A DNA stretch of 64,000 nt from contig WGNI01000011.1 in assembly GCA_016124655.1 (NCBI GenBank), positions 64,196-128,195 of the forward strand. Reading direction: 5' to 3'. The DNA is from Alphaproteobacteria bacterium (lineage in GTDB: Bacteria > Pseudomonadota > Alphaproteobacteria > Caulobacterales > Aquidulcibacteraceae). The notes under the pieces were generated by a model. The model was not told the origin of the DNA and made no database searches. It was given only the letters and a program-made list of their open reading frames with translations. How positions within the stretch are numbered: the stretch's first letter is position 1; each line of letters opens with the position of its first letter. This document shows positions 1 through 64,000 of this stretch, in pieces. The position numbers were made by a program, and so were the translations under genes.

Positions 1-280
1 CGAAGCGCCGCAGAACACCCGAGTCGTGATCGTCGGCATCGCGCCGGATGAAGAGAGCTTTCTTCCGGTCCTGTCGGTGATGCGCGAGCACGTCTTCATC
101 TTTGTGATCTACTACACGCCGGAAGAGTTCGCGGAGGCGCTCGATCTTGTCCGGAGAGGGGCGATCGACTGGCGTCTTCTCGTCACCGGCAAGGTTGGGC
201 TCGACGGCGTCAGTCAAGCCTTCGCGGATCTTGCCGATCCTGAACGCCATGCGAAAATCCTGATCGATCCTTGGGCTTGA
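1..280 (+). CDS. Zinc-binding alcohol/polyol dehydrogenase, C-terminal fragment (gene begins upstream of window)
   Basis: The ORF is open from the window edge. The C-terminal sequence ...LDLVRRGAIDWRLLVTGKVGLDGVSQAFADL... is typical of the MDR/sorbitol-dehydrogenase family tail. Confidence 0.5.
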   Translation, partial: EAPQNTRVVIVGIAPDEESFLPVLSVMREHVFIFVIYYTPEEFAEALDLVRRGAIDWRLLVTGKVGLDGVSQAFADLADPERHAKILIDPWA

Positions 281-296
281 GGCCAGTGGGGCGAGG

Positions 297-1196
297 ATGA
301 TCGAGGGCGCTACTATCCGGTCCGTCAGCGTCGATGCGTTGAGCTTCACGGTGCACGAGATTGGCGCGGGCCGCCTGGTACTTTGCTTGCATGGGTTTCC
401 GGACACTGCGCGCACGTTTCGCGTGCTGCTGCCGGCGTTGTCGGCGGCGGGGTATCGCGCGGCGGCGCCCGTGATGCGTGGATACGAGCCTTCCTCCAAG
501 CCTGCCGATGGCGACTACAGCATGGCTGCGCTGTCCCAGGACGTGCTTGCGATTGCAAACGCACTGGACGATGAGCCCGCGCATCTTGTTGGCCATGACT
601 GGGGCGCAAGCATCGCGTATGCGGCGGCGTCGCGCGCGCCACACCGGTGGCTTTCCTTGACGACGCTCGCCGTGCCGCATCCGGCTGCCTTCGCGGCGAA
701 TCTTGCAGCGGACTACGGTCAGCTTCGTCGCTCTTGGTACATGTATCTGTTTCAGATGCGCGGGATGGCGGAAGCGATCGTAGGCGGCGAGGACTTCGCG
801 TTTCTGCGCGCCCTTTGGCGCGACTGGTCGCCGGACTACACGCCGGACCCCTCGGATATGGCGGCGCTCTTCGAGACCTTCTCGAAACCCGGCGTGCTCG
901 AAGCGGCGCTCGCCTATTATCGGACAGCGTTCGATCCCGCAGCGCCGCGGGCAGGGGAAAGCGCTGCGATCTGGACCGCGCCCGTTGCTGCGCCCACGCT
1001 GGGCCTGACGGGCGAAAGAGACGGCTGTATTTCGCCGGACATCTTCACGCGCTCGATGCCTCAAGCGATGTTCGCGCGCGGCGTGGACGTGCGACGTGTT
1101 CGGGACGCGGGGCATTTTCTGCATCTGGAGCGCCCTGACGAGGTGAATGCGTTGATCATCGCGTTCCTTGCGCGTCACGGAAAGCATCGAGAATAG
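297..1196 (+). CDS. Alpha/beta hydrolase, epoxide-hydrolase-like
   Basis: ATG start at 297. It carries the HGFPD oxyanion-hole motif and the GHDWG nucleophile-elbow motif. Confidence 0.7.
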   Translation: MIEGATIRSVSVDALSFTVHEIGAGRLVLCLHGFPDTARTFRVLLPALSAAGYRAAAPVMRGYEPSSKPADGDYSMAALSQDVLAIANALDDEPAHLVGHDWGASIAYAAASRAPHRWLSLTTLAVPHPAAFAANLAADYGQLRRSWYMYLFQMRGMAEAIVGGEDFAFLRALWRDWSPDYTPDPSDMAALFETFSKPGVLEAALAYYRTAFDPAAPRAGESAAIWTAPVAAPTLGLTGERDGCISPDIFTRSMPQAMFARGVDVRRVRDAGHFLHLERPDEVNALIIAFLARHGKHRE

Positions 1197-1209
1197 GAAT
1201 GGCTGTGCG

Positions 1210-1875
1210 ATGAGGATTGCTTTTGTCGCCTATGACGGCATGACGCTGCTGGATCTTGTCGGTCCGTACGAGGTGCTTACCCTGTGGCCGGACGCCGAGG
1301 CGTTCGTTGTCGCTGAGCGCGCCGGCGTGGTGACGCCAGACAGCCGGACCTTGCCGGTCGTTGCGTCGCATGCGTTCGCAGACGCGCCAGACGCAGACCT
1401 CATCGTGGTCCCGGGTGGCCCTACGCCCGAAGAAGCGCGACGACACAACGCGCTGCACGCCTGGCTCAAGGCGGCGGCTCCTTCCGCACGAGGGGTTTTC
1501 TCCGTCTGCACCGGCGCGTTTCATTTGGGAGAGGCAGGGCTTCTCGGCGGCAGGCGGGCCACCACGCATTGGGCCGCGCTTGCGGACCTCGCGCGCTTCG
1601 GCGCCACGCCGCAGGAAGCGCGCTGGGTTGAAGACGGGGTGGTTCTCACATCGGCGGGTGTTTCGGCGGGCATCGATGCCGCGTTGCATCTGACGGCGCG
1701 CCTGTATGGCGAAGACTTGGCGCGCGCGATCCAGCTGATGATCGAATACGATCCTTCGCCGCCCTTCGACGCGGGCTCTCCCGCGACGGCAGGTGCGGAG
1801 ACGATGCAGAGTTTCGCGGCCCTGCTTGGTCCGGCGATCGCGCGCCGACAGCCGCAACTGCGTGCCTCTGTTTAG
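1210..1875 (+). CDS. DJ-1/PfpI family protein (GATase1-like)
   Basis: It has the VCTGAF nucleophile elbow and a YDPSPPFDAGSP C-terminal region. The internal ATG at 1210 is preferred over the TTG at 1168, which overlaps the upstream gene. Confidence 0.65.
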   Translation: MRIAFVAYDGMTLLDLVGPYEVLTLWPDAEAFVVAERAGVVTPDSRTLPVVASHAFADAPDADLIVVPGGPTPEEARRHNALHAWLKAAAPSARGVFSVCTGAFHLGEAGLLGGRRATTHWAALADLARFGATPQEARWVEDGVVLTSAGVSAGIDAALHLTARLYGEDLARAIQLMIEYDPSPPFDAGSPATAGAETMQSFAALLGPAIARRQPQLRASV

Positions 1876-1893
1876 GAATGGCGTGCGGCCGTC

Positions 1894-2763
1894 TTATTCT
1901 GAGAGCACCGCGAAGCCCTGATCTATCGCGAGGGCGCCTGCGCCATTGCGGGCCTCGAAGCGGATGACGCCGCCGGCCTGCGCGTGGCGCACTTCGATGG
2001 TCTCGCCCGGAATGACCATGCCGACGAAGCGGCCTGAAATGCGCTTAAGCCGCGCCACATCGCTGTCTGCATAGGCCCGCAGGATCTCAAGCCCCGCCAG
2101 CGCCCACGTTGCGGTGCCGTGCAGGATGATGTCCGGCAGACCGGCTGCGAGCGCGACGGCGCGTTCGGTGTGGATCGGATTCCAGATGTCGGCGCACTCG
2201 GTATAAACGTGCGGCGCGCCTTTCGAGATCTGAATCGTCCGACGCGTTGCGTTCTCGGGCAGGGCAGACCCAGTGCCTAAAGGCGGGCTCGGCGGTTCGT
2301 CGATAACGGCGTCCGCGCCGTCCAACGCCACACCGCGATAAATCGAGCTCGACCAACTCGTGATGACCGGCTCTCCGCTGCGCGCGTCGACGGTAGTGAG
2401 CTTAAACGTGGTGAAGACGCCTGCGCGCGTGGCGCGGGCCAATACAAGACGGCCATGAGTGCGAAGCTCGTCACCCGGACGCAGGGGGCGGTGAAACTCC
2501 GAGTCCTGAATCGCGTGGACGCCGCGTATCGCTTCCTCTTGAGAAAGGCTTGCGGACATGCCTTCGCGTGAAGAGACGAGAACTGGCCATTCCAGGCTCA
2601 CGCACTGGAATGGAAGCGCGCGGAGTCCGCCGGCCTGCACGTCATCGAGAAAGGACGGTTCGGTCGCGTCGAGTCCGGCGGCGTAAGCGAGGATTTCCCG
2701 TGTCGTCAGGGTGCGCGCTGAGGATTGCAGCTCGAGGCCGACACGGCTTGCAGGAAAGGGCAT
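1894..2763 (-). CDS. MaoC-like (R)-specific enoyl-CoA hydratase/dehydratase with a double hot-dog fold
   Basis: 289 aa with ATG start. Its two-hotdog architecture is typical of hydratase-2/MaoC proteins. Confidence 0.55.
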   Translation of the reverse strand: MPFPASRVGLELQSSARTLTTREILAYAAGLDATEPSFLDDVQAGGLRALPFQCVSLEWPVLVSSREGMSASLSQEEAIRGVHAIQDSEFHRPLRPGDELRTHGRLVLARATRAGVFTTFKLTTVDARSGEPVITSWSSSIYRGVALDGADAVIDEPPSPPLGTGSALPENATRRTIQISKGAPHVYTECADIWNPIHTERAVALAAGLPDIILHGTATWALAGLEILRAYADSDVARLKRISGRFVGMVIPGETIEVRHAQAGGVIRFEARNGAGALAIDQGFAVLSE

Positions 2764-2778
2764 GGGAGTCGTTCCGGA

Positions 2779-4077
2779 TCAACTCACCGCATCGCGTGCG
2801 ATGGTTCGTGAGGCGAGGTAGAAGTGAAGGCTCGCTATGGCGAGTGCAAGCGTGGCCCCGAGGAGAGCGAAGCGCAGACTTAGCTCCTGGAACGTCGGCG
2901 CCAGCAAGTCGCTGACGAATCCCACGGTGAAAGGACCCGCGCCCATGCCTGCGAAGGCGGAAATGAACATCATTATGGCGATCGCCGTCGCGCGCAATCT
3001 TGTCTCGGCGACGGACTGCAGCGCTGCGAGCGCGACGCCTCCGCCGCTTGCAACGACGAAGCTGGCCGCGAACTTAAGGGCGAGCGCGACCCACGGGTCG
3101 GGCCAAAGGAAGACGGCGAGATAGATCGGGCAGCCGAGACCGTAGGCGAGCGCCGGCGCCCAGAGCTCCCAACGACGGTCATGCACGATAAGGCGCGCGG
3201 CAATGACGCCCCCAAGCAGAACGCCGACGATGCCGCCAAATCCCGACGAAAGACCGGACCACACGCCGATCTCTGTCAGCGTCAGCCCATGCACGCGCAT
3301 AAAGAACGCCGCGAGCCACTGCGCGATGGCGTAGGTGCCGAAGGCGCCGATCGTCAGGCCAAGAACGAGATGCACGAAGGTGGCCCGTCGCGACAGAACG
3401 CGTAGACCTTCTAGCATCGTCACAGCGGGTTCTTCTGAAGCACCAATCTGGCGATTTCCGAAGACGCGGGTCTCGCGCACGGTAAAAAGAACGATGAGTC
3501 CGAGCAGGAGGCCCGGTGCGCCGACGACGAAGAAGGCGATGCGCCAGCCGTACGCATCCGCGAGATAGCCGGTGGCCATCAGGCCGAGCGACAGTCCCGC
3601 CAGACCGCCAGCCTGGAACACGCTAATGGCGAAGGCGCGTCGCGGACCTGGAAAGTAATCGCCCAGCAAGGAATGCGACGCCGGCACGCAACCGGCCTCG
3701 CCTAGTCCGACTCCGACACGCGCCAGGAGGAGATGCGTGAAATTCGCCGCCGCTCCGCAGGCGGCGGTCATCGCGCTCCAAAGCACGATGCAGCCGGAAA
3801 GGATGCGCGTGCGCGAGCGTTTGTCCGCAAGGCGGGCGAGAGGAACGCCGAACGTTGCGTAGAGCGCCGCAAATGCAAAGCCCGACAGCAAGCCGATCTG
3901 GGTGTCGGAAAGACCGAGATCCGCCTTGATAGGCTCGACGAGAACCGCGAGCACCATGCGGTCCATGTAGTTGAAAAAGCTCACCATCGCGAGCACGCCG
4001 AGGACGTAATACTTGTACGGGCTAGCGGTCTTGGCAGGAGCCACAGCGCCCTCGCGCACCTGGTGCAACGTTGTCAA
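2779..4077 (-). CDS. MFS transporter
   Basis: 432 aa with about 12 predicted hydrophobic helices and the MFS motif GxLaDrxGrR (LARLADKRSRTR). It uses a TTG start. Confidence 0.7.
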   Translation of the reverse strand: MTTLHQVREGAVAPAKTASPYKYYVLGVLAMVSFFNYMDRMVLAVLVEPIKADLGLSDTQIGLLSGFAFAALYATFGVPLARLADKRSRTRILSGCIVLWSAMTAACGAAANFTHLLLARVGVGLGEAGCVPASHSLLGDYFPGPRRAFAISVFQAGGLAGLSLGLMATGYLADAYGWRIAFFVVGAPGLLLGLIVLFTVRETRVFGNRQIGASEEPAVTMLEGLRVLSRRATFVHLVLGLTIGAFGTYAIAQWLAAFFMRVHGLTLTEIGVWSGLSSGFGGIVGVLLGGVIAARLIVHDRRWELWAPALAYGLGCPIYLAVFLWPDPWVALALKFAASFVVASGGGVALAALQSVAETRLRATAIAIMMFISAFAGMGAGPFTVGFVSDLLAPTFQELSLRFALLGATLALAIASLHFYLASRTIARDAVS

Positions 4078-4138
4078 CCGCGCCTCCCGAACGTCTTGCG
4101 GGGGAGACTAACGGCAAAATCAGGCGCTGATCAATTGT

Positions 4139-4801
4139 TTAGTTTGCTTCTTGGGCCGAGGATTTCCTGGCACGGTCCTTTGGAGGCAATACGCCGCGAT
4201 AGATGAGTGAGAGATACGCACGGTGCCGGCGCTTCCAGAGGTCGGCTTCAAATCCCGACCGGCCGAGGATTTTGGTGACGTACGGATCGAGCAGTGACGT
4301 GCCGAGCTCCAGATAGACCATGAGAAAGGGAAGCCAGAGCCGGTCCACATCGGGGCGAAGGAGCCCCTGGGCGTCCATCCTGTCGATCGACGCGCGAGCG
4401 ATGCTGAAGAATTTCTCGAACACGCTTGCGCCCCATTCGCTTTCTTCCAGCAGCGCGCGACGAAAGTATTGCACCGTGACGGGCCAAGTTGATTGATGGC
4501 GCGCGATCCAATCATCTACCCACGCGAAGAAATCCTCCATCCGCATCTGCCCCATGGAGGGCGCCGCGGAGTCGAGCACTTCCTCGAACTGACGGATGAA
4601 TTTGGCGTCCACCGCCTCGCGAAGGCCTTCCTTCGATCCGAAATGGTGATTGATTAGGCCGACCGAGACGTCGGCTTTGGCCGCAATGTCGCGCACGGTC
4701 ACGCTGTCGAAGCCGTGTTCCGCGAAGAGCTGCATGGCTTCGTCGAGGATGCGCTCGCGTCCATTCGAGCGGTCGGGAATTGGCGTTGCGGCTTCGGTCA
4801 T
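4139..4801 (-). CDS. TetR/AcrR family transcriptional regulator
   Basis: It has an N-terminal HTH (RERILDEAMQLFAEHGFDSVTVRDIAAKADVS). The ATG at 4801 is preferred; the track ORF extends to a TTG at 4852. Confidence 0.75.
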   Translation of the reverse strand: MTEAATPIPDRSNGRERILDEAMQLFAEHGFDSVTVRDIAAKADVSVGLINHHFGSKEGLREAVDAKFIRQFEEVLDSAAPSMGQMRMEDFFAWVDDWIARHQSTWPVTVQYFRRALLEESEWGASVFEKFFSIARASIDRMDAQGLLRPDVDRLWLPFLMVYLELGTSLLDPYVTKILGRSGFEADLWKRRHRAYLSLIYRGVLPPKDRARKSSAQEAN

Positions 4802-4948
4802 CGCAGTCTCGTACTCAACGATCGTGATCAGACGCGCCCGCCGCGTCGTCAAGTGCGAGCGGAGCGGGGAACGAGCGTCAGGCTTGCACAGCAGGGGCGG
4901 ACGCGCTATCGCAGACTGAACAAACGTTCAAGTTTGGTGGAGGGATGC

Positions 4949-6151
4949 ATGCGAGAGGCGATGATCGTGTCTACGGCGCGTACCGGGATCGGCAAGGCCG
5001 TTCGGGGAAGCTTCAACGACACACACGGCATTGTTCTGGGCGGCCATGCCCTCAAGCACGCCATGGCGCGCGCCAAGGTCGAACCCGCCGAGATCGAGGA
5101 CGTGATCATCGGGGCCGGCATGCCGGAAGGCGCAACCGGCAATCTCGGACGGACATCTGCCATTTGGGCGGGATGCCCGAACACTGTTTCCGGATCCACC
5201 GTTGCGCGCTTCTGTTCTTCCGGCCTTCAGGCGATTGCCTTCGCGGCGGGGCGAGTGGTCAACGAGGGCGTGCCGGTGATGGCGGCCGGAGGGGTGGAGT
5301 CCATTTCGCTCGTGCAAATGAGCGGGCATATGAACCGCCATCGGGTGGTCGAGGAGCAGCTCTACGCACAGCAGCCGGCGCTCTGGATGAGCATGATCGA
5401 AACGGCCGAAGTGGTCGCGGAGCGCTACGGCGTCTCTCGGGAGACGCAAGACGCATACGCTCTGGAGAGTCAGCAGCGCACCGCAGCGGCGCAGGCGGCC
5501 GGCCTGTTCGACGACGAGATCGTGCCAATCACGGTCAAGTATCGTCAGATAGATAAAACCACCAAGGAAGAGACCTTGGTCGAGCACACCGTCAGGGGCG
5601 ATGAATGCAATCGCGCCCAGACAACGCTCGCGGACTTGCAGAAGCTTGAGCCCGTGCTGCGCGGAGGCCAGCGCATTCAGGAGGGCAGGTTCGTCACTGC
5701 CGGCAATTCGAGCCAGTTGTCGGATGGCGCAAGCGCATGCGTGCTGATGGAGAGAAAGGAAGTCGAACGTCGTGGATTGGCGCCGCTGGGAGTCTTTCGC
5801 GGGTTCGCCGTTGCAGGATGTGATCCGGACGAGATGGGCATTGGGCCTGTCTTCGCCGTGCCGCGCCTTCTGGAGCGACATGGCCTGAAGGTGGACGACA
5901 TCGGGCTGTGGGAGCTGAATGAGGCCTTCGCGTCGCAATGCATCTATAGCCGCGACAAGCTCGGCATCGATCCCGCGAAGTACAACGTGAACGGCGGCTC
6001 GATCTCCATTGGCCATCCCTACGGGATGACGGGTGCCCGATGCGTCGGCCATGCCCTCATCGAAGGCAAGCGGCGCAGGGCTAAATACGTGGTCGTGACC
6101 ATGTGTGTCGGCACCGGCATGGGCGCAGCGGGTCTTTTCGAAGTGGCTTGA
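4949..6151 (+). CDS. Acetyl-CoA C-acyltransferase (thiolase)
   Basis: Thiolase signatures are present (IVSTARTGIGKA..., NEAFASQ, GGSISIGHPYGMTGAR). The internal ATG at 4949 is preferred over the long upstream extension. Confidence 0.8.
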   Translation: MREAMIVSTARTGIGKAVRGSFNDTHGIVLGGHALKHAMARAKVEPAEIEDVIIGAGMPEGATGNLGRTSAIWAGCPNTVSGSTVARFCSSGLQAIAFAAGRVVNEGVPVMAAGGVESISLVQMSGHMNRHRVVEEQLYAQQPALWMSMIETAEVVAERYGVSRETQDAYALESQQRTAAAQAAGLFDDEIVPITVKYRQIDKTTKEETLVEHTVRGDECNRAQTTLADLQKLEPVLRGGQRIQEGRFVTAGNSSQLSDGASACVLMERKEVERRGLAPLGVFRGFAVAGCDPDEMGIGPVFAVPRLLERHGLKVDDIGLWELNEAFASQCIYSRDKLGIDPAKYNVNGGSISIGHPYGMTGARCVGHALIEGKRRRAKYVVVTMCVGTGMGAAGLFEVA

Positions 6152-6168
6152 GGGCGGGAGGAGGCGAC

Positions 6169-7044
6169 ATGCTTCGTCTGACAGAAGCGCAAAAGGCCTT
6201 CTACGAAAGGGAAGGGTATCTCCTCTTGCCCGGTTATTTGTCGCGCGAGTGGATCGTACGTCTCACCGAAGCGATGAAGCGATTCATCGCGGAGAGCCGT
6301 ACGCTTTCCAGCTCTTCGGCGTCGATACTTGTCGAGCCGGGCCATACTCTCGAGGCGCCGCGCCTTCGCCGCATTCCCCAGACAGTCGCCTTCGATCCGG
6401 ACTTCGAGGCGTTTGGATTGCGCGGCCCGGTCGTCGACATCGCCGAAGACGTGTTGGGCTCCGATGTCCGCTTCCATCACTCGAAGCTGAATTTCAAATG
6501 GTCAGGCGGGGGCGAAGAAATACGCTGGCATCAGGACATCCAGTTCTGGCCGCATTCGAATTACTCGCCGCTGACGATTGGCGTCTATCTGACCGATGTT
6601 GATGACGAGATGGGGCCGATGGGCGTGGTGCGCGGAAGTCATCGCGGTCCGCTCTACAGTCTCCGGGACGAAGCCGGCGCGTGGACAGGCGCGCTATCCG
6701 ACGATGAAGTGCGTGCGATCGACCCGTCGTCTGTCGCTTGGCTGAAGGGGCCGATAGGTTCAGTCACGATCCATAATTGCCGCGCCGTTCACGGCTCCAT
6801 GGCGAACCGGTCGCCGCGGACGCGGCCGCTCTTGCTGCACACATACGCTGCCGCAGACGCGATTCCGCTGACACGGATCATGGACGGCGTGGCGCACGCC
6901 AATGCGATGGTCCGCGGATCGCCCGCTACGCATGCGCGGTTCGGCGATGTTCCGTGCCCAATGCCGCCGGCATGGGAAAAGGGTCAGTACAGTTCGATCT
7001 TCGCATCGCAAAAGCGTGAGACCGCCGGTGCGATGGACTCTTGA
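6169..7044 (+). CDS. Phytanoyl-CoA dioxygenase (PhyH) family Fe(II)/2OG oxygenase
   Basis: PhyH-like motifs are present (WHQD, HxD...H). The ATG at 6169 is preferred. Confidence 0.65.
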   Translation: MLRLTEAQKAFYEREGYLLLPGYLSREWIVRLTEAMKRFIAESRTLSSSSASILVEPGHTLEAPRLRRIPQTVAFDPDFEAFGLRGPVVDIAEDVLGSDVRFHHSKLNFKWSGGGEEIRWHQDIQFWPHSNYSPLTIGVYLTDVDDEMGPMGVVRGSHRGPLYSLRDEAGAWTGALSDDEVRAIDPSSVAWLKGPIGSVTIHNCRAVHGSMANRSPRTRPLLLHTYAAADAIPLTRIMDGVAHANAMVRGSPATHARFGDVPCPMPPAWEKGQYSSIFASQKRETAGAMDS

Positions 7045-7051
7045 GGCGCCG

Positions 7052-7804
7052 CTAGTTCCGGTAGCTCGGATCGATCCGGTCTAGCTTTCTGAGCAGTGTG
7101 GGCCAGGTGAACTGGCCTGCCCGACCGTCGAACAGCGATACGCTCTGTTCGTGCACCTTCTCGGGGACTCCCTGGTTCGGGATCGAGAGATTGTCGCCGC
7201 CCGCCTGCGCCCGGATCTGCATCGTGCAGGCGCGTTCAAGAAAATACATGACGAGCCATGCGCCCGCACAACTCGGCCCGACGGCGAGCGTGCCGTGATT
7301 GCGAAGCAGCATGCAGTGCTTGTCGCCGAGGTCGGCGACGAGGCGCTCGCGCTCATCGAGATCAAGCGCAACGCCTTCGTAGTCGTGATACGCGAGGGCG
7401 CCGCGCACCATCATGGCGTGCTGCGTGATCGGCAACAGCCCCTCCGCCCGCGCCGATACGGCCGCCCCGTCATCGGTATGCAGATGCATGACGCACTGCG
7501 CGTCGTCGCGCGCCATGTGCACTGCGCTATGGATGACAAATCCTGCCGGATTTACGATCGCATTCGGATCGTCTACCGGCCGCCCTTCGAGATCGACTTT
7601 AACGAGACTCGAGGCTGTAATCTCTTCGAACATCAAACCGTAAGGGTTTAGCAGGAAGTGATGGTCGGGGCCTGGAACGCGCGCCGAGATGTGCGTGAAG
7701 ATCATGTCGTCCCAGCCTTCCAGCGCCACCAAGCGGTAGAGAGCGGCAAGATCGACCCGCACCCGGCGTTCGGCTTCGTCGAGCTCTGAGTGTCGTGCGT
7801 GCAA
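7052..7804 (-). CDS. Class II aldolase/adducin family protein
   Basis: It shows the aldolase_II N-terminal domain pattern (HLHTDDGAAVS..., RNHGTLAVG). Confidence 0.65.
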   Translation of the reverse strand: MHARHSELDEAERRVRVDLAALYRLVALEGWDDMIFTHISARVPGPDHHFLLNPYGLMFEEITASSLVKVDLEGRPVDDPNAIVNPAGFVIHSAVHMARDDAQCVMHLHTDDGAAVSARAEGLLPITQHAMMVRGALAYHDYEGVALDLDERERLVADLGDKHCMLLRNHGTLAVGPSCAGAWLVMYFLERACTMQIRAQAGGDNLSIPNQGVPEKVHEQSVSLFDGRAGQFTWPTLLRKLDRIDPSYRN

Positions 7805-7819
7805 GGCTAAGTCTCCTTC

Positions 7820-9409
7820 TCAGGCGGCAGCGGTTGTGCGTGCGATGCGCGCCTTGAGCGCCTTGCGATCGATCTTGCCGTTCGGAAGGGCGGGCAGCTC
7901 GGTCTCGAATGAGAACGTCTTGGGGATCTTGTAGTTCGCGATCCGGTCTCGCAGGAATGCTTTCAGATCTTCCGTTGACACCTTTGCGGCTGCATGTGCG
8001 CGAATGTAGGCGTGGCCGACTTCTTGGAACATCGGGTGCAGCTGCGGCACGACGACAGCGATCTCGATGTCGGGGTGCGTAGACAGAACCTGTTCGACTT
8101 CTGCGGGGTAGACATTGTAACCGCCCGACTTGAACATTTCCTTCAGGCGTCCGACGAAAACGAAGTTGCCGTCCTCGCGTTCAACACCGAGATCGCCGGT
8201 GTGCAGAAATCCGTCGTGCGTGAAAGCCTCCGCCGTCTGCTCCGGCATGCGGAAATAGCCTGACATATTGTACGGGCCGCTGATCTGGATTTCACCAACC
8301 TGCCCGCGTGGGCACTCCGTTCCGTCCGGTGTCGCAATGCGCGTGACCGCGCCGGGAAGGGGCTTGCCTATGGTGTCCGCCATCACTTCGAGGCTCGCCC
8401 CGATATCCGTTCGCGTGACGATGCCGCACGTTTCGGTCTGCCCATATACGGACGAAAGGACTGCGCCGCCCGGAGCGATCTTTTCGAGCATGGCTTTGGG
8501 CGTCGCTGCGCCGCCGAACACGATCAGGCGTGTCGAGCGCAGCCGTTCCGCCACTGAAGCAGTTGCCTGGAACATCATCATGAAGCCGGTGGGACTTGCG
8601 ACGAGATAGCTGGGCTGTTCGCGTTTGGAGAGTTCAGCCAGCGCCTCCATGTCGACCCGCGGATGAAAGATCAGGAGACCGCCGTAAGCGAGCACATTCA
8701 TGCAGATGTTGTTGAGCGCGCCAACATGATTCATCGGCGCCGCGCAGATCGCCGATTCCAGCCCATCGCCCATCCAGGCGCGATTCGCTTGGGCTGCGCT
8801 GACGATCGCGCGGTGCGAGAGCATTGCCCCCTTGGGATTGCCCGTCGTTCCGGAGGTGTAGACGATCACGGCGATGTCTTCGGGCTCGACGACTGCACGC
8901 GCGCGGTCGAAACGATCGGCGTCTATCGCGCGGCCTGCTTCAATGAAGGCGTCCCAGGCGGCCCCGCGCTTGCGGACCGCGTCGCCCGCCTCCGGCAGGA
9001 TCGGGATGACCACATCCCGGTCAGCGCCTGCGGCGACGAGCTCAGCGACGTAGTCCCGGTCTTCGAACGGCGAGACGGCGAAGATGAGCGCCGGGTCCGC
9101 ATTGTCGACGATGTAGGCGTACTCGGTGCGTTGGTAACGCGGATTGAGGCCGTGCCAGATCGCGCCGATCGAGGTCGTCGCGAGGTAAACCGCCCAGAAA
9201 TCCGTCGAGGGCGGTCCGAGGAGGCCGACACGGTCGCCGCGCTTCACGCCGCGCGCAATCAGGCCCCGAGCGATGGCGTCAACGAGATCCGCGAGGTCGC
9301 GGTAGCTCAAACGTTCAACGCCTCCGACAGCGGCTTCCGCATCGGGGGCTGCGTCCCGTCGGGCGAAAAGGAAGTCGATGATTAGGCGCTCACTTCCGAA
9401 AACCGTCAT
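7820..9409 (-). CDS. AMP-dependent acyl-CoA synthetase/ligase
   Basis: AMP-binding motifs are present (YTSGTTGNPKGAM, GYGQTE, GDLG...DGNFVFVGRLKE). ATG start at 9409. Confidence 0.8.
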   Translation of the reverse strand: MTVFGSERLIIDFLFARRDAAPDAEAAVGGVERLSYRDLADLVDAIARGLIARGVKRGDRVGLLGPPSTDFWAVYLATTSIGAIWHGLNPRYQRTEYAYIVDNADPALIFAVSPFEDRDYVAELVAAGADRDVVIPILPEAGDAVRKRGAAWDAFIEAGRAIDADRFDRARAVVEPEDIAVIVYTSGTTGNPKGAMLSHRAIVSAAQANRAWMGDGLESAICAAPMNHVGALNNICMNVLAYGGLLIFHPRVDMEALAELSKREQPSYLVASPTGFMMMFQATASVAERLRSTRLIVFGGAATPKAMLEKIAPGGAVLSSVYGQTETCGIVTRTDIGASLEVMADTIGKPLPGAVTRIATPDGTECPRGQVGEIQISGPYNMSGYFRMPEQTAEAFTHDGFLHTGDLGVEREDGNFVFVGRLKEMFKSGGYNVYPAEVEQVLSTHPDIEIAVVVPQLHPMFQEVGHAYIRAHAAAKVSTEDLKAFLRDRIANYKIPKTFSFETELPALPNGKIDRKALKARIARTTAAA

Positions 9410-9659
9410 ATTTCAATGGCCTTTTCGCTGCAAGCGGCGCCGGTGTTGCCGTTGGGTCACGCGCCAGACGCCGCTGATTTAACGGCACAATAGCGGGTTG
9501 CAACAAGCTGAGCAATTGTTTAGCACGGTGGTGGTGCTGTTCCGGAGACCCCGGAATGAGCGTGTTCGCAGGTCGTCATGAGTTCGGGGCAGCCGTGTGC
9601 CCCGGCGAAAAAAGAGGCGCGGCGATCCACGCCGGCGCGAAAGACGGGGAGAAGGCGCG

Positions 9660-11744
9660 ATGAACAACCGATTTTCCATGCTGACCGGCGCTTGCCTTGC
9701 GTCGTTGTTAGCATTGCCCGGGGCGGCTTTTGCGCAGTCCGAATCGGAAGAGATCGTGGTGACGGCGCAGAAGCGGGAACAAGCGATCCAAGACGTGCCA
9801 TTGGCGGTCCAGGCAATCGGCGCTGATGCGCTTGAGACGGCAGGCGTTCGCCAAGTCGGTGATCTCGTGCGGTTCATTCCCGGCGCATCGATCGTCAACA
9901 ACACGACCGCTGGGCGTGAGACGATTTCGATTCGGGGCATTGCCGCAGGGACGACCGGTGATGGACTGGTCGGCTTCTACATTGATGAAACGCCCTTCAG
10001 CATTCCCAACCTGCAGCTCTCTCCGCCAGGAAGCTTGATCGACGTACAGCGTGTCGAAGTCGTCCGGGGGCCTTCCGGAACGCTTTACGGCAGCGGAGCG
10101 ATGGGCGGGAACATCAAGATCGTGACACGTACCCCGGACACGACAGAGTTCTCGGGCCTCTTGCGTGGAGAATACTCCAACACATCGGACGGCGACGACA
10201 ACCACAATATAAATGGCGTGTTGAATGTTCCGATTTTGCGCGACCGCCTGGCGGTGCGCCTGAATGCAGGCATCGAAACCCTGGGAGGGTATGCAGAGGC
10301 TCCGGAGTTCAATCGAAGCGACGTCAATGGCATGGACGCAAATAGCTATCGTGGCGTTTTGCTGTGGACTCCGACCGATACGATTGACGTTTCGCTCACC
10401 GCATGGACGATGAACAATCGCCAGGACTTCAACAATAATCTCACCGCAGCCCAGACGATCGCCGCGGGCAGTCCCATCATTACAGGGACGGGCGGAAGAC
10501 CATCATACCAGAACACCGATATGGATCTCTATTCCGCAACGGCGAATTGGGACCTTGGGTTTGCAACGCTGACAGGAAACGTCTCCAACATCATCCATAG
10601 CTTGAAGCTGAACGACGCCACGTCGTTCGTCGTCAACAACTTCAGCGACTTCCGTACCGTGCAGACCACGGGAGAAGTGCGCTTGACGTCGAGCGGAGAC
10701 GGGCCATTTCAATGGATTGTTGGGGCCTTCAAGCGGGACGCCATAATCAAGTCCTATCTGGATGTGCGCATCGTCCCGTCGACGCCCTTGATCTTCAGCT
10801 ATGGAACAATCGAGACGGACTCCTACGCGGTGTTCGGCGAAGTCTCGTATGACTTCTTTGGCGGCATGCTCACGCCGACCTTGGGCGTCCGCTACAGCGA
10901 AGACGACCGAGGTGGATTCTCAGTCAACTTCGTGGATAGTACGCGCGCCCTGCGCGGCGCGGTTTGGGAGAGCACGAACCCGCGCTTCAATCTGCGGTTC
11001 CGCCCAACTGAAGACGCCATGTTCTACATCAATGTCGCCAAGGGCTTCCGGTCTGGATCGTTTCAGTCCCAGGGACAGGTCGACGCAGCCGCTTTGCTTG
11101 GGATTCCGACTCAGACCGGCGTCGATCCCGACAGCGTTTGGACTTATGAGATTGGAACGAAATTGTCGGTCTCGAGCGATTTTCAAGTCGAAGCGAGCGT
11201 GTATCACTCTGACTTTGAAGACATCATCGTCCAGTTCGTGTCACCGGCGATTGTATCCTTGGCGAACGGCGGTGACGCGGCGATCGACGGTGTCGATCTG
11301 GCGTTTGTTTGGCGAACGCCGGTGGACGGACTGGATGTGAACTTTAACGGCAGTCTGTTGAACACCAACTTTGAAAATGTCGTTCCCGCGCTGTCTGTCG
11401 CATTGCCGACGATTTCCGAGGGTAGGCCGCTGCCAAACGTTCCCACCAGCAACTACACGATCGGCGCGGACTACGTGCGTCCATCAAGTATGTGGCCCGG
11501 CGTCGATTGGCGGCTTCATGGGTCGTACTCGTTCCGGGGGTCTCAGATTGATGCTGCGTCCGGTCGTGTTTCCGGTGAGTTGAACGATCTGACGCTCCGC
11601 GCAGGTCTCGAGGGCACAAATTGGCGCGCGAATGTCTTTGCGTTGAACGCGCTTGATGACGACGATCCGGCAGTGCGCACGGCCACGGGCATTCAAATCC
11701 TGTACCCACGCCGAATTGGCGTACAACTCGGCTTCGACTTCTAG
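9660..11744 (+). CDS. TonB-dependent outer-membrane receptor
   Basis: It has a signal peptide, a TonB box (EEIVVTAQKRE), a plug domain, and a C-terminal beta-barrel ending in an aromatic residue (...LGFDF). The ATG at 9660 is preferred; the track begins at an upstream GTG. Confidence 0.8.
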   Translation: MNNRFSMLTGACLASLLALPGAAFAQSESEEIVVTAQKREQAIQDVPLAVQAIGADALETAGVRQVGDLVRFIPGASIVNNTTAGRETISIRGIAAGTTGDGLVGFYIDETPFSIPNLQLSPPGSLIDVQRVEVVRGPSGTLYGSGAMGGNIKIVTRTPDTTEFSGLLRGEYSNTSDGDDNHNINGVLNVPILRDRLAVRLNAGIETLGGYAEAPEFNRSDVNGMDANSYRGVLLWTPTDTIDVSLTAWTMNNRQDFNNNLTAAQTIAAGSPIITGTGGRPSYQNTDMDLYSATANWDLGFATLTGNVSNIIHSLKLNDATSFVVNNFSDFRTVQTTGEVRLTSSGDGPFQWIVGAFKRDAIIKSYLDVRIVPSTPLIFSYGTIETDSYAVFGEVSYDFFGGMLTPTLGVRYSEDDRGGFSVNFVDSTRALRGAVWESTNPRFNLRFRPTEDAMFYINVAKGFRSGSFQSQGQVDAAALLGIPTQTGVDPDSVWTYEIGTKLSVSSDFQVEASVYHSDFEDIIVQFVSPAIVSLANGGDAAIDGVDLAFVWRTPVDGLDVNFNGSLLNTNFENVVPALSVALPTISEGRPLPNVPTSNYTIGADYVRPSSMWPGVDWRLHGSYSFRGSQIDAASGRVSGELNDLTLRAGLEGTNWRANVFALNALDDDDPAVRTATGIQILYPRRIGVQLGFDF

Positions 11745-11773
11745 GGCTGCCTTACCTCCCGAAGGACAAACTG

Positions 11774-11801
11774 ACGGGGACCCCGCGTCCCCGTTTTTTT
11801 T
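11774..11801 (+). terminator. Rho-independent terminator downstream of the TonB-dependent receptor gene
   Basis: GC hairpin acggggaccccgcgtccccgt followed by a run of eight T residues. Confidence 0.7.
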
Positions 11802-11827
11802 GCATGCAGAGCAGATAGGAGAGTACG

Positions 11828-12748
11828 GTGACCATTCGCTTTGATCAACGAGTTGCGGTCGTGACCGGCGCCGGGGCGGGCCTCGGGCGTGAGCACGCCC
11901 TTGGGCTGGCTCAGCGGGGGGCAAGGGTTGTCGTAAACGACTTCGGCGGAGGGGTTGACGGTGCCGGCGGGTCAGCCGGCCCGGCTACTGAGACGGTCCG
12001 TCTCATCTTGGAAGCGGGCGGTGAAGCCTTTGCGCACGCTGCTGACGTCACCAAGCCCGATCAGGTCCAGGATATGGTTACGCAGACCATGAAGAGATGG
12101 GGTAGGGTGGATATTCTGGTCAACAATGCCGGCATTCTTCGCGACCGCACGTTTGCGAAGATGACATCAGAAGATTTCGCCGCGGTGGTCGCGGTTCATT
12201 TGCAAGGATCGGCGAATTGCAGCCTCGCGGTTTGGCCGCACATGAAGGAAGCCAATTACGGCCGGATCGTCATGACGAGCTCATCATCTGGCATCTACGG
12301 AAATTTCGGTCAGGCGAACTATGGCGCAGCCAAGATGGGCGTGGTCGGGCTCATGAACGTGCTGCACATTGAGGGCGCCAAGAACAATATTCGAGTCAAC
12401 ACGATCGCGCCTGGCGCAGCGACACGGATGACCCAGGATCTCCTGCCGCCTGGCGTGATCGAGCTCATGAGCCCGAAGACGGTGACGCCCGGTCTGCTCT
12501 TCCTTGTCAGCGAGGATGCGCCATTGCGCGTGATACTCTGCGCAACGGCGGGCGGCTTCGCCCGCACGATGATCTATGAGACCGAGGGCGTCTGGCTGGG
12601 CGAGGAAGACTGCACGCCGGAGAATGTTGCGGCGCTTTTCCCGCAGATTTCCGACCCGAATGGTCAGCACGTCTATGAAAGCGGCTCGCCTCAGGTGGCC
12701 AAGTTCGTCGGCAAGGCTGCAGCTGGAAAGGGCGTAAAGCTCGGCTGA
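11828..12748 (+). CDS. SDR family oxidoreductase, MFE-2/17beta-HSD4-like 3-hydroxyacyl-CoA dehydrogenase type
   Basis: It has the TGAGAGLG Rossmann motif and a YGAAK catalytic motif, and its N-terminus is typical of MFE-2-type dehydrogenases. GTG start with an aggagag RBS. Confidence 0.7.
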   Translation: MTIRFDQRVAVVTGAGAGLGREHALGLAQRGARVVVNDFGGGVDGAGGSAGPATETVRLILEAGGEAFAHAADVTKPDQVQDMVTQTMKRWGRVDILVNNAGILRDRTFAKMTSEDFAAVVAVHLQGSANCSLAVWPHMKEANYGRIVMTSSSSGIYGNFGQANYGAAKMGVVGLMNVLHIEGAKNNIRVNTIAPGAATRMTQDLLPPGVIELMSPKTVTPGLLFLVSEDAPLRVILCATAGGFARTMIYETEGVWLGEEDCTPENVAALFPQISDPNGQHVYESGSPQVAKFVGKAAAGKGVKLG

Positions 12749-12755
12749 TAACTGC

Positions 12756-13562
12756 TCAGTCGCCGGTGAATGTCGGCGTCCGCTTTTCGAAGAATGCGGT
12801 CACTGCTTCCTTGAAATCGCCGCTCATGCTAGCGAGCAGCCATTGGTCGCCATCCATGTGCATGATCGCGCGGTCAAGCGGCCCGGCTACCGAATTGATG
12901 CTGCGCTTGATCATCTGAACGGAGAGCGGCGGCAGCGCGGCATACTCTTCTGCCCAGGCGAGCGCTGTTGCGTGCAACTGCTCTGGGGGCACGACAGCGT
13001 CCAGAAAGCCCCATCGTTCCAGAATATCCGCCGTGAAAAGGCGGCCCGTCATGATCATCTGCTTGGCGCGTGAGGGGCCGATGAGATGGACGCAGATGGG
13101 GACGGCGTTCCACATCAGGTTGATCCCCAGCCTCACCTCTCCGTATCCGATGCGCGCGTTTGTCGCCCCGATGCGGAAGTCGCACGCGCTGGTGATGCAC
13201 GCGCCGGCGCCCGTGGCGATTCCCTGTACTGCGCAGATAGTCGGCTGGTGGATATCCTGGATGCAGCGCATCAATGTGGCGCCCAGTTCGATTGTACGCC
13301 GTCGCATGAGGAGGGTTGGCGTCTCGCCGCCCTGGAACCGGGGCTGTTTCAGGTCCGCGCCAATGGAAAAATCATTTCCTTGAGCGCAGAAGATCACGGC
13401 GCGGGTCTGCTCGCACGTCGCGAACGACCTGCAGGCCGCGTCGAGTTCTGCCATCATTTCGGTGTTCACCGCATTGCGTTCAGCGGCGCGTGTCAGCGTC
13501 ACGCGTGCGATGGCGCCATCCTTGTCGACGCGGACATGGGTGGAGTCGGACTCTGTCGTCAT
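12756..13562 (-). CDS. Enoyl-CoA hydratase/isomerase (crotonase) family protein
   Basis: It shows a crotonase fold pattern (VTLTRAAERNAVN..., CAVQGIATGAG). The internal ATG at 13562 is preferred. Confidence 0.7.
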   Translation of the reverse strand: MTTESDSTHVRVDKDGAIARVTLTRAAERNAVNTEMMAELDAACRSFATCEQTRAVIFCAQGNDFSIGADLKQPRFQGGETPTLLMRRRTIELGATLMRCIQDIHQPTICAVQGIATGAGACITSACDFRIGATNARIGYGEVRLGINLMWNAVPICVHLIGPSRAKQMIMTGRLFTADILERWGFLDAVVPPEQLHATALAWAEEYAALPPLSVQMIKRSINSVAGPLDRAIMHMDGDQWLLASMSGDFKEAVTAFFEKRTPTFTGD

Positions 13563-13679
13563 GTGGTATTCCCTTGGTCTCGGAAGCTTCGAGAGGCGAC
13601 GCAAGACAATCGCACTAAACGCTTGATCAGTCGAGGGCGTGACAATATCGTCCCTCCGTCAAGGCGAGAATGAGCGCTG

Positions 13680-14651
13680 ATGATGAAGCGTCCCTTCACC
13701 GTTGCGGAACAGTCGCAGCACTTTCTAACGAGGCGCCACGATGCGGTTCCTCAAGGACGCGTCGAAGGCCGCGCCGCATGGATGGCGCGTGATCTGCCCC
13801 GTGGACCAGCGCTCAAGCAGCCGATGTCTGACGCGCTTGTCGAGGCGTGGGAGCGACGCCTCGGAGCGGCGGGTGAATCCGCGCGCGAAGACGCCTACGA
13901 GCCGGTGATCGCTGAAGCGGTGGAGACGTGGCGGCGGGAGCTTCTCGACGGAAGAGGATTCGTTCTTCTCCGCGGCGCCCCGGTGCGCGCATGGTCGCTG
14001 AATCGCGCCAAGGCGTTCATGCAGATGCTCGGCGCCTGTTTCGGTCGCCTCGGAATGCAGAGTAGCCGGACCGACCACCTGATCGCCGAAGTGCGCAACA
14101 CGGGCGCGGCTCTACGCGACCCCTTTTCACGAAACTACATCACGGATCGCGAGTTCCGGTTCCACTGCGACGCCGCGGATCTTCTCGGCCTTCTCTGCGT
14201 CCGCAAGGCGCGCGACGGTGGTCTGAACAAGCTTGCGAGCTCCGTCACCGTCTATAACGAACTTCAACGCCGTCGTCCCGATCTTGCGAAGCGACTGTTC
14301 GCTCCGGTGTATCTCGATCTCCGAAACGAACAAGTGCCCGGGTCTGCGGCATTCGCGGAGGTGGTGCCTTGCGCATATGCCGAAGGTGCTTTGCGCACAT
14401 TCTACATTTCTGACTATTTCCGCAGCGTAGATCGCCACGGCGAGATTAAACTGCCTGCGGATTATTTCGAGCTTTTCGATCTGTACGAAGAGATCGCTGA
14501 TCACGAGGACATTTCCGTGAGGGTCGATCTCGATCCGGGCGACATCCTCCTCATCAACAATCACGTGATGCTGCATGCCCGCACCGCGTTTGAGGATGAG
14601 CCGGGGGCTGAGCGGCTCCTGCTTCGTTTTCTGGTTTCCGTCGGCGCATGA
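13680..14651 (+). CDS. TauD/TfdA family Fe(II)/2-oxoglutarate dioxygenase
   Basis: It has an HxD motif (FHCDAAD) and a distal His (NHVMLHARTAF). Confidence 0.6.
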   Translation: MMKRPFTVAEQSQHFLTRRHDAVPQGRVEGRAAWMARDLPRGPALKQPMSDALVEAWERRLGAAGESAREDAYEPVIAEAVETWRRELLDGRGFVLLRGAPVRAWSLNRAKAFMQMLGACFGRLGMQSSRTDHLIAEVRNTGAALRDPFSRNYITDREFRFHCDAADLLGLLCVRKARDGGLNKLASSVTVYNELQRRRPDLAKRLFAPVYLDLRNEQVPGSAAFAEVVPCAYAEGALRTFYISDYFRSVDRHGEIKLPADYFELFDLYEEIADHEDISVRVDLDPGDILLINNHVMLHARTAFEDEPGAERLLLRFLVSVGA

Positions 14652-16279
14652 GCACGGCGCACGCCAATCGTCCCGTCTGGGGTTTGCGGGTTGGAGAAAA
14701 GAGCATGGGCGCTTACGCGCTCCGTGTCTTCGAACCCCGACCGCAACGGCTCGCCGACATTCTGGATGAGTCGGCTAAGTGGGGCAAAAGGGAATTTCTG
14801 GTCCACGGTGCGCGGCGCGCCTCTTTCGCGGAGTTTCACGCGGCTGTCGCACGGGCGGCCGATAGACTGGCGGAGGCAGGCGTGCGCCGCGGGGACAGAG
14901 TGATGGTACTTGGCGCAAACAGCGCCGAGTGGCTTGTGGGGTTTTGGGCATTGGCGCGGATCGGCGCCGTCATTGCGCTTGGCAATGCGTGGTGGAGCGC
15001 GGAAGAGACGGCTCACGCTTTGGCCCTCGTCGAGCCTCGCCTCGTTCTCGTCGATGAAGCGCGCTGCGTGATCGTGCCTTCCGATCATCCGTCCCTCGCG
15101 ATCGAAACCCTACGCAAAGACTGGACCGAAAATGACGGCGCTGCGCCGACCACGAAGGTGACGCAAGTGCAGGACGCAGAAACCGATGAGGAGCATCCTG
15201 CGCTGTTCATCTTTACGTCCGGAACGACGAGCCGTGCGAAATCCGCAGTGCTGTCCCATCGTGCGGCGCTAGCATGCCTGCATGTGCTGTACGCAGGGCG
15301 CGGCGTTTCACCCTCGGCGTTCGGTCCCGAGGATGCGCAAACGACCATGCTGTCCTGTGCGCCCCTGTTCCATCTTTCCGGATACATGTCGCACACGCAG
15401 GCTTTGCTGAGCGGGCATCGCTTCATCTTGCTTGAAGGGCGCGCGGATCCCGAACGGATACTCGATCTCATCGAGAAGGAATGCGTCCAAACGTGGGCGA
15501 GCGTCCCGACGCTCTTGTCGCGAGTCGTGCACACGCCGTCCGCGCTATTGCGAGATCTTTCGTCGGTCACCGGCATCGCGGGCGGCGGCGCCACGGTGTC
15601 TTCGGAGCTGATGGATCGCGTGCGCCGCGTTTTTCCGAATGCGAGAATCGGGGCCAGCGCGACATACGGCCTGACGGAGGCAGGCGGATCGGTCACGCTC
15701 ATCAGCGGGGAAGAGTATTTGCGACGACCGCTGTCTTGCGGTCGCGCCTTGCCCGCGTGCGAAATTCGGATCGAAGCGCCTGATGCAGAAGGCAGGGGAG
15801 AAATTCTCGTGCGAACTCCGTCGCAGATGAGCGGCTACTGGGGTGAGACGGAGGGGCGCGCGATCGATCGCGAGGGCTGGGTACACACCGGCGATCTGGG
15901 GCGGCTCGATGAAGAAGGGTACCTGTTCATCACTGGTCGGGCGAAGGACATCGTGATCCGTGGCGGGGAGAATGTATCTGCGCCTCGCGTCGAACATTGC
16001 ATATTGCGCCACCCCGCCGTTCTCGAGGTCGCCGTCGTCGGTCTGCCGCATCCCGATCTCGGGGAGGAAGTCGCGGCCGCTGTGGTCGCCAAGAAGGGGG
16101 CTGCGCTCGATATCGAGGCGCTTGCGGCGTTTGCGTCCGAAAGCCTTGCGTATTTCGAACGTCCGACCCGCTGGTGGATCAGGGATGAGCCATTGCCGAC
16201 CAACGCAACGTCAAAGATCGTCAAGGCGCAACTTATCGCCGAGTGGCCAGACGGAAATGCGCCTGAGCGAGATGTTTAG
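14648..16279 (+). CDS. AMP-dependent acyl-CoA synthetase/ligase
   Basis: AMP-binding motifs are present (FTSGTTSRAK, YGLTE, GDLGRLDEEGYLFITGRAKD). Its ATG overlaps the TauD stop codon (ATGA). Confidence 0.8.
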   Translation: MSTAHANRPVWGLRVGEKSMGAYALRVFEPRPQRLADILDESAKWGKREFLVHGARRASFAEFHAAVARAADRLAEAGVRRGDRVMVLGANSAEWLVGFWALARIGAVIALGNAWWSAEETAHALALVEPRLVLVDEARCVIVPSDHPSLAIETLRKDWTENDGAAPTTKVTQVQDAETDEEHPALFIFTSGTTSRAKSAVLSHRAALACLHVLYAGRGVSPSAFGPEDAQTTMLSCAPLFHLSGYMSHTQALLSGHRFILLEGRADPERILDLIEKECVQTWASVPTLLSRVVHTPSALLRDLSSVTGIAGGGATVSSELMDRVRRVFPNARIGASATYGLTEAGGSVTLISGEEYLRRPLSCGRALPACEIRIEAPDAEGRGEILVRTPSQMSGYWGETEGRAIDREGWVHTGDLGRLDEEGYLFITGRAKDIVIRGGENVSAPRVEHCILRHPAVLEVAVVGLPHPDLGEEVAAAVVAKKGAALDIEALAAFASESLAYFERPTRWWIRDEPLPTNATSKIVKAQLIAEWPDGNAPERDV

Positions 16280-16369
16280 CGGTCCGCGGCCCATGACGCG
16301 CTTGCGCGGCCCACGCAGATCGCTTCGCAGCATCAAGTCCGGATGAAAGTGCGGACAACGGCAAGTGCG

Positions 16370-17971
16370 CTAGTTCAGCTCATGCTCGAAAATGGCGCGC
16401 GCGCGCGCATAGTCGGCTTTGCCGTTGGGCGCACGTGGCGCTTCTTGCGTGAACACGATCCGTTTCGGCGCCTTGTAACCTGCGAGACTCGTCTTCACGT
16501 GCGCAATCAAGGTCTGTTCCCCGACCGGCGCCGAGACGCTCGCCACGGCTGCTACGGATTGCCCGAGGCGCGGATCGGGAACAGCGAACACAAGCGCGTC
16601 GGTCACCAGTGCGTGGCTCTTGAGCGCCTGCTCGACCTCTTCCGGATAGACCTTTTCGCCGCCGGTATTGATGCAATGACTGCCGCGACCCAGCAGGACG
16701 ATCGTCCCGTCTGCATCGACCGTGGCGTGATCGCCGCCGATCATCCGGCGCACGCCATCGATCGTGACATAGGTGCGCGCGGTCCGTTCCGGATCTTTGT
16801 AATAGCCGAGCGGTAGGTCGCCGCCCTTTGCGATGAGGCCGACTTCTCCCGAACCGGGCGTGACAGGTCGAAAGTCATCGGGTCGCACGACGATGGCGTC
16901 GGCCGGTATGAATTGGGCCGTCGATGGTCGCACGTCCCTGGACGTCACAGACGCGGCGATGCTGGCCGCTTCTGTCGCTCCCAGTCCGTCAATCAGCAGC
17001 GCGTCGGGCATGAAGTCGAGCATGCCTTCCTTGACCTCCGCACTCCACATCATTCCGCTCGAGACGACGCTTGTGACCGCGCGCACATCCCATCTGCCCG
17101 GCTCCTTGCGGAGCGCATCAAGCAGCGGACGCGCAAAGGCGTCTCCCACGATAATGATGCCGGTGCAGGCGTGCCTCTCGATCGCGTCGAGCGCGGATGC
17201 GGGATTGAAAGCCGGCGACGCCGAACAGACGACAGCGCCTCCACGGGACAAGACGCTGACAGCAGCAAAGAGCCCGGTGCCGTGCATCAGCGGCGGACCG
17301 ATGTGGTAGCGGACCTGCGGTGCGCCGCGTGTGCGTTCCGACCGGATCTGCTCCTGAAGCGCCTCGACGGTCATCGGCGGCGGTTGATCGGGCGCCGCCG
17401 CGCGCGACGCCGCGAGCACGTTCCATAGCACGCCGGACGTCCACATGACGCCTTTGGGCAGTCCCGTCGTACCTCCGGTGTAGAGCAGAAACAGGTCATC
17501 CGCCGAGCGACGCAGGTCCAGCGGGGCGCCATCGGAGCGGTAGATGCTCTCGAGGGCGATGGCTTCAGGCGCCGAGCCCCGGGCGACGATTCTGACGGCG
17601 AGCGCGCTCGCTTCGTCGCGGGTCGGAATCTTGGACGCGAATTCCGCATCGAAAATGATCGCCTCTGCGTCCGAATTCTCGACAAGATAGGCGATTTCCT
17701 CACGCCCATAGCGATAATTGATATTTACCGGCGCCAGCCGCGCCTTGAAGCAGGCTGCGAAGGCGATGAGGTAGTCCGGGCCGTTGCGCATATAGAGCGC
17801 GACCTTGGCCTGATCGCTCAGACCTGCGTGGCGCAACGCACGTGCGAGTGCGTTGGATCGATGCTCGAACTCAGCCCAGCTGACGGTTTGGTCGTCGCAA
17901 ATGACGGCAGGTTGATCAGGCGCACACGCTGTTGCGACCGCGCTGAAGACGTCTCCGAAGCTGACAGTCAT
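16370..17971 (-). CDS. AMP-dependent acyl-CoA synthetase/ligase
   Basis: AMP-binding motifs are present (YTGGTTGLPKGV, GDLPLGYYKD). The ATG at 17971 is preferred because an operator-like motif lies at 18009-18024, about 40 bp upstream. The track ORF extends to 18055. Confidence 0.75.
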   Translation of the reverse strand: MTVSFGDVFSAVATACAPDQPAVICDDQTVSWAEFEHRSNALARALRHAGLSDQAKVALYMRNGPDYLIAFAACFKARLAPVNINYRYGREEIAYLVENSDAEAIIFDAEFASKIPTRDEASALAVRIVARGSAPEAIALESIYRSDGAPLDLRRSADDLFLLYTGGTTGLPKGVMWTSGVLWNVLAASRAAAPDQPPPMTVEALQEQIRSERTRGAPQVRYHIGPPLMHGTGLFAAVSVLSRGGAVVCSASPAFNPASALDAIERHACTGIIIVGDAFARPLLDALRKEPGRWDVRAVTSVVSSGMMWSAEVKEGMLDFMPDALLIDGLGATEAASIAASVTSRDVRPSTAQFIPADAIVVRPDDFRPVTPGSGEVGLIAKGGDLPLGYYKDPERTARTYVTIDGVRRMIGGDHATVDADGTIVLLGRGSHCINTGGEKVYPEEVEQALKSHALVTDALVFAVPDPRLGQSVAAVASVSAPVGEQTLIAHVKTSLAGYKAPKRIVFTQEAPRAPNGKADYARARAIFEHELN

Positions 17972-18395
17972 GACCCAAACCGCATCTACGCCGCGCAGTG
18001 ACCAGACACTAAACAAATGCGCAGTTTGTGGCAATGATATGAGCGCATATGCCATGGCCTGAGACCTGAAAACGCCTCCAAGAATGAGTAGAGACCGTGA
18101 GACGATAGCTGGATTTCAACCGCGGCTGGTGGAGAAACCGGGGTCGCGTCAAAATCCTTCAAATCTCTGGCGTTCCGCCTCACATCGGCGCCGCAGACTG
18201 GTCCTGAAACTCACTTTGCGGAGCGACTGAGCTATTGCCGGAAATCGGGGTGTCGAACCCCGGAGCTGGCCGTGCCCTTCAAGCCTCTGGCGGGGTTTCG
18301 AGACGGCAAAAGCCTAGTGGCGGAGAGTGAAGGACAAGGTCCAAACTCGGAGCCACGCGCGCAGGGTTGGTGTGGCGGCTGCTCGCAGGCGAGGA

Positions 18396-18409
18396 TGGCG
18401 GAGAGGGAG
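18396..18409. repeat. attL-like direct repeat (TGGCGGAGAGGGAG) identical to the last 14 nt of the tRNA-Ser gene at 25691-25704
   Basis: This is an exact 14-bp match to the tRNA 3' end. A second degenerate copy (tggcggagagtgaagga) lies at 18318-18334. It marks the left boundary of the lower-GC island. Confidence 0.6.
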
Positions 18410-18541
18410 TCCGACGACAGCCCTTATTTTTCAAGGGTTGCGAGGTGATGACGACTGCGTACCCACGTCGCAACCCACGTTAACTGCGCCTTCCCGTCGC
18501 CGTTTGCCAGCGCGCGCCGATGACTCGCAACTAAATGGTAA

Positions 18542-18982
18542 GTGAGGCTTGCTACCAAAGGCTGTGGCGACGCGGGGGAGCCGACAGTGTTTTGGCGCAG
18601 TGTGATTCCAGCGATCCTGCTGGTTGCGACAGCAACGGGCGCTGCGGCGTTACCTGCAACTACTTTGTCTTGTGCAGGAACCGTCTCTGTTCGCGGATAT
18701 CAAGACCTTCCCTACGCTGGTGTGGTTGTGACCGTCGAAGAGGATGCGGTCGTTATTGAGAACCTGCCGAGCCTAAGTGGCACATGGCCCATTTTCCGAG
18801 CAACAGACCATCTGATCACAGTCTTGTCGGCCACGACGAGCGGCGGCCAAGTTCAAGCCAGCTTCAACAGGTTAAGCGGCGACATGTGGATTATGGCGTC
18901 GAACTCGCCCGTGGGCCGCCTCCCCACCAGAGAAGAGATGCGATTCTCTGGACGATGCGCCCGAGCGGAACGGATTTTCTGA
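18542..18982 (+). CDS. Hypothetical secreted protein (island cargo)
   Basis: It has a signal-peptide-like segment (WRSVIPAILLVATATGAAALPA) and no recognisable domain. The start is uncertain, with a GTG near 18587 possible. Confidence 0.35.
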   Translation: MRLATKGCGDAGEPTVFWRSVIPAILLVATATGAAALPATTLSCAGTVSVRGYQDLPYAGVVVTVEEDAVVIENLPSLSGTWPIFRATDHLITVLSATTSGGQVQASFNRLSGDMWIMASNSPVGRLPTREEMRFSGRCARAERIF

Positions 18983-19030
18983 ACCCTCAAGATCGTCCCG
19001 CTTGCCAGGCAGGCATGTAATGGTCGTCGG

Positions 19031-19417
19031 TCAGAACATAGGCCCGGTGCATTGCCCGTTTAGCATCTGACCGTGGCATGTCGGATGATATGCGCGCTGC
19101 TCAACTATGGTTCCGTGGCACTGCCCGTTCACGATGGCACCTACGCACTCGTCAGGGCTGTAAACCGTCGTCGAGTTTTGAACGGCAACCGCACCGGGAC
19201 GCATTGTTTCCGACTGCGCCTGCGCGGAACGATGTTCGCCAGCAGAAAACGCGCAGGCTTCGCGTACTGCGCTAAATATGAGGAGCGCGCTTTGACAGGC
19301 ACCGCCCTGCGAGCGTGCCGTCTCCTTCCCAGGGGCGGGAGAACTCGTCGAAGCGCAGGAAGCAAGACTCAGCGCTGCCAAGCTCGTAACTAAAATACAA
19401 ACGCTTGACCTACGCAT
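19031..19417 (-). CDS. Hypothetical Cys-rich lipoprotein (island cargo)
   Basis: It has a signal peptide with a lipobox (LSLASC) and a repeated NGQC(H/T)G motif. It sits in lower-GC DNA. The internal ATG at 19417 is preferred. Confidence 0.45.
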   Translation of the reverse strand: MRRSSVCILVTSLAALSLASCASTSSPAPGKETARSQGGACQSALLIFSAVREACAFSAGEHRSAQAQSETMRPGAVAVQNSTTVYSPDECVGAIVNGQCHGTIVEQRAYHPTCHGQMLNGQCTGPMF

Positions 19418-19886
19418 GTGGTTCGCCCGGTTCTTATGGATTCGATCCAACGGTGGTGTACGGCAAAGGTGTTAAATTCTCGCCCAAGTTGAAGGTGTAG
19501 ATTTCGTTTTCGCGTCTTGGCTGCGCAGCGAGGCGTAATTGTGGGGGCTTTGGGAGAGGTCCGAAAAATTGATACATATTTGGCGAGCCCGGTAGATCAG
19601 GGAAAAGCGACCTGGAATATAACCATCCCCCCGGTACCCTCGACCGATTTTTGCCACGCTCATAAAATTCCTGATCGCTTTCGCGTTGCCGAGTCCAGGC
19701 AGCGCCGTTCGGCTGCGTGGAAAGGGGAGGCAGCGGACAACGGGGCGAACCGCACGCAGCGCCACCCTATGCCGTTCAACGCGAACGTTCACAGAGCGAC
19801 GAACTTTCTTTCGTACAACACAGCTCGCGCAGATCGTGGGTTAAGCCGTGGGTTGGACACTGAGGCGGCAGCGCGGGCCTTATAGA

Positions 19887-20390
19887 TCAAGGCTTGATGG
19901 CGGACGCCTGATCCGACGACGGATACGTTACGTCGTTAAACTCAGCGTCGATGGCCTCGTTGGCAAACTCCACCGGACGGCCCGCCTTTAAATCTTCAAG
20001 CGCTTCGAGCAGCGCCTCGGCGCTATTGTCGATAACGGCGACTGCACTCCGCGAAACGGTCACGATGCCAGCTTTTTCCAAAAGCTCCTTGGCCGCCGCG
20101 AGGCGCACGCTTTCATTGCGCGCATTTCGAGCGAGGGCGAGGATCGTGTCGAACGCGACGTTGGTGGCGGACACGAAGCGCTTCTGCACTTCCTCTTTCA
20201 ACACCTTCTGAATGCGGTCAGACCCAAGCAGGATCGCGGCGGAGCGTTTGGCGTCTTCATCGGACGTGGCGAGGCCCGCGCGCTTCGCCGCCTCAGGACC
20301 GTCTTCGGGACGGCCGCCAAGCTCCAAGTAGTGCGCGAGGAATTGCGACTGCGCCGGGTTCAGATTGGCGATGGTAAGCGAGCGAGACAT
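19887..20390 (-). CDS. terS: Phage terminase small subunit (TerS, Terminase_2-like)
   Basis: The N-terminus (LTIANLNPAQSQFLAHYLELGG...AAKRAGLATSDEDAKRSAAILLGSDRIQKVLKEE) fits the Terminase_2 small-subunit pattern (LT.kQe.F..eYl..gN...AA..AGYS...A...g..LL.n..I...I). Confidence 0.6.
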   Translation of the reverse strand: MSRSLTIANLNPAQSQFLAHYLELGGRPEDGPEAAKRAGLATSDEDAKRSAAILLGSDRIQKVLKEEVQKRFVSATNVAFDTILALARNARNESVRLAAAKELLEKAGIVTVSRSAVAVIDNSAEALLEALEDLKAGRPVEFANEAIDAEFNDVTYPSSDQASAIKP

Positions 20391-20618
20391 GGCGAAGGCG
20401 ATCAGCGGTTAGAGCGAGACAGAATTTTTCACGGACACGGAGCGTGCGGCGCGCACGCCCAGCGGTGCAGGCGCATGGAGGCAGGAGCAAGCGACCAAAC
20501 ACTGGCGGGCGCGGCGTCTTATAACCTTTCGGGGAGGTGTATTACGGCCGGTCTGAAATGTGCTGCGGGCGCGCGCTTCCAGCGCCGCAAGCACATAGGG
20601 GGTATGGGGGTTGAGACT

Positions 20619-20712
20619 ACCCCCTGGTTTTTCCCCGGTTTTGGGCATTTTGGCTCCGGTTTTGGGCAGGGTTTTGGGCAGGGTTTTTCCCCGGTTTTTC
20701 CCCGGTTTTGGC
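20619..20712. repeat. Iteron-like tandem repeat array (GGTTTTGGGCA / GGTTTTTCCCC units at about 11-bp spacing), a putative replication origin
   Basis: At least seven helically phased GGTTTT-containing repeats lie immediately downstream of the primase-helicase gene 3' end, in the position where PICI and SaPI origins are found. Confidence 0.55.
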
Positions 20713-20734
20713 CTTATAACCTGGGCAAACAGCA

Positions 20735-22738
20735 TTAGCTCGGCCCTCCGGTTTGATGGGTTTCTCCGGTTTTCTTCGCGCGCCGCGCCAGCTCTTTCGC
20801 CATCGTTTCGTCGCTCGGATAGTAGCCAGCGCTCATGCGTTTATCGCCGCGCACGTAGCGCAACTGTCCTGCGTCCAGCGCAGCGCGAAGCTCCTCTTTG
20901 ACCGCCTTCGACGTGAGCTTTTTCGCCAGCTCTTTTTCAAGCTGATTCAGAACGGGGCCGTCAATGTTGCGCTGGACGGTGAACGGCAGCCCCAACTCAG
21001 CGGCTTGCGTGGCGGCGCGCACGACAGCTTCGCGCATCGCGGTGGCGTCCTGCGCGGCCGTGGGCACAACCGCAGTGGGGATCAGCGCGCCTCTGTAAAA
21101 GCGCAGCTTGATCGGCTCGCCCTTGCGACCGTGGTTGCGCTTTTCGACGGTCAGAACGAACTCATCTTCCTTGTTCTCGTTCGCCTCGATCTTTAAGCGG
21201 GAGCGCGCGGCGTTGCGCCAGGCAACCGACCAACCGTCCATTTCACCGCGACTGCTCCCAGCCTGCGACGGATGCCACGGCATTATGATGGTGCAGTCGC
21301 CTTTATCGCATATGCCTTGAAGAACGACCTTGATAAACAGGTTCACGCTGTCTTCGTCGATTTTTCCGTGACCTTTAAAGCGAACAAAGTCGTAAGCGCT
21401 GTCGAGCACCAAGACTTTATGGCCGGGGATGCTTTGCAAGAGCGAAAGCAGCTCGTGATAAAACGGCCGCAACGTGCAGTCCGCGCTCTCGCCCATGATC
21501 GCCAACGCGCTGTCTTTGCCCTTGCGAGCGAGGAACACGCCTCCCGCGTAGGGAGTGTCAGGCGTAGGCTTGGAGGGCGGCGGCAGCTCCAACACGTCGG
21601 CGATGGCCTGCGCACGGCGCGCAAGTTCATTTTCGTCGTCTTCGGCGCTCACATACACCATCGTCGCCTGCGCCGGAGGCGGATCGCACTTGATGCCGAA
21701 CGGAGGCGCGCCGACGTTCAGCGCCATCGCCCATTGCTGCGCAAGACGGCTTTTGTGGTTTCCACCCGGCGCACAAAGGAACGTGACAATGCCTTTCTCC
21801 AAGAGCCCGGTAATAAGCTCCTGCACCGGATGAACCTTGCGCCCCAGCATGTCGAACGCGGAAATCGTGTCACCCGGCTCAGAATGCGGACGCTCGCCCA
21901 GCGCCGGGGTGGAGAGGATCAAATCGCAAAGCGCATCCGCGCCATAAGAAACGAGGAAATCGTCAGCGCCGACTTTGTGCGGCTTCCCTTTCGCATCGAC
22001 CTGATTAGAAGGCGGGATGCGAACGCAATGAACGCGCGCGCCCTGCAACGCCAGCAGCGTCGCAAGACGTTGTTCAGCGCGCTCCACATTGGAGTTGGTA
22101 GCGATGTCGCTGTCGAAGAGGATGCAAACGTCAGTAAACTGCGCCACCACCGTAGCGAGATCGGGATGCAGCGCGTGCGAGGCGGACTTGCTCTCGCGCA
22201 CATTGTCCACGCCACCGATGGCGACACACGGAATGCCGACCTTGCAGAGCGCAGCCGCTTTCTTCTCGCCCTCTACAACGCATACAGCGCCTTCGGGCAA
22301 AATCGACGGCGCAAGGGCTCGCGGGAAGTAGATTTGCGAACCGCTTCCACGCGGCGCGTCGTATTTGCGCCCATCCTTGGGCAGCGATTTGCCGAGAACC
22401 GGAAGGTAGCGAGGACGCACATAGGGCACGCCAACGCCGGTCAGATCGTAGCTAAGCGGCGCTCCATCCATACGAAGATAAGGGATGATGATGGCCGGAT
22501 GCTGTGCGAAATCGGGATGAACAGTGCTGGCGTCGTCCACCAAATACATCCCGTTCGCCTGCGCATCTGCAAGCGTGAGCCCGCTACGCGCCAAGTCATT
22601 CTTGGCAAGCGCCAGCGTCACGCCGCTGCATTCGCCGTCATTGGCGGACGCACGGAGGCGCGTGACGTTGATGTTCGACGGGTTGTCCGCCATATTGGTT
22701 TCCGTCATCGCGTAAGTGATCCGTGTCTTTCGGCGCAT
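20735..22738 (-). CDS. Primase-helicase (toprim/DUF3854-like N-terminal domain plus AAA_25/RepA-like P-loop NTPase)
   Basis: It has a toprim-like segment (VVEGEKKAAALCKVGIPCVAIGGVDN), a P-loop with a deviant Walker A (LCAPGGNHKS), and a Walker B (VLVLDSAYDF). It is 667 aa, the typical size of P4-alpha and PICI Pri-Rep proteins. Confidence 0.6.
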   Translation of the reverse strand: MRRKTRITYAMTETNMADNPSNINVTRLRASANDGECSGVTLALAKNDLARSGLTLADAQANGMYLVDDASTVHPDFAQHPAIIIPYLRMDGAPLSYDLTGVGVPYVRPRYLPVLGKSLPKDGRKYDAPRGSGSQIYFPRALAPSILPEGAVCVVEGEKKAAALCKVGIPCVAIGGVDNVRESKSASHALHPDLATVVAQFTDVCILFDSDIATNSNVERAEQRLATLLALQGARVHCVRIPPSNQVDAKGKPHKVGADDFLVSYGADALCDLILSTPALGERPHSEPGDTISAFDMLGRKVHPVQELITGLLEKGIVTFLCAPGGNHKSRLAQQWAMALNVGAPPFGIKCDPPPAQATMVYVSAEDDENELARRAQAIADVLELPPPSKPTPDTPYAGGVFLARKGKDSALAIMGESADCTLRPFYHELLSLLQSIPGHKVLVLDSAYDFVRFKGHGKIDEDSVNLFIKVVLQGICDKGDCTIIMPWHPSQAGSSRGEMDGWSVAWRNAARSRLKIEANENKEDEFVLTVEKRNHGRKGEPIKLRFYRGALIPTAVVPTAAQDATAMREAVVRAATQAAELGLPFTVQRNIDGPVLNQLEKELAKKLTSKAVKEELRAALDAGQLRYVRGDKRMSAGYYPSDETMAKELARRAKKTGETHQTGGPS

Positions 22739-22773
22739 CCAGAAGCCCGCCGCGCCAACGGTGGGTTGTTGTT

Positions 22774-23229
22774 TTAGAGACGATACCCGGCCGCTGGGTC
22801 AGGACGCCTTTGCGGGAGATTGATGTAAGCGTTCGGGGTGCCGCGCCCGTTGTGCATTGCGCGCCTCACGCGCAACCCCAAATGAAGCGCGGCGGCGATA
22901 AGCATTCCATTGGCGACGTAGCTGTTGCCTTGGTAGGTCGCGGCAAACCAGCGTTCGACTTCATGCTTGTAGCCGTAAGACGTAGCGTGACGGTTCAGCG
23001 AGGCCGTGGGCTTCATTAAGCTCAACCACGCGATGGCTTTCTCGAACTCTTGGCACGAACTTTCCGTAAGCGCATCGGCGCGCATCGCCGCCAGATCGTC
23101 CGAAGGCCGAAATTTCCCGAAGCCGTATGAACTCAGCTCGGGCTCGCGTTCCAAGATCGCCGCGACCTCCGCGCGAACGTCTTCAACAGGGCGATACTCA
23201 AATACGGGGAGTTGGGAACGGCTGTTCAT
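22774..23229 (-). CDS. Hypothetical protein (island)
   Basis: 151 aa with no recognisable domain. Its start codon overlaps the alpA stop (ATGA), implying translational coupling. Confidence 0.4.
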   Translation of the reverse strand: MNSRSQLPVFEYRPVEDVRAEVAAILEREPELSSYGFGKFRPSDDLAAMRADALTESSCQEFEKAIAWLSLMKPTASLNRHATSYGYKHEVERWFAATYQGNSYVANGMLIAAALHLGLRVRRAMHNGRGTPNAYINLPQRRPDPAAGYRL

Positions 23230-23447
23230 TAGGCGGCTCCCTTCACCTGCGTCCGAGGGAGAGAAGCAAACCAGCGCTCGGCGCTTTCACGCGTGATGCG
23301 CGTGGCCGCACCAATTTTGACGCGCTCAACAGCGCCGGTTTTCATCAGCTCGTAGGCTTTGGTGTGTCGAACTCCGTAGAGAGCGCAAAACTCCTCCACG
23401 GTGTAGGCCAACGGTTGTTTGGCAAGGCTCAGCATCGTGTTCTCCAA
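23229..23447 (-). CDS. alpA: AlpA-family excisionase / transcriptional regulator (HTH)
   Basis: It is 72 aa with HTH sequence (YTVEEFCALYGVRHTKAYELMKTGAVERVKIGAATRITRESAERW), typical of AlpA/Xis proteins of P4-like and PICI elements. Confidence 0.65.
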   Translation of the reverse strand: MENTMLSLAKQPLAYTVEEFCALYGVRHTKAYELMKTGAVERVKIGAATRITRESAERWFASLPRTQVKGAA

Positions 23448-23544
23448 GATCGCTAGCGGGTTCGCCTAGCTTCGGGGGAACACATGCGGCTTTGCGCGAA
23501 TGCGATCCATGAAACGAACGCCTTCGCTTCAAGGAATCGTTCGT

Positions 23545-24303
23545 TCACATGCCTTTGAGCCAACCTTTGACGGTGCGCGGATCGCGGCCGTACTCCGACG
23601 CGCGCAGCTCCGCAAAGCTGCTTACGGTCAGATGGCGGTTCGTCCCTTGGGAAATCTTAAAGTCCGCGCGCGCTTGATCTCGCAGGCTCTGCTTCCGGCG
23701 CGCAGCACCACTCTTGGCACCTGCGGCTTTACTTCTAGATTTCCCTTCCAGGCGCTCCCCGGCCAAGTTAAAGACGCCGAGAGTCACCTGTTGGAACGTG
23801 GCCTCCGCCGTGGAGAGTGCGTAGAGCGCAGCGTCGCGCCGCCCCATCCATTCATTGTAGGTTTCGGGCCTCCACGTTTGCTGTTCACGATCGACCGTCA
23901 GAAAAACGGCGAGCGCGCCTAGCACATCGGACGCGGCCATGATTTCGGGCGGCGCGTCTAAACCCTGGTCCAAATGAAAACGGCGGGCATCATCCGCGAT
24001 GCGCGAGAGAGCTTCTAAATCGCCACCCCGCGCTAGGCCAACGAGCTTCTTGCGCGGCGCATATCCTTCTTCCAGCAACGCCGAGAGAGCCGCATCGAAT
24101 GCCGCTCGGTGCGCTTGCTGCACGGCCTGCGCGGCAGCGGGCAGCGAGGACAGGCGCTCTTGCACCGAACCGCTTAGAAACGTCGGGCTCTGTGCCGAGG
24201 CGCGTGCAATGTTTTTACGCTGCGTGTCGGCGTCACCCTCGAAAATGTCGTCAAAGGTCACGCGCTGCGCTCCCTGACTTTGCTGGCGCAGAACGCCGAC
24301 CAA
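23545..24303 (-). CDS. Hypothetical protein (island), possibly regulatory
   Basis: 252 aa with no clear domain. The track ORF overlaps the integrase 3' end, and a GTG at about 24261 would place its start immediately after the int stop codon. Confidence 0.35.
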   Translation of the reverse strand: MVGVLRQQSQGAQRVTFDDIFEGDADTQRKNIARASAQSPTFLSGSVQERLSSLPAAAQAVQQAHRAAFDAALSALLEEGYAPRKKLVGLARGGDLEALSRIADDARRFHLDQGLDAPPEIMAASDVLGALAVFLTVDREQQTWRPETYNEWMGRRDAALYALSTAEATFQQVTLGVFNLAGERLEGKSRSKAAGAKSGAARRKQSLRDQARADFKISQGTNRHLTVSSFAELRASEYGRDPRTVKGWLKGM

Positions 24304-25502
24304 GCGTCCATGAGCGCGCGACGCTTCTGGAACAAATCGCCGCGTCGGTAGGCCGCTTCAACCTTGTCACCGACAACGTGAGCCAACGCCGCCTCAGCCA
24401 CTTCGCGCGGGAAATTGGTCTTTTCCGCAGCCCAGTCGCGGAATGTGGAGCGGAAACCGTGAACCGTTTCGGCGCGCTGCATCCGGCGCAGAAGCACGGC
24501 CATCGTCGCCTGCGAGATCATTGCACCTTTGCGCATGTCGCTCGGAAAGATCAAATCGGAAGGCTCAGGATTGCCCGCCGCGTCATGGCGTTGTTTCAAC
24601 ACTGCAAGCGCAGCCTTAGAGAGTGGAACGCGATGCGTCCGGCCACCTTTCATGCGCTCAGCCGCGACGGTCCACAGCGCATTCTTGAAATCAATCTCAC
24701 CCCACGTCGCGCCAGCGGCCTCGCCGTACCGCGCCGCCGTAAGGATCAAAAACCGCAGACAGTCGGCACCAGCGCCGGTGCGATGCGAGAGCGCATCATA
24801 CAGCGCAGGCATTTGGTCGATGGGCACGGCACGATGATGCTGGACCGGCGCGAGTTTCGCACGGGAGGGAAGCGCCTTCTGCAAATGTCCACGCCACCGC
24901 GCAGGGTTGTCGCCGGTGCGATGGCCGCGCACCGCAGCCCAATCCAAAATCGTTTCGATGCGCCCGCGCAGGCGTGACGCCGTTTCCGTCTTGGTCGTCC
25001 AGATCGGATCGAGCACCCGCATAACCAAATCTTGGCTCACGTCGGCGACCGGAACGCCGCCCATGACCGGATAAGCGTAGGTAACGAGCGTGCTGCGCCA
25101 TTGCGCGCGGTGCTTGTCATTGCGCCAAGAGCCTTCATGCGCCGCGATGTAGGCTTCCGCGCACTCTTTAAACGTGAGCTGCGGCGTGCGTTCGGCTTTC
25201 GCCTCCTTCCGCGCCTTTCGGCGGGAGTCGATGGGGTCAGTGCCCGCCTTGGCGAGTTTGCGCTGAGCGAGGGCAGCGTCGCGCGCGTCGCCAAGTTCGA
25301 CCAGATCGGCGGAGCCAAGGCCCATTTCACGGCGGCGGCCATCGGCGGCGGTGTAGCGCACGATCCAAGACCGGCGCACGGCTCCGCCACGACCGATAGC
25401 CACCTGCAAGAACAGGCCGCCTCCGTCCGCATAAAGGCCGGGAGCCTTGGCCGCCGCTACCGCGCGGGCGGTTAGTTTATGGACGCCTCTCGCCATGCCC
25501 AA
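24258..25502 (-). CDS. int: Tyrosine-type site-specific integrase (P4-type, with DUF4102 N-terminal arm-binding domain)
   Basis: The catalytic R...HxxR...Y residues are present (HGFRSTFRDWA, AAYRRGD). It lies directly beside the 3' end of tRNA-Ser. Confidence 0.85.
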   Translation of the reverse strand: MGMARGVHKLTARAVAAAKAPGLYADGGGLFLQVAIGRGGAVRRSWIVRYTAADGRRREMGLGSADLVELGDARDAALAQRKLAKAGTDPIDSRRKARKEAKAERTPQLTFKECAEAYIAAHEGSWRNDKHRAQWRSTLVTYAYPVMGGVPVADVSQDLVMRVLDPIWTTKTETASRLRGRIETILDWAAVRGHRTGDNPARWRGHLQKALPSRAKLAPVQHHRAVPIDQMPALYDALSHRTGAGADCLRFLILTAARYGEAAGATWGEIDFKNALWTVAAERMKGGRTHRVPLSKAALAVLKQRHDAAGNPEPSDLIFPSDMRKGAMISQATMAVLLRRMQRAETVHGFRSTFRDWAAEKTNFPREVAEAALAHVVGDKVEAAYRRGDLFQKRRALMDAWSAFCASKVRERSA

Positions 25503-25690
25503 ACGCTGTGCAAAACCCTCGCCAAACTGCGAACCGGGATTCTAACTCACCGCCTCCACCCACGAATTTGGGGTGACTTGCGACGAAGTTCAGCGATCCG
25601 CTGCGAAGGAATATAGCGTAGGAAAACCTTGTTTTACAGAGGTTTGATAAGGATTTTCCGAAGGGCTACGAAGTGGAACGAATGCGGAAC

Positions 25691-25780
25691 TGGCGGAGAG
25701 GGAGGGATTCGAACCCTCGATACCCGTGAAGGTATTCCGGTTTTCGAGACCGGCGCGATCGACCACTCCGCCACCTCTCC
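25691..25780 (-). tRNA. tRNA-Ser (anticodon CGA), type II with a long variable arm
   Basis: A minus-strand cloverleaf (GGAGAGGTGGCGGAGTGG...CTCGAAA...GGGTTCGAATCCCTCCCTCTCCGCCA). The anticodon loop CUCGAAA gives anticodon CGA. The 3' end encodes CCA. Confidence 0.8.
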
Positions 25781-25846
25781 GTGCGGTCGCCTGCCGGCGG
25801 GTCGAGCCGGGCTGCATACGGCAAGGGGGGGCGAAGGGGAAGGGGG

Positions 25847-28800
25847 CTAGGCGGCGCGGCGTGCGGCGAAGCGACCGCCATCGAGGGCGACCACCCGGCC
25901 ATACTTGGCCAGCGTGGTCAGCACCTCGGCAATGCGCTTTTGGCGCGCCTCGCTGGTCTTGCCCTTGAAGAGGCGCGCCAGGGCCGCCGCGTCGAGCGGC
26001 TGGCCGTGCGCGGCCAACGCAGCCTCGATGGCGAGCGGCTGCTCGTAGCGATCCTTCGGAAACGCGGGCAGCGCGGCCGTGAGTGGTTCTTCGGCCTCGG
26101 CGAAATCTAGATCGCCGGTTCGCGGCGCAGGCGCCGTCTTGGCGAAGCGCGGGATCTGATACTCCGGCCGCAGCCAGCGAACAAAGCCTTGGGCTTCTTC
26201 CCTGGCGGGCTCGGTATTGAGCGCGACGAGGCGTTCAAGAATTTGTTCGTCGCTGAGATCGGCGGGCCAGCCATAGGCTTCCGCGGTCGCCGCATCGATC
26301 TGATTGTGCAAGTCCTTCAGCACCAGCACGAGCCCGCGCGTCTTCACGTCCTCTTCCGCTGCGCTGAGCGTCGCGCCCGCTTTGACCTTTTCCAGTACGT
26401 TGTAGAGGCCTGTCAGCGTGAGATCGGAATGTTCGGCCTGCACGCGCTTGCGCGTGGCGTCGAGTTCTTCGCCAAGCGCGCGCAGCTTGGCTTTGAGCGG
26501 CTCCGGCGGATCGGGGAAGGGGAAGGGATCGAAGCAGGTTGTTTTGACATAGACCGGCCTGTCCTCGAGCAATCCGCCGACATGAGATGTCCAGGCAAGG
26601 TGTGGCTTCGACGAGAGAATAGCTAAGTGTGCTCCGTCTCCGTTCGCGATCACAATGAGCTTGTTGTCCGGAACGATTTCCGCTTCGAGAAACTGAAATG
26701 TGCGGTGTTTCGAAGTTTCGATCGTCGCGATGTAGCGCGGCAATCCTTCAAGGGCAGGACGCAGGTCCCGCCGTGGCTCGCCAAAGACCCACCAATTGGT
26801 TTTGTAGCTCTCGCGATTGTTTTGATCGCGCTCCGGCTTCACCCGCGCGAGGACGTGTTGATACACTTCCGGAAATCGCTGGCGCGCTCCTCCGCGCTCA
26901 ACCCGAAAAGATCGATCACCATAACATCGCGCGAATGGCCAGTGAGATCGCGGCCGTTGCGATAGGGGCGGATGTGGCGCTCAAGCCCGGCGCGATTGCC
27001 CAAGCCCAGAAGCGCCGCTTCCGCAGGCGTCACGATGAAGCCGGCTCCCATCAATTGAACGCCCCGAGAGCAAAGGCCGCGACCCGCGTTCAACGGTTGC
27101 GTACTCGTCAGGTCGATTCCAACACTCAAATCCGCATTGATGCGCCCCATCGAAAGCTTGAAGTCAATTTTCGGCTCATCCGTATCGATGTCGCGTTCGG
27201 AGACCGCCTCCATCAGCCGCCCGAATGTCGGTTCCGCCTGCGCGACGCTCATGGCGATGCGCACGGCGGCGCTGTCTTTGGTCGCCTTGGTCCAGGGTTG
27301 ATCCGGAATCGCGAACACCAGGCAGAGCGGATTCTTGGCGGCGAGGTGGCGCTCGATCACGCGGCGCTGAAACACCTGGCTGATCGAATTGGTGGTGACG
27401 AGCCCGAACCGGCGCAACGCGGTTTGGTCGCGGCGCAAAACGTCCGCCGCGCGATCCCACCAATACATCACGTAATCGGCGCTCTCATTCATGTGCGGAT
27501 GCGCGGCCCACAGCGCTTCGGCATAGCCGGGCTCACTGCGCGAGCGAATATCCTTGCCGCCGATAAACGGCGGATTGCCGACGATGAACTCGGCTTCCGG
27601 CCAGGCGGGGCGGCGGGGATTGGGGTAGTGCTCGGTGCGAACTGCTCCCCCGTTCACGGGGGAGCTGTCAGGCTGCGAAGCAGGCTGACTGAGGGGGCTC
27701 GCCTGCTCACTCCCCCCTCCGGTCGCTGCGCGACCACCGCCCCCGTGAACGGGGGAGGAGTTGGTCTGCACCGCCGGCACAGGAAACCCATCCCAGGTCA
27801 ACACGGCGTCATAGCCCTCGCGCTTGCCGAAATTGATGTTCTCGAACGCGCGCAGGATCGGCTCTTCGGGATGCGCCGTCGTATTGCGATAGTGCCATTG
27901 CAGATAGCCGATCCACACCACGAGTTCAGCGATGGCGGCGGCGCGCGGATTCAGCTCAAGGCCCAGAAATAAATGCGGGTCGACCGTGAGGTTCTTGAGC
28001 GCAAGCAGGCCTTGTTCGTCGCCCAGCTTGGTCAGCGTCTCCAGCACTTCGCCTTCGAGCTGCTTCATCAGTTCGAGCGCGACGTAAAGAAAATTGCCCG
28101 TGCCGCAAGCCGGATCGAGCACGCGCGTGTGCGTCAGCTGATCGTGGAACGCGCGGACGATGGCGATCGCCTTGCCGTCTTCTCCTTCGTCCTTGGCGAT
28201 TTCCGCCTTGGTCAACGCCGCTTCCCAATCGGCCCGCAACGGCTCCATGACGGTGACTTCGACGAGGCGTTGCACATAGGCGCGCGGCGTGTAGTGAGCG
28301 CCCAGTTTCTTGCGTTCCGCTGGATCCAGCGCTTGCTCCAACAGCGTGCCGAAGATAGCCGGGTCGACTTCCCGCCAGTCGGCCTTCGCCGCGCGAAGCA
28401 AGACGCCGATCTCTTCCTTTTTCAGTTGAAAGGCCGTGGTGTTCTTGAAGAGGCCGCCATTGAAGTGCCGCACGCGCGCTTCAATCACATGGCTGAACTC
28501 GACGCCCTTTTCCATGTCGCTCCAGAGCTGCTTCAAGCGCAGGGTGAACGTCTCGGGATTGTCGACGCACTTTCGAAGCAGGTCACGAAAACTCTCTTTC
28601 GGCAAAAGCCCAGTGTCTTCCGCGAACATCGTGAAGAGGCACCGCATCAGGAAATGCGCGACATCTTCCGCGTGATTTCCGCGGTCTTCCAGCGCCTTGC
28701 TGACCTCCGCCAGATATCCTGCGATCTCTCGCGTAACGCGGACCGCTTTCTTCGCCGGATCGAGACCATGTGGATCCGTCCAGATCGCTTTAAGGAGGTC

Positions 28801-29358
28801 GCGCGTTCTTTCGTTGCGTAAGTCTTCCAGAAAGAGTCGATATCCATTGCGATCGGGAAACTGCGTGTAGGCGCGCCCTGTGCCGGTGAAGTCGGCGTAC
28901 AATTCGAAACAATGCCCAACATCGCAGACGATGATGAAAGGCGGCGCCGTGTGGTTGGAGTCGAGCAGGAAGACGTAGCCTTCCGCCTGCTTGCGCGCAT
29001 TGCGCATCATGACGTCCCAGCCGCGTTGCGCTGTGCGCTCGCCCTGCGGCGATTCATTGAACAGCGCCATTTGGCCGGGGAGGGCGTTCTTGCTGCCCGG
29101 GAGGCGGGATTGTTTGGCCTCGAGGATGAAGCAGTTGCGCTTATAGATGTCGATGCGCTTGGGGTTGGTCGCGTCGGCGCTTTCGCGCGGCCTTACAGGG
29201 CGTTCGAAGGTATAGTCTCCCCCGTCGCCGCCGACCGCCGCATCGGGGCGGTCGACCGCGATCACATCGCAGAGTTCGTACAGGAAACCGACATAGTTCG
29301 CCCGCTCGGCGCCATGGCTCGATTTCCACTTGGCGATGAATGTCTCGATATCCGTCAC
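25847..29358 (-). pseudogene. MmeI-family type IIL restriction-modification enzyme (N-terminal PD-ExK nuclease plus gamma-class N6-adenine methyltransferase plus TRD), split by a frameshift near 26860-26875
   Basis: The 839-aa and 339-aa ORFs overlap at 26839-26866 in different frames, and together they align colinearly with MmeI. Shared motifs are D...EAK, AHYTP, DPACGTGNFL (motif I), NPPF (motif IV), and the C-terminal FDPFPFP...GLYN. Confidence 0.65.
27645..27758. repeat. In-frame 114-bp palindromic insertion inside the RM gene
   Basis: Two hairpin-forming units (ctcccccgttcacgggggag and cccccgtgaacgggggag) in inverted orientation flank further palindromes. The segment encodes a low-complexity peptide (SSPVHGGGGRAATGGG...SSPVNGG) just before the NPPF motif. 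Confidence 0.5.
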
Positions 29359-29458
29359 GCCGCCTCCCAGCGCCGCAACTCTAAGGGGAGAATTCCCCCC
29401 AAATCCACCCCGACCCCGGTTGACCCTGCTTCCCCATTCCGGCTATATCGCCGGCTCC

Positions 29459-29495
29459 CCGCCCGGGCGCCGTCCGGGCGGCCCTTTATTTTTGG
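29459..29495 (+). promoter_or_regulatory. Terminator-like hairpin plus T-tract in the rplU leader (putative attenuator)
   Basis: The hairpin gcccgggcgccgtccgggcggc followed by cctttattttt ends about 10 nt before the rplU start. Confidence 0.4.
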
Positions 29496-29504
29496 CGAAG
29501 AACC

Positions 29505-29819
29505 ATGTTTGCGGTGATCAAAACCGGCGGAAAGCAATATCGGGTCGCGGCGGGCGATGAGATCGTGGTCGAGAAGATCGACGGCGAGCCCGGCGCGTCC
29601 GTGTCGTTCAGCGACGTGCTGATGGTCGCCGACGGCGCCAAGGTCACGGTCGGCGCCCCGCGCGTCGCCGGCGCCTCGGTCACCGGCGAGCTCGTGGCCA
29701 CGGCCAAGGGCGAGAAGGTGGTGGTGTTCAAGAAGCGCCGCCGCTCGACCTATCGCCGCAAGAACGGCCATCGCCAGCTGGAAAGCACGGTCAAGATCAC
29801 GGCCATCCAAGCCGGCTGA
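29505..29819 (+). CDS. rplU: 50S ribosomal protein L21
   Basis: The sequence MFAVIKTGGKQYRV...GEKVVVFKKRRR is an unambiguous L21. Confidence 0.9.
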   Translation: MFAVIKTGGKQYRVAAGDEIVVEKIDGEPGASVSFSDVLMVADGAKVTVGAPRVAGASVTGELVATAKGEKVVVFKKRRRSTYRRKNGHRQLESTVKITAIQAG

Positions 29820-29886
29820 TTTGTAAGGTTTCAGTCCCGTCTTCGCCCCATTCGCGGGCCACAAGACTGCCAACGGAGCACGCGCC

Positions 29887-30156
29887 ATGGCGCACAAGAA
29901 AGCAGGCGGTTCCTCTCGCAACGGGCGCGACTCGCCGGGTCAGCGCCTCGGCGTGAAGCGCTTCGGCGGCCAGCGCGTTCTGGCCGGCAACATCCTCGTG
30001 CGGCAGCGCGGGACCAAGTTTCACCCCGGCCGCAATGTCGGCTGTGGCCGCGACTATACCCTGTTCGCTTTGGTGGACGGCGAAGTGACCTTCGCCACCA
30101 AGCGAAACGGGCGGACCTTTGTATCCATCCTTCCGGCCGCGATGGCGGTCGAGTAG
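29887..30156 (+). CDS. rpmA: 50S ribosomal protein L27
   Basis: The sequence [28 protein letters not shown]...QRGTKFHPG is an unambiguous L27. Confidence 0.9.
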
Positions 30157-30223
30157 GCGGCGGGTTGTTCAATCCGGGCCGCCTGGCGTTTCTCAAGGCG
30201 GTTCGGTTCGGTGCTTTATGCGC

Positions 30224-30258
30224 GGGGGAGCCGGGTCGCCGGCTCCCCCGTTTCGTTT
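30224..30258 (+). terminator. Rho-independent terminator after rpmA
   Basis: The hairpin gggggagccgggtcgccggctccccc is followed by gtttcgtttc. Confidence 0.55.
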
Positions 30259-30300
30259 CGGGCGGCGCCAACCATCCCCGCGATGACGGTGGAGGCGCAT

Positions 30301-30855
30301 ATGCGCACGACGATTGAGACCGAACGTTTGACGCTGCGCCCCCTGGCGCTGAGCGACGCCAAGCGCGTGTCGGCCTTCACCTCCGACATCGACGTAGCGC
30401 GCATGGTCGGCTCCATTCCCCACCCCAACCCGGTCGCCGCGGCAGAGGGCTTCATCCAGATCATCCGCGCGCGCGCGGCCATGGCGAAGGACTACGTCTA
30501 CGCCATCGACCTGCCGGGCGAGGGCTTGATCGGCGTCGTCGGCGCGCATCGCAAACGCGCCAATGACATGGAGATCGGTTACTGGATCGGCCGGCCCTAT
30601 TGGGGCAAAGGCTTCGCCACCGAGGCGGGCCGCGCCGTCGCCGGCGCAGCGCTACGCCTAGGCCCAGTGACCGCGACGCACTTCGTCGACAACGAAGCGT
30701 CCGGTCGCGTCTTGGAAAAGATCGGCTTTGCCTATACCGGCGAGATCGAGCCGCGCTTCGCGATGGCGCGCGGCTGCAACGTCGATGCGCGCTTGATGAT
30801 GCTGCTCGCGCAGGACGCAGCGATGCGCCGCCGCATGGGGCTTCACGCTTCGTAA
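30301..30855 (+). CDS. GNAT family N-acetyltransferase (RimJ/RimL-like)
   Basis: It has the ERLTLRPLALSDA pattern and a GNAT core (GYWIGRPYWGKGFATEA). The ATG at 30301 is preferred; the track ORF starts upstream of the terminator. Confidence 0.65.
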   Translation: MRTTIETERLTLRPLALSDAKRVSAFTSDIDVARMVGSIPHPNPVAAAEGFIQIIRARAAMAKDYVYAIDLPGEGLIGVVGAHRKRANDMEIGYWIGRPYWGKGFATEAGRAVAGAALRLGPVTATHFVDNEASGRVLEKIGFAYTGEIEPRFAMARGCNVDARLMMLLAQDAAMRRRMGLHAS

Positions 30856-30984
30856 TATTTTTCTGTCTTCCGCAGGGAAATGTTTTTGCATACGGTGAAG
30901 CGCTTTTGATCGCCTTGTGTCCCGGTTCGCTGAATCCGGGCTGGCGCGCGCTCTTTGAGTTTGCGTGTTCCGCGATCGGGAGTT

Positions 30985-31058
30985 GGTGATGTAGCTCAAT
31001 GGTAGAGCGTCCGGCACGCGCCGGAAGGTAGAGGGTTCGATACCCTTCATCTCCTCCA
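30985..31058 (+). tRNA. tRNA-like gene with a non-canonical anticodon arm; identity unresolved (tRNA-Gly(CCC)-like D and T arms)
   Basis: It has a GTAGCTCAATGGTAGAGC D-arm, a GAGGGTTCGATACCCTT T-arm, and a CCA end. The anticodon stem TCCGG/CCGGA encloses only a 6-nt loop (CACGCG), and the acceptor stem has one T-T mismatch. Confidence 0.45.
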
Positions 31059-31133
31059 AACGACTAGCTCAGGTGGGTAGAGCACAAGACTGCTAATCTT
31101 GCTGTCGGAGGTTCGATTCCTCTGTCGTTGACC
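31059..31133 (+). tRNA. tRNA-like gene with class I (short variable arm) structure but a Ser-type anticodon loop CUGCUAA (anticodon GCU)
   Basis: It has a TAGCTCAGGTGGGTAGAGC D-arm, anticodon stem CAAGA/TCTTG, T-arm GGAGGTTCGATTCCTCT, and acceptor 3' strand GTCGTTG-A-CC with no encoded terminal A. Its 5' end abuts the previous tRNA, so nt 31058 would have to be shared. Confidence 0.45.
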
Positions 31134-31166
31134 GTTCGGCTGTAAACCGAACTTTTTGATCTGGGA
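31134..31166 (+). terminator. Rho-independent terminator after the tRNA-like pair
   Basis: The hairpin gttcggctgtaaaccgaac is followed by ttttt. Confidence 0.65.
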
Positions 31167-31423
31167 GGCCGGCTGCTTCCCGGCTCTTGCGCGGAACGCA
31201 AAGCTTCGGCCGAGCGGGAATCGCAAGGGCAAACGTCGATGACGCTTTGCGCCGGTGCGGATTCCGCGCCCGTGAGAGCGTTCTCGCTGAGGGCCCCGCA
31301 CGATTTCGCGCTCCGGCGCGGATCGTTGCGCAGCCCGAATGCGGATCGCTTTCGCAGACGCTTAAGCATCGGCCCGCGTCGCGGCGTGGGCGGCGGCCGG
31401 TCAACCTTTACGGATAAAGTGCT

Positions 31424-32578
31424 ATGAAAAGGCCATTGCTGATTTTTGAAGCGATTGTTCGCGACGACGAACGCGGCTTGCTGTCGCGCAACGGAAAGTT
31501 TGAGCGCCTCGTCGAACCCGGCGTATTCCGCGCCTTTGATCCCGGCAACCGCGTGTCGCTGGAGATCGTCAAGGTCGTGCGCACCGAAATGCCGGTGGAG
31601 CGCATGCTTCTGCTCGCCCGCGCGAAGCCGGAAGTCGAACGGGCGTTCACGCTTGTGCGCACCGGTCCCAGCGAAGTGGCGATCGTGTCGTTCGACGGCG
31701 AGCCGCGCCACGTGGTGACGCCGAACATGGCGCGCGCCTTCTGGTCAGTCGTGACCGACGTGACGGTCGAGCGCATCGACACGTCGGCGGAGCTGCGCGT
31801 GTCCAGGAAGCACCTCGACATGGTCAACGCCTCGGCCACGCCCAGCATCGTTTCAGCGCTCGTTGAGCCGTATGAAGCAGCGCTTCTCATCGTGGATGGG
31901 GAAGTCAAGGAGCGTCTGTCGCCGGGTCAGCACGCCTTCTGGGGCGTGAAGCGAACGGTGCGGATCGCCAAGATGGACATGCGTCCCACGCCGCTCGAAG
32001 TGACGGCGCAGGAGATCCTGACCAAGGATCGCATCGCCATTCGGGTGACGTTGACGGCGTTCTACCGCATCACGGCGCCGGAAACCGCGGCGGTCGCGGC
32101 GGCCGACCTCGCCAACACGATCTATCGGTTGGTGCAGTTCGCCATCCGCGAAGCCGTCGCGGCGCGCACCTTGGACGACATCCTTGCGGCGCGCGATTCC
32201 ATCGATTCCGAGGTGCGCGCGTTCGTGCGTGAGCGCGTCGCAGCGCTTGGCGCGGAAATCGGCGATATCGGCGTGAAGGACGTGATCCTTCCCGGCGATA
32301 TCCGCGACCTCTTGAACAAGGTCGTGGAGGCCGAACGCGTCGCCAAGGCCAACCTGATCCGTCGTCAGGAGGAAACCGCGGCCACGCGCTCCTTGCTGAA
32401 CACGGCGAAGATGATGGATGACAATCCCTTGCTGCTTCGGCTCAAGGAATTGGAGGCCTTGGAGCGCCTGGTGGAGAAGGTGGGCCGCATCGATCTGCAC
32501 GCAGGCCAGTCTGGCGGTCTGCAGGCGCTTCTGAGCGATCTCTATCGCTTACGCGGCCCCGATGGCGATCAAGCGTAA
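31424..32578 (+). CDS. SPFH (band-7/stomatin/slipin-like) domain protein with an N-terminal extension
   Basis: The C-terminal half shows an SPFH pattern (VTAQEILTKDRIAIRVT...AFYRI...) followed by a coiled-coil region. Confidence 0.55.
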   Translation: MKRPLLIFEAIVRDDERGLLSRNGKFERLVEPGVFRAFDPGNRVSLEIVKVVRTEMPVERMLLLARAKPEVERAFTLVRTGPSEVAIVSFDGEPRHVVTPNMARAFWSVVTDVTVERIDTSAELRVSRKHLDMVNASATPSIVSALVEPYEAALLIVDGEVKERLSPGQHAFWGVKRTVRIAKMDMRPTPLEVTAQEILTKDRIAIRVTLTAFYRITAPETAAVAAADLANTIYRLVQFAIREAVAARTLDDILAARDSIDSEVRAFVRERVAALGAEIGDIGVKDVILPGDIRDLLNKVVEAERVAKANLIRRQEETAATRSLLNTAKMMDDNPLLLRLKELEALERLVEKVGRIDLHAGQSGGLQALLSDLYRLRGPDGDQA

Positions 32579-32668
32579 TCAAAACTCACGGCCCGCCGCG
32601 TTCATACGAACGTGGCGGGCTTTTTGTTTTCGCGCGACGCCTCGCGCCTGCGCATGATAGATGGGCGC

Positions 32669-33172
32669 ATGACCAACATCATTCCCGCGCGCATGGCCGC
32701 AAAGCTCGATGGCGACTTCGTCGTCTTTCTCATCGGCATGCGCGTGAACAAGTGGTGGAAGGTCTGGAAATGGGCGCCGGTGGCGGCCTCCATGCCGCGC
32801 ATGCTGATCGAGCTTGGGCGGCGCCCGGAATTGGGCTTGCTGCACGCCAGAACATTTTTTGGGTTCCCGAACATATTCGTGCTGCAGTACTGGCGCAGCT
32901 TCGAGCACCTGCATCGTTATGCGGTGGACAAAAGCCTCGCGCACCTGCCGGCTTGGCGCGCCTTCAATCGCGCGATCGCCTCCAATGGCGATGTCGGCAT
33001 CTGGCACGAAACCTATCTTGTGAAGGATGGCGCGCACGAAAGCGTCTACAACAACATGCCGCCCTGGGGACTTGCAGTGGCCGGGGAGTCCGTGCCCGCC
33101 GAGGGCTCGCGCAAAAGCGCCAAAGGCCGCCTGCGTCAGACCGACGGCGCCGATCAACCGATCGACGCATAG
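32669..33172 (+). CDS. DUF4188 domain protein
   Basis: It has the VVFLIGMRVNKWWKVW pattern. The ATG at 32669 is preferred. Confidence 0.45.
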   Translation: MTNIIPARMAAKLDGDFVVFLIGMRVNKWWKVWKWAPVAASMPRMLIELGRRPELGLLHARTFFGFPNIFVLQYWRSFEHLHRYAVDKSLAHLPAWRAFNRAIASNGDVGIWHETYLVKDGAHESVYNNMPPWGLAVAGESVPAEGSRKSAKGRLRQTDGADQPIDA

Positions 33173-33834
33173 GCCGCGCGCACCGCGGCTTCAAACTCAG
33201 GCATGATCGGCGCGTAGCGTTTGGATACGGCGGCCAACGTGTCCGGCGCGGCGCTTGCCGGCGACCCGCCGGGGAAGGGCGGCGCCGGATCGTATTCGAT
33301 CGCCAATTGCACCGCGCGCGCAAGCCGCTCGCCGGCGATCTCCGCCATCAGCGTGAACGCGAAGTCCACGCCCGCCGTCACGCCGCCGCCGGTGAACACG
33401 TTGCCGTCGCGCACCACGCGCGCCGCCACCGGCGTCGCGCCGACCAGCGGCAACAGCGCGCGATAGGCCCAATGCGTCGTAGCGCGCTTGCCCATCAATA
33501 GCCCCGCGGCGCCGAGCAGAAATGCGCCCGTGCAGACCGAGGTGACATACCGCGCTCCCGCCGCCTGCCGGCGAAGGAACCCGATGAGCTCCGCATCTCC
33601 CATCGCCTCGCGCACGCCAAAGCCGCCAGGCGCACACACAACGTCAAGCGCAGGACAGTCCGCGAAGGTGGTCGTCGGCATCAGGCCCAACCCGCAGTCG
33701 CTCGGGACCGCGTCGCGGGACGCCGCAACGATATGGGTCTGCGCGTCCGGCATGCGGTGCAGCACCTGCAGCGGCCCGGTAAAATCGAGCTGCGTCACAT
33801 TGGGAAACAGCACAAAGCCGATCTGAAGCGTCAT
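33154..33834 (-). CDS. DJ-1/PfpI family protein (paralog of the gene at 1210-1875)
   Basis: It has the VCTGAF nucleophile elbow and a YDPAPPFPGGSPA tail. Confidence 0.65.
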   Translation of the reverse strand: MTLQIGFVLFPNVTQLDFTGPLQVLHRMPDAQTHIVAASRDAVPSDCGLGLMPTTTFADCPALDVVCAPGGFGVREAMGDAELIGFLRRQAAGARYVTSVCTGAFLLGAAGLLMGKRATTHWAYRALLPLVGATPVAARVVRDGNVFTGGGVTAGVDFAFTLMAEIAGERLARAVQLAIEYDPAPPFPGGSPASAAPDTLAAVSKRYAPIMPEFEAAVRAAYASIG

Positions 33835-33919
33835 GCGCGGGGCTTACACCGCCTGCGCGGTTCGCGCGAGAGGCGGGGCGGGCGTGACATGCCGCGCGCC
33901 GCATGCGAGACGCCATCGC

Positions 33920-34897
33920 ATGGTCAAAGAGGCACTCGATCACGACGCGGCGAAGCGCGCCGGCCAGGATGTCATCATCGCCGAGGCGCGCGCGCTCGAC
34001 GCGCTGGCTGCGGCGCTGGCCGGTCCGCTGGGCACGCCCTTCGCTGCAGCCTGCGCCGCGATTGCGGGCGCGTCGGGCCGTGCGATCGTCACCGGCATGG
34101 GCAAGTCCGGCCATGTCGCGCGCAAGATCGCAGCGACCCTGTCCTCCACCGGCCGCCCCGCCCAATTCGTGCATCCCGGCGAAGCCAGCCACGGCGATTT
34201 GGGCATGATCACGCGCGACGATGTGGTGCTGGCGCTGTCGCGCTCCGGCGAGGTCACCGAACTCACCGACATCATCTATCATTGCCGGCGCCTGCGCATT
34301 CCGCTGATCGCGATGACCTTCAAGCCGGACAGCACCTTGGCGAGCGCCTCCGATATCGTCTTGACCTTGCCCGATTGCGGCGAAGCCAGCGACGATGCGC
34401 CTGCGCCCACCACCTCGACCACAATGTCGATGGCCCTGGGCGACGCGATCGCCGTCGCGCTGCTGAAGTCGAAGGGCTTCAACGCCGCGCACTTCAAGGA
34501 AATCCACCCCGGCGGCACGCTTGGCGCGGCGCTGAAGCATGTCGGCGACATCATGCGCCATCACGTGCCAATGGTGAGCTCGCAGACGGGCGTTCGCGAA
34601 ACGCTCGCGGCCATGACCGATGGCCTGATCGGCTGCGTCGCCGTGGTGGAGAAGGGCGCGCTGATCGGCATCGTCACTGACGGCGATCTGCGCCGCCGCC
34701 TGACGCCCGACATGTTCGACCGCACGGCCGCTGATCTCATGACCGCCAATCCGCGCGTCATCACCAGCGACGCGTCGCTCGCCGATGCGATCGCCGTGCT
34801 GAACGAGTTGAAGATCACAGTGTTGTTTGTCGTGGAGAACGGCGCCCCGATTGGCGTCGTTCACATGCACGATTTGTTGAGCGCCGGCGTGCGCTGA
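33920..34897 (+). CDS. kdsD: KpsF/GutQ family arabinose-5-phosphate isomerase (SIS plus tandem CBS domains)
   Basis: SIS motifs are present (GMGKSGHVARKIAATLSSTG), followed by two C-terminal CBS domains. The ATG at 33920 is preferred. Confidence 0.75.
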   Translation: MVKEALDHDAAKRAGQDVIIAEARALDALAAALAGPLGTPFAAACAAIAGASGRAIVTGMGKSGHVARKIAATLSSTGRPAQFVHPGEASHGDLGMITRDDVVLALSRSGEVTELTDIIYHCRRLRIPLIAMTFKPDSTLASASDIVLTLPDCGEASDDAPAPTTSTTMSMALGDAIAVALLKSKGFNAAHFKEIHPGGTLGAALKHVGDIMRHHVPMVSSQTGVRETLAAMTDGLIGCVAVVEKGALIGIVTDGDLRRRLTPDMFDRTAADLMTANPRVITSDASLADAIAVLNELKITVLFVVENGAPIGVVHMHDLLSAGVR

Positions 34898-34921
34898 CGC
34901 GATTGGGAGGGGACTTAAAGC

Positions 34922-35995
34922 ATGCAAGCGCCATTTCGTCTGTTCGGGGCCGAACTCTCGCCATACTCGATCAAGGTGCGCGCCTATCTGCGCTTCAAGG
35001 GCCTTGAGCATGAATGGATCGCGCGCAACATGGGCAATCAGGCGGAGTTTCAGCGCTACGCGAAACTGCCGCTGATTCCCGTTCTCGTCGACGCGAACGA
35101 TCGCGCGTTTCAGGATTCCACGCCGATCATCGAAAGCCTGGAGACGCAATTCCCCGAGCCGTCGATCCTGCCGGACGATGCGGCGCTGCGGTTTGTCTCC
35201 GCGCTGCTGGAGGACTACGCCGACGAATGGCTCAACAAGGCGATGTTCCACTATCGCTGGTCCTATGAAGCCGATCAGCTCAGCGCCGCCGAGCGCTTGG
35301 CGCAGGCGATGTTCGCGGACGCAGAGGGCGTTGATGTGCAATCGGTGGCCGCGAGCGTGCGCGAACGGATGATGGGCCGGCGCCACCATGTCGGCTCCAG
35401 CGCGGACACTGCGCCTGTGATCGAAGCCGCGTTCACGCGACTCTTGGCCAACCTTGAGGCGCATCTGGCGTCGCGCGCGTATCTCTTTGGCGCCCGCCCC
35501 GCGCTGGCGGATTTCGGCTTGGCCGCGCAATGCGCGCAATTGCTCTCCGATCCCACGCCCGGCGCGATCATGCGCGCGCAGGCGCCGTGCGTCGTCGCGT
35601 GGACGCAGCGCACGATGAACGCGGCGTCCGTCGAAGGCGCATTCGAGTCGCTGGACGCGCTGGCGCCCACGCTCAAGCCGATCTTGTCAGCGGATATCGC
35701 CGGCGTGTTTCTGCCTTGGATGGCCGCCAATGCCGACGCCATGAACGAAGGCGCGGAATCGCTCTCGCTCGAGATTGCGGGCGCCGCCTATCAGCAGGCG
35801 CCGCAGAAATACGCCGCGCGCGCCTATTCGGAACTCAAAGCCAAGCGCAGGGCGCAGAATTCGGACGCGCTTGCAGCGCTGCTGGAGGAGACGGGCTGCT
35901 CGGCGTATTTGCCTGGCGCTGCCGCAAGCGAAGAGCCGCCGCAATCGGAAGACGATGGCGGCGAACCGGAAGACGACGCGTCGGATGACAGCTGA
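34922..35995 (+). CDS. Glutathione S-transferase-like protein with an acidic C-terminal tail
   Basis: It has a GST N-terminal thioredoxin-like fold pattern (LFGAELSPYSIKVRAYLRFKGLEHEW...PVLVD...DSTPIIESLE). Confidence 0.55.
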   Translation: MQAPFRLFGAELSPYSIKVRAYLRFKGLEHEWIARNMGNQAEFQRYAKLPLIPVLVDANDRAFQDSTPIIESLETQFPEPSILPDDAALRFVSALLEDYADEWLNKAMFHYRWSYEADQLSAAERLAQAMFADAEGVDVQSVAASVRERMMGRRHHVGSSADTAPVIEAAFTRLLANLEAHLASRAYLFGARPALADFGLAAQCAQLLSDPTPGAIMRAQAPCVVAWTQRTMNAASVEGAFESLDALAPTLKPILSADIAGVFLPWMAANADAMNEGAESLSLEIAGAAYQQAPQKYAARAYSELKAKRRAQNSDALAALLEETGCSAYLPGAAASEEPPQSEDDGGEPEDDASDDS

Positions 35996-36026
35996 TGCGC
36001 CGGCAGGCGGCTGAGGCCGTGCGTGT

Positions 36027-36638
36027 ATGACTGCAATCGAGCGCCTGTTCGCGACGCGGCTCTATCGCGCGAACATCGACGATGATGCACTTCTGGATGA
36101 GCTGGAGGCGTCCTGCGCCTCGCTGGCGGATGACGATTCCGCCGGCCGCGCCTGGTCGCAGCAGAATGGCTATTCTGGCTACACCTCTTACGCCTCGCTC
36201 AATGATCTGACCTGGCGCATGCCGGCCTTTGCGGCGCTGGAGCGCATACTCGATGCGCATGCGGCGCGCTTCGCACGCGCGCTCGATTTCGATCTGCAGC
36301 GCAGGAAACTCGTCTGCGACAGCCTCTGGGTCAATGTGCTCGAACCCGGCGGCGCGCACAGTGGACATATCCATCCCCACAGCGTGCTTTCAGGAGTTGC
36401 CTACATCGCCATCCCTGACGGCGCGTCCTCGATTCGCTTCGAAGATCCGCGCCTGGCGATGATGATGGCCGCGCCGATGCGCAAGCCCGGAGCGCGCGCC
36501 GACAATCGGACCTTCGTGCATGTCGCGCCAGAGCGCGGAGCGATCCTGATGTGGGAAAGTTGGCTGCGCCACGAAGTGTTGCGCAATGACGCCGAAGAGC
36601 CGCGCGTATCCGTCAGCTTCAATTACGCGGTGCGTTAA
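36027..36638 (+). CDS. TIGR02466-family putative 2OG-Fe(II) oxygenase
   Basis: It has the HIHPHSVLSGVAYIAIP pattern that characterises this family. Confidence 0.5.
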   Translation: MTAIERLFATRLYRANIDDDALLDELEASCASLADDDSAGRAWSQQNGYSGYTSYASLNDLTWRMPAFAALERILDAHAARFARALDFDLQRRKLVCDSLWVNVLEPGGAHSGHIHPHSVLSGVAYIAIPDGASSIRFEDPRLAMMMAAPMRKPGARADNRTFVHVAPERGAILMWESWLRHEVLRNDAEEPRVSVSFNYAVR

Positions 36639-36662
36639 GCAATCCCGTCGAGCTTCTGCGCA

Positions 36663-37259
36663 TCACGCTGCATGCGACGCGTTGCGCCCGAGCAGTTCAC
36701 GCGCCAGCGCCTGCATGGCGCGGTTGGCGTCTTCAAACGGCTTCGGCGACTTCCGCGCGCGTGACAGCACAATCGCGCCCTCGATCGCGCCGATCATGGC
36801 GGAGGCGAAAATCGCCGCATCGCTTTCCGTCATGCCCCAACTCATCGCTGCGATCGCGATTTCATGCTCCCAAGCCGAGAATGCCTCACGCGCGACCTCG
36901 GCGATTTCAGGCGCATCGCTGGCGCTTTCCAGCGCCGCAACCGCGACAAGGCAGCCGTTCTGATAGGCGCTGTCTTCCAGATCATGCGCCCAGGTAGACA
37001 TGGCGTTGTTGATATAGCTCTCCGCGGTCTTGTGCTTGCGCGCGCGCTCGCGCACGCGTTCTGAGATCATCGCGCTGACGCTGCGGATCGCCTCCTGCAC
37101 CAGCTGCGTTTTACCGCCAGGGAAGTGGAAATAGAGCGAGCCGCGCGGGGCGCCGGACACCTCCAGAAGCTCCGCCAGGCCTACGCCCTCGAAGCCCCGC
37201 TTGCGGAATAGCGTCATCGCGGCGCGCAGCATCTGCGCCTTCGCGTCCGACTTTGTCAC
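36663..37259 (-). CDS. TetR/AcrR family transcriptional regulator
   Basis: It has an N-terminal HTH (AAMTLFRKRGFEGVGLAELLEVSGAPRGSLYFHF). Confidence 0.75.
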   Translation of the reverse strand: MTKSDAKAQMLRAAMTLFRKRGFEGVGLAELLEVSGAPRGSLYFHFPGGKTQLVQEAIRSVSAMISERVRERARKHKTAESYINNAMSTWAHDLEDSAYQNGCLVAVAALESASDAPEIAEVAREAFSAWEHEIAIAAMSWGMTESDAAIFASAMIGAIEGAIVLSRARKSPKPFEDANRAMQALARELLGRNASHAA

Positions 37260-37382
37260 AAAAAATTCCTCCGTCGCCGGCTTGTATGACGACCGGTCTA
37301 TATATAGGTTTCTATGACGATCGGTCTAGATATGTCTGGTTCGGTCGGGTGTGTCCACTCTGTGTGTGAAAGGAGGCTCGCC

Positions 37383-37748
37383 ATGATGCGCGCCCTCAAA
37401 ACTCTCGGTCTTTCCGCCTTCGCCTTGGGCCTTCTGGCCGCCCCCGCAGTCGCCGGCTCTGACGCCGAAGACCGCGCCGCCGCGATTTCCGCTTGCCGCG
37501 CCTCGCTTGCTGGCGAAGCCGGCGTCCTGGCGACCCAGGACAACATTTCGTTCGACCGGTCCCGCACCAAGCCGCGCGTGATCGAAGTCCGCTTCCGCGT
37601 CAGCGGCCGCGACGGCGCGGTCTGGTACGCGCAATGCGACGTCCGCCGCGGCTCCGGCGAGATCACGAGCATCGTCCACGGCCCAGGCGCGAACATCGCA
37701 GTCGCCCAGGCGCCGGCTCTCAGATCGACCCAGCTCCCCGCGCGCTGA
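37383..37748 (+). CDS. Hypothetical secreted protein
   Basis: It has a signal peptide (MMRALKTLGLSAFALGLLAAPAVAG). The internal ATG at 37383 is preferred. Confidence 0.45.
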   Translation: MMRALKTLGLSAFALGLLAAPAVAGSDAEDRAAAISACRASLAGEAGVLATQDNISFDRSRTKPRVIEVRFRVSGRDGAVWYAQCDVRRGSGEITSIVHGPGANIAVAQAPALRSTQLPAR

Positions 37749-37868
37749 TCGCCCCGATCGCGCACGGACCTTAGCGCGCGGTCCCGCAAGGGATCGCGCG
37801 TTTTTTATCTGACGCCGCGCAACCCTCAGGCTAACCCACAGGGTGTTGATGCGCGGAAAGAGAGTCGG

Positions 37869-38990
37869 ATGCGGCGGCGGGAGTTTGTGGTTGGCGTCAG
37901 TGCGTTTGGCGCGGCCGCCTGCGGAGGCGGGCGGCCGGCGGCGGCGCACGCACAAGTCGGCGCGCTGCACGTGGAAACCCTGGCGCAGGGGTTGCGCGCG
38001 CCTTGGGGGCTCGCCTTCCTGCCGACAGGCGCAGCATTGATGACGGAAAAGCGCGGCGGCGTGCGCGTTTGGAGGGACGGCATGCTGTCGAGCGCGCTCG
38101 CGGGCGGGCCGGAAAACGTTCGGGCGCAAGGCCAGAGCGGCCTCCTGGATATCGCCATTGATCCGCAGTTTGCGCAAAACAGCCTCGTCTATATCAGCTT
38201 TTTCGAGCGTGCAGGCGGTGCAGGCCGATTGGCGCTCTATCGCGCGCGCTTCGACGGCGAATCGTTGCGCGAGGGCGCGGTGGTCTTCAGGGCCGATGCG
38301 CGCAGCGGAACCAATCATCCTGGCGGGCGCATGCTGTTTCTGCCCGACGAAACCCTGCTACTGGTTGTCGGCGTGCAAGATCCCGATCGCGATCGGGCGC
38401 TCGATGTGCGGAGCACGCTGGGCAAGGTGCTGCGCCTCACGCGCGACGGCGCGGCCCCGGCGGACAATCCCTTCGCCGATCGCCCAGATGCGCTCGCGAC
38501 GCTCTACACCTACGGCCATCGCAACGCGATGGGTCTTGCCCGCGACAGCGCAACGGGCGCGATCTGGTTGCATGAGAATGGCCCGCGTGGGGGCGATGAA
38601 TTGAACCTTCTTCAGCCCGGCGCGAACTACGGTTGGCCACGTGTGACATACGGGCGCGAATATTCCGGCGCGGAGATCACCGATGTACGCGAAGCGCCGG
38701 GTGTCACGTCGCCCATAACACAATGGACGCCCTCCTTGGCGCCATCTGGACTGTGCGTGTATGGCGGCGCGATGGTCCCGGACTGGCGCGGCGACTTGTT
38801 TATCGGAATGCTCGCGGGGCGTCGGCTGCAGCGCCTGCGCATTCGCGACGGCGCGGTCATTGAGCAGGAGGACCTGCTCGCGGAGCACGGCGCACGTCTG
38901 CGTGATGTGCGCGAAGGCCCGGACGGCGCGCTCTATGTGCTCAACGATGACGCCCAGGACGGAGAACTCTGGCGCGTCTCACGCGCCTAG
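37869..38990 (+). CDS. PQQ-dependent sugar dehydrogenase (soluble glucose/sorbosone dehydrogenase family)
   Basis: It has beta-propeller sGDH motifs (GLLDIAIDPQF, YTYGHRNAMGLA, GPRGGDELN) and a Tat-like N-terminus (RRREFVVG). Confidence 0.7.
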   Translation: MRRREFVVGVSAFGAAACGGGRPAAAHAQVGALHVETLAQGLRAPWGLAFLPTGAALMTEKRGGVRVWRDGMLSSALAGGPENVRAQGQSGLLDIAIDPQFAQNSLVYISFFERAGGAGRLALYRARFDGESLREGAVVFRADARSGTNHPGGRMLFLPDETLLLVVGVQDPDRDRALDVRSTLGKVLRLTRDGAAPADNPFADRPDALATLYTYGHRNAMGLARDSATGAIWLHENGPRGGDELNLLQPGANYGWPRVTYGREYSGAEITDVREAPGVTSPITQWTPSLAPSGLCVYGGAMVPDWRGDLFIGMLAGRRLQRLRIRDGAVIEQEDLLAEHGARLRDVREGPDGALYVLNDDAQDGELWRVSRA

Positions 38991-39008
38991 CGGCGACGCC
39001 CCGTCGCG

Positions 39009-39221
39009 CTATCGGCGCAGCATCCAGAAGAGGGCGGTCAGGACCGCGCTGATCAGCGGGCTGGTGACGATGGGGATGTAGAGCGAGAATCCCTCGCGAC
39101 GGATCACGATGTCGCCGGGCAGCCGGCCGATCTGCTGAAACAGCCCAAGCTTTGCGAGCCACGGCCACGCCAAGCCAATGATGATGAACATGGCGCCAAT
39201 GAGGATGAGCGTGCGGCCCAT
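39009..39221 (-). CDS. DUF2905 family small membrane protein
   Basis: 70 aa with the LPGDIVIRREGFSLYIPI pattern. Confidence 0.5.
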   Translation of the reverse strand: MGRTLILIGAMFIIIGLAWPWLAKLGLFQQIGRLPGDIVIRREGFSLYIPIVTSPLISAVLTALFWMLRR

Positions 39222-39258
39222 AGCGCAGATGTAGGATTTGCGCGGTGCGGCGTCGACC

Positions 39259-40017
39259 TTAGCCCACGCGCGCCATCAGCGCCTGCGCCGCGGCGGGATT
39301 GCGCGCCTTCGCGCCGGCGATGAAGAACACGAACACGGCGCGCGATTTCGCCCAGGCCTTGAAGGTCTTGCCCCAAGCATCGAGCGCCGGCGGCGCGTAG
39401 CCGGTGTCGATACCGTCTTCAGTCTTTTGCAGGCGGGCATAGGCGAAATCCGCGGTTACGCGATCCGCCATCGGCCAGTCGTCGTCATCCGCCGATACCA
39501 GCGCGCATCTATGCTTGCGCAGGATCTCTTCGAACGCATCCGTGTTGTAGCTCGCGTGACGCACTTCGATCGCATGCGTGAGCGCCACGCCGTTGCGTTC
39601 TTTCGGCAGCTGGCTGCAGAACGCCTCGAAGTAGTCCGCGTCGAACGTGCGCGAAGGATGGAATTGCCAATTGATGGGGCCGAGCTTGTCGCCCAGCGCG
39701 GTCACGCCGGAATTGATGAAATTGTTGATCGCTTGGCCCATCGCCTCGGGCGTCTTGCGGCTCATGCAGAAATTGTGCGCTTTCAGCGTGAACATGAAAT
39801 CATCGGGCGTTTCATCCGCCCATTTCTGAAACGTTTCCGGTTTCTGCAAGCGATAAAACGTGCCGTTGACCTCGATCGCGCTGACCTTGGACGAGGCGTA
39901 TTCCAGCTGCCGCTTCTTCGGCAGGTCGGGAGGGTAGAAGCTTTTCTCCCACGGCTCGAATGTCCACCCGCCTATGCCGACGCGGATCGGGCGCAGCGCG
40001 GACTTGGATGTCGCCAT
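39259..40017 (-). CDS. DUF72 (UPF0759) family protein
   Basis: It has the IGGWTFEPWEKSFYP...VNGTFYRLQ pattern. Confidence 0.6.
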   Translation of the reverse strand: MATSKSALRPIRVGIGGWTFEPWEKSFYPPDLPKKRQLEYASSKVSAIEVNGTFYRLQKPETFQKWADETPDDFMFTLKAHNFCMSRKTPEAMGQAINNFINSGVTALGDKLGPINWQFHPSRTFDADYFEAFCSQLPKERNGVALTHAIEVRHASYNTDAFEEILRKHRCALVSADDDDWPMADRVTADFAYARLQKTEDGIDTGYAPPALDAWGKTFKAWAKSRAVFVFFIAGAKARNPAAAQALMARVG

Positions 40018-40041
40018 GCGCAGCGCTCCTTGGGCAAGCGT

Positions 40042-40587
40042 TTAGATCAGGATGCGGCCGCGAAAGCCGCGCGCGGCATAATAGGACTCTGCGCCATTGT
40101 GGTAGGTGAAAACAGCGTCATAACGACGATCGCAGAATAGAGCGCCGCCAAGCGTGCGAATGGCCGGCGGCGTCGCGATCCAGCTGGACGTTTTCAGATC
40201 GAACACGCCGATCGACTGCAGATCGCGATACTGCGCTTCCGTGAGCAGTGAAACGCCCATCGCGGCGGCCGTCTCGACCGCCGCGCCGCTGGGCTTGTTT
40301 TCCTTGCGCGCATCGAGCGCCTTTTGATCGTAACAGAGGCTGCGCCGGCCCTTCGGGCTCTCGGCCGCGCAATCAACGAACACGAACGCATCGCCGTCCT
40401 TGCCGATCACGTCCGGCTCGCCGCCTGTCTCTTCCATCGCCGCGAGGACTTTGAGTTTGGCAGGCGCCTCGCGCAGACGCTTCTCAACGTCACTCCACGC
40501 AATGCCGGCGTGGCGTGATGAATGCGCGGCGAAGCGGGCGCTGAGGCGCTGTAACAAGTCGCCCCCATCGCTTGCAGACTCAGGCAT
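40042..40587 (-). CDS. DUF4256-like hypothetical protein
   Basis: 181 aa with a conserved-looking core and no catalytic motif recognised. Confidence 0.4.
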   Translation of the reverse strand: MPESASDGGDLLQRLSARFAAHSSRHAGIAWSDVEKRLREAPAKLKVLAAMEETGGEPDVIGKDGDAFVFVDCAAESPKGRRSLCYDQKALDARKENKPSGAAVETAAAMGVSLLTEAQYRDLQSIGVFDLKTSSWIATPPAIRTLGGALFCDRRYDAVFTYHNGAESYYAARGFRGRILI

Positions 40588-40618
40588 GTCGAAGATGGAG
40601 AGAAGTCGCCGCCACGAT

Positions 40619-40867
40619 TCAGCCCTTCAAGTCGAATTCGCGGCGGAGAAGGCTCACAAGAGTCGCAGCGCTTTCCCTATTGAGCTGGATCGACTGGCTG
40701 ATCTTTCCCGGGATCTCGCGAGTCGATCTTCCGTAGGTATCCAATTGAAAGTATTTGTCTGCGCCAATCTCAAAGGTCGTAAACGTGGCTCCAATGGGAT
40801 CGTGAGCAGAGTTTCGCTCACGGTCCTTCCTTTCGAATGAGTCTATCAAAGCCATCGTGGTTCCCAA
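40619..40867 (-). CDS. Hypothetical small protein
   Basis: 82-aa ORF with an ATG start, located between DUF4256 and rpoD. No recognisable domain. Confidence 0.3.
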   Translation of the reverse strand: MGTTMALIDSFERKDRERNSAHDPIGATFTTFEIGADKYFQLDTYGRSTREIPGKISQSIQLNRESAATLVSLLRREFDLKG

Positions 40868-40906
40868 TTGAGCGCCCGATCGATGCAGGTGGTCGCTACA
40901 GACCTC

Positions 40907-42982
<2,076 letters not shown>

Positions 42983-43027
42983 GGGCGGCGTCGAGGGGCT
43001 TTCGGCGAAAAATCAGGAAGAGGTGGG

Positions 43028-44866
43028 TTAGATCGCGTCGTCGGTTGGGTCGGCGGCGCGAAGGGCGCCCCGCAAAGTTTCACGCCGGCTGGCCAGCATG
43101 GATTGGGCCAGCGCCATGGCGTCGGCTGAGGTTTCGGCAGCCGCATACATCTCGCGCGCCTCGTCGCGAAGCTTAGGCGCGGCGAGATCCAGCGTGACGA
43201 GCGCCATCCATTCTTGCTCCACCGAGGCGTCGAAGTCCTTTGCGGGCGGCCACGACGCGATGCGGTCCTGCGCGCGCGTATCCCCAAGGCGCTGGAGATG
43301 GCGCTTCAAGGCCGCACGGTCAACCGTCTCCTGGGCGAACCATGCATCTAGAAGCGCAGTCCGGATACGGTCAAGCACGGGATCCTCGACCTCCAATTGG
43401 GTCAGCGCGTCGGCCCCGCGCGCCAAAAGCGAGGACCGGTCGCACGCCATGCGCACGATCCGCTCGACCTCCAGATGCGGCCTGGGCCGCGCGACCGAAC
43501 GGGTCTCGGCCATCGGCCCTGGCGGCGGCGCAAACCGGCCGGTCGCGCGTCCGCGGCCAGACGCACCGCTCCGCGGCCGCGCCGCCAGCAACGCGTCTGC
43601 CTTCGCCAGGGCGTCCCTGAGATAGAACGCGCGCGTCTCCGGATCGCCGATGCGCCCGATCGCGGCGCGCAGCCGCTTCTTGAAGTCCGCCTTCGCTTCC
43701 GGGGAGTCCAGCGGACGGGCGTCGCGCTCGCGCGCGAACAGTGCGTCCGCCGCAGGCTGCGCGGCGTCGATCAACGCCTTCAGCCCCTCCGCGCCGGACT
43801 GGCGGAAAATGTCGTCCGGGTCCGCGCCGCCGGGCGCATGAGCGATCTTCACCGTGCGCCCCGGCGCGAGGTGCGGCAGCGCCAGATCGAGCGCGCGATG
43901 CGCCGCCCGCACGCCCGCCGCGTCGCCATCAAAGCACAGCACGGGCTCCCCGCCGGATCGCCACACGAGCTGCAGCTGGTCCTCCGTCAGCGCCGTGCCG
44001 AGCGGCGCGACCGCGGCGATGCCCGCACGCTCCAGCGCGATCACGTCGAAATAGCCTTCCGCCACCACAAGCCCCGTCGCTTTGGCTTTCGCGGCGATTT
44101 CCCGTGCGGCCTTCAGGCGATAGAGCGTCCGGCCCTTGTGAAAGAGCGCGCTCTCCGGCGAGTTCAAATACTTAGCCTTATCCTCCGGGTTCATCGCCCG
44201 GCCGCCGAAGGCGATGGTCTTTCCCCCGGAATCCGCGATCTCGAACGTGATCCGCTCGCGGAACACATCGAAGGTCCGCCGCCCGTCCGCGCCGCGTGTG
44301 GCCACGCCGGCCTCCACCAGCTCGTCCAGCGTAAATCCCTGCGCGGTCAGCTTGTCGGCCGCCCAGGTCCAGCCGCCGGGCGCATAGCCGACGCCAAAGC
44401 GCTCCCAGAGATCGTCGCCGAACCCACGGCTTTCGAGATACGCCCGCGCCGCGCGGCCGTCTGGCGAACCCAGCGCCTTACGATAGAGCGCCGCGCACGC
44501 GGCCGCCGCATCGAACAGCCGCCGCCTGCGCTGACTTTCCGCCGCGTCCTCGCGATCCGCTTCAGGCAAGGGCAGGCCCGCGAATTCCGCCAATCGGGCG
44601 ACGGCTTCGGGAAAGCTCAGGCCCTCCAGCTTCATCGCCAGATCGATCACGGAGCCGGATTCCCCGCATCCGAAGCACTTGTACGAGCCGCGGTCGTCGC
44701 GGACATGGAACGAGGCCGACTTCTCCCCATGGAAAGGGCAGCAGGCCCAATAATCGCCCTTCGCCGGCTGGCTCTTGCGGCGGTCCCAGACGAGTTTCTT
44801 GCCGGCGAAATCCGCGATCGAAGCGCGCTCGCGCAGCTGGCGAAGAAAGGCGTCGGAAAATCGCAT
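43028..44866 (-). CDS. dnaG: DNA primase DnaG
   Basis: It has a zinc ribbon (CPFHGEKSASFHV...CFGCG) and toprim motifs. The ATG at 44866 is preferred over the upstream extension. Confidence 0.88.
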   Translation of the reverse strand: MRFSDAFLRQLRERASIADFAGKKLVWDRRKSQPAKGDYWACCPFHGEKSASFHVRDDRGSYKCFGCGESGSVIDLAMKLEGLSFPEAVARLAEFAGLPLPEADREDAAESQRRRRLFDAAAACAALYRKALGSPDGRAARAYLESRGFGDDLWERFGVGYAPGGWTWAADKLTAQGFTLDELVEAGVATRGADGRRTFDVFRERITFEIADSGGKTIAFGGRAMNPEDKAKYLNSPESALFHKGRTLYRLKAAREIAAKAKATGLVVAEGYFDVIALERAGIAAVAPLGTALTEDQLQLVWRSGGEPVLCFDGDAAGVRAAHRALDLALPHLAPGRTVKIAHAPGGADPDDIFRQSGAEGLKALIDAAQPAADALFARERDARPLDSPEAKADFKKRLRAAIGRIGDPETRAFYLRDALAKADALLAARPRSGASGRGRATGRFAPPPGPMAETRSVARPRPHLEVERIVRMACDRSSLLARGADALTQLEVEDPVLDRIRTALLDAWFAQETVDRAALKRHLQRLGDTRAQDRIASWPPAKDFDASVEQEWMALVTLDLAAPKLRDEAREMYAAAETSADAMALAQSMLASRRETLRGALRAADPTDDAI

Positions 44867-45036
44867 GCGGCGGGGGCGCTTTCGGTCGCTTCGCTCCGGC
44901 CCTAGGACGAGGGTCCCCGGCGTTCGGAACCGCCGGAGCGGGGAGCGGTTCATCTGATTCTACAATGATTCGCCGGCCGCACTTTCGCCGCGCCGCTGCG
45001 CCTACGACATAAAGCCTGATCAAAAGGGAGGTTCCC

Positions 45037-45771
45037 ATGTCACGCCCACTCGCCGCCGCGGCGGTCTTTGCAGCCCTGTCGGCCGCAGCGCCCCAGGCGG
45101 TCGCCCAGGACATGTCCGGCCACGCCATGCACCACATGGAAGGCACGATGCTGACGATTTCCGCGCAGGGCCGCGTGGTCAGCCGGCCAGATCTGGCGAC
45201 GATGCAGATCGGCGTCGTGGCGCAGGGTGACACCGCATCCGCCGCACTGCAGGCCAACGCCCGGCAAATGTCGCAAACGGTCGCCGCATTGCGCCGCGCC
45301 GGCGTGGCCGAACGCGACATCCAGACCGCGCAGGTCTCGGTCAACCCGCAATACGCCTACCAGGAGGGGGAATCCCCGCGCATCACCGGCTATGAAGCCA
45401 ACAACATGGTGACGGCGAAGGTGCGCAATCTCGACGCGCTCGGCCGCACCATGGACGCCGCGGTCGCCGCGGGCGGCAACCGCCTGCAAGGCGTGAGCTT
45501 CTCGCTTGACGATCCCGATCCGGTCCTCGACCAGGCCCGCCAGGACGCGATGCGCAAGGCCCGCGCGCGGGCGCAGCTCTACGCGCAGGCCGCGGGGCTT
45601 TCCGTTCAGCGCATCATTGCGATCTCCGAAGGCGGCGGCGCCATGCCCATGCCGCCTATGCCAATGGCCATGGCGCGCATGGAAATGGCGGACGCCGCAG
45701 CCGTCACGCCGACCGCGCCGGGCGAGATCGAGACCACGATCGCCGTCACGGTGATGTTCGAGCTGCGCTGA
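45037..45771 (+). CDS. SIMPL domain protein (BP26/OMP28-like periplasmic protein, DUF541)
   Basis: It has a signal peptide and the SIMPL pattern (VVAQGDTASAALQANARQMSQ...NPQYAYQEG...YEANNMVTAKV). Confidence 0.65.
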   Translation: MSRPLAAAAVFAALSAAAPQAVAQDMSGHAMHHMEGTMLTISAQGRVVSRPDLATMQIGVVAQGDTASAALQANARQMSQTVAALRRAGVAERDIQTAQVSVNPQYAYQEGESPRITGYEANNMVTAKVRNLDALGRTMDAAVAAGGNRLQGVSFSLDDPDPVLDQARQDAMRKARARAQLYAQAAGLSVQRIIAISEGGGAMPMPPMPMAMARMEMADAAAVTPTAPGEIETTIAVTVMFELR

Positions 45772-45894
45772 GCCGTCCCATTTTGGCGCGATGCGCACGG
45801 ACGAGGGGCGCTTGGCGGCCGCAGGCGCCCGCTTGAGGTGAACGGGCTTGAAACCATCTGCGCGCGCGTCAGCATGCGCCGCTGAGGAATTCTG

Positions 45895-46260
45895 ATGCGC
45901 TCATTGTTGATTGCCCTTGTCTTGGCGGCCGCCCCCGCGTTCGCCGCGCCCGCGTTCGCCGACGGCATCGAACGCCCGCACCGGCCGCGCGCCGCCCGGC
46001 CCGCGCCGGTGCTCGCCGGCGGTCCGGTGGACATTCCCGTCGCCGTTGGCCCGGAAACAGTCTCCCTGTCGGACGGCTTCCTGCGCGGCTCTGATGGCGG
46101 CGTCGGCGCCCAGGCGTTGGCGTCGGCCTATGTTGGCGGCGGTTCAACCGTGGTCGTCCGCGGCGGCCGCTCCGTCGCTGTCGCCATTGCACGCGCCAGC
46201 GCATCGGCATCCGCGGTCGGCGGATTTGGCGGCGGCTTCGGCGGACACGGCTGCCGCTGA
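45895..46260 (+). CDS. Hypothetical secreted Gly/Ala-rich protein
   Basis: It has a signal peptide (MRSLLIALVLAAAPAFA) and a GGFGGGFGGHG tail. Confidence 0.35.
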   Translation: MRSLLIALVLAAAPAFAAPAFADGIERPHRPRAARPAPVLAGGPVDIPVAVGPETVSLSDGFLRGSDGGVGAQALASAYVGGGSTVVVRGGRSVAVAIARASASASAVGGFGGGFGGHGCR

Positions 46261-46369
46261 GGGCTTAGGAACGGGCGCCGGCTTCCCTGCGTTGCGGGAC
46301 TGACCGAAACGGGCTACACGCGCCGCCCGAACCTGTTTGGCGGCGCGCCGAACGCAGGGGGCATCCTTC

Positions 46370-48403
46370 ATGGCGCAGGCGGAAGACGCAGCGCCGCAGC
46401 CGCCGGCCGGCGCATCCGCGACGGCTGCGCGTATTCGCAGGCTTGGCGGCGACGGAAACGGCGGACACGGCGACGGCGTATCCCACGGCTCGTTCTGGAC
46501 GCTGCTGATCGGCTCGATCGGCGTCGTCTATGGCGACATCGGCACAAGCCCGCTTTATGCGTTCAAGGAATCCGTCGCCCACGTTGCGCACGGCGCCGGC
46601 GGCGCACGCCCCGATGAAGTCATCGGCATCGTCTCGCTGATCTTCTGGGCGCTGATCGTTGTCGTCACGCTGAAATATGTCGTGTTCATCCTGCAGATGG
46701 ACAACAAGGGCGAAGGCGGCACGCTATCACTCATGGCGTTGGCCCAGCGCGCGCTCGGCCGCCGGACGCCTTGGCTGTTTATCATCGGCGTCGTCGGCGC
46801 TTCGCTGTTCTATGGCGACGCGCTCATCACGCCGGCGATTTCCGTGCTCTCCGCGGTGGAGGGTTTGCGCGAAGTGCGCGCGCTGGAGGGATCGATCGAT
46901 CCCTGGATTCTGCCCATCGGCGTGGTCATTCTTGTCGGTTTGTTCGCCGTGCAAAGTCGCGGCACCGGCGCAGTAGGGCGCTTCTTCGGGCCGATTACCG
47001 CGGTGTGGTTTGTCGTGATGGGCGCCCTGGGCGTCTACAACATCGTCATCGCCAACGAGCCCGCCATCTGGATGGCGCTCAGCCCCATTCCGGCGGTTAC
47101 GTTCATGATCAACCATGCCGGACTGACGTTCATCGTGCTGGGCTCGGTGTTCCTCGCTGTGACCGGCGCGGAAGCGCTCTATGCCGACATGGGCCATTTC
47201 GGCCGCAAGCCGATCCGGTTTGCGTGGGTAGGACTCGTCCTGCCGGCGCTCACGTTGAATTATCTCGGTCAGGGCGCGTGGACGCTGCACAATCTCGGCC
47301 ACCTCAACGCCGATTTCGCCGCCGCCAACGCAGCAGGCCTCACGGACGCGGAATTCGCCAATCCGTTCTTCGGCATGGCGCCCGACATCATCCGCTTGCC
47401 GCTGGTGATCCTGGCGACCATGGCCACCGTCATCGCCAGTCAGGCCGTGATCTCCGGCGCGTTCTCGTTGACGCAACAGGCCATCCAATTGGGCCTGCTG
47501 CCGCGCCTTGAAATCCGCCGCACCAGCGAAACCCAGATCGGCCAGATCTACATGCCGCAGATCAACTGGATCCTGCTGGCCGGCGTTCTCGTGCTGACGC
47601 TCGCGTTTGGATCGTCGTCGCGCCTGGCCGCGGCCTACGGCATTTCCATCACCGGCGAGATGATGATGAGCACGCTGATGATGTTCATCGTCATCTGGAA
47701 ATTGTGGAAGCGGCCGATCTGGTTGGCGACGGCGATCCTGCTGCCGTTCCTTGTCGTGGAGGCGATCTTTCTGGCGTCCAATCTGCAGCGCGTGCTGCAG
47801 GGCGGTTTCGTGCCCTTGGCGCTGGCGGTTGGGCTGGTGCTCTTGATCTGGACTTGGGTGCGCGGCACCGCGCTATTGACCGATACGTTGCGCCGCGAAG
47901 AGCCGCTCGCGAAACTGTTCGAAACGCTGTCGCACCATCCCCCGCACCGCGTGCGCGGCACAGCGATCTTCCTGACCGCCGATCCCGAAGTCGCGCCCGC
48001 AGCGCTGATGCACAACCTGAAGCACAATCAGGTGCTGCACGAACAGATCATCGTGCTCACCGTGAAGACGCTGCAGACGCCGCGCGCGCCGGAAAGCGAA
48101 CGCATCATCGTGGAGGATTTCCTGCCTGACGTGAAACGCGTCACCTTGACCTTCGGCTACATGGAGACGCCGAACGTCGTGAAGGCGTTGACCGAAGCGC
48201 GCAAGCACGGCTTGAAGTTCGACATCATGAAAACCAGCTTCTTCCTCAGCCGCCGCTCAATCGTACCGAGCGAAAAAAGCGGCATGCCGCTGTGGCAGGA
48301 TCACCTGTTCATCTTCCTGGTCCGCAACGCCACCAACGCGACGGACTTCTTCCACATTCCCTCCGGCCGCGCGGTCGAACTCGGCAACCAGGTCATGGTC
48401 TAA
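46370..48403 (+). CDS. kup: KUP/HAK/KT family potassium transporter
   Basis: The KUP signature is present (VYGDIGTSPLYAF..., GEGGTLSLMALA). The ATG at 46370 is preferred over the TTG at 46337. Confidence 0.85.
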   Translation: MAQAEDAAPQPPAGASATAARIRRLGGDGNGGHGDGVSHGSFWTLLIGSIGVVYGDIGTSPLYAFKESVAHVAHGAGGARPDEVIGIVSLIFWALIVVVTLKYVVFILQMDNKGEGGTLSLMALAQRALGRRTPWLFIIGVVGASLFYGDALITPAISVLSAVEGLREVRALEGSIDPWILPIGVVILVGLFAVQSRGTGAVGRFFGPITAVWFVVMGALGVYNIVIANEPAIWMALSPIPAVTFMINHAGLTFIVLGSVFLAVTGAEALYADMGHFGRKPIRFAWVGLVLPALTLNYLGQGAWTLHNLGHLNADFAAANAAGLTDAEFANPFFGMAPDIIRLPLVILATMATVIASQAVISGAFSLTQQAIQLGLLPRLEIRRTSETQIGQIYMPQINWILLAGVLVLTLAFGSSSRLAAAYGISITGEMMMSTLMMFIVIWKLWKRPIWLATAILLPFLVVEAIFLASNLQRVLQGGFVPLALAVGLVLLIWTWVRGTALLTDTLRREEPLAKLFETLSHHPPHRVRGTAIFLTADPEVAPAALMHNLKHNQVLHEQIIVLTVKTLQTPRAPESERIIVEDFLPDVKRVTLTFGYMETPNVVKALTEARKHGLKFDIMKTSFFLSRRSIVPSEKSGMPLWQDHLFIFLVRNATNATDFFHIPSGRAVELGNQVMV

Positions 48404-48491
48404 TTCGCGGACGCGGCCTGGCCCGTCGGCGCTCGCCACGCCGCGCGCAAGCGCGCTTCCGCGCCGCAGCGCGTAGGCGTAAGATCGCGCC

Positions 48492-48785
48492 ATGCGTTCG
48501 CTTGACGTGCCTTTCGCCGCCCTGGCGCTGATGACGGCGTTCTCCGCCATCGCCGCGCTCAGCGGCGCGCGGCGCTATTCAGCGATGGACTATGCCGGGC
48601 CTTTGGTCGTGCTCGCGGCGCTGACCGCATTTTTCTGGCGCGTGATTGCGCCCGCTTGGACCGACCACAACACGCACGATCCGGGCGTTACGCTGCTGGA
48701 GCTGTTGGCCTATGGCGTCGCCTTGCTGGCGGTGATGGGCCATGCGCTCAACCTGTTCTGGCCGCCGCGGCGCGCGCGCAGCTAG
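48492..48785 (+). CDS. Hypothetical small membrane protein
   Basis: 97 aa with two or three hydrophobic helices. Confidence 0.3.
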   Translation: MRSLDVPFAALALMTAFSAIAALSGARRYSAMDYAGPLVVLAALTAFFWRVIAPAWTDHNTHDPGVTLLELLAYGVALLAVMGHALNLFWPPRRARS

Positions 48786-48827
48786 TACAACCGCCCCGGC
48801 GCCGCTATGGCGTGATCTGCGCAAGGC

Positions 48828-50090
48828 ATGGAGACTGCCGTGGCCGAACGGAAAGACGTGACGAAGGTGGTCCTGGCCTATTCCGGCGGCCTCGACACAT
48901 CCATCATCCTGAAATGGCTGCAGGAGACTTATGCCTGCGAAATCGTGACGTTCACCGCCGATCTGGGCCAGGGCGAAGAGCTGGCGCCCGCGCGCGAGAA
49001 GGCGCTCGCGATGGGCGTGAAGCCGGAGAACATTTTCATCGACGACCTGCGCGAGGAGTTCGTGCGCGACTTCGTGTTCCCGATGTTCCGCGCCAATACT
49101 TTATACGAAGGGCAATATTTGCTGGGCACGTCGATCGCCCGCCCGCTCATCGCCAAGCGCCAGATTGAAATCGCCGCCATGGTCGGCGCGGATGCGGTGT
49201 GTCACGGCGCCACCGGCAAGGGCAATGATCAGGTGCGCTTCGAAGTGGCGTATTACGCGCTGAAGCCGGATGTGAAAGTCATCGCGCCGTGGCGCGAATG
49301 GAGCTTTCAGGGCCGGCCCGATCTCATCGCCTACGCCAAGAAGCACAACATTCCGATCGCAAGGGGCAAGGAACAGGAGGCCCCGTTCTCGATCGACGCC
49401 AATCTTCTGCACACCTCCTCCGAAGGGCTCGTGCTGGAGGATCCCGCTGTCGAGACGCCCGATCTCGTCACCAAGCGAACCGACCGCCGCACCATCACGC
49501 CAGAAGAAGCGCCCGATCGCGCCGATGTCGTGACGCTGACCTTCGAGCGCGGCGATCTCGTTGCCATCGACGGTCAGGCCATGAAAGCGCACGAGCTTCT
49601 CAAAACGCTGAACGATCTCGGCAAGACGCATGGCATTGGCGGTCTCGATCTGGTGGAGAACCGGTTCGTCGGCATGAAGTCGCGCGGCTATTACGAAACG
49701 CCCGGCGGCACGATCCTATGGCACGGCCATCGCGCCATCGAATCGATCACGCTCGATCGCGGCGCGATGCACCTCAAGGACGAGCTCATGCCGCGCTATG
49801 CGTCGCTGATCTATAACGGCATGTGGTTCACGCCGGAGCGCAGAATGCTCCAGGCCGCTATCGACGCCTCGCAGGACGCGGTTTCAGGAGACGTGCGCTT
49901 GAAGCTCTACAAGGGCGGCGTGCGCACGATCGGCCGCGCCTCGCCCTATTCGCTCTATTCAAAAGCGCTTGTGGGCTTCGATGAAGCCGGCGGTTACGAT
50001 CAGAAGGACGCCGAGGGCTTCATCAAGCTCAACGCGCTGCGCCTGCGCATCGAAGCGGAGCGGAACAAGAAGGTCGGTCGCAACGAATAA
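48828..50090 (+). CDS. argG: Argininosuccinate synthase
   Basis: It has the [11 protein letters not shown]-loop and ArgG motifs ([25 protein letters not shown]). Confidence 0.92.
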
Positions 50091-50123
50091 GCGGACGCGC
50101 CCGTCTCTTTCGAGACGGGCGCA
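50091..50123. terminator. Bidirectional terminator-like hairpin between argG and the convergent PRC-barrel gene
   Basis: The hairpin is gcgcccgtctctttcgagacgggcgc. Confidence 0.5.
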
Positions 50124-50147
50124 AGACCGAACGCTGGGGGGGACGGC

Positions 50148-50513
50148 TCAGATCCAATAGCGCTCGGCCTTATAGTGATCATAGACGCGGTCGCGGAACG
50201 CAGCGCCGTCGTTCTTCGTGAGTTCGTCGATCTTGTCGGACGGCGCCGATTTCAGCTGATCTTCGCCGTACGGCACGACGTACGCCTTTTTGTCGTCGAC
50301 ATAGTCGAGCGCGGCCCAGGGCAGGGGATGGTATTTCTCGCCCACGCCGAGCACGCCGCCGAATCCGACCACGGCGAACATGATGGCGTTGGATTGTTTG
50401 TCGAGGATGATGTCTTCAATCTTGCCGACATGATCGCCGCTCGCGTCGCACACTTTCGTGCCGATCACTTTCGAAGCGCGGATCGCCGCCGTGTGGCCAG
50501 TCGCTGTAGGCAT
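50148..50513 (-). CDS. PRC-barrel domain protein
   Basis: It has the IGTKVCDASGDHVGKIEDIILDKQSNAIMFAVV pattern. Confidence 0.6.
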   Translation of the reverse strand: MPTATGHTAAIRASKVIGTKVCDASGDHVGKIEDIILDKQSNAIMFAVVGFGGVLGVGEKYHPLPWAALDYVDDKKAYVVPYGEDQLKSAPSDKIDELTKNDGAAFRDRVYDHYKAERYWI

Positions 50514-50582
50514 GGTTCCCTCCTGATGGTGTTCGGGAGGAGAACGTCGCGCGACGAACGCGGTTCCAAATCATTCATGCGT

Positions 50583-51539
50583 TCAGCGCAGCAGAAACCA
50601 GCAATAGCCGGCATAGTGCAGCAACAGGAAACCGCCTTCGAACCGCGTGACTTTCCCGCCCGTATTCGCGTGCAGCAGCAACAAGAGCGCGCCGACATAA
50701 AGCGCCGCCCAATCGCGCGCCAGCAGATCCGCGGGAACCGCGATCGGCTGCACCAGCGCCGTGACGCCCAGAATGCCGAGAATATTGTAGATGTTGGAGC
50801 CGACGATGCCGCCGAACGCGACATCCGAACGGCCTTTGATCGCCGCCATCGCCGACGTCACCAGTTCCGGCAACGAGGTTCCCAGCGCCACGATCGTCAG
50901 CCCGATGATGGTTTCAGAAAGACCTGCCGCGCGCGCGATCGTCTTTGCGCCGGAGACCAGAAAATCCGCGCCGAACACCAGCATCACAAGTCCTGCGCCC
51001 GCCAGCCCAAGCGACAGCCACAAGGGTTGCGGCGCGGGGTCGTGCAGATGGCTTTCCGCCGCGTGCAGCTGCGCCGCGGCCCCATTGCGCCGCTCCATCA
51101 GGAAAGCCGCAACGACATAAGCGATCAACGCAAGCAGCAGCCCGGCGCCGACGAGCCGGGAAATCTCGCCGAGGCCGGTGGCGATGGCGATGAAGGCGAG
51201 GGTCGCCCCAACCATCACCCACCCATCGCGCGCCAGCGCTTTGGAATCGACGGCGATCGGTTTGATGATCGCGACGATGGCGAAGATCAAAAGCACGTTT
51301 GAGATGTTGGAGCCGACGACATTGCCCACCGCGATGCCCGGCGATCCCGACAGCGCTGCGCCGAGGCTGGCGGCGAGTTCTGGCGACGATGTGCCGAAGC
51401 CGACGAGCGTCAGCCCGATCATCAGCTCCGACACGCCGAACTTGCGCGCCGCGCCCACCGCGCCGCGTACGACGAATTCGCCCCCCACCGCCAACAGCGC
51501 GAGGCCGACGACGATCAATCCAAGCGTCTGTGCGTCCAT
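50583..51539 (-). CDS. CaCA family Na+/Ca2+ antiporter (YrbG-like)
   Basis: It has duplicated alpha-repeat motifs (GTSSPELAASL / GTSLPELVTS) and about 10 TM helices. Confidence 0.75.
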   Translation of the reverse strand: MDAQTLGLIVVGLALLAVGGEFVVRGAVGAARKFGVSELMIGLTLVGFGTSSPELAASLGAALSGSPGIAVGNVVGSNISNVLLIFAIVAIIKPIAVDSKALARDGWVMVGATLAFIAIATGLGEISRLVGAGLLLALIAYVVAAFLMERRNGAAAQLHAAESHLHDPAPQPLWLSLGLAGAGLVMLVFGADFLVSGAKTIARAAGLSETIIGLTIVALGTSLPELVTSAMAAIKGRSDVAFGGIVGSNIYNILGILGVTALVQPIAVPADLLARDWAALYVGALLLLLHANTGGKVTRFEGGFLLLHYAGYCWFLLR

Positions 51540-51932
51540 CCGGCGTGCCCCCGACCTGCGCGTGAGAAGCTGGCCGGATTTTGCGCAACGCTCAAGCGAT
51601 CACGCTGGGCCCGATTCGCGCGACGTGTGACGGCCGTCACCGCCGGGCAAGCCGTCATCCGCCACAACAGATCAGGTGCAGCGAACGGATCGAAGCCCGC
51701 AGCACGAGGAGGCCAAGGTGAATGCGGATTTCGTTGCCGGACTCGCGGCGTTTTTGATCGCAGCGACATTCTTTCTTCCCGCCGCCTACGCGACCATCAG
51801 CCAAACGGCACGGATCGTCGCGTAAGACCGCCCCCCACACCCTGGGCGACGGGAGGGACGGACGCGAAGGTTAACGCCTTCGCGTCCGTTTACGCATTTC
51901 GCGCGTGGCGCGATTTTCGCATCGCCGCCGGC

Positions 51933-52298
51933 ATGAACGATGATGCAGCGCCCGCCGCGGTCGATCCGGCCGCAGCGCTTCGCGGAGAAGCGCAGTTCGC
52001 CCTGGCTTGCGGCGCGATGCTGCTCGCCGCGGGGTTTGTGCTCAGCTGCGGACTGGCCGTGCAGGCGTTGTTTACCCCAGACAGCGGCTGGCCGATCGCA
52101 GCTGTGGCGCTGGGCGGTCCGCCGATCCTCCTGGGTTGGGCGGCGTGGGCCTATGCCGCCTTCCGCCTGGACCAGGCGCAGGCCTTGGAGCGGGGCGAAG
52201 TCCGGGCCGAGCGATCCTCTCCGACCCAAATCGTTCGTTCGGGCGTCCGTCTCCTCGGATCATCGAGCCGTCGCATGGTGGGGTTCTTCAAGCGCTGA
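51933..52298 (+). CDS. Hypothetical membrane protein
   Basis: It has an internal ATG and 3-4 hydrophobic helices. The long upstream extension in the track is probably spurious. Confidence 0.3.
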   Translation: MNDDAAPAAVDPAAALRGEAQFALACGAMLLAAGFVLSCGLAVQALFTPDSGWPIAAVALGGPPILLGWAAWAYAAFRLDQAQALERGEVRAERSSPTQIVRSGVRLLGSSSRRMVGFFKR

Positions 52299-52444
52299 CG
52301 CGCCTTGGCGAACGTCTCGATTTCGGTCACAAGGCGCTTATGATCTGCCGCCTTCCGCACGCGCACCGACAGAGCCGCTGACCCTTCCGTCAGCCGCCGG
52401 CCTTCGCGCCGGCATGTGGAAATCTGTCGCCGCGCAGGTCAACC

Positions 52445-53077
52445 ATGTCTCCCGTCGATCCTGAGAAGTACGCGCTCTATCTGGGCGTCATGGCCGTTCT
52501 GGCCGTCACGCCCGGCCCCGCCAATCTGTTCGCCATCGCCACCGGCGCGCAGCGCGGCGCCCGCGCGGGCCTGATCGGGGTCGCAGGCATGAACGCGGCG
52601 ACACTGGCTTGGTTTTTCGCCGCCGGGGCGGGGCTGGCCGCTGCCGTGACGGCGTTCGGCGGGATGTTTCACCTCATCGCGCTTGCTGGCGGTCTCTACG
52701 TCGCCTGGCTCGGCGTCCGGGCGCTCAGCGCCGCAATCAAAGGCGGGGAGGGCGAGATCGAACGCGGAAGACCCGCCGCCGTCGGCGCTGCGTTCCGCGA
52801 CGGCTTCGCCGTGCAAATCTCCAATCCCAAGGCGGTGCTCTTTTTCACCGCCGTCCTGCCGCCGTTTTTGGATCTGTCCCGACCCCTGGCCGCGCAGCTG
52901 GCGATGTTTGCCGCCGCCACCATCGTCATGGATGCAGCGGCCATGAGCGCCTATGCGGTGCTCGGCGGCGGCCTCGCCGCGCAGATGGCGAGCCCAGGCG
53001 GCAGGCGCGCATTCAACGCGTTGTCGGGCGCGCTCTTGTTGATCGTGGCGGCGCTTGTGATTTTGCGCGCGCATTAG
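52445..53077 (+). CDS. LysE/RhtB family amino-acid exporter
   Basis: 210 aa with 6 TM helices and the LysE pattern (VLAVTPGPANLFAIATG). Confidence 0.7.
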   Translation: MSPVDPEKYALYLGVMAVLAVTPGPANLFAIATGAQRGARAGLIGVAGMNAATLAWFFAAGAGLAAAVTAFGGMFHLIALAGGLYVAWLGVRALSAAIKGGEGEIERGRPAAVGAAFRDGFAVQISNPKAVLFFTAVLPPFLDLSRPLAAQLAMFAAATIVMDAAAMSAYAVLGGGLAAQMASPGGRRAFNALSGALLLIVAALVILRAH

Positions 53078-53287
53078 GCGCCGGCGCCCAAGAATGCAGA
53101 ACGCGAAGTCCAGTACAAACGCGCTTGGCGCACAAAAGAGCGAGAAATAAGGGTTTTGGCGAGGGGTCGAAGACTGGCAGCCTGGCAGTGAAATGGCTAG
53201 CAGCGCAGTCGTATTGACTTGTTTACATTTGCTTCTGCAGCCTCTTCGACACGCGGCGCGAACGCCGCCGTCGAGGAGGGAGAACGA

Positions 53288-53563
53288 ATGGCTTCAGAGC
53301 AGGAGACCGAACTGGAATTGCGCTTGAAGGGGTGGCGCCTGACCACAGCGGAAGTCCTCTATTACATGCCGGACCATCCCAAGCTCATTCAGAGCTTCAT
53401 GTGGCAGACCTTGGACCTCGCCCCTCAATATCCGCGCATCACCAAGTTTCTCGATTTCTGGCGGGCGGAGATCGACGCGGTCATTCACTCGGTGCGGGTC
53501 GGCGCGAGCGACGCCTTGGGCCCGGCGCCGCTGCGCCGCGTTGACGCGCTTCTGGTCCACTGA
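53288..53563 (+). CDS. usg: Usg-like protein
   Basis: It has the LKGWRLTTAEVLYYMPDHP...SFMWQTLD pattern. The ATG at 53288 is preferred. Confidence 0.55.
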   Translation: MASEQETELELRLKGWRLTTAEVLYYMPDHPKLIQSFMWQTLDLAPQYPRITKFLDFWRAEIDAVIHSVRVGASDALGPAPLRRVDALLVH

Positions 53564-53662
53564 TCGCATCAACTTGCCGCGAGGGCGCAGGCGGGCGCGT
53601 CGCATTTCCGCCGCATGCGGTTCATAATCGCCGGGCGAGGGCATGGCGTAAGGATCGCTTGC

Positions 53663-54187
53663 ATGCGTTTGAAAGTATGGACCCTGGCGCTGGTCGCCGC
53701 GGCGGCCTTGAGCGCCTGCGCGACGGCGACGCCCTACCAGCCGCGCGCCTCCGCCCAGGCCTACGGCTTTTCCGACCAGCAGATCGAGGCCAACCGCGTC
53801 CGCGTGTCCTTCCGGGGCAACACGCTCACCGAACGCGAGACGGTGGAGAATTACCTGCTGTACCGCGCCGCAGAACTCACCACCGAGCGCGGCTACGACT
53901 ATTTCATCGTCACCACTCGGGAGACAGAGCCGCGCACCCGGCTTCAGTCCGTCGGGCCGACCCGCTACCCCTTCGACTATTATTACTTCCATCCGCGCTG
54001 GGGTTGGCGCTCCTGGTACGATCCGTTCTGGGATCAAGTCGATTATCGCGAAGTCACGCAATATGAGGCGTCCGCTGAGATCACGATGTATCGCGGCGAG
54101 AAACCGGCAGACAATCCAAGCGCCTTCGGCGCCCGCGACGTCCAGGCCAATCTGGGCCCGGCGATCGTCCGTCCCGCCCCGCAATGA
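53663..54187 (+). CDS. Hypothetical lipoprotein
   Basis: It has a lipoprotein signal peptide (LALVAAAALSACA) and an aromatic-rich C-terminus. The ATG at 53663 is preferred. Confidence 0.45.
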   Translation: MRLKVWTLALVAAAALSACATATPYQPRASAQAYGFSDQQIEANRVRVSFRGNTLTERETVENYLLYRAAELTTERGYDYFIVTTRETEPRTRLQSVGPTRYPFDYYYFHPRWGWRSWYDPFWDQVDYREVTQYEASAEITMYRGEKPADNPSAFGARDVQANLGPAIVRPAPQ

Positions 54188-54260
54188 CCCCGGCGCGCCG
54201 GTTTTGCGCCGGCGCGTCTACCCCCTATAAAGGCGGCTTCGCGCACGGAATCGGACCTCG

Positions 54261-54959
54261 ATGGCCACCATTGCTCTTGTTGACGACGACGAAAACATCC
54301 TCGCCTCGCTGAAAATCTTTCTCGAGGCCGAGGGCTATACCGTGCGCGGCTATCATGACGGCGCCACCGCGCTCGCCGCCTTGGTGGAGAACCCGCCCGA
54401 CATCGCCGTCCTCGACATCAAGATGCCGCGCATGGACGGCATCGAAGTCCTGCGCCGATTGCGCCAGACCTCCAACCTTCCCGTCATCTTCCTGACCTCG
54501 AAGGACGAGGAGATGGATGAAGTCGTCGGCTTCAATGTCGGCGCCGATGACTACATCAAAAAACCGTTTTCCCCTCGCCTGGTGAACGAACGCATCAAGG
54601 CGCTCTTGCGGCGCGCAAGGGTTGGTGTCGGCGCGAACGGGGACAATGGCGACAAGAAACCGATCGTGCGCGGCCAGCTCACGCTGGACCCCAACCGTCA
54701 CGCCTGCACCTGGAAGGGCGAGCCGGTCCGCCTGACCGTCACGGAATTCCTCATTCTCCAGGCGCTTGCGCAGCGCCCTGGTTACGTGAAGAGCCGGGAC
54801 AATCTGATGGATGCGGCGTATGACGACCAGGTCTATGTCGATGACCGCACCATCGACAGCCACATCAAGCGGTTGCGCAAGAAATTCAGAGATGTCGACG
54901 ACACTTTCGACGCCATCGAGACCCTCTACGGCGTCGGATATCGCTACAACGAAATCTGA
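54261..54959 (+). CDS. chvI: OmpR-family response regulator ChvI
   Basis: It has a REC domain ([11 protein letters not shown]...[14 protein letters not shown]) and a winged-helix domain. It lies upstream of an ExoS/ChvG-type kinase, as in alphaproteobacteria. Confidence 0.8.
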
Positions 54960-56586
54960 CGGCGGCGGGGGCAATCCCGTCCGCGAACTGTTTGCCTCGC
55001 GCATCGCGCGCTCCATCTTTGGATGGAATTTCGTCGGCTTCTGCATTCTGGCGATTGGGCTTCTGGCGTTCTCCGAAGTCCGCTCGGGCCTGACGGACGC
55101 ACAGATTCGGTCCCTGCGCTTGCAGGGCGATCTCATCACCAATGTGCTGATCGAAACCGCGACGATTCCGGGAGAGGTCGCGCCGCAAATGAATGAACCG
55201 GCGGTGCGCCAGGTGATCTTGCGTCTGCTGCCGCCGCAGCGCGATCCCAATGAGCCGCGTGCGGATTTGCGCGTGCAGGTGCTCCAGCCCGATGGAACGG
55301 TCGTCGCCGACACCGACGTGCTCTACGGCAAAGTCGATCGCGAAGCCTTGCCGCCGCCGCAAACCGGCGACTCGCGCGAAGCGGAAAACGAACCGAAGGA
55401 ACGCGACGCAGCGTCGTCCTGGCGGATCACGCCGTGGCGCGCGACGACGTCGGATGAAGAAGCGCGCCGGCGCGCCTTGTTGGGAGAAATCACGGCGGGG
55501 CAGCGCCTCAACGACCGCGGCGAGCGCGTGGTCGCGGTGACGATCCCGTTGCGCCGCGTTCAGGCGGTCATCGGCATGGTGGTGCTCGAAAGCGCTGACG
55601 CCGAGCGCATCCTGGCCAATGAACGCCGCACCATGACGCCGATCGTTCTGGCCGCGTTTGCGGTGATCGGCTTGTCGTCCATTTTGCTCGCATTGGTGAT
55701 CGCGCAGCCGTTGCGGCGCTTGGCGCAAGCCGCCGATCGTTTGCGCCTGACCGGCGCGACGCGACTCCATCTGCCCGACATCCGCAAACACAAGGATGAG
55801 ATCGGCGATTTGGCGAACGCCCTGGAGGCGATGACCAACGCATTGGCCGATCGCATCGACGCCAACGAACGCTTCGCGGCCGACGTCAGTCACGAAATCA
55901 AGAATCCGCTCGCCTCGATCCGCTCTGCGCTCGATACCGCGCGCGCCATCAAGGACCCCGCGCAGCAGGCGCGGCTGCTGGGCATCGCCGCGACCGACGT
56001 CAATCGCCTTGACCGTCTCGTCACCGATATTTCCCGCGCCAGCCGCATCGAAACCGAAACCGCGCGCGGCGATCTCGATCCGGTCAATCTGGGGAAGCTT
56101 CTCTCCGATCTCGCGCAAAGCTATGCCGCAGCCCCCGGCGAGGCGCAGGGCGCCCGTGTATCGCTCGATCATCCCATCCCCATGGATGCGATCGTGCGCG
56201 GCCAGGAAGGACCATTGGGCCAGGTCTTTCGCAACCTGATCGACAATGCGCGCTCCTTCAGCCCGCCCGCCGGCATGGTCACGGTGTCGCTCAATGTGAT
56301 GCGGGTGCGCGACGGCGGCGTCGCCCGCGCCAGCGTCAGCGACGAGGGGCCTGGCATTCCGCCCGATAATCTCGAAACCATCTTCGATCGCTTCTACACC
56401 GACCGCCCAAAGGGCGCGGCGTTCGGCGGCAATTCCGGCTTGGGGCTGTCGATCGCGCGCCAGATCGTAACCGCCCATGGCGGGCGCATCTGGGCGGAGA
56501 ACCGCGACGGCGGCGGCGCCCGGCTCGTGGTGGAGCTCCCCTTGAACCGGCCCGGCCGCGCACGGCCCGAAGTGAACGCTGCGTGA
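54886..56586 (+). CDS. chvG: Sensor histidine kinase ChvG/ExoS-like
   Basis: It has TM helices flanking a periplasmic domain, a HAMP domain, an H-box ([15 protein letters not shown]), and a HATPase domain ([11 protein letters not shown]). The start is uncertain: the first in-frame ATG at 54886 overlaps chvI, and a non-ATG start near 54960 is possible. Confidence 0.75.
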
Positions 56587-56662
56587 CCCCCTTTTCCCAT
56601 CATCGCGAACGCGCCAAAACGGGGGCGGGGCGCTTGCATTGGGCGGTTGTAAGGAGCGGCGC

Positions 56663-57067
56663 ATGATTGGCGTCGTGGTCGTGTCGCACGGCCATTTGGC
56701 GGACGAATTCGTGGCGGCGGCCGAGCATGTGCTGGGCCCGCAGCAGCAGATGCGCGCCGTGGCGATCGGGCCCGATGACGACATGGAGGCCCGCCGCGCC
56801 GACATTCTCGACGCCGTGCGCCTGGTGGACGACGGCTCCGGCGTGATCGTGCTCACCGACATGTTCGGCGGCACGCCCTCGAACCTGGCGATCTCCGTGC
56901 TGAGCCAAGGCGGCCTTGAAGTGATTGCCGGCGTAAACCTGCCGATGCTGGTCAAGCTCGGCGAAATCCGCGGCTCCGCGTCCCTGGCGGATGCGGCCGC
57001 CAAAGCCCAGGAGGCCGGGCGCCATTACATCCGCATCGCCTCCGCCGAATTGGCCGGCGGCGGCTGA
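56663..57067 (+). CDS. PTS EIIA(Man)-family protein
   Basis: It has the MIGVVVVSHGHLADE pattern with the active His. The ATG at 56663 has an aaggag RBS upstream. Confidence 0.7.
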   Translation: MIGVVVVSHGHLADEFVAAAEHVLGPQQQMRAVAIGPDDDMEARRADILDAVRLVDDGSGVIVLTDMFGGTPSNLAISVLSQGGLEVIAGVNLPMLVKLGEIRGSASLADAAAKAQEAGRHYIRIASAELAGGG

Positions 57068-57071
57068 CGCC

Positions 57072-57344
57072 ATGCGCGCGACGCGCCTGATGGAAATCGT
57101 CAACACCAAGGGCCTGCACGCGCGGGCCTCGCGGAAGTTCGCCGAGACCGCGCTCAAGTTCCAAAGCGACGTGATGGTCCGCAAGGACGACGAAGAGGCG
57201 AACGCGCGTTCGCTCATGGATCTCATGATGCTTGGCGCCGGCATGGGCGCGCAGATTGAGGTTATCGCCGACGGGCCGGACGCCGAAGAGGCGCTGGACG
57301 CGCTTGCGAAACTGGTCGCCGATCGCTTTCGCGAGGGCGAGTGA
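57072..57344 (+). CDS. ptsH: HPr-family phosphocarrier protein (NPr/HPr)
   Basis: It has the EIVNTKGLHARAS pattern with the active-site His. The ATG at 57072 is preferred. Confidence 0.75.
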   Translation: MRATRLMEIVNTKGLHARASRKFAETALKFQSDVMVRKDDEEANARSLMDLMMLGAGMGAQIEVIADGPDAEEALDALAKLVADRFREGE

Positions 57345-57357
57345 GGGGACGGCTGGG

Positions 57358-57624
57358 ATGGTGATCGATGGGCCCGAGGCGTTGGGCTTGGTGGCGGGCG
57401 CCATCGGCGCGTTCGCGTTCGCACCCCAGGCCTTGAAAATCCTGCGCGATAAAAGCGCGGAGGACGTTTCCCTCGCCACGTTCGGCATGGTCCTGACCGG
57501 CGCGCTCCTGTGGTCCATCTATGGCGTGCTGCGCGGCGCGCCCTCGATCCTGCTGTGGAATCTGGTCGCTGCGAGCCTCGCCGGCGCGGTCGTGGTCCTG
57601 AAGCTGACCGCCCGCGCCAAGTGA
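57358..57624 (+). CDS. SemiSWEET / PQ-loop family small transporter
   Basis: 89 aa with 3 TM helices and a PQ motif ([12 protein letters not shown]). Confidence 0.5.
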
Positions 57625-57715
57625 TATAAAGACATCTTTATATCTTTATTGCCTCGACGCGCGGCCGCTGCTATGTCCGCGCCAAGCGAATCCCTATCCA
57701 TCCCTGGAGACCCGA

Positions 57716-59122
57716 ATGGCAGACAGCGCCACCCACGATTTCGTCGTCAGAGACCTTTCCCTCGCTGAATACGGGCGCAAGGAAATCGAGATCGCCGAAA
57801 CCGAGATGCCGGGCCTGATGGCGGTCCGCGCCGAGTACGGCCCCAAGCAGCCGCTCAAGGGTGCGCGCATCGCCGGCTCGCTGCATATGACGATCCAAAC
57901 CGCGGTGCTGATCGAAACGCTGCAGGCTTTGGGCGCGGACGTTCGCTGGGCCTCGTGCAACATCTTCTCGACGCAAGATCACGCCGCCGCGGCGATCGCC
58001 GCGAAGGGCACCCCGGTGTTCGCGTTCAAGGGCGAGAACCTGGTTGAGTATTGGGAATATGCCCACCGCATCTTCGAATGGTCCGATGGCGGCTATCCCA
58101 ATCTGATCCTCGACGATGGCGGCGACGCGACCTTGCTGTGCGTGCTCGGCCCCAAGGCGGAAAAAGACGCCTCGATCCTCAACAGCCCGACGAACGAGGA
58201 AGAAGAAGCGCTCTACGCGGTGATGAAGCGCTATCTGAAAGAGAAGCCCGGCTTCTATTCCGCCATCCGCGACGCAATCAAAGGCGTCTCGGAAGAAACC
58301 ACGACAGGCGTGCATCGTCTTTATCAGATGGCGTCGCGCGGCGAGTTGCCGTTCCCCGCGATCAACGTCAATGACAGCGTGACGAAGTCGAAGTTCGACA
58401 ATCTCTACGGCTGCCGCGAAAGCCTGGTCGACGCCATTCGCCGCGGCACCGATGTGATGCTGGCCGGCAAGGTCGCCGTCGTCGCCGGCTATGGCGATGT
58501 CGGCAAAGGCTCAGCCGCCAGCCTGCGCAATGGCGGCGCGCGCGTGGTCGTGACCGAGATTGATCCGATCTGCGCGCTGCAGGCCGCGATGGAAGGCTAT
58601 GAAGTCCTGACCATGGAAGATGTTGCGCCGACGGCGGACATCTTCGTCACCGCCACCGGCAACAAGGACGTCATCACCGTCGATCACATGCGGCAGATGA
58701 AAAACAACGCCATCGTCTGCAATATCGGCCACTTCGACAGCGAAATTCAGATTGGCGGCCTCAAGAACTTCAAGTGGGACAAGATCAAGGATCAGGTCCA
58801 CCACGTCGAGTTTCCTGACGGCAAGAAGATCATCGTTCTGTCGGAAGGCCGCCTCGTCAATCTGGGCAATGCCACGGGCCACCCGAGCTTCGTGATGAGC
58901 GCAAGCTTCACCAACCAGACGCTGGCGCAGATTGAATTGTGGACCAACAATTCCGCGTATGAAAAGAGCGTCTACACGCTGCCCAAGCACCTCGATGAGA
59001 AAGTGGCGGCGCTGCACTTGGGCAAGCTCGGCGTGAAGCTCACCAAGCTGCGCGACGAGCAGGCGTCGTATATCGGCGTGTCGCAGACCGGACCGTTCAA
59101 GCCGGATCATTATCGCTACTAG
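57716..59122 (+). CDS. ahcY: Adenosylhomocysteinase
   Basis: SAHH signatures are present ([31 protein letters not shown]). RBS ggaga upstream. Confidence 0.92.
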
Positions 59123-59353
59123 AGCAACATCCGATCAACTTGAATCGCTCGGCGATTCAGTGATCGGATAAAGTTGCTCTAGAATTTAAGTTGTAGAGCA
59201 TCTTTTTCCGGCCATCCGATCGCTGAGGCGATCGCGTCTGGTCGGAAGATGCTCTGGGCGCTTCAGCGCGTCTCCTCGCCGCCGGCTTGCGTACTAACGC
59301 GCGCGCCCATTTGCGCGTACACTGCGCACGCAGGCCGGGTGCGGGAGAACGCA

Positions 59354-60571
59354 ATGCCGACAAAGCAGGTAACTTTTGAAGGCGCGCAGGGGCAGAGCCT
59401 TTCCGCCCGGCTGGAGCTGCCCGCCGGCGCGCCGAAGGCGGTCGCGCTGTTCGCGCATTGCTTCAGCTGCGGCAAGGATTCATCCGCTGCGGTGAAGGTG
59501 TCGCGTGCGCTCGCCGCGCGCGGCGTCGCCACGTTGCGCTTTGACTTCACCGGGCTCGGCGGCAGCGCTGGCGATTTCGCCGAAACGACCTTCTCCACCA
59601 ATTTGGATGATCTCGTCGCCGCCGCGGATCATCTGCGCGCAAATCTAGGCGCGCCCGCGATCCTGATCGGCCACAGCCTTGGCGGCGCCGCTGTTCTGGC
59701 CGCCGCGGAGCGCGTTCCCGAAGCGCGCGCCGTCGTCACGATCGGCGCGCCCAGCGACGTCGCCCACGTCACCCACAATTTTGCCGAAGCGCTGCCCGAA
59801 ATCGAAGCGAGCGGCGAAGCCTCCGTGAAGCTCGGCGGACGCGATGTCACGCTCAAGCGCGAATTCGTGCGCGACCTGCAGCGCCATCCGCTGCTCGATC
59901 GCGTGCGCGGATTGCGCAAGGCGCTTCTGATCATGCACAGCCCGACCGACGCCGTCGTCGGAATCGAGAACGCGGCCGCGATCTTTCTCGCGGCGAAACA
60001 CCCCAAAAGCTTCGTCTCGCTCGACAACGCGGATCACTTTCTCTCCCGCGCGGCCGACAGCGACTATGCGGCGGGCGTCATCGCCGCCTGGGCGCAGCGT
60101 TACGCGCCGATCGCTGACCAAGACCAACCGGCGGCCCCTGCCGGTGAAGTGATTGTTGAGGAGACCGGCGCGGGTCTTTTGCAAAACCGCGTCCGCGTCG
60201 GCGCGCACAGTTTCATCGCCGATGAGCCGAAATCAATCGGCGGCGACGAGACCGGCCCCACGCCCTACGATCTGCTCGCCGCCAGCATCGGCGCCTGCAA
60301 GTCCATGACCATGCGCCTCTATGCGCAGCGCAAGGGCTACGCCCTTGATCGCATCTCGGTGAGCGTGTCGCACAATCGCATCCACGCGCAGGACTGCGCC
60401 GATTGTGAAACCAAGGACGGCCATGTCGACGAGTTCGTCGCGCGCATCAGCCTCCAGGGCGCCTTGTCTGAGGATGACCGCGCCCGCGTGCTCGCGATTG
60501 CGGAGCGCTGCCCCGTGCACCGCACGCTGGAGAGCGAAGTGAAGGTCCGCACGCAGCCCGCGCAGGCCTAA
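59354..60571 (+). CDS. Bifunctional alpha/beta hydrolase / OsmC-Ohr family protein
   Basis: It has an N-terminal alpha/beta hydrolase domain (GHSLGG nucleophile elbow) and a C-terminal OsmC-like domain (GPTPYDLLAASIGACKSMT...AERCPVH). The ATG at 59354 is preferred. Confidence 0.65.
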   Translation: MPTKQVTFEGAQGQSLSARLELPAGAPKAVALFAHCFSCGKDSSAAVKVSRALAARGVATLRFDFTGLGGSAGDFAETTFSTNLDDLVAAADHLRANLGAPAILIGHSLGGAAVLAAAERVPEARAVVTIGAPSDVAHVTHNFAEALPEIEASGEASVKLGGRDVTLKREFVRDLQRHPLLDRVRGLRKALLIMHSPTDAVVGIENAAAIFLAAKHPKSFVSLDNADHFLSRAADSDYAAGVIAAWAQRYAPIADQDQPAAPAGEVIVEETGAGLLQNRVRVGAHSFIADEPKSIGGDETGPTPYDLLAASIGACKSMTMRLYAQRKGYALDRISVSVSHNRIHAQDCADCETKDGHVDEFVARISLQGALSEDDRARVLAIAERCPVHRTLESEVKVRTQPAQA

Positions 60572-60682
60572 GTCGCCGCAACCGCTTATCCACCACAATT
60601 TCAGCGTTCCCCCGGCGCCTGGATTGCCGAGCGCGCGCCGCAATCGTTAAATCGCGGCCAAGAACGAGAGCGTGGGGCGCAG

Positions 60683-61360
60683 ATGCTGGTTCAAGCAACG
60701 CGTGCGGTATCGAACTGGGGCCTGCGCGCGGCGTTCTATGTCTCATTGTTCATATTTGTCGTCGTCGCGCACATTGCCTGCACAACGGCGCTGCGCGCGT
60801 TTGGCGTGGGCGCGGGACCGGCGCTTTTGATCTCCGGCGCAGTGGTGCTCGCCGTCGTGCTGGGCGCGAACGGCGCGGTGGCGCTCTTTCGAAAGCTGCG
60901 AGCCCTGCGCATCGCTCGCGACGCCGCCGCCATCGGCTTGCCGGACGGTCCGTTCTGCCTGGCCTGGGCGCCGGATCCGGCGTGGGAGACGCCCATGCCC
61001 TGGCGCCTGGCGAAGCCGATCCGCGTGCCCTATCCGCCGCTCGCGCGGCGCATGGGCGTGGAGGGGATTGCCGTCATCGCCTTCGAAATCGGCTCCGACG
61101 GCCGCGCGCGACACCTCCATTGCGTCGACGCTTGGCCGCACGACGCCTTCTACGCCGCCGCCGCGGCGGCGTTGCGCGATGCGCACTTTATCCCCAAGCG
61201 CGGCGTGCGCCCCCGCATGGGAGAGCCATACCGTCTTCCGTTTCTGTTCCGCATCGCTGGCAGCGCCGACATCGCTCACGCCGGCGCGCGGGCGCGCCCG
61301 CATCGGCCAATGGTGTCGGCGGCGGCGCAAGCGCTGGAGCGGTTTCGCCGCGCCGCTTAA
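60683..61360 (+). CDS. TonB family protein with a C-terminal TonB domain
   Basis: It has an N-terminal TM anchor and the TonB_C pattern (PPLARRMGVEGIAVIAFEIGSDGRARHLHCV...AAAALRDAHFIP). Confidence 0.55.
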   Translation: MLVQATRAVSNWGLRAAFYVSLFIFVVVAHIACTTALRAFGVGAGPALLISGAVVLAVVLGANGAVALFRKLRALRIARDAAAIGLPDGPFCLAWAPDPAWETPMPWRLAKPIRVPYPPLARRMGVEGIAVIAFEIGSDGRARHLHCVDAWPHDAFYAAAAAALRDAHFIPKRGVRPRMGEPYRLPFLFRIAGSADIAHAGARARPHRPMVSAAAQALERFRRAA

Positions 61361-61475
61361 CCATCAGTCAAGATCGGCGCCGCTCACTGACGGGAACCAT
61401 GCGATGCCCGTTTCCATTGCCGCTGCTCTGCGGGAGGATGGCGGTTAGGGCGGGGCGATTCGGCAAGGGGCTGTC

Positions 61476-63929
61476 GTGGACGGAAATTTCGCGGCGTTTG
61501 TAGTGGCGGCGGGCGCAGCGGCGATCGGCATCGCCGCGCTTCTCTGGGCGATGCGCGTGACCGATGGCGCCCGTGGACTCGTCGCGCGCTCCAAAGACCG
61601 CATCCGCGAGTTGGAAGACGTCATCGCCCGCGCCGACGCCGTGTTCGGCGCCCATCCCGGCGTGGTGTTGATCTGGGCGGAGGATCAGCCCGGCGCCAAC
61701 GACGCCGATTGGGGCGCGCCGCGCATGTACGGCTCGCCGCTTGCGCTCGCGAGCCTGCTGCGCTTTTCCGATTCCTCCATCGCCGCCGACCCAGCGGTGC
61801 GCATGCTGCAGGGGCTCTCCGGGTTTGAGGCGACCGATGCGACCGGCGGCTCGACACGGCTTGCGCCTGCGCTGGCGCGCCTCCGCCGCGAAGGCGCGCC
61901 GTTCTCGCTGACGATCTCCACGCCGGCGGGCGTATTTATCGAGATCGACGGCCGCACCGCTGGCGCCCGCGCGGTGGTCTGGGTGATCGACGCCAGCGTG
62001 CGCGGCGTTGAGGAGGGCGGCGCGCGCGGCCGGCTCGACGAAGCGCGCCAGGTGATCGCGCGCGATCCAGCAGCATTTCTGGAAGTGCTGGCCCAGGCGC
62101 CCTTCATGTCATGGCGCGTCTCCGGCGGCCTCAAGCTCGAATGGGCCAACCCGCCATACCTCGAAGTGCTTGAGGCGAGATCGCTGGAGCATGCGATTTC
62201 GCGCAACATGTCGCTCGATCAATCGATCTCCGAACAGGCGCGCCGCGTCATCGACAGCGGCCAGGCCAGCGATGAAGTGCACCCGCTTTCCGTGCGCGGA
62301 GAACGGCGCGCATTTCGCGTGCATATGATTCCCGTCGGCGGCGGCGCCGCCGGCATGGCGTTCGACGTCACCGAGGCGGAAATCGCGCGTGAGACGCTTG
62401 CGCGCCAATCCAAGGCGCACGATGAGACGCTCAATTCGCTTGCCGAAGGCGTCGCCGTGTTCGACGCCGAACGCCGTCTTGTCTTCTTCAATCGCGCCTT
62501 CGCCGAAATGTGGGAGCTCGACGCAGCATTCCTGCAGGAAAAGCCGACCCATGCCGCCTGGCTGGACGCGCTCAAGCAGCGGCGGAAGCTTCCCGCGCAC
62601 GCGAATTATCCGGAATGGCGCGCCGGCGAACTTGCACACTATCAGGACGTCTCCGATCTGCGTCAGGACCTTTGGGTGCTGCCCGATGGGCGAACATTGC
62701 GCATCGTACGCCAGCGCCACCCCTTGGGCGGCCTTTTGCTGGTGTTCTCCGATATGACCAATGAGTTGACGCTCCGCAGCCAGTACAACGCGCTCCTTGG
62801 CGTGCAAAAGGCCGCGCTCGACCGGTTGCACGAAGCGATTGCGGTGTTCGGGCTCGACGGCCGCATGAAATTGTCCAACGCGTCCTTTGCGAAATTGTGG
62901 GGCATCGCGCCGGACGAGATCGAAGCCGACATGGCCTTCGACGATGTCGTCGAACATTGCCGGCACCTGTTTCATGACCGCACGGAATGGGCCAACATCC
63001 GCGCGCGCATCACCGATCCCTCGCCGGAAGCGCGCCAGGAATTTCGCGGTCAGATGCGCCGCTCCGATGAGACGGTGGTGGATTTCCTCACCCGGCCGCT
63101 GCCGGACGGCGCCACGCTCGTCGCCTTCCTCGACATCACCGACAGCCAGCGCGTGCAAAACGCGCTGCACGATCGCGCCGAAGCGCTGGAGGCGGCGGAT
63201 CGCCTGAAGACGGAATTCGTCCAGAACGTGTCCTATCAGCTGCGCAATCCGCTGCAGGCCATCCACGGCAACGCGGAAATGCTGGCCCAGCGCCTGTTCG
63301 GCCCGCTGAACGATCGCCAGACCGATCAGGTCGGCGCCATCATCGAAGCCTCGGACACCTTGACCAAGCTGGTGGAGAACATTCTCGATCTCGCCAGCAT
63401 CGAAGCCGGCGGCGTCGAACTGGATGTGTCGATCGTCGATCTGCGCACGGCCTTCGAAGACAGCGTGCAGCTTGCCGCGTCCAAGGCGCGCGACGCTGAA
63501 GTGACCATCAAGATCGATGTCGATCCCGCCATCGCGAACTTCAAAGGCGACGAAAAACGCATCCGCCAAATTCTGTTTCACCTTCTGTCGAACGCCTATC
63601 GCGCAAGCGATCGCGGCGACGAGATCACCATCGGCGCGCACAAGATCGACGGCATGGTGCGCGTCTTCGTGTCCGACACCGGCGTCGGCATTCCGTTTGA
63701 ATCGCAAGCCGCCGCCTTCGACAGCTTTGAGAGCGGCGATCGGCGCGGGGCGGGCTTGGGCCTCGCGCTCGTGCGCTCCTTCGTCGAGATGCACGGCGGC
63801 TGGGTCGCGCTGCAATCCGAGCCCGGCCGCGGCACCACCGTGTCCTGTCACTTCCCGATGTTGCCCAAGCCGTCGCCGCCGGCGCCGAAGCCGCTGCCGC
63901 CGCTGGAGCTGAAAATCCGCGCTGCGTGA
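61476..63929 (+). CDS. Multi-PAS sensor histidine kinase (HisKA plus HATPase_c)
   Basis: It has a TM N-terminus, several PAS-like modules, an H-box (QLRNPLQAIHGNAEML), and N/G boxes (LLSNAYRAS, GAGLGLALV). GTG start. Confidence 0.75.
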   Translation: MDGNFAAFVVAAGAAAIGIAALLWAMRVTDGARGLVARSKDRIRELEDVIARADAVFGAHPGVVLIWAEDQPGANDADWGAPRMYGSPLALASLLRFSDSSIAADPAVRMLQGLSGFEATDATGGSTRLAPALARLRREGAPFSLTISTPAGVFIEIDGRTAGARAVVWVIDASVRGVEEGGARGRLDEARQVIARDPAAFLEVLAQAPFMSWRVSGGLKLEWANPPYLEVLEARSLEHAISRNMSLDQSISEQARRVIDSGQASDEVHPLSVRGERRAFRVHMIPVGGGAAGMAFDVTEAEIARETLARQSKAHDETLNSLAEGVAVFDAERRLVFFNRAFAEMWELDAAFLQEKPTHAAWLDALKQRRKLPAHANYPEWRAGELAHYQDVSDLRQDLWVLPDGRTLRIVRQRHPLGGLLLVFSDMTNELTLRSQYNALLGVQKAALDRLHEAIAVFGLDGRMKLSNASFAKLWGIAPDEIEADMAFDDVVEHCRHLFHDRTEWANIRARITDPSPEARQEFRGQMRRSDETVVDFLTRPLPDGATLVAFLDITDSQRVQNALHDRAEALEAADRLKTEFVQNVSYQLRNPLQAIHGNAEMLAQRLFGPLNDRQTDQVGAIIEASDTLTKLVENILDLASIEAGGVELDVSIVDLRTAFEDSVQLAASKARDAEVTIKIDVDPAIANFKGDEKRIRQILFHLLSNAYRASDRGDEITIGAHKIDGMVRVFVSDTGVGIPFESQAAAFDSFESGDRRGAGLGLALVRSFVEMHGGWVALQSEPGRGTTVSCHFPMLPKPSPPAPKPLPPLELKIRAA

Positions 63930-64000
63930 GTCCGGCGCTACCGCCGAGGCCGGACCGGATCGGTCATCGCAGGCGTGGGCCCGCCAGGCATGATCGGGCG

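Follow-up and report, generated by a model that had tools for sequence, protein, structure and literature searches.

Gene content of the locus

The window, i.e. the whole 64-kb stretch of DNA analysed here, contains most of a cluster of 18 genes that measures about 20 kb in total, the greater part of which lies in the interval from 297 to 18055. Its left edge is upstream of the window and its right edge is the gene for the acyl-CoA synthetase ACS3, followed by a 7.3-kb integrative element in tRNA-Ser and then by housekeeping genes. The upstream genes were read from Logan contig L001, which shares sequence with the window and reaches 2.1 kb beyond its left edge. There, based on Pfam, Metal_hydrol (PF10118) and Cupin_7 genes precede the first gene listed below.

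1..280, plus strand: 3' end of the gene for a Zn-dependent medium-chain alcohol dehydrogenase (Zn-ADH; Pfam), which starts upstream of the window
297..1196, plus strand: alpha/beta-hydrolase, epoxide-hydrolase/dehalogenase class (Abhydrolase_1, 1.4e-25)
1210..1875, plus strand: DJ-1/PfpI family protein (PF01965, 4.4e-24; 221 aa in L001)
1894..2763, minus strand: MaoC-like double-hotdog protein, hydratase-2 fold (MaoC_dehydratas, 1.4e-17; FAS1_DH_region)
2779..4077, minus strand: MFS transporter (MFS_1, 1e-45)
4128..4141: putative operator copy O1, TGATCAATTGTTTA, exact motif match, 51 nt upstream of the MFS start and overlapping the TetR stop codon
4139..4801, minus strand: TetR-family repressor (TetR_N, 2.2e-19; 220 aa in L001)
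4917..4930: putative operator copy O2, TGAACAAACGTTCA, divergent TetR/thiolase promoter region
4949..6151, plus strand: degradative 3-ketoacyl-CoA thiolase, ACAA1/KAT2-like (Thiolase_N, Thiolase_C)
6169..7044, plus strand: PhyH-superfamily dioxygenase, EctD/leucine-hydroxylase (5nch)-like branch (PF05721, 1.8e-25)
7052..7804, minus strand: class II aldolase/adducin-fold metal protein, PRK07044 subfamily (Aldolase_II, 2.1e-47)
7820..9409, minus strand: acyl-CoA synthetase ACS1 (AMP-binding, 3.8e-78; P-loop signature intact)
9509..9522: putative operator copy O3, TGAGCAATTGTTTA, divergent ACS1/TBDR promoter region
9660..11744, plus strand: TonB-dependent outer-membrane receptor, TBDR (Plug, 1.1e-17; barrel, 7e-32)
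11773..11795, plus strand: intrinsic terminator after the TBDR gene (9-pair stem with 6 G-C pairs, T8 run; top of the scan)
11828..12748, plus strand: (3R)-hydroxyacyl-CoA dehydrogenase, MFE-2 SDR type (adh_short, 8.6e-48)
12756..13562, minus strand: crotonase-fold enzyme (ECH_1, 2.8e-42)
13616..13629: putative operator copy O4, TGATCAAGCGTTTA on the minus strand, divergent crotonase/TauD promoter region
13680..14651, plus strand: TauD/TfdA-family dioxygenase (PF02668, 4.3e-29)
14648..16279, plus strand: acyl-CoA synthetase ACS2, CasG-like (AMP-binding, 3.3e-70); its start codon overlaps the TauD stop
16370..18055, minus strand: acyl-CoA synthetase ACS3, FadD19/PRK07798 family (AMP-binding), likely true start near 17971

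All families named in an earlier note on this DNA were confirmed at these positions by Pfam HMM searches. The TetR regulator and the DJ-1/PfpI protein had been overlooked there. The genes fill the interval without spare coding space and form seven transcription units on both strands. No ThDP-dependent 2-hydroxyacyl-CoA lyase, aldehyde dehydrogenase, 2-methylacyl-CoA racemase, SCPx-type thiolase or SCP2 domain is encoded in the interval, nor is there unassigned coding space for the first two. The cluster encodes no acyl-CoA dehydrogenase (ACAD), and neither an Ltp2/Sal aldolase nor ring-cleavage genes, steroid-ring or other, are present within the window. A literature description of the cluster was not found and none of its members has been characterised.

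Regulation and conservation

The TetR-family protein is likely the regulator of the cluster; its orthologues in related clusters share 51-61% identity. The palindrome TGAnCAAnnGTTnA occurs in four exact copies in the 64-kb window, against 0.03 expected, and none of 100 shuffled sequences contained four sites. This putative operator, an 18-bp palindrome with the consensus gACTGAnCAAnnGTTyAGT, is found in the window only within promoter regions of the cluster (4/4 copies); the SDR and ACS3 genes have no copy of their own.

Synteny at 50-75% amino-acid identity was observed in at least ten other loci (L004, L005, L007, L008, L010, L011, L012, L084, L085 and L087), and orthologous clusters occur in Phenylobacterium and Caulobacter MAGs. 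These relatives share the same gene set despite rearrangement, with variable order and accessory content. The operator stands at equivalent promoters in at least nine related loci, including the orthologous clusters of the Phenylobacterium and Caulobacter MAGs. Sites orthologous to O2 lie between thiolase and TetR in L004, L005, L007, L012 and L084, those orthologous to O3 are found in L004, L005, L007, L008, L010 and L084, and L084 has the O4 counterpart at 8296. The divergent MFS/Metal_hydrol promoter of relatives also carries the motif. In L085, the operator heads an operon of SDR, DUF35, Ltp2-like, ACS, two ACAD and class II aldolase genes; a DJ-1 gene is again present in this locus, at the cluster edge. 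The filled interval, the synteny and the shared conserved operator show that the grouping exceeds chance. The earlier note had regarded a lack of co-regulation as refuting a common pathway; the shared operator instead suggests that the genes are co-regulated.

Accessory genes differ among the relatives. The core genes of L002 adjoin a KstD-like/ChcC-like flavoenzyme and KshA_C Rieske proteins, and both L085 and L008 carry PimCD/IpdE2-like (heteromeric) ACADs with Ltp2-like and DUF35 genes. Such steroid/alicyclic accessory genes are present in only a few relatives, with scores below the curated cutoffs.

Transporters and enzymes

The true start of the TBDR is the ATG at 9660, followed by a signal peptide (N-terminus MNNRFSMLT...AFA/Q); its orthologues are 39-46% identical. 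A strong terminator separates its gene from that of the SDR. Among the NCBIfam models, the MFS protein scores best with TIGR00893, an anion:cation symporter family matched over the full length, and with TIGR00895, the aromatic acid/H+ symporter family, while efflux families score lower and only on the N-terminal half. It was previously described as an exporter, which its nearest families do not bear out; based on these matches, it is probably an organic-anion/H+ importer.

Of the three synthetases, ACS1 is the ligase kept in all orthologous clusters (51-59% identity). ACS2 has the steroid-24-oyl-CoA synthetase CasG as its best NCBIfam match, at 428 bits, below the cutoff of 750. In Phenylobacterium-type clusters its position is taken by a double family-III CoA-transferase, the CoA-transferase of the relatives being most like succinate-glutarate CoA-transferase. 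Since the gene after TauD is thus a ligase or a family-III CoA-transferase depending on the cluster, CoA activation at that step is suggested. ACS3 passes PRK07798 (563 bits, cutoff 543), the FadD18/FadD19 domain (PMC11201411), and its orthologues (63% identity) adjoin the TBDR in L008 and L010.

The SDR contains both TGxxxGxG and YxxxK; it matches 2et6 (3e-121), human HSD17B4 (1e-71) and also rat and fly MFE-2, and has orthologues in L008, L009 and L087. The thiolase reaches 572 bits with PRK07108 (cutoff 615) and matches 8gqg (4e-126), peroxisomal KAT2 (2e-90) and human ACAA1 (1e-81), so that its nearest functionally described solved relatives are KAT2 and ACAA1 rather than SCPx-like enzymes. 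The MaoC-like protein has human MFE-2 hydratase-2 (1s9c, 4e-13) as its best PDB match. Hence, the claim of D-specific peroxisome-type beta-oxidation instead of a FadAB-type route stands. Both candidate hydratases, however, lack one canonical catalytic residue. In the MaoC-like protein, Ile193 aligns with the catalytic Asp of G-D-W-N-P-L-H and is invariant in five orthologues. The crotonase reaches the cutoff with none of its best NCBIfam models, EchA19 among them; it has a conserved Cys at the position of rat E144 and keeps the E164 equivalent in six orthologues, leaving one of the two hydratase glutamates.

The HxD...H triad is intact in both dioxygenases. The PhyH protein (100% identical to P0001, 291 aa) has H121-x-D123 and a distal His that are invariant in a 17-sequence alignment. 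Its PDB matches are leucine hydroxylase 5nch and the ectoine hydroxylases 4mhr and 3emr (about 1e-16 to 1e-13), whereas human phytanoyl-CoA hydroxylase (PAHX, 2a1x) gives a non-significant E value of 0.064. By this comparison, the protein is not orthologous to phytanoyl-CoA 2-hydroxylase. Strong conservation of the PhyH subfamily extends over many phyla and unrelated gene contexts, so this enzyme may act on a common small metabolite instead of the main substrate of the cluster. The TauD protein shows H162-C-D with the distal His, a weak CsiD-like C-terminus and only two PDB relatives, FrbJ (9e-27) and 7n7v.

As for the remaining enzymes, the HGFP oxyanion motif and the GHDWG motif of the hydrolase indicate an Asp nucleophile and the epoxide-hydrolase/dehalogenase class; it matches haloalkane dehalogenase weakly over the full length. 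The class II aldolase scores 384 bits with PRK07044 (cutoff 207), retains the HxH...NHG metal ligands and matches 3ocr (function unknown, 3e-80), adducin (1e-52) and NovR and TqaM (about 1e-23). The DJ-1/PfpI protein has its nucleophile-elbow Cys, and Zn-ADH scores best on NCBIfam with threonine, inosose and idonate dehydrogenase types, without reaching the cutoff of any of them.

Possible pathway and substrate

Gene content, synteny, the operator, the family memberships and the active-site deviations are directly seen in the data; from them we infer a direction of transport, an order of steps, roles for the oxygenases and a substrate class. The TBDR would bring a bulky, poorly soluble organic acid through the outer membrane and the anion-symporter-type MFS protein would carry it through the inner membrane, after which the three synthetases would convert the parent acid, and acids that arise further along the route, to CoA thioesters. 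The PhyH-fold and TauD-fold dioxygenases would oxygenate unactivated carbons, probably supplying or unblocking the hydroxyl otherwise due from the missing ACAD and the non-canonical hydratases. The MFE-2-type dehydrogenase and the peroxisomal-type thiolase would then perform chain shortening. Substituents would be handled by the epoxide-hydrolase-like hydrolase, the class-II-aldolase-fold metal enzyme, the single-Glu crotonase, the MaoC-like protein, Zn-ADH, the cupin and the Metal_hydrol protein. The TetR repressor would act on the 18-bp palindrome at four promoter regions and be released by the substrate or its CoA ester.

That the genes are accidental neighbours with unrelated functions is extremely improbable and already largely refuted. 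The seven transcription units on both strands, the two genes without an operator and the variation among relatives would fit such a reading, but the operator copies are confined to the cluster and kept at equivalent promoters elsewhere, and the gene set recurs despite rearrangement. Bacterial peroxisomal alpha- and beta-oxidation of phytanic or pristanic acid, in which PhyH would 2-hydroxylate a 3-methyl-branched acyl-CoA, is very unlikely. PhyH Pfam membership, the MFE-2-type dehydrogenase, the hydratase-2-fold protein, the peroxisomal-type thiolase and the several ligases agree with it, as does the apparent freshwater origin of the MAGs (going by record titles), chlorophyll-derived phytol being plentiful in freshwater. 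However, the alpha-oxidation logic proposed earlier is not borne out, given the poor PAHX match, the close PhyH homologues in many unrelated contexts and the absence from the interval of lyase, aldehyde dehydrogenase, coding space for them and an SCP2 domain. An ACAA1-like rather than SCPx-like thiolase and the lack of a racemase further argue against a 2-methyl-branched chain. A phytanic-acid pathway is not demonstrated for this cluster. The earlier interpretation as a whole is partly supported, also by the FadD19-family ACS3, the CasG-like ACS2 and the relatives with Ltp2/DUF35, heteromeric ACAD and KstD-like genes.

These last features also make it possible, though on balance unlikely, that the cluster degrades bile-acid or sterol side chains as a Caulobacterales counterpart of the FadD19/CasG, EchA19, Hsd4A/Hsd4B and FadA5 steps. 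EchA19 is the second-best model of the crotonase (160 bits, cutoff 400), the SDR is MFE-2-like, as is Hsd4A, the L085 and L008 regulons and the surroundings of the L002 core genes would fit, and uptake by TBDR and MFS is paired with a CoA ligase in the side-chain cluster of Sphingobium sp. Chol11 too. Yet the Chol11 cluster lacks a thiolase and contains ACADs, amidases and a Rieske oxygenase, so the two clusters are not homologous in their gene content. CasG, EchA19, KstR and KstD scores are all well below equivalog cutoffs, the window lacks ACAD, aldolase and ring-degradation genes, and the 80 best PhyH loci include no cultured steroid degraders. Oxygenated or bifunctional aliphatic acids, such as hydroxy- or epoxy-fatty acids (cutin and suberin monomers), (R)-3-hydroxyalkanoates or long dicarboxylic acids, are a distinctly doubtful substrate. 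They enter beta-oxidation already hydroxylated and require activation at two ends; a 3-hydroxy or hydroxylated substrate would make an ACAD dispensable. The (R)-specific dehydrogenase, the epoxide-hydrolase-class hydrolase, the secondary-alcohol-type Zn-ADH, the several CoA-activating enzymes (with the succinate-glutarate CoA-transferase-like protein of relatives), the PimCD-like ACADs in relatives and the CsiD-like C-terminus of TauD are in line with this. Nevertheless, a TonB-dependent receptor is unusual with simple fatty acids, two dioxygenases and the class-II-aldolase-fold protein would be left without a clear role, and the supporting matches are all far below family cutoffs.

The best explanation, to which we give about an even chance, is a catabolic regulon for a carboxylic acid that bears an alkanoate side chain and is alicyclic or isoprenoid-derived (steroid-/terpenoid-like). 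The steroid-/alicyclic-type accessory genes in related clusters make a bulky alicyclic or isoprenoid acid the best guess, although this link comes solely from a few relatives and from sub-cutoff scores, which counts against it. The missing ring-cleavage genes in the window, the SDR and ACS3 genes without operator and the TBDR/SDR terminator are further points against this explanation. As previously noted, the sequence does not tell which compound is the substrate, and this still holds.

The locus is a conserved, apparently co-regulated, probably TetR-controlled orphan set of about 18 genes for lipid-acid catabolism, and as an orphan pathway it is of moderate interest. In this uncultured alphaproteobacterium, it probably brings a bulky organic acid into the cell and breaks it down as coenzyme-A esters.

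Gene content and boundaries of the cluster

Window positions 1-18055 were mapped from an ORF listing with a GC3 filter, followed by Pfam and NCBIfam scans, which yielded a gap-free gene map. Opposite-strand ORFs tested in the cluster gave no Pfam match. All domain families that the earlier note had read from the DNA were recovered by these HMM scans where it had placed them, and two genes that it had missed, encoding a TetR regulator and a DJ-1 protein, complete the set.

Genes of the catabolic cluster in the window (coordinates, strand, product)
1-280, +, Zn-ADH, 3' end of the gene
297-1196, +, alpha/beta hydrolase
1210-1875, +, DJ-1/PfpI protein
1894-2763, -, MaoC-like double hotdog protein
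2779-4077, -, MFS transporter
4139-4801, -, TetR regulator (PF00440, TetR_N, 2.2e-19)
4949-6151, +, thiolase (Thiolase_N and Thiolase_C)
6169-7044, +, PhyH-family dioxygenase
7052-7804, -, class II aldolase-fold protein
7820-9409, -, acyl-CoA synthetase ACS1
9660-11744, +, TonB-dependent receptor (plug and TonB_dep_Rec_b-barrel)
11828-12748, +, SDR
12756-13562, -, crotonase
13680-14651, +, TauD-family dioxygenase
14648-16279, +, acyl-CoA synthetase ACS2
16370-18055, -, acyl-CoA synthetase ACS3

The true start of the PhyH gene is 6169: the 291-aa form has an exact database protein match, the 313-aa ORF none. A 10.9-kb Logan contig that overlaps the window reaches 2.1 kb further left, and because genes for Metal_hydrol (PF10118), Cupin_7 and Zn-ADH precede the hydrolase on it, the cluster begins outside the window. 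Among plasmids, megablast of the whole interval gave no match, and tblastn of PhyH gave only matches of <=46% identity (Azospirillum, Indioceanicola, Bradyrhizobium) with uninformative annotation. A search of the published literature found no description of this cluster, and nothing useful on PF10118, PRK07044 or 7N7V.

Beta-oxidation enzymes of peroxisomal type

Judged by its sequence, the SDR is unambiguously predicted to be an MFE-2-type (3R)-hydroxyacyl-CoA dehydrogenase. Its PDB matches are the Candida (3R)-hydroxyacyl-CoA dehydrogenase (2et6, 3e-121), human HSD17B4 (1e-71) and the fly and rat MFE-2 proteins (~1e-70), and both the cofactor and the catalytic motifs are present. The thiolase has its best PDB match in a bacterial protein named only 'Thiolase' (8gqg, 4e-126), followed by KAT2 (2e-90) and ACAA1 (1e-81), both peroxisomal, which are its closest functionally described solved relatives. 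Together with the receptor domains, these matches bear out the proposal of peroxisome-type, D-specific beta-oxidation enzymes accompanied by a TonB-dependent receptor.

The assignment of the MaoC protein as a hydratase-2 stands for the fold and for the best solved relative (human hydratase-2), but not for the active site. In the HMMER alignment, the catalytic Asp of G-D-W-N-P-L-H falls on Ile193, which is invariant in five orthologues, and the adjacent Asp192 is Arg in the related locus L002. The protein thus appears to be without the canonical G-D-x-N-P-[LIV]-H motif and may be active through another residue. In the crotonase, compared with a rat fragment, the equivalent of Glu164 is kept and a conserved Cys stands at the Glu144 position. 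Crotonases with a single acid residue are, as a rule, isomerases or other members that are not hydratases.

For the first step, Pfam detected no acyl-CoA oxidase or dehydrogenase domain in 1-18055, and tblastn with two acyl-CoA dehydrogenase (ACAD) queries detected none in 10 of the 11 orthologous loci. SCP2, Thiolase_C_1 and CoA_transf_3 domains were found in none of the window genes scanned, leaving these without an SCPx thiolase or a 2-methylacyl-CoA racemase; in the relatives, the CoA_transf_3 proteins have their closest resemblance to CaiB-type transferases, not to racemases. The cluster resembles peroxisomal beta-oxidation (MFE-2/HSD17B4, hydratase-2, ACAA1/KAT2) in its SDR, thiolase and double-hotdog protein, but differs from it in having the activities on separate polypeptides, in having neither an acyl-CoA oxidase or dehydrogenase nor an SCP2/SCPx module, in the Ile at the catalytic Asp position of hydratase-2, and in embedding these enzymes with a TonB-dependent receptor, an MFS transporter, a TetR regulator and two Fe/2OG oxygenases.

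The PhyH-family protein and alpha-oxidation

The earlier note had taken the PhyH-family protein for a phytanoyl-CoA-type 2-hydroxylase working in an alpha-oxidation logic, a reading that the present results do not support. The HxD...H triad is intact (H121, D123 and the distal His, invariant in 17 homologues). The solved relatives are leucine hydroxylase 5nch and ectoine hydroxylases (EctD), at ~1e-16 to 1e-13, as against E = 0.064 (15.7 bits) for human phytanoyl-CoA hydroxylase PAHX (2a1x) and E = 0.015 for PHYHD1. A ThDP-dependent 2-hydroxyacyl-CoA lyase and an aldehyde dehydrogenase are absent from 1-18055, where all coding space belongs to other families. With peroxisomal alpha-oxidation (PAHX, HACL1, aldehyde dehydrogenase) the cluster shares a PhyH-superfamily Fe/2OG dioxygenase beside CoA-metabolising enzymes, but it has no significant match to PAHX, no ThDP lyase and no aldehyde dehydrogenase. 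Given the weak PAHX match and the missing partner enzymes, membership of the Pfam family "PhyH" therefore does not carry the reaction inferred from it.

Other enzymes and transport

The TauD-family protein carries the HCD...H triad; among solved structures, only FrbJ (9e-27) and an unnamed hydroxylase are related to it. The TauD stop codon overlaps the start codon of ACS2. In Phenylobacterium-type clusters, the position after TauD is occupied by a 687-aa double family-III CoA-transferase (fusions of 680-690 aa at L007 7062-9125 and L087 14566-16611), whereas in the window and in locus L084 it is occupied by ACS2, which looks like a putative non-orthologous replacement of a CoA-activating step. 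The AMP-binding signature is present in all three ligases. ACS3 reaches 563 bits with the NCBIfam subfamily model PRK07798 (cutoff 543), which represents the FadD18/FadD19 family (PMC11201411), while the best model for ACS2 is the cholate ligase CasG, with 428 bits far below the cutoff of 750. With 384 bits (cutoff 207), the class II aldolase-fold protein falls in the adducin-like PRK07044 subfamily; its best solved relative, 3ocr, is a structure without known function, and it is distantly related to NovR and TqaM (~1e-23), which are oxygen-dependent decarboxylases. Since the hydrolase carries HGFP at residue 32 (oxyanion) and GHDWG at residue 99 (Asp nucleophile), the description "epoxide-hydrolase-like" is fair, although dehalogenases share both motifs.

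The TonB-dependent receptor consists of plug and barrel domains, with a signal-peptide-like N-terminus from the ATG at 9660, and it reached none of the curated substrate-specific NCBIfam models. The best NCBIfam models for the MFS protein, previously labelled an exporter, are anion:cation and aromatic-acid symporters and not efflux pumps, and import is therefore predicted to be more likely than export.

Conservation of the cluster in related loci

Species-representative genomes were scanned with a PhyH alignment, which returned 80 loci, and gene content was compared by tblastn with all window proteins. Where PhyH shows at least 61% identity, the locus carries the same gene set at 45-75% identity, with the gene order rearranged. 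The syntenic set consists of L004, L005, L007, L008, L010, L011 and L012, all from Phenylobacterium and Caulobacter MAGs, together with L084, L085 and L087. They share TetR, thiolase, PhyH, class II aldolase, ACS1, TonB-dependent receptor and crotonase, as well as TauD, MFS, Metal_hydrol, Cupin_7, Zn-ADH and hydrolase; MaoC, SDR, ACS3 and DJ-1 recur in subsets of them only. PhyH homologues below ~60% identity, from many phyla, lie in unrelated gene contexts.

Outside the Caulobacterales cluster, this same PhyH subfamily, strongly conserved at 48-60% identity in many phyla, lies repeatedly beside a luciferase-like monooxygenase, for example at L086 7641-10894, L050 7376-10849 and ~9100-10850 of L018, L025 and L026. 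L086 and L050 contain an additional, more divergent PhyH gene. This distribution suggests a separate, widespread function of the subfamily outside the cluster.

A shared predicted operator and proposed TetR control

The palindrome TGAnCAAnnGTTnA occurs at 4128, 4917, 9509 and 13616, once in each of the four promoter-bearing intergenic regions. Four exact copies in the 64-kb window compare with 0.03 expected, and none of 100 shuffles reached four. Allowing one mismatch adds a single site elsewhere in the window, TGGGCAAGCGTTTA at 40031-40044 between the DUF72 and DUF4256 genes, which lies far from the cluster and most likely matches by chance. In extended form, the consensus reads gACTGAnCAAnnGTTyAGT. 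Relatives keep the operator at equivalent promoters (thiolase/TetR; ACS1/TBDR, i.e. the TonB-dependent receptor; crotonase/PhyH or crotonase/TauD; MFS/Metal_hydrol), and in L085 it heads an operon of SDR, DUF35, Ltp2-like, hydrolase, ACS, two ACAD, FAD enzyme and class II aldolase genes. Cluster-free loci, ~1.2 Mb in total, contain two exact matches, which is chance level.

Since one copy lies in the TetR gene's own promoter, we infer that the predicted operator is bound by the TetR protein of the cluster. The cluster is very probably co-regulated, as far as can be judged from DNA motifs, and the shared operator is the computational counterpart of the co-regulation test named in the earlier note. 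SDR and ACS3 have no operator of their own, and a strong intrinsic terminator (11773-11795) separates the receptor gene from the SDR gene. A scan for sigma-70 promoters gave results at chance level. As in the TetR-controlled lipid and steroid regulons (KstR, KstR2, PsrA, FadR), the repressor gene lies inside the cluster and a palindrome with GAAC/GTTC-like half-sites is present in the regulator's own and other promoters. With the NCBIfam models for KstR, PsrA and FadR, the cluster TetR scores far below cutoff (34 bits with the KstR model, cutoff 280), matching in the DNA-binding domain only. The operator also differs in spacing from the KstR motif.

Possible substrates and comparison with known systems

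Hints on the substrate come from the relatives. L085 and L008 have extra Ltp2-like, DUF35 and 3-beta-HSD/epimerase-like genes, and L085 in addition two-subunit ACADs resembling PimCD and IpdE2; the combination of a heteromeric ACAD with an Ltp2/Sal aldol-lyase and DUF35 is absent from the window and found only in these two relatives. In L002, core genes lie beside a KstD-like/ChcC-like flavoenzyme (543 bits against a KstD cutoff of 789), two KshA_C-type Rieske proteins and a DMFA2_C-domain protein (PF20254). Such steroid- or alicyclic-type accessory matches all remain below curated cutoffs and occur in few relatives only; they make bulky acids of alicyclic, steroid or terpenoid type candidate substrates but prove nothing. 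Oxygenated or dicarboxylic aliphatic acids are a reasonable alternative. Like the steroid side-chain systems of Mycobacterium/Rhodococcus (FadD19, CasG, ChsE, EchA19, Hsd4A/B, FadA5, Ltp2-ChsH) and Pseudomonas (StdA/Scd/Shy/Sal), the window combines an MFE-2-type dehydrogenase, a MaoC-fold protein, a crotonase and a thiolase with two candidate steroid acyl-CoA synthetases, one scoring above the cutoff of the FadD19 subfamily and the other resembling CasG; in relatives, the shared operator also stands before genes for Ltp2-like/DUF35 proteins and two-subunit ACADs. In contrast to these systems, the window is without ACAD, aldol-lyase and nucleus-degradation genes, equivalog cutoffs are missed, and the cluster additionally encodes an adducin-type class II aldolase-fold protein and two Fe/2OG oxygenases. 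Within the 64-kb window, genes for ring cleavage or for the steroid nucleus (KshA, KstD, HsaC and others) were not found.

Cluster 2 for bile-salt side chains in Sphingobium sp. Chol11 encodes ACADs, a Rieske monooxygenase and amidases, and no thiolase (bioRxiv 10.1101/2021.05.19.444901). It is likewise alphaproteobacterial, pairs a TonB-dependent receptor and an MFS protein with a CoA ligase and hotdog proteins, and also misses canonical side-chain enzymes. The window, however, has a thiolase and two Fe/2OG oxygenases and is without ACADs, Rieske monooxygenase and amidases. Rieske oxygenase and amidase genes are hallmarks of the Chol11 side-chain cluster, and L002, with its Rieske proteins, is the only related locus that combines elements of the Chol11 and window clusters. 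A carnitine/gamma-butyrobetaine pathway was considered and rejected as the main reading: the matches behind it (TauD to BBOX, the transferase to CaiB, a ligase to CaiC and the crotonase to CaiD) are all weak and either C-terminal or at fold level, and for solutes this small one would not expect a TonB-dependent receptor. A biosynthetic, siderophore-like cluster was rejected as well, carrier-protein, condensation and NIS domains being absent and beta-oxidation enzymes dominating.

The adjacent integrative element and the remainder of the window

To the right of ACS3, a 7.3-kb integrative element (18398-25780) is inserted in tRNA-Ser(CGA).

Features of the integrative element and the adjoining restriction-modification locus
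18398-18411, displaced 14-nt copy of the tRNA 3' end, TGGCGGAGAGGGAG
20735-22738, -, DUF3854/AAA_25 primase-helicase-like gene inside the element
24258-25502, -, integrase, beside tRNA-Ser(CGA)
25691-25780, -, tRNA-Ser(CGA)
25847-26866, -, MmeI-family target-recognition domain
26839-29358, -, MmeI-family N-terminal, helicase-spacer and methyltransferase domains

A location of the catabolic cluster inside a tRNA island was rejected, as there is no full tRNA-length att repeat, only the 14-nt repeat at 18398; this repeat bounds the 7.3-kb element and therefore excludes the cluster from it. A second, shorter tRNA remnant (TGGCGGAGAG) near 18321 suggests a trace of an earlier integration event. At 20622-20714, immediately downstream of the DUF3854/AAA_25 gene, lie five ~20-nt direct repeats of iteron-like type (TTTTTCCCCGGTTTTGG...), which may be a replication origin. 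GC3 is 0.73-0.77 in the cluster and mobile region (1-29000), against 0.79-0.90 in most genes of 29000-64000, including nearly all the longer ones, which may place the cluster in an older variable region associated with tRNA-Ser.

Beyond the element comes the restriction-modification locus of MmeI type, followed by housekeeping genes, among them rpoD, dnaG, argG, ahcY and kup. The MmeI-family type IIL gene (25847-29358) is split into two ORFs with a 28-nt overlap, which could reflect a frameshift, loss of function as a pseudogene, or an enzyme made in two parts. At 30985-31058, ARAGORN called an undetermined tRNA with a 2-base anticodon abutting tRNA-Ser(GCT) (31058-31133), probably either a spurious prediction or the decayed copy of a tRNA. 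Outside the cluster, small genes for redox and detoxification functions are loosely grouped at 32612-38990: an af470-like monooxygenase, a second DJ-1/PfpI, SIS-CBS, GST, 2OG-FeII_Oxy_5, a second TetR and a soluble glucose/sorbosone dehydrogenase.

Overall reading and implications

Taken as a whole, the earlier interpretation was half right: peroxisome-type beta-oxidation with TonB-dependent uptake stands, phytanoyl-CoA alpha-oxidation and the exporter label find no support. What emerges is an uncharacterised variation on the familiar catabolic clusters that work with CoA esters under TetR control. Judged by sequence, it stands out by the lack of an ACAD, by its pair of Fe/2OG oxygenases, by two "hydratases" in which catalytic residues are altered and by the adducin-type aldolase-fold protein.

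A speculative and rather improbable explanation is that blocked acyl chains are shortened by oxygenases, with neither an ACAD nor a ThDP lyase. The adjacent, conserved pair of PhyH and aldolase-fold proteins would then form a new alpha-oxidation module, in which the PhyH-fold hydroxylase would act first and the class-II-aldolase-fold 3-His metal protein would carry out an O2-dependent oxidative decarboxylation of the alpha-hydroxy acid, as in its distant relatives NovR and CloR. The TauD-fold enzyme would directly make the 3-hydroxyacyl intermediate for the (3R)-specific dehydrogenase. If true, such oxygenase-driven shortening would explain why both 'hydratases' have lost their canonical catalytic residues.

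The predicted repressor and its operator offer a possible biosensor for finding the inducer, the substrate range of the three ligases would reveal the cluster substrate, and the two Fe/2OG oxygenases and the adducin-type class II aldolase-fold protein are experimental handles without an assigned reaction. Bacterial MFE-2-type dehydrogenases and ACAA1-like thiolases can share one predicted regulon, a pairing that bears on the alphaproteobacterial ancestry proposed for peroxisomal enzymes. If the main reading, a co-regulated cluster for the uptake and degradation of bulky acids, is right, it would give freshwater Caulobacterales a widespread, uncharacterised route for bulky lipid-like acids (steroid-, terpenoid- or other alicyclic-type), which make up a poorly understood share of the carbon turnover of dissolved organic matter.

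Follow-up and report, generated by a model that had tools for sequence, protein, structure and literature searches.

A conserved palindrome at the promoters of an alphaproteobacterial catabolic gene cluster and its predicted TetR-family repressor

In actinobacterial steroid catabolism, the local TetR repressors KstR and KstR2 act on a large, CoA-dependent lipid-degradation cluster, at many divergent promoters and through one palindrome; KstR2 has a CoA thioester as its effector. The TetR-type FadR regulators (Bacillus subtilis YsiA and Thermus thermophilus FadR) and the predicted FadP of Betaproteobacteria are acyl-CoA-responsive beta-oxidation repressors with palindromic operators, FadP by prediction, having itself been defined by comparative genomics (PMC5343134). 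PsrA of P. aeruginosa and P. putida (PA3006), with its Xanthomonadales relatives Smlt2053/XAC2014, is an autoregulated TetR-family regulator of fatty-acid beta-oxidation, and its footprinted operator is C/GAAAC-N2-4-GTTTG/C (PMC13104628; PMC10304680). Here we analyzed a 64 kb stretch of DNA (the window) carrying a catabolic cluster with a regulator of the same family as PsrA, arranged as in the KstR systems, with a local TetR, many divergent promoters and one palindrome. We put the probability at roughly 80% that five palindromes in this cluster are operators of the TetR repressor encoded at 4139-4801, which would silence the cluster.

Five palindromic sites in one catabolic cluster

A scan of the window with a PWM trained on TetR-orthologue loci gave exactly five sites, while every other position scored at most 8 bits. 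The putative operators are as follows:

Site 1, 4127..4142: CTGATCAATTGTTTAG, overlapping the TetR stop codon (TAA, 4139-4141); 27.3 bits
Site 2, 4916..4931: CTGAACAAACGTTCAA, in the divergent TetR-thiolase region; 19.2 bits
Site 3, 9508..9523: CTGAGCAATTGTTTAG, in the divergent ACS1-TBDR region; 25.6 bits
Site 4, 13615..13630, reverse orientation: CTAAACGCTTGATCAG, in the divergent enoyl-CoA hydratase-TauD region; 22.1 bits
Site 5, 18009..18024, reverse orientation: CTAAACAAATGCGCAG, centred 45 bp 5' of the ACS3 ATG (17971); 23.4 bits

All five sites are intergenic, form AT-rich islands within GC-rich intergenic DNA, and between them precede each of the transcription units from MaoC (1894) to ACS3 (17971). 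The palindrome spans 16-18 bp, and its dyad falls between the two central bases, with CTGATCAA on one side and TTGTTTAG on the other. Its form as refined from the TetR-orthologue loci is RCT(G/A)AACA-WW-TGTT(C/T)AGY, with the half-site CTAAAC or CTGAAC. The pattern CTGNNCANTTGTTTAG with at most two mismatches matched four times in the window against 0.41 expected, and none of 100 shuffles reached four. At this same tolerance no match was found in bases 18.1-64 kb of the window.

The four motif copies reported in the initial annotation were all present when the sequence was re-read. A fifth copy at 4916, which had been called degenerate, is also present, but that description did not hold, as a strong site occupies the orthologous position in 26 of 27 loci. 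The centre of this site lies 25 bp 5' of the thiolase ATG and 122 bp 5' of the TetR ATG, and it is predicted to serve both tetR autoregulation and the thiolase-PhyH operon. Site 1 lies about 57 bp 5' of the MFS start (4077) and is predicted to be an internal operator for MFS-MaoC. The genes under the sites are:

1894-2763, reverse strand: two-domain MaoC/hydratase-2-like protein (Pfam); operon 1894..4077, site 1
2779-4077, reverse strand: MFS transporter (Pfam); same operon, site 1
4139..4801, reverse strand: TetR-family regulator, 220 aa, proposed repressor (PF00440; same gene call on an independent contig)
4949-6151, forward strand: thiolase (Pfam, NCBIfam); operon 4949..7044, site 2
6169-7044, forward strand: PhyH-family dioxygenase (Pfam, NCBIfam); same operon, site 2
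7052-7804, reverse strand: class II aldolase-family protein (Pfam, NCBIfam); operon 7052..9409, site 3
7820-9409, reverse strand: acyl-CoA synthetase ACS1 (Pfam, NCBIfam); same operon, site 3
9597-11744, forward strand: TonB-dependent receptor, TBDR (Pfam); unit 9597..12748, site 3
11828-12748, forward strand: MFE-2-type (3R)-hydroxyacyl-CoA dehydrogenase-like SDR (Pfam); same unit, site 3
12756..13604, reverse strand: enoyl-CoA hydratase/isomerase, a crotonase (Pfam); site 4
13680-14651, forward strand: TauD-family dioxygenase (Pfam); operon 13680..16279, site 4
14648-16279, forward strand: acyl-CoA synthetase ACS2 (Pfam); same operon, site 4
16370..17971, reverse strand: acyl-CoA synthetase ACS3 (Pfam); site 5

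Pfam matches and gene calls on the independent contig agree with the gene context described earlier, in which this TetR is the sole regulator within the cluster. The MaoC protein has a match in the hydratase-2 domain of peroxisomal MFE-2, as the SDR does in 2ET6 (E=3e-121). ACS3 scored 562 bits against NCBIfam PRK07798 (above the cutoff of 543), and ACS2 reached 428 bits with the CasG steroid-24-oyl-CoA synthetase model, short of the cutoff of 750. For PhyH, translation most likely begins at the ATG at 6169, where an RBS-ATG coincides with a 291-aa gene call; the enoyl-CoA hydratase probably starts at the ATG at 13562. We also observed a terminator-like hairpin at 11773-11795, between the TBDR and SDR genes, which may partly uncouple the SDR from the TBDR.

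Site conservation and the TetR protein

We compared 43 loci from Alpha-, Gamma-, and Betaproteobacteria (725 kb), all chosen only by the presence of a TetR orthologue. The pattern defined in the window, a test free of PWM circularity, gave 66 matches with at most one mismatch in 33 of these loci, against 0.4 expected. Sites of at least 20 bits numbered 127 in the 725 kb against 0.05 expected, a partly circular figure as these loci also served to train the PWM. Only one of these 127 strong sites was located inside a mapped gene. Site matches were found in 40 of the 43 loci; L014 and L036 have none, and TetR lies at a contig end in both. Enriched 7-mers in the intergenic gaps, found without reference to the motif, were exclusively motif fragments and the ribosome-binding site, with motif pieces such as CTAAACA (p~1e-111) as the top words. 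Enrichment, which the initial annotation had set as a test, was found over shuffles in the window and over expectation in the orthologue loci.

The sites were found to follow orthologous genes despite rearrangement in Hyphomonadaceae, Caulobacterales, Sphingomonadales, Cellvibrionales/Pseudomonadales, and a Rubrivivax. A site was located upstream of the TBDR in 30 of 30 cases, thiolase in 26 of 27, ACS1 in 35 of 38, MFS in 6 of 10, and MaoC in 5 of 12. The site-linked core in the 43 loci consists of the TBDR, ACS, thiolase, and TetR. The operator at the TetR stop codon is kept in L001 and the Sphingomonadales loci, and an ECH/TauD or ECH/PhyH divergon with a site was observed in L001, L002, L006, L010, L019, L025, L028, and L041. 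The ACS3 orthologue of the Caulobacter loci L003-L005 lies 3' of the TBDR gene, downstream of the TBDR operator. Among these TetR-selected loci, the motif is non-random and intergenic, and it is retained at the promoters of orthologous genes wherever a TetR orthologue is encoded. TetR orthologues have a site within 320 bp upstream in 28 of 41 cases, and in other loci TetR belongs to an operon that an operator precedes. A site in front of the regulator's own gene implies autoregulation, a typical trait of TetR repressors.

The TetR protein matched PF00440 (TetR HTH) over residues 18-64 (E=1.9e-19; 69.6 bits, cutoff 24). Its AF2 model (pLDDT 81) has 10 helices in an all-helical TetR fold, and the 202 PDB chains matched at E<=1e-3 in a structure comparison were all TetR regulators. 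The C-terminal domain had no close structural relative in the PDB fold comparison that could point to an effector. The recognition helix, VSVGLINHHFGSKEGL, is near-invariant among orthologues of 45-70% overall identity. Orthologues with an N51K change in this helix have a shifted half-site: CTATAC was found in 10 of 20 half-sites in these loci against 21 of 258 elsewhere (Fisher p=6e-6, not corrected for phylogeny). Enrichment, the tracking of promoters, and the recognition helix together lend strong in silico support to the single TetR regulon suggested by the initial annotation.

We consider it very unlikely that the motif is instead the operator of a different regulator whose gene lies elsewhere, for example a genuine global fatty-acid regulator of the PsrA/FadR type, with the local TetR having another, unseen target. 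The motif core AAAC-N4-GTTT is that of PsrA, RegPrecise lists a PsrA regulog for Caulobacterales, and the linkage of motif and TetR is partly by construction because loci were sampled only around TetR. Against this, the motif adjoins the TetR gene, upstream and at the stop codon, in nearly all loci of three classes, and its half-site covaries with the N51K helix change. In addition, its outer positions are CT...AG rather than the C/G flanks of PsrA, and TBDR, MFS, PhyH, and TauD genes are absent from the published PsrA target list.

Promoter geometry

A generic sigma-70 promoter scan found no promoter at the operator sites, and we read the following hexamers by eye:

9487..9515, reverse strand: putative ACS1 promoter; -35 TTGCTC (9515-9510) inside the operator, 17-nt spacer, -10 TATTGT (9492-9487)
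4884..4912, forward strand: putative thiolase promoter; TTGCAC (4884-4889), 17 nt, TATCGC (4907-4912)
13623..13651, forward strand: putative TauD promoter; -35 TTGATC (13623-13628) inside the operator, 17 nt, -10 TATCGT (13646-13651)

The ACS1 layout is kept across Sphingomonadales, with TTGCTC or TTGATC inside the operator followed after 17-18 nt by a TATGNT-like box. The thiolase operator begins 3 nt 3' of the putative -10 box, and therefore probably covers the transcription start. In thiolase orthologues, the operator lies 3' of a TTGCRC box and overlaps the -10 box. The overlap of the operators with the predicted -35 and -10 boxes fits repression by promoter occlusion.

This geometry bears on a further reading, in which motif-bound TetR would activate some of the promoters, or play a dual role at them, instead of simply repressing. 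TetR regulators of catabolic clusters are mostly repressors. There is a precedent in PsrA, which activates rpoS and exsCEBA and represses its own gene and fadBA5 (PMC13104628), and the distance from operator to start codon varies here, from about 25 to about 120 bp. We nevertheless regard this reading as very unlikely, as at ACS1, TauD, and thiolase the operators overlap -35/-10-like boxes or the predicted start, in a conserved arrangement.

A non-regulatory origin of the similarity, as an alternative-sigma promoter element, a REP/MITE-like small repeat, or a chance AT-rich palindrome, could draw on the AT-richness of the sites and the TTGNNC hexamers in some of them, but is effectively refuted by the orthologue-locus PWM counts, the window-pattern test, and the 7-mer enrichment: chance is excluded by the window shuffles and the orthologue-locus enrichment, the dyad symmetry and 16-18 bp size suit a dimeric HTH protein, conservation is limited to 18 bp without the flanks yet extends across three proteobacterial classes, and the motif lies over -35 at ACS1 and over -10/+1 at thiolase, so that it is not itself a fixed promoter element.

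Proposed circuit and comparison with described systems

In the repressor reading that we prefer, a TetR homodimer would bind each palindrome with one helix-turn-helix per half-site. With operators lying across the -35 box at ACS1 and TauD, and across the -10 box or transcription start at thiolase, a bound repressor is proposed to exclude RNA polymerase. The genes shut off would comprise those for transport, with the TBDR for outer-membrane uptake and the MFS for inner-membrane transport, and those for three acyl-CoA synthetases, the PhyH and TauD Fe/2-oxoglutarate-type dioxygenases, and the class II aldolase-family protein. The tetR gene itself would also be silenced, and so would the genes for R-specific beta-oxidation of the MFE-2-like kind, with its MaoC hydratase, SDR dehydrogenase, thiolase, and crotonase. 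A lipid-like substrate or its CoA thioester would bind the divergent C-terminal domain and release the repressor; branched-chain or isoprenoid acids are plausible candidate inducers. We infer that this TetR and not another factor is the binder; its action as a repressor and the kind of inducer are likewise inferred.

We found no paper in the literature describing this regulon. The motif is real and conserved, and it very probably marks a previously undescribed case of the well-known switch of TetR repressor and palindromic operator, a kind of switch that is solid but ordinary in bacteria. A wider interpretation is tentative and less likely than not: the regulon would be widespread among Alpha-, Gamma-, and some Betaproteobacteria of water and soil, and its TBDR and MFS would take up a bulky lipid acid, which would be activated with CoA and broken down by a 'peroxisome-like' route, with a PsrA-like TetR sensing the substrate or its CoA ester. 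This route might combine R-specific MFE-2-type hydratase and dehydrogenase, thiolase, PhyH/TauD-type hydroxylation, and the aldolase-family enzyme. Candidate substrates include phytol-derived phytanic or pristanic acid, other methyl-branched or hydroxylated fatty acids, and a sterol or hopanoid side-chain acid. If true, TonB-dependent uptake would for the first time be assigned to fatty-acid-like substrates, along with a dedicated regulator.

Among the described systems, the motif shares AAC/GTT half-site cores with that of KstR/KstR2. However, the KstR motif, TnnAACnnGTTnnA, has a central spacer of 2 bp compared with 4 here, and no steroid ring-degrading genes were found in this cluster. The KstR model NF033703 scored 34.4 bits against a cutoff of 280. 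The CecR model NF008587 likewise scored 28 bits against a cutoff of 365, so the JGI name CecR on some homologues is not informative. Thermus FadR (3ANP/3ANG) was among the fold matches, a generic likeness only (TM about 0.5, 22% identity); FadR and FadP operator sequences differ from the motif here, and their regulons are without TBDR or dioxygenases.

PsrA is close in its DNA-binding part. The alignment with PsrA (2FBQ) covers residues 12-78 only (E=3e-11), and the PsrA model NF053516 scored 55.5 bits against a cutoff of 300, over the N-terminal 80 residues only, so we rejected orthology. No fadBA, fadE, etf, or rpoS was found in the cluster or among the site-linked genes of the 43 loci, and the regulon here, unlike that of PsrA, includes the TBDR, MFS, PhyH/TauD, and MFE-2-type enzymes. 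The flanking base of the operator is T rather than C/G, an extra CT/AG is conserved, many half-sites are GAAC, and one is often CTGAAC. In PsrA the recognition helix reads VNLAAVNYHFGSKKAL, very similar to VSVGLINHHFGSKEGL here, and the strong half-sites here have the same AAAC-N4-GTTT core as the PsrA operator (PMC13104628, PMC10304680).

Genes and operator-like sites of the catabolic cluster

The gene map of the catabolic cluster is based on Pfam, NCBIfam and gene calls made independently on another assembly of this DNA. On this map the 220-aa TetR is the sole regulator in the cluster, as the initial annotation had held.

Gene map of the catabolic cluster
297-1196, forward: alpha/beta hydrolase
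1168-1875, forward: DJ-1/PfpI protein
1894-2763, reverse: two-domain MaoC hydratase
2779-4077, reverse: MFS transporter
4139-4801, reverse: TetR
4949-6151, forward: thiolase
6169-7044, forward: PhyH-family dioxygenase
7052-7804, reverse: class II aldolase family protein
7820-9409, reverse: acyl-CoA synthetase ACS1
9597-11744, forward: TonB-dependent receptor (TBDR)
11828-12748, forward: MFE-2-type dehydrogenase-like SDR
12756-13604, reverse: enoyl-CoA hydratase (ECH), probable ATG at 13562
13680-14651, forward: TauD-family dioxygenase
14648-16279, forward: acyl-CoA synthetase ACS2
16370-17971, reverse: acyl-CoA synthetase ACS3

The SDR was found to be a very close homologue of the peroxisomal MFE-2 (3R)-hydroxyacyl-CoA dehydrogenase (2ET6, E=3e-121), with fungal and animal MFE-2 dehydrogenase domains as its relatives (human HSD17B4, E=1e-71). 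For the MaoC protein the match is MFE-2 hydratase 2 (1S9C). Based on these two matches, the cluster is predicted to encode an R-specific beta-oxidation set, together with two Fe/2-oxoglutarate-type dioxygenases. By homology, the SDR and MaoC proteins are a putative bacterial split version of the D-bifunctional protein, alongside a PhyH-family dioxygenase. Among solved structures, FrbJ (5EQN) and the 'predicted hydroxylase' 7N7V come closest to the TauD-family protein, which has no close kinship to taurine or alkylsulfate dioxygenases.

Four near-identical motif copies had been proposed as a shared operator, and all four were read in the sequence where they had been placed. A fifth copy in the TetR-thiolase region, described earlier as degenerate, is also present. 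A PWM refined on related loci gave exactly five matches above 8 bits in the window, which are these five sites.

Candidate operators and their PWM scores
Site 1, 4127-4142: CTGATCAATTGTTTAG, 27.3 bits
Site 2, 4916-4931: CTGAACAAACGTTCAA, 19.2 bits
Site 3, 9508-9523: CTGAGCAATTGTTTAG, 25.6 bits
Site 4, 13615-13630: CTAAACGCTTGATCAG, 22.1 bits
Site 5, 18009-18024: CTAAACAAATGCGCAG, 23.4 bits

The motif is an imperfect 16-bp palindrome with its dyad between the central AA and TT. One arm reads CTAAAC, and the other, weaker arm reads CTGATC, CTGAGC or CTGCGC. With up to two mismatches, the original pattern matched four times in the window against 0.41 expected from shuffles, and none of 100 shuffles reached four. 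The sites occupy the five non-convergent intergenic regions, so that all transcription units from MaoC through ACS3 have a site in front of them. Site 1 shares bases with the stop codon of TetR and lies ahead of the MFS-MaoC genes. Our scan of this genome covered the 64-kb window and 2.4 kb beyond its left edge, and no further site was found in those 2.4 kb (ADH, cupin). No RNA element was found at the sites, as an Rfam search of the window returned tRNAs only.

The motif and its predicted target genes in relatives

A protein of an 'Alphaproteobacteria bacterium' MAG matches the TetR at 100% identity, and hundreds of further homologues lie at 55-90% identity. Using an alignment of 26 homologues, we fetched 43 distinct loci, with contigs from one genome per species. 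All 43 were ascertained through TetR. They span Hyphomonadaceae, Caulobacter, Phenylobacterium, Brevundimonas, many Sphingomonadales (including the cultured Erythrobacter oryzae and Sphingomonas arenae), Cellvibrionales/Pseudomonadales and one Rubrivivax.

A simple mismatch scan already found the motif in almost all 43 loci. The iterated, symmetrised PWM has the consensus RCT(G/A)AACA-WW-TGTT(C/T)AGY and, at 20 bits or more, identified 127 sites across the 725 kb of the loci, where first-order Markov resampling predicts 0.05. Just one of these 127 lies within a mapped gene. Because the PWM was trained on the same loci, we repeated the test with the pattern taken from the window alone. With up to one mismatch it gave 66 matches across 33 of the 43 loci (0.4 expected), and with none it gave 10 (0 expected). 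In addition, we carried out an unbiased comparison of 7-mers between 121 non-convergent intergenic gaps and gene interiors. Fragments of the motif were recovered as top words, among them CTAAACA, ACTAAAC, CTGAACA and ACATTTG, and the ribosome-binding site was the sole unrelated word among them.

We then placed orthologues by tblastn of the window proteins onto the loci and counted an upstream site if it scored at least 20 bits and lay within 320 bp. The sites were found to track genes, not positions, across loci.

Orthologues with an upstream site
TBDR: 30/30
Thiolase: 26/27
ACS1: 35/38
TetR: 28/41, the others being inside operons behind an operator
MFS transporter: 6/10
MaoC: 5/12
ECH: 8/27

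These counts suggest a regulon core of TetR, thiolase, ACS1 and TBDR. In the predicted regulon this core is joined by a variable set of genes for beta-oxidation, transport and dioxygenases. The site in the divergent ECH-TauD or ECH-PhyH region is shared by the closest relatives and Phenylobacterium. Some site-linked genes of the other loci are not present in the window; they encode a PF10118 'predicted metal-dependent hydrolase', a single-domain MaoC, an acyl-CoA dehydrogenase and another SDR. The PF10118 hydrolase appears to be a frequent regulon member, since it has a strong operator in nine loci (16496-17344 in the Hyphomonadaceae locus L001, 19213-20037 in L015 and seven others); it was not found in the 64 kb plus 2.4 kb of sequence from the window's genome.

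TBDR promoters of Sphingomonadales have a pair of operators spaced 33-34 bp centre to centre, about three helical turns (7600-7649 in L009, 13082-13130 in L015, and equivalent positions in L018, L021, L023, L024 and L032-L034). This fixed spacing suggests that two TetR dimers could bind cooperatively there. The window, unlike these pairs, has single sites only.

Proposed assignment to TetR and promoter geometry

Several observations link the motif to TetR. In almost all loci it adjoins the TetR gene, with copies upstream of it and at its stop codon, and the sites follow orthologous promoters across loci, which favours the single TetR regulon put forward in the initial annotation. The helix-turn-helix region of TetR is almost invariant (…VSVGLINHHFGSK…) while overall identity drops to 45%. 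Six orthologues carry N51K in the recognition helix. Their half-sites read CTATAC in 10 of 20 cases, compared with 21 of 258 elsewhere (Fisher p=6e-6, a value that ignores phylogeny), and have G at position 7 in 7 of 20 compared with 13 of 258, again ignoring phylogeny. This covariation is suggestive of a link between the motif and TetR. Taken together, the comparative evidence gives good support to the prediction that TetR recognises the motif as the operator of one regulon.

We placed candidate promoter boxes from conserved hexamers in orthologue alignments. In ACS1 promoters across loci, the inner part of the operator forms a -35-like hexamer, and a conserved box resembling TATGNT comes 17-18 nt after it. 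At thiolase genes, the operator overlaps the -10 box and is closely preceded by a TTGCRC box.

Inferred promoters in the window
9515-9487, reverse: ACS1, TTGCTC-17-TATTGT
4884-4889: thiolase, TTGCAC, then 17 nt and TATCGC, with the operator beginning 3 nt later
13623-13628: TauD, TTGATC, then 17 nt and TATCGT

A generic sigma-70 scan made no promoter calls at the sites; it uses the E. coli consensus, which is too strict for a GC-rich alphaproteobacterium. The position of the operators over the promoter boxes indicates that TetR would repress by promoter occlusion. TetR may also regulate its own gene through the site in the divergent TetR-thiolase region. By analogy with PsrA, TetR-type FadR and KstR2, a lipid-like ligand, or the CoA ester of such a ligand, could relieve repression.

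A strong terminator-like hairpin with a T-run lies at 11773-11795, after the stop codon of TBDR (11744) and before SDR begins (11828). Since the window has no operator before the SDR and this hairpin lies upstream of it, SDR may be regulated by partial read-through past the hairpin.

Genomic surroundings and known regulators

A 7.3-kb integrative element (18396-25704) adjoins the catabolic cluster.

Features of the integrative element and its boundary
18396-18409 and 25691-25704: exact 14-bp direct repeat TGGCGGAGAGGGAG bounding the element, the right copy being the 3' end of tRNA-Ser(CGA)
20735-22738: DUF3854/AAA_25 primase-helicase-like protein
24258-25502, reverse: tyrosine integrase (Arm-DNA-bind_3, Phage_int_M, Phage_integrase) beside tRNA-Ser(CGA)
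25691-25780: tRNA-Ser(CGA)

Third-codon-position GC is about 0.70-0.76 in 1-24000, covering cluster and island, against about 0.78-0.90 in 29000-64000. We considered from this lower value whether the cluster is part of the adjoining mobile element and rejected it, as the att repeats bound 18396-25704 only and synteny of the cluster extends to L001 and a second locus, L002. With this synteny, it is not obviously a recent acquisition.

Other features were noted nearby. At 18318-18331, 78 bp to the left of the att repeat, the tRNA-Ser 3'-end repeat recurs in degenerate form (12/14), which may be a scar left by an earlier tandem integration. Short direct repeats at 20622-20714 (units like TTTTTCCCCGGTTTTGG, 3-5 copies, spacing 11-23 bp), inside the element just downstream of the DUF3854/AAA_25 gene, look iteron-like and could be a replication origin or a protein-binding array. 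ARAGORN called a 94-nt 'tRNA-Ile(TAT)' at 25373-25466 within the integrase ORF, which is probably a false positive because it has no Rfam match at the gathering threshold. An MmeI-like type IIL restriction-modification gene (25847-29358, reverse) is split into two overlapping reverse-strand ORFs, 26839-29358 (MmeI_N, helicase-spacer and MTase domains) and 25847-26866 (MmeI target-recognition domain). The split may be programmed, or may come from an assembly error or from a frameshift that made the gene a pseudogene. Two adjacent tRNA genes with almost no spacer (30985-31133) were both confirmed by Rfam; ARAGORN gave the first (30985-31058) no anticodon assignment.

The analysis turns an anonymous 16-kb cluster of an uncultured alphaproteobacterium into a predicted regulon of five operators, 14 genes and one repressor, and this regulon is found again in Caulobacterales, Sphingomonadales, Hyphomonadaceae, Cellvibrionales/Pseudomonadales and one Rubrivivax. 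The refined motif can be used to locate further members genome-wide. It could also help to choose inducer and substrate by experiment, for instance in the cultured carriers Erythrobacter oryzae COR-2 and Sphingomonas arenae SYSU D00720, and serve in building a ligand-responsive TetR/operator pair. The main interest lies in the substrate of this TonB-dependent, MFE-2-type lipid catabolic pathway, which is common in environmental Proteobacteria.

A targeted literature search found no description of the regulon or motif. An AF2 model of TetR (pLDDT 81) had only generic TetR neighbours in a fold search, which gave no effector clue. The DNA-binding domain aligns with PsrA (2FBQ, E=3e-11), and the footprinted PsrA operator, C/GAAAC-N2-4-GTTTG/C (PMC13104628; PMC10304680), shares the core AAAC-N4-GTTT with our motif. 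However, the likeness to PsrA ends after this domain. We rejected TetR as a PsrA orthologue, as the NCBIfam PsrA model gives it 55 bits where the cutoff is 300, and NCBIfam models also exclude it from KstR and CecR. A RegPrecise-based survey of proteobacterial regulons describes a PsrA regulog for Caulobacterales but not for Sphingomonadales, with no TBDR, MFS, PhyH or TauD genes among its targets (PMC5343134). These targets suggest that the Caulobacterales PsrA is a different TetR, although we conclude this without certainty. Judged from sequence, the system is real, well supported and a mechanistically ordinary TetR switch. It resembles PsrA, FadR(TetR) and KstR in that a local TetR repressor with one palindromic operator would control many promoters of a CoA-dependent lipid catabolic cluster.

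Follow-up and report, generated by a model that had tools for sequence, protein, structure and literature searches.

PICIs have been detected almost entirely in Proteobacteria or Firmicutes (>99.9% of published detections), with E. coli and staphylococci dominating, and TerS without TerL is the signature of their pac-type members (PMC10085698). The related PICMIs are confined to the Vibrionaceae; in PICMI115, excision requires int, iolg and alpA, and replication requires prim (PMC10803314). Virion-encapsidated elements with TerS are known in marine Alphaproteobacteria (PMC9618062).

The stretch of DNA analysed here, 64,000 nucleotides in length, is referred to as the window. It contains a 7.3 kb element inserted at the 3' end of tRNA-Ser(CGA), which we interpret as an intact member of a family of small islands in Alphaproteobacteria, most likely PICI-type phage satellites. 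The element looks like a new family within a known kind of phage parasite, and its satellite status is something we infer with good support rather than demonstrate. Its features are as follows.

18236..18334 (18236-18307 and 18318-18334), no strand: two decayed tRNA-Ser copies (3' part), outside the element
18396..18409, no strand: distal att core TGGCGGAGAGGGAG, far element boundary, exact 14-bp direct repeat of the tRNA 3' end
18410..19886, no strand: distal arm, GC 57.8%, only doubtful ORFs
19538..19663, minus: second conserved non-coding block, core GGGTACCGGGGGGATGGTTATATT, 225-350 bp downstream of terS
19887..20390, minus: small terminase subunit (TerS) homologue, 167 aa, helical, N-terminal HTH-like region
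20558..20624, minus: conserved non-coding block upstream of terS (from alignment, sequences and folds), comprising G5-N9-C5 (20606-20624), the C-box CCCCCATACCCCC (20598-20610) and an imperfect GC hairpin (20558-20596)
20622..20714, no strand: iteron array, roughly eight 11-12-nt units carrying phased A-tracts, right after the Pri-Rep stop
20735..22738, minus: Pri-Rep primase-helicase, N-terminal Toprim-like DUF3854, RepA/DnaB-like AAA_25 and a variable C-terminal domain (residues ~561-667)
22774..23229, minus: conserved 151-aa protein, winged-helix-like
23229..23435, minus: excisionase/AlpA-like HTH protein, 68 aa, stop overlapping the next start by 1 nt (TAATG)
23436..23544, minus: structured intergenic spacer separating the HTH gene from int and its overlapping gene
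23545..24261, minus: integrase-overlapping gene, 238 aa, GTG start, best call (NCBI record GC189_11945)
24258..25502, minus: P4-type tyrosine integrase, 412-414 aa, beside the tRNA and co-directional with it
25691..25704: tRNA-proximal att core, terminal 14 nt of the tRNA-Ser(CGA) 3' end
25691..25780, minus: tRNA-Ser(CGA), integration target (ARAGORN; Rfam RF00005, 62.5 bits; sequence read)

The first-pass annotation had bounded the element by a 14-bp direct repeat of the tRNA-Ser(CGA) terminus, and this was borne out, since TGGCGGAGAGGGAG occurs exactly twice in the 64 kb, at 18396-18409 and 25691-25704, with no third copy. By our own arithmetic the chance that a given 14-mer recurs within a few tens of kb is ~1e-4. 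In shuffled sequence, 0.77 occurrences of TGGCGGAGAGGGAG with up to 2 mismatches are expected per window, and the 25-nt tRNA end with up to 3 mismatches gave no match across 100 shuffles. The GC content of the element (60.4%) is lower than that of the rest of the window (64.0%), as had been noted. This anatomy shows that the P4-type integrase inserted a circle at the 14-bp core, regenerating the tRNA and leaving the direct repeat. A search for the empty integration site recovered none. ARAGORN also called a tRNA-Ile at 25373-25466, inside int, which is a false positive. The MmeI gene neighbouring the element is split. The two decayed tRNA-Ser copies, which are of marginal significance (one scores 34 in local alignment, with 31 as the 95th percentile of shuffles; the other matches at 15/17), are probably scars from earlier integrations at tRNA-Ser(CGA).

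All genes from int to terS lie on the minus strand in the order first described, and no capsid, tail or lysis gene was matched in Pfam, PHROGs, NCBIfam or PADLOC, in agreement with the earlier reading. The same four collections gave no relaxase or defence gene, and no oriT-type protein, coupling protein or partition gene was found in the element with Pfam, PHROGs and NCBIfam; nor does the element carry a capsid-morphogenesis or other helper-interference gene. HMM searches supported the homology of int (E 1e-15 to 1e-32), Pri-Rep (DUF3854, AAA_25) and TerS (family profiles). The six core genes are intact with dN/dS of 0.07-0.37, and judged by substitution rates all are under purifying selection. 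On gene content, the element has what is needed for self-excision and copying, and probably for packing into another virus's particles.

Four of the five core functions used by SatelliteFinder for PICIs are present (PMC10085698). The PICI layout within the earlier 'PICI/PICMI-type' label therefore stands, whereas a strict PICMI assignment does not, as there is no fis, the primase differs and TerS is present. The element shares with Gram-negative PICIs and pac-type SaPIs a terminal integrase, an AlpA/Xis-type regulator, iterons beside a primase-replicase, a TerS of its own with no TerL, co-directional core genes, the absence of structural and lysis genes, a size below 15 kb and accessory genes after terS. 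Unlike them, it carries no capsid-morphogenesis, Ppi or Rpp-type interference gene, integrates at a tRNA gene and resides in an uncultured alphaproteobacterium.

PICMI115 is colinear with the element through int, a 4-nt int-overlapping gene, an alpA-like HTH gene, a small protein and the primase (PMC10803314). PICMIs are likewise small (6-7 kb), have large non-coding stretches with questionable small ORFs and no capsid remodelling genes, and are expected to be packaged as concatemers in full-size capsids. However, they integrate beside fis rather than into a tRNA and have no terS, and their primases are of the DUF3987 or DUF5906 type; the DUF3854(Toprim)+AAA_25 primase of the element lies outside the domain types described for them. 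P4-like satellites have in common with the element a P4-type integrase at a tRNA, an AlpA-type regulator and iterons close to a primase-helicase, but the element has neither the psu-delta-sid capsid module nor epsilon, and has TerS, which is absent from P4. The helicase of the element family is AAA_25, not D5-like as in P4, with one exception (L128). VEIMEs are also small and integrase-bearing, and some alphaproteobacterial ones have primase/helicase, AlpA and TerS homologues (PMC9618062); they were defined by recovery from virus particles, and no virion-derived sequence was found for the element, which is likened to them by gene content.

The integrase matches Arm-DNA-bind_3 (2.4e-16), Phage_int_M (2.8e-32) and Phage_integrase (1.9e-15) in Pfam and phrog_1 (5e-49) in PHROGs, with a dN/dS of 0.13 against L003. 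It had been said to abut a hypothetical gene at 23545-24303; the two are indeed adjacent, but the best call for the second ends at 24261 and the int stop and its start share 4 nt (GTGA, 24258-24261), an overlap also present in L003, L123, L128 and L129/L130. This gene has no family match in Pfam, PHROGs, NCBIfam or PADLOC. It occupies the position of iolg, which is indispensable for PICMI115 excision (PMC10803314). An ATGA overlap reported between alpA and the next gene reads instead as TAATG (1 nt), the 4-nt overlap being that of int and the following gene. The spacer at 23436-23544 folds at -47.4 kcal/mol (z = -3.2) and is a candidate terminator plus promoter/operator dividing two transcription units. 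The HTH protein downstream matches HTH_17 (PF12728, 2.3e-7), phrog_66 'excisionase and transcriptional regulator' (2e-6) and, under the cut-off, TIGR01764 'excise' (3e-4); the label 'alpA' thus holds in the sense of an excisionase/AlpA-like HTH protein, but not as membership of the AlpA family PF05930. The 151-aa protein, whose fold is weakly resembled by the origin-binding domain of P4 alpha, may be an accessory DNA-binding protein or a regulator.

Nine other distinct elements from alphaproteobacterial MAGs or metagenomes, including Hyphomonadaceae hosts, have a DUF3854 primase-helicase followed by TerS (L002, L003, L040, L122, L123/L124, L125, L126, L128 and L129/L130). At least four unrelated tyrosine integrases are represented among them, and L126 encodes a serine recombinase in place of one. 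Six of the nine lie at tRNA-Ser(CGA), tRNA-Ser(UGA), tRNA-Pro(GGG) or, in L123, a fragment resembling tRNA-Pro. Direct repeats of 14-49 bp flank five of the nine, and the bounded elements, that of the window included, measure 7.2-10.9 kb, with one of 17.2 kb. The Pri-Rep/TerS core at different tRNAs, with different integrases and in five cases with repeats, argues against a fixed non-mobile locus without att repeats. None of the five complete family contigs checked (L124, L126, L127, L128, L130) is circular.

Pri-Rep matches DUF3854 (3.1e-18) and AAA_25 (3.9e-20) in Pfam and primase and primase/helicase families in PHROGs, and its profile weakly matches the DnaG primase 4e2k (E 0.009). E156-G157, D209-S210-D211, P324-G325-G326, K329-S330 and D446-S447 are unchanged in 13 relatives, and we take these to be the Toprim E/DxD and Walker A/B motifs. 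The proposed iteron origin beside the primase-helicase was recovered by repeat search and TRF as an array at 20622-20714, the sole strong tandem array in the element, with units on the gene strand of CCGGGGAAAAA / CCCTGCCCAAAA; it is a candidate replication origin. Iteron-type arrays lie between Pri-Rep and TerS in about 6-7 of the nine relatives (at the equivalent position in L002, L122, L003, L125, L126 and L129), their sequence shifting with Pri-Rep divergence; the identity of the C-terminal domain co-varies with iteron type. Repeats are less clear in L040 and L123, and L128, with its different, D5-like helicase domain, has neither array nor C-box. A 108-aa ORF at 20409-20735, which spans the array, is probably no gene.

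The TerS assignment is weak by single-sequence Pfam (Terminase_2, 0.0027, under the cut-off), with phrog_2538 matched at 1.6e-7. The family profile matches the solved small terminases 6w7t (2.2e-6) and 7joq (1.7e-3), of 10 intermediate relatives four score above the Terminase_2 cut-off, and the top named Foldseek matches in BFVD are all 'Terminase small subunit' (best E 1.7e-4). The predicted identity is therefore supported by family profile, relatives and viral TerS folds. The terS dN/dS is 0.07-0.16. TerS is linked to the primase at every family locus examined, and in a search of 5.8 billion proteins its homologues appear largely on the same contigs as those of Pri-Rep, the contigs being paired by equal length. 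There were no tblastn matches among 50,697 cultured-phage records and none in IMG/VR.

Five elements with dS > 1 in the genes on either side show almost no variation in the block at 20558-20624, and in the window the hairpin stem carries a compensatory change. Four diverged elements have a C-rich box of like type (degenerate in L129) and a hairpin of other sequence. Neither Pri-Rep nor the hairpin motif occurs in IMG/VR, except for one chance match. The oriV of IncQ (RSF1010) has iterons, a GC-rich segment and a conserved hairpin beside a RepA-type (AAA_25) helicase and primase, a layout to which the element bears a likeness. However, the C-box/hairpin block co-varies with TerS identity, not Pri-Rep. 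This speaks for a role in packaging or in the control of terS rather than for an ssi priming site, and we regard the block as a candidate for a pac site or for a region that controls terS.

If the element behaves like PICMI115 and the PICIs of Gram-negative bacteria, int would form one unit with the gene that overlaps it. A helper phage would turn on the AlpA/Xis-like HTH gene together with its coupled genes, and excision would be carried out by Int, the HTH protein and the product of the overlapping gene. Domains and position suggest that the variable C-terminal domain of Pri-Rep binds the adjacent iterons and the circle is copied. TerS may then direct the large terminase of the helper to a site specific to the satellite, for which the C-box/hairpin just upstream of terS is the best candidate. 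Because there are no capsid-remodelling genes, concatemers would be headful-packaged into full-size helper capsids. No helper phage was identified, and no virome match was found for the element.

A rival reading is that the island is no phage satellite but an integrative element that replicates by itself (a mobilisable island or 'integrating plasmid') and moves by conjugative mobilisation, vesicles or transformation. The TerS-like protein would then be a small DNA-binding oligomer that serves replication, partition or regulation. An integrative replicon needs no more than Int, Xis, Pri-Rep and iterons, no part of the element has a phage or virome match, and the single-sequence TerS evidence is weak. 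DUF3854 is reported to be present in experimentally active Rep proteins that drive cyanobacterial plasmid replication (PMC10079941). We nonetheless consider this unlikely, as relaxase, oriT-type protein, coupling protein and partition gene are all missing, the TerS assignment covers the oligomerisation core beyond the HTH, and TerS is under strong purifying selection, tied to the primase at every examined locus and, without TerL, the mark of pac-type PICIs (PMC10085698).

The helper might instead be a gene transfer agent (GTA), with TerS redirecting the domesticated GTA large terminase to the element. GTAs are common in Alphaproteobacteria, the hosts of the family, Hyphomonadaceae included. 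The Caulobacter GTA packages ~8.3 kb (PMC9632790), family elements are mostly 7.2-10.9 kb, and at 7-9 kb the element would come near one such headful, although this coincidence of size is weak evidence. No phage relative of TerS was found among the cultured-phage records or in IMG/VR, but the protein is Terminase_2/PaP3-like with N-terminal helices and no GTA gene is linked to any examined family member, making this reading very improbable. It is equally doubtful that the locus is a decayed prophage remnant or a chance cluster of phage-like genes at a tRNA hot spot that has lost mobility, as the integration scars, the split MmeI gene and the 1.5 kb of distal sequence lacking convincing genes might suggest, given six intact core ORFs with dN/dS well below 1, exact att repeats, invariant catalytic motifs, a compact architecture repeated in nine other elements at different sites, and no leftover capsid, tail or lysis fragments.

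A plus-strand 'secreted cargo gene' had been proposed at 18542-18982, where the N-terminus is signal-peptide-like, and the ORF at 19031-19450 (minus) is lipoprotein-like with a LASC lipobox. Both are doubtful, since the distal-arm ORFs have flat GC1/GC2/GC3, unlike the signature of real genes here, were left uncalled by the gene caller on an identical Logan contig (L001), were not found in the protein collection under the start codons tried, and have no family match in Pfam, PHROGs, NCBIfam or PADLOC. The second non-coding block, at 19538-19663, has no Rfam match and aligns by blastn with the corresponding sequences of L002, L003 and L040.

The tRNA-Ser(CGA) gene against which the element had been placed was placed at 25691-25780 on the minus strand by ARAGORN and Rfam concordantly, and the terminal 14 nt of its 3' end (TGGCGGAGAGGGAG) have one other exact copy in the window, at 18396-18409, which agrees with the exact 14-bp direct repeat described in the first-pass annotation. 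No second copy of the 25-nt tRNA end was found in the window when up to 3 mismatches were allowed. The segment bounded in this way is 7.3 kb long and contains 60.4% GC vs 64.0% elsewhere in the window, in line with the size (about 7.3 kb) and lower GC first reported. A direct repeat of a tRNA 3' end thus bounds a segment beginning with an integrase, the pattern by which tRNA-targeting integrative elements are recognised. By exact protein look-up the window corresponds to a MAG contig with locus tags GC189_11925 to GC189_11945, and also to a contig of SRR10063240 in Logan. The features of the element are as follows:

25691-25780, minus strand: tRNA-Ser(CGA)
190 bp from the tRNA, same direction: P4-type integrase (int), with Arm-DNA-bind_3, Phage_int_M and Phage_integrase domains (Pfam) and PHROG and NCBIfam integrase matches
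23545-24261, minus strand: 238-aa gene downstream of int
23229-23435, minus strand: HTH_17/excisionase-like gene, 68 aa (HTH_17 2.3e-7; phrog_66 2e-6)
Between the HTH gene and Pri-Rep, minus strand: 151-aa gene
20735-22738, minus strand: primase-helicase Pri-Rep, 667 aa, DUF3854 and AAA_25 domains
20622-20714: tandem array of 11-12-nt units, between Pri-Rep and the TerS-like gene
19887-20390, minus strand: TerS-like gene (small-terminase homologue), 167 aa
18396-18409: second copy of the 14-bp repeat

The order of these genes on a single strand is as originally claimed, and two of the junctions were redrawn. Rather than merely abutting the next gene, int overlaps it by 4 nt (GTGA), and where an ATGA overlap had been read between alpA and its neighbour, the stop of the alpA-like gene and the next start share 1 nt (TAATG). 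The family of 'alpA' is HTH_17/Xis-like and not PF05930. No ORF of the element matches capsid, tail or lysis families in Pfam, PHROGs, PADLOC or NCBIfam, as had been stated, nor relaxase or defence families in the same collections, and PADLOC run over all unknown ORFs gave no match. We conclude that the element is almost certainly a mobile integrative element.

The element is flanked by an AMP-dependent ligase gene and by an MmeI-family restriction-modification gene. Just outside it lie two decayed copies of the 3' part of tRNA-Ser, one at 18236-18307 that spans the T-arm to the anticodon arm (alignment score 34 vs a shuffle 95th percentile of 31) and one at 18318-18334 (15/17 match), and their sequences suggest that they are scars of earlier integrations at tRNA-Ser. 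The MmeI-family type IIL gene, just beyond the tRNA at 25847-29358 on the minus strand, is split into two overlapping ORFs, the first (26839-29358) carrying the N-terminal, helicase-spacer and MTase domains and the second (25847-26866) the target-recognition domain; the split marks a pseudogene with a frameshift, a programmed shift or an error in the assembly.

Searches for relatives of the element genes recovered nine other distinct elements, which are listed in the table below. It can be seen that the tRNA-end repeat pattern recurs in L003, L040 and L129, and in every locus of the family a primase-helicase gene is followed within about 220-360 bp by a TerS homologue.

Table. Elements related to that of the window, by contig locus, with identity to its Pri-Rep and TerS proteins.
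L002: Pri-Rep 79%, TerS 81%; contig-truncated
L122: Pri-Rep 78%, TerS 78%
L003 (Hyphomonadaceae MAG): Pri-Rep 67%, TerS 72%; tRNA-Ser(UGA); 14-bp repeat, the tRNA's last 14 nt; 10.9 kb
L040: Pri-Rep 52%, TerS 71-72%; tRNA-Pro(GGG); 46-bp repeat; 7.2 kb; unrelated integrase at the distal end
L123/L124: Pri-Rep 51%, TerS 30-34%; 18-bp repeat like a tRNA-Pro fragment; 8.2 kb
L129/L130: Pri-Rep about 50% (by domain), TerS 37%; tRNA-Pro(GGG); 49-bp repeat; 9.0 kb
L126: Pri-Rep about 47% (by domain), TerS 41%; adjoins tRNA-Ser(CGA); PF05930 AlpA and a serine recombinase
L125 (Rhizobiaceae MAG): Pri-Rep 40%, TerS 35%; tRNA-Ser(CGA); 40-bp repeat; 17.2 kb
L128: TerS 41% (protein P0117), matching Terminase_2; DUF3854+DUF5906 primase

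L003 has the same int, overlapping gene, HTH gene and small-protein module as the window. Five distinct elements, represented by six gene-call sets (L001, the identical Logan contig, and L003, L123, L128 and L129/L130), show an overlap of exactly 4 nt between int and the next gene; in the same sets the HTH gene and its neighbour share 1 or 4 nt. Purifying selection acts on every one of the six core genes in the window's element, with dN/dS of 0.07-0.37 against relatives. The core content is found with different recombinases at different tRNA targets and is not the fixed, non-mobile locus that would have refuted the first-pass reading; the elements form a modular mobile family.

No empty site was recovered, close relatives of the organism being lacking: the exact pattern of the reconstructed attB junction was not found in metagenome contigs, and relatives of the left-flank AMP-ligase are at most 58% identical, the eight closest (L041-L048) having no adjacent tRNA-Ser. 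Whole-contig relatives showed no terminal overlaps indicative of circularity. The Pri-Rep relatives P0016, P0018 and P0021 (51-52% identity) are each encoded on a metagenome contig of 7,770-7,780 bp; being about one element long, these three contigs might be excised circular forms.

Several of the related loci have further features of their own. L040 (8002-8477) and L129 (13012-14110) occupy the same type of host locus, a tRNA-Pro(GGG) beside an HU/IHF-like gene, fabH and plsX, which indicates a recurrent hot spot occupied by two different elements of the family. A second island with a P4-type integrase (15418-21995) directly follows the 8.2-kb L123 element, giving a tandem array at the tRNA-Pro-like att fragment. 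Beyond terS, L122 (8869-17122) encodes GmrSD_N and a 1652-aa Type ISP restriction-modification enzyme, and L128 (7000-13015) a type I restriction-modification system (HsdM/HsdS-like) and GmrSD. If these anti-phage defence genes belong to the elements as cargo, such islands may influence how Alphaproteobacteria of soil and water resist phages.

The description of the element as a satellite depends on the identity of TerS. As a single sequence this protein falls below the Pfam Terminase_2 cut-off (E 0.0027; 18.8 bits, cut-off 26.1) and matches the PHROG 'terminase small subunit' family phrog_2538 at 1.6e-7. A family profile built from a 16-member alignment (A2) matched the solved small terminase 6w7t in the PDB with an E-value of 2.2e-6 over 104 positions that include the oligomerisation helices, followed by 7joq (1.7e-3) and, just below, the SF6 TerS entries; the same profile matched 1,864 representative proteins among 1.84 billion. 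Four of ten intermediate relatives pass the curated Terminase_2 threshold and one falls narrowly short. The AlphaFold model is all-helical (pLDDT 76); its best PDB fold matches are small terminases, at non-significant scores, and in BFVD its top named matches all carry the label 'Terminase small subunit' (probability 1.00 and E 1.7e-4 for the best). Selection on terS is purifying (dN/dS 0.07-0.16 against four relatives). PHROG and profile matches, Terminase_2-positive relatives and BFVD folds all support the identity originally given to the gene, and we accept the TerS assignment.

The primase call likewise held up in HMM searches (DUF3854 3e-18, AAA_25 4e-20, with matches to PHROG primase and primase/helicase families), and a Pri-Rep profile weakly matches the DnaG catalytic core (E 0.009). 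Residues E156-G157, D209-S210-D211, P324-G325-G326, K329-S330 and D446-S447 are invariant across 13 relatives and can be read as the putative E/DxD motifs of a Toprim domain and as Walker A/B motifs. Cyanobacterial plasmid Rep proteins whose activity has been demonstrated by experiment reportedly contain DUF3854 (PMC10079941). Relatives of Pri-Rep above about 40% identity form 76 clusters, nearly all from metagenomes and MAGs (Hyphomonadaceae, Rhizomicrobium, Rhizobiaceae), together with a Mesorhizobium koreense genome; proteins of the family also occur in Bradyrhizobium genomes. In a scan of genome contigs with the Pri-Rep alignment, which made a degenerate pattern, the matches listed were all remote DUF3854 proteins of Planctomycetota and further phyla and do not bear on this family.

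Directly 3' of the Pri-Rep stop, the array consists of about eight 11-12-nt units with phased A-tracts. Its unit sequence is common to the window, L002 and L122, whose Pri-Rep C-terminal domains are 74% (L002) and 66% (L122) identical to that of the window; L003, L125, L126 and L129 have arrays of other sequence at the same position, and repeats there are less clear in L040 and L123. No part of Pri-Rep varies more than this C-terminal domain, and its apparent covariation with the array is what an initiator and its iterons would be expected to show.

The array is followed by a conserved block at 20558-20624, which is composed of G5-N9-C5, the C-box CCCCCATACCCCC and a hairpin that is imperfect and GC-rich. 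It is nearly invariant in the window, L002, L122, L003 and L040, whose flanking genes are saturated at synonymous sites (dS above 1), and in the window stem a compensatory U:A replaces C:G. L123, L125, L126 and L129 retain such a C-rich box, which is degenerate in L129, and have at the same position a hairpin whose stem sequence differs. Individual hairpins fold with modest z-scores of -0.8 to -3.0, and RNAalifold gave a weak consensus because the MAFFT alignment does not register the diverged hairpins; conservation of the structure is therefore suggestive. The block follows the identity of TerS and not that of Pri-Rep: L040 (Pri-Rep 52%, TerS 71-72%) has an identical hairpin; L123 (51%, 30-34%) has a different one. 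For this reason we place it in the packaging module and not in the origin, and infer a candidate pac site or a terS operator/late promoter. Linkage alone could yield the same correlation, and as an alternative the hairpin may serve for ssi priming, like that of RSF1010. At 19538-19663 on the minus strand, 225-350 bp downstream of terS, the non-coding sequence is again conserved (core GGGTACCGGGGGGATGGTTATATT); this second block has counterparts in L002 (5501-5626), L003 (13199-13263) and L040 (13053-13086). Rfam returned no match in the non-coding arms, both blocks included.

The first-pass annotation had called the element PICI/PICMI-type. In SatelliteFinder, PICIs have five core components, of which the fifth is a capsid-morphogenesis gene whose absence defines 'Type B'; the regulation module is an AlpA, MerR or Stl homologue and pri-rep is represented by five profiles (PMC10085698). 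PF12728 is one AlpA profile of the PICMI model (PMC10803314). The element has the integrase component by Pfam, PHROG and NCBIfam matches, the regulation component by Pfam and PHROG, and the small terminase by PHROG, profile and fold; judged by domains, the primase-replicase role would be filled by the Toprim-like DUF3854+AAA_25 protein with its adjacent iterons. No ORF has a capsid-related match, and the bar on other structural and lysis genes is respected. With the primase-replicase counted from its domains, the element would have four of five core functions (Type B), and it has no forbidden genes, in support of the PICI part of the claim.

The PICMI part is not upheld. PICMIs lie next to fis, have a DUF3987 or DUF5906 primase, int, AlpA and an int-overlapping gene, and lack terS, sid and ppi (PMC10803314). 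The element shares int, the overlapping gene and the AlpA-like gene, but lies at tRNA-Ser(CGA), carries terS and has a DUF3854+AAA_25 primase, DUF5906 being found only in its relative L128. P4-like satellites have, besides int, alpA and alpha, a psu-delta-sid capsid-hijack module and epsilon (PMC10085698). Neither the module nor epsilon was found in the element with Pfam and PHROGs. Capsid, head-tail connector/adaptor and terL genes, which cfPICIs encode themselves, were likewise not found in it with these collections. The element is probably a phage satellite that uses TerS.

We know of no gene transfer agent (GTA) satellite described so far. That the islands parasitise GTAs rather than, or besides, phages, with TerS and the C-box/hairpin as a portable 'packaging cassette' giving sequence-specific loading to the otherwise indiscriminate alphaproteobacterial GTA terminase, seems to us very improbable: at 7-9 kb the element would fill about one Caulobacter-type GTA headful (8.3 kb in Caulobacter; PMC9632790), but its TerS differs in type from that of RcGTA.

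In its layout the element is colinear with PICMI115 (int, iolg, alpA, up1, prim, up2), to which the window family adds its own TerS. According to deletion analysis of PICMI115, helper-induced excision depends on int, iolg and alpA, and replication on prim; expressing alpA is by itself enough to trigger excision, and full-size capsids take up this 6.1-kb element as an 8-mer concatemer (PMC10803314). Pac-type PICIs use TerS to redirect the large terminase of the helper (PMC10085698). Boundaries, target, gene identities, modular conservation and purifying selection of the element are shown by the sequences; its life cycle, with the pac assignment and the helper itself, is inferred. Most likely, a helper phage would trigger expression of the HTH gene and the coupled downstream genes; Int, the overlapping-gene product and the HTH protein would excise the element, Pri-Rep would replicate it in an iteron-dependent manner, and TerS would direct headful packaging of concatemers.

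Scans of IMG/VR with Pri-Rep and with the TerS alignment gave no match. Neither TerS nor two of its Terminase_2-positive relatives matched any of 50,697 phage records, so that no helper lineage can be proposed. The hairpin motif had a single IMG/VR match, inside an acyltransferase gene on a Mu-like prophage contig, which was rejected as chance.

To our knowledge, experimentally characterised phage satellites are almost all from Gammaproteobacteria and Firmicutes, with a few from Actinobacteria. With a coherent family in Alphaproteobacteria of the Caulobacterales and Rhizobiales type, the known range of the PICI/PICMI design would grow by a major environmental class. From marine Alphaproteobacteria, virion-encapsidated elements that carry AlpA, primase and TerS have already been reported (PMC9618062). 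The literature yielded no satellites for these alphaproteobacterial orders and no DUF3854/AAA_25-TerS satellite family, the latter sought specifically by DUF3854 only. With a PICMI-like minimal excision-replication backbone and a self-encoded TerS, the element would be a compact natural system for defining the minimum needed to hijack a tailed phage, and its modularity (iterons with Pri-Rep, C-box/hairpin with TerS) provides testable candidates for ori and pac specificity.

The remaining gene calls lie in the segment between the left repeat and terS. The plus-strand ORF first taken for secreted cargo is doubtful as a gene: its codon-position GC is flat, it is uncalled on the identical Logan contig and it was not found in the protein collection with the starts tried. 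Real genes of this genome have GC1/GC2/GC3 of about 0.65/0.48/0.72 vs flat values of about 0.58 for ORFs in 18410-19886, and the other ORFs of this segment were likewise neither called on that contig nor found in the protein collection. One of them, at 19031-19450 on the minus strand, combines a convincing signal of a lipoprotein (…LAALSLASC…) with a C-terminus rich in Cys; its codon-position GC is flat, and no homologues or annotation were found. It could be cargo that was acquired recently or is decaying.

ARAGORN also reported a 94-nt tRNA-Ile(TAT) at 25373-25466 on the minus strand within the int coding sequence (252-345 of L001), which Rfam does not support and which we regard as a false positive. 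Outside the element, at 30985-31133 on the plus strand, two tRNA genes, which score 53 and 57.5 bits with Rfam, stand head to tail only 2 nt apart. The first has no ARAGORN assignment and an apparent 6-nt anticodon loop (CACGCG); the second is called tRNA-Ser(GCT) by ARAGORN and, at 76 nt, falls short of the length of a class II serine tRNA.
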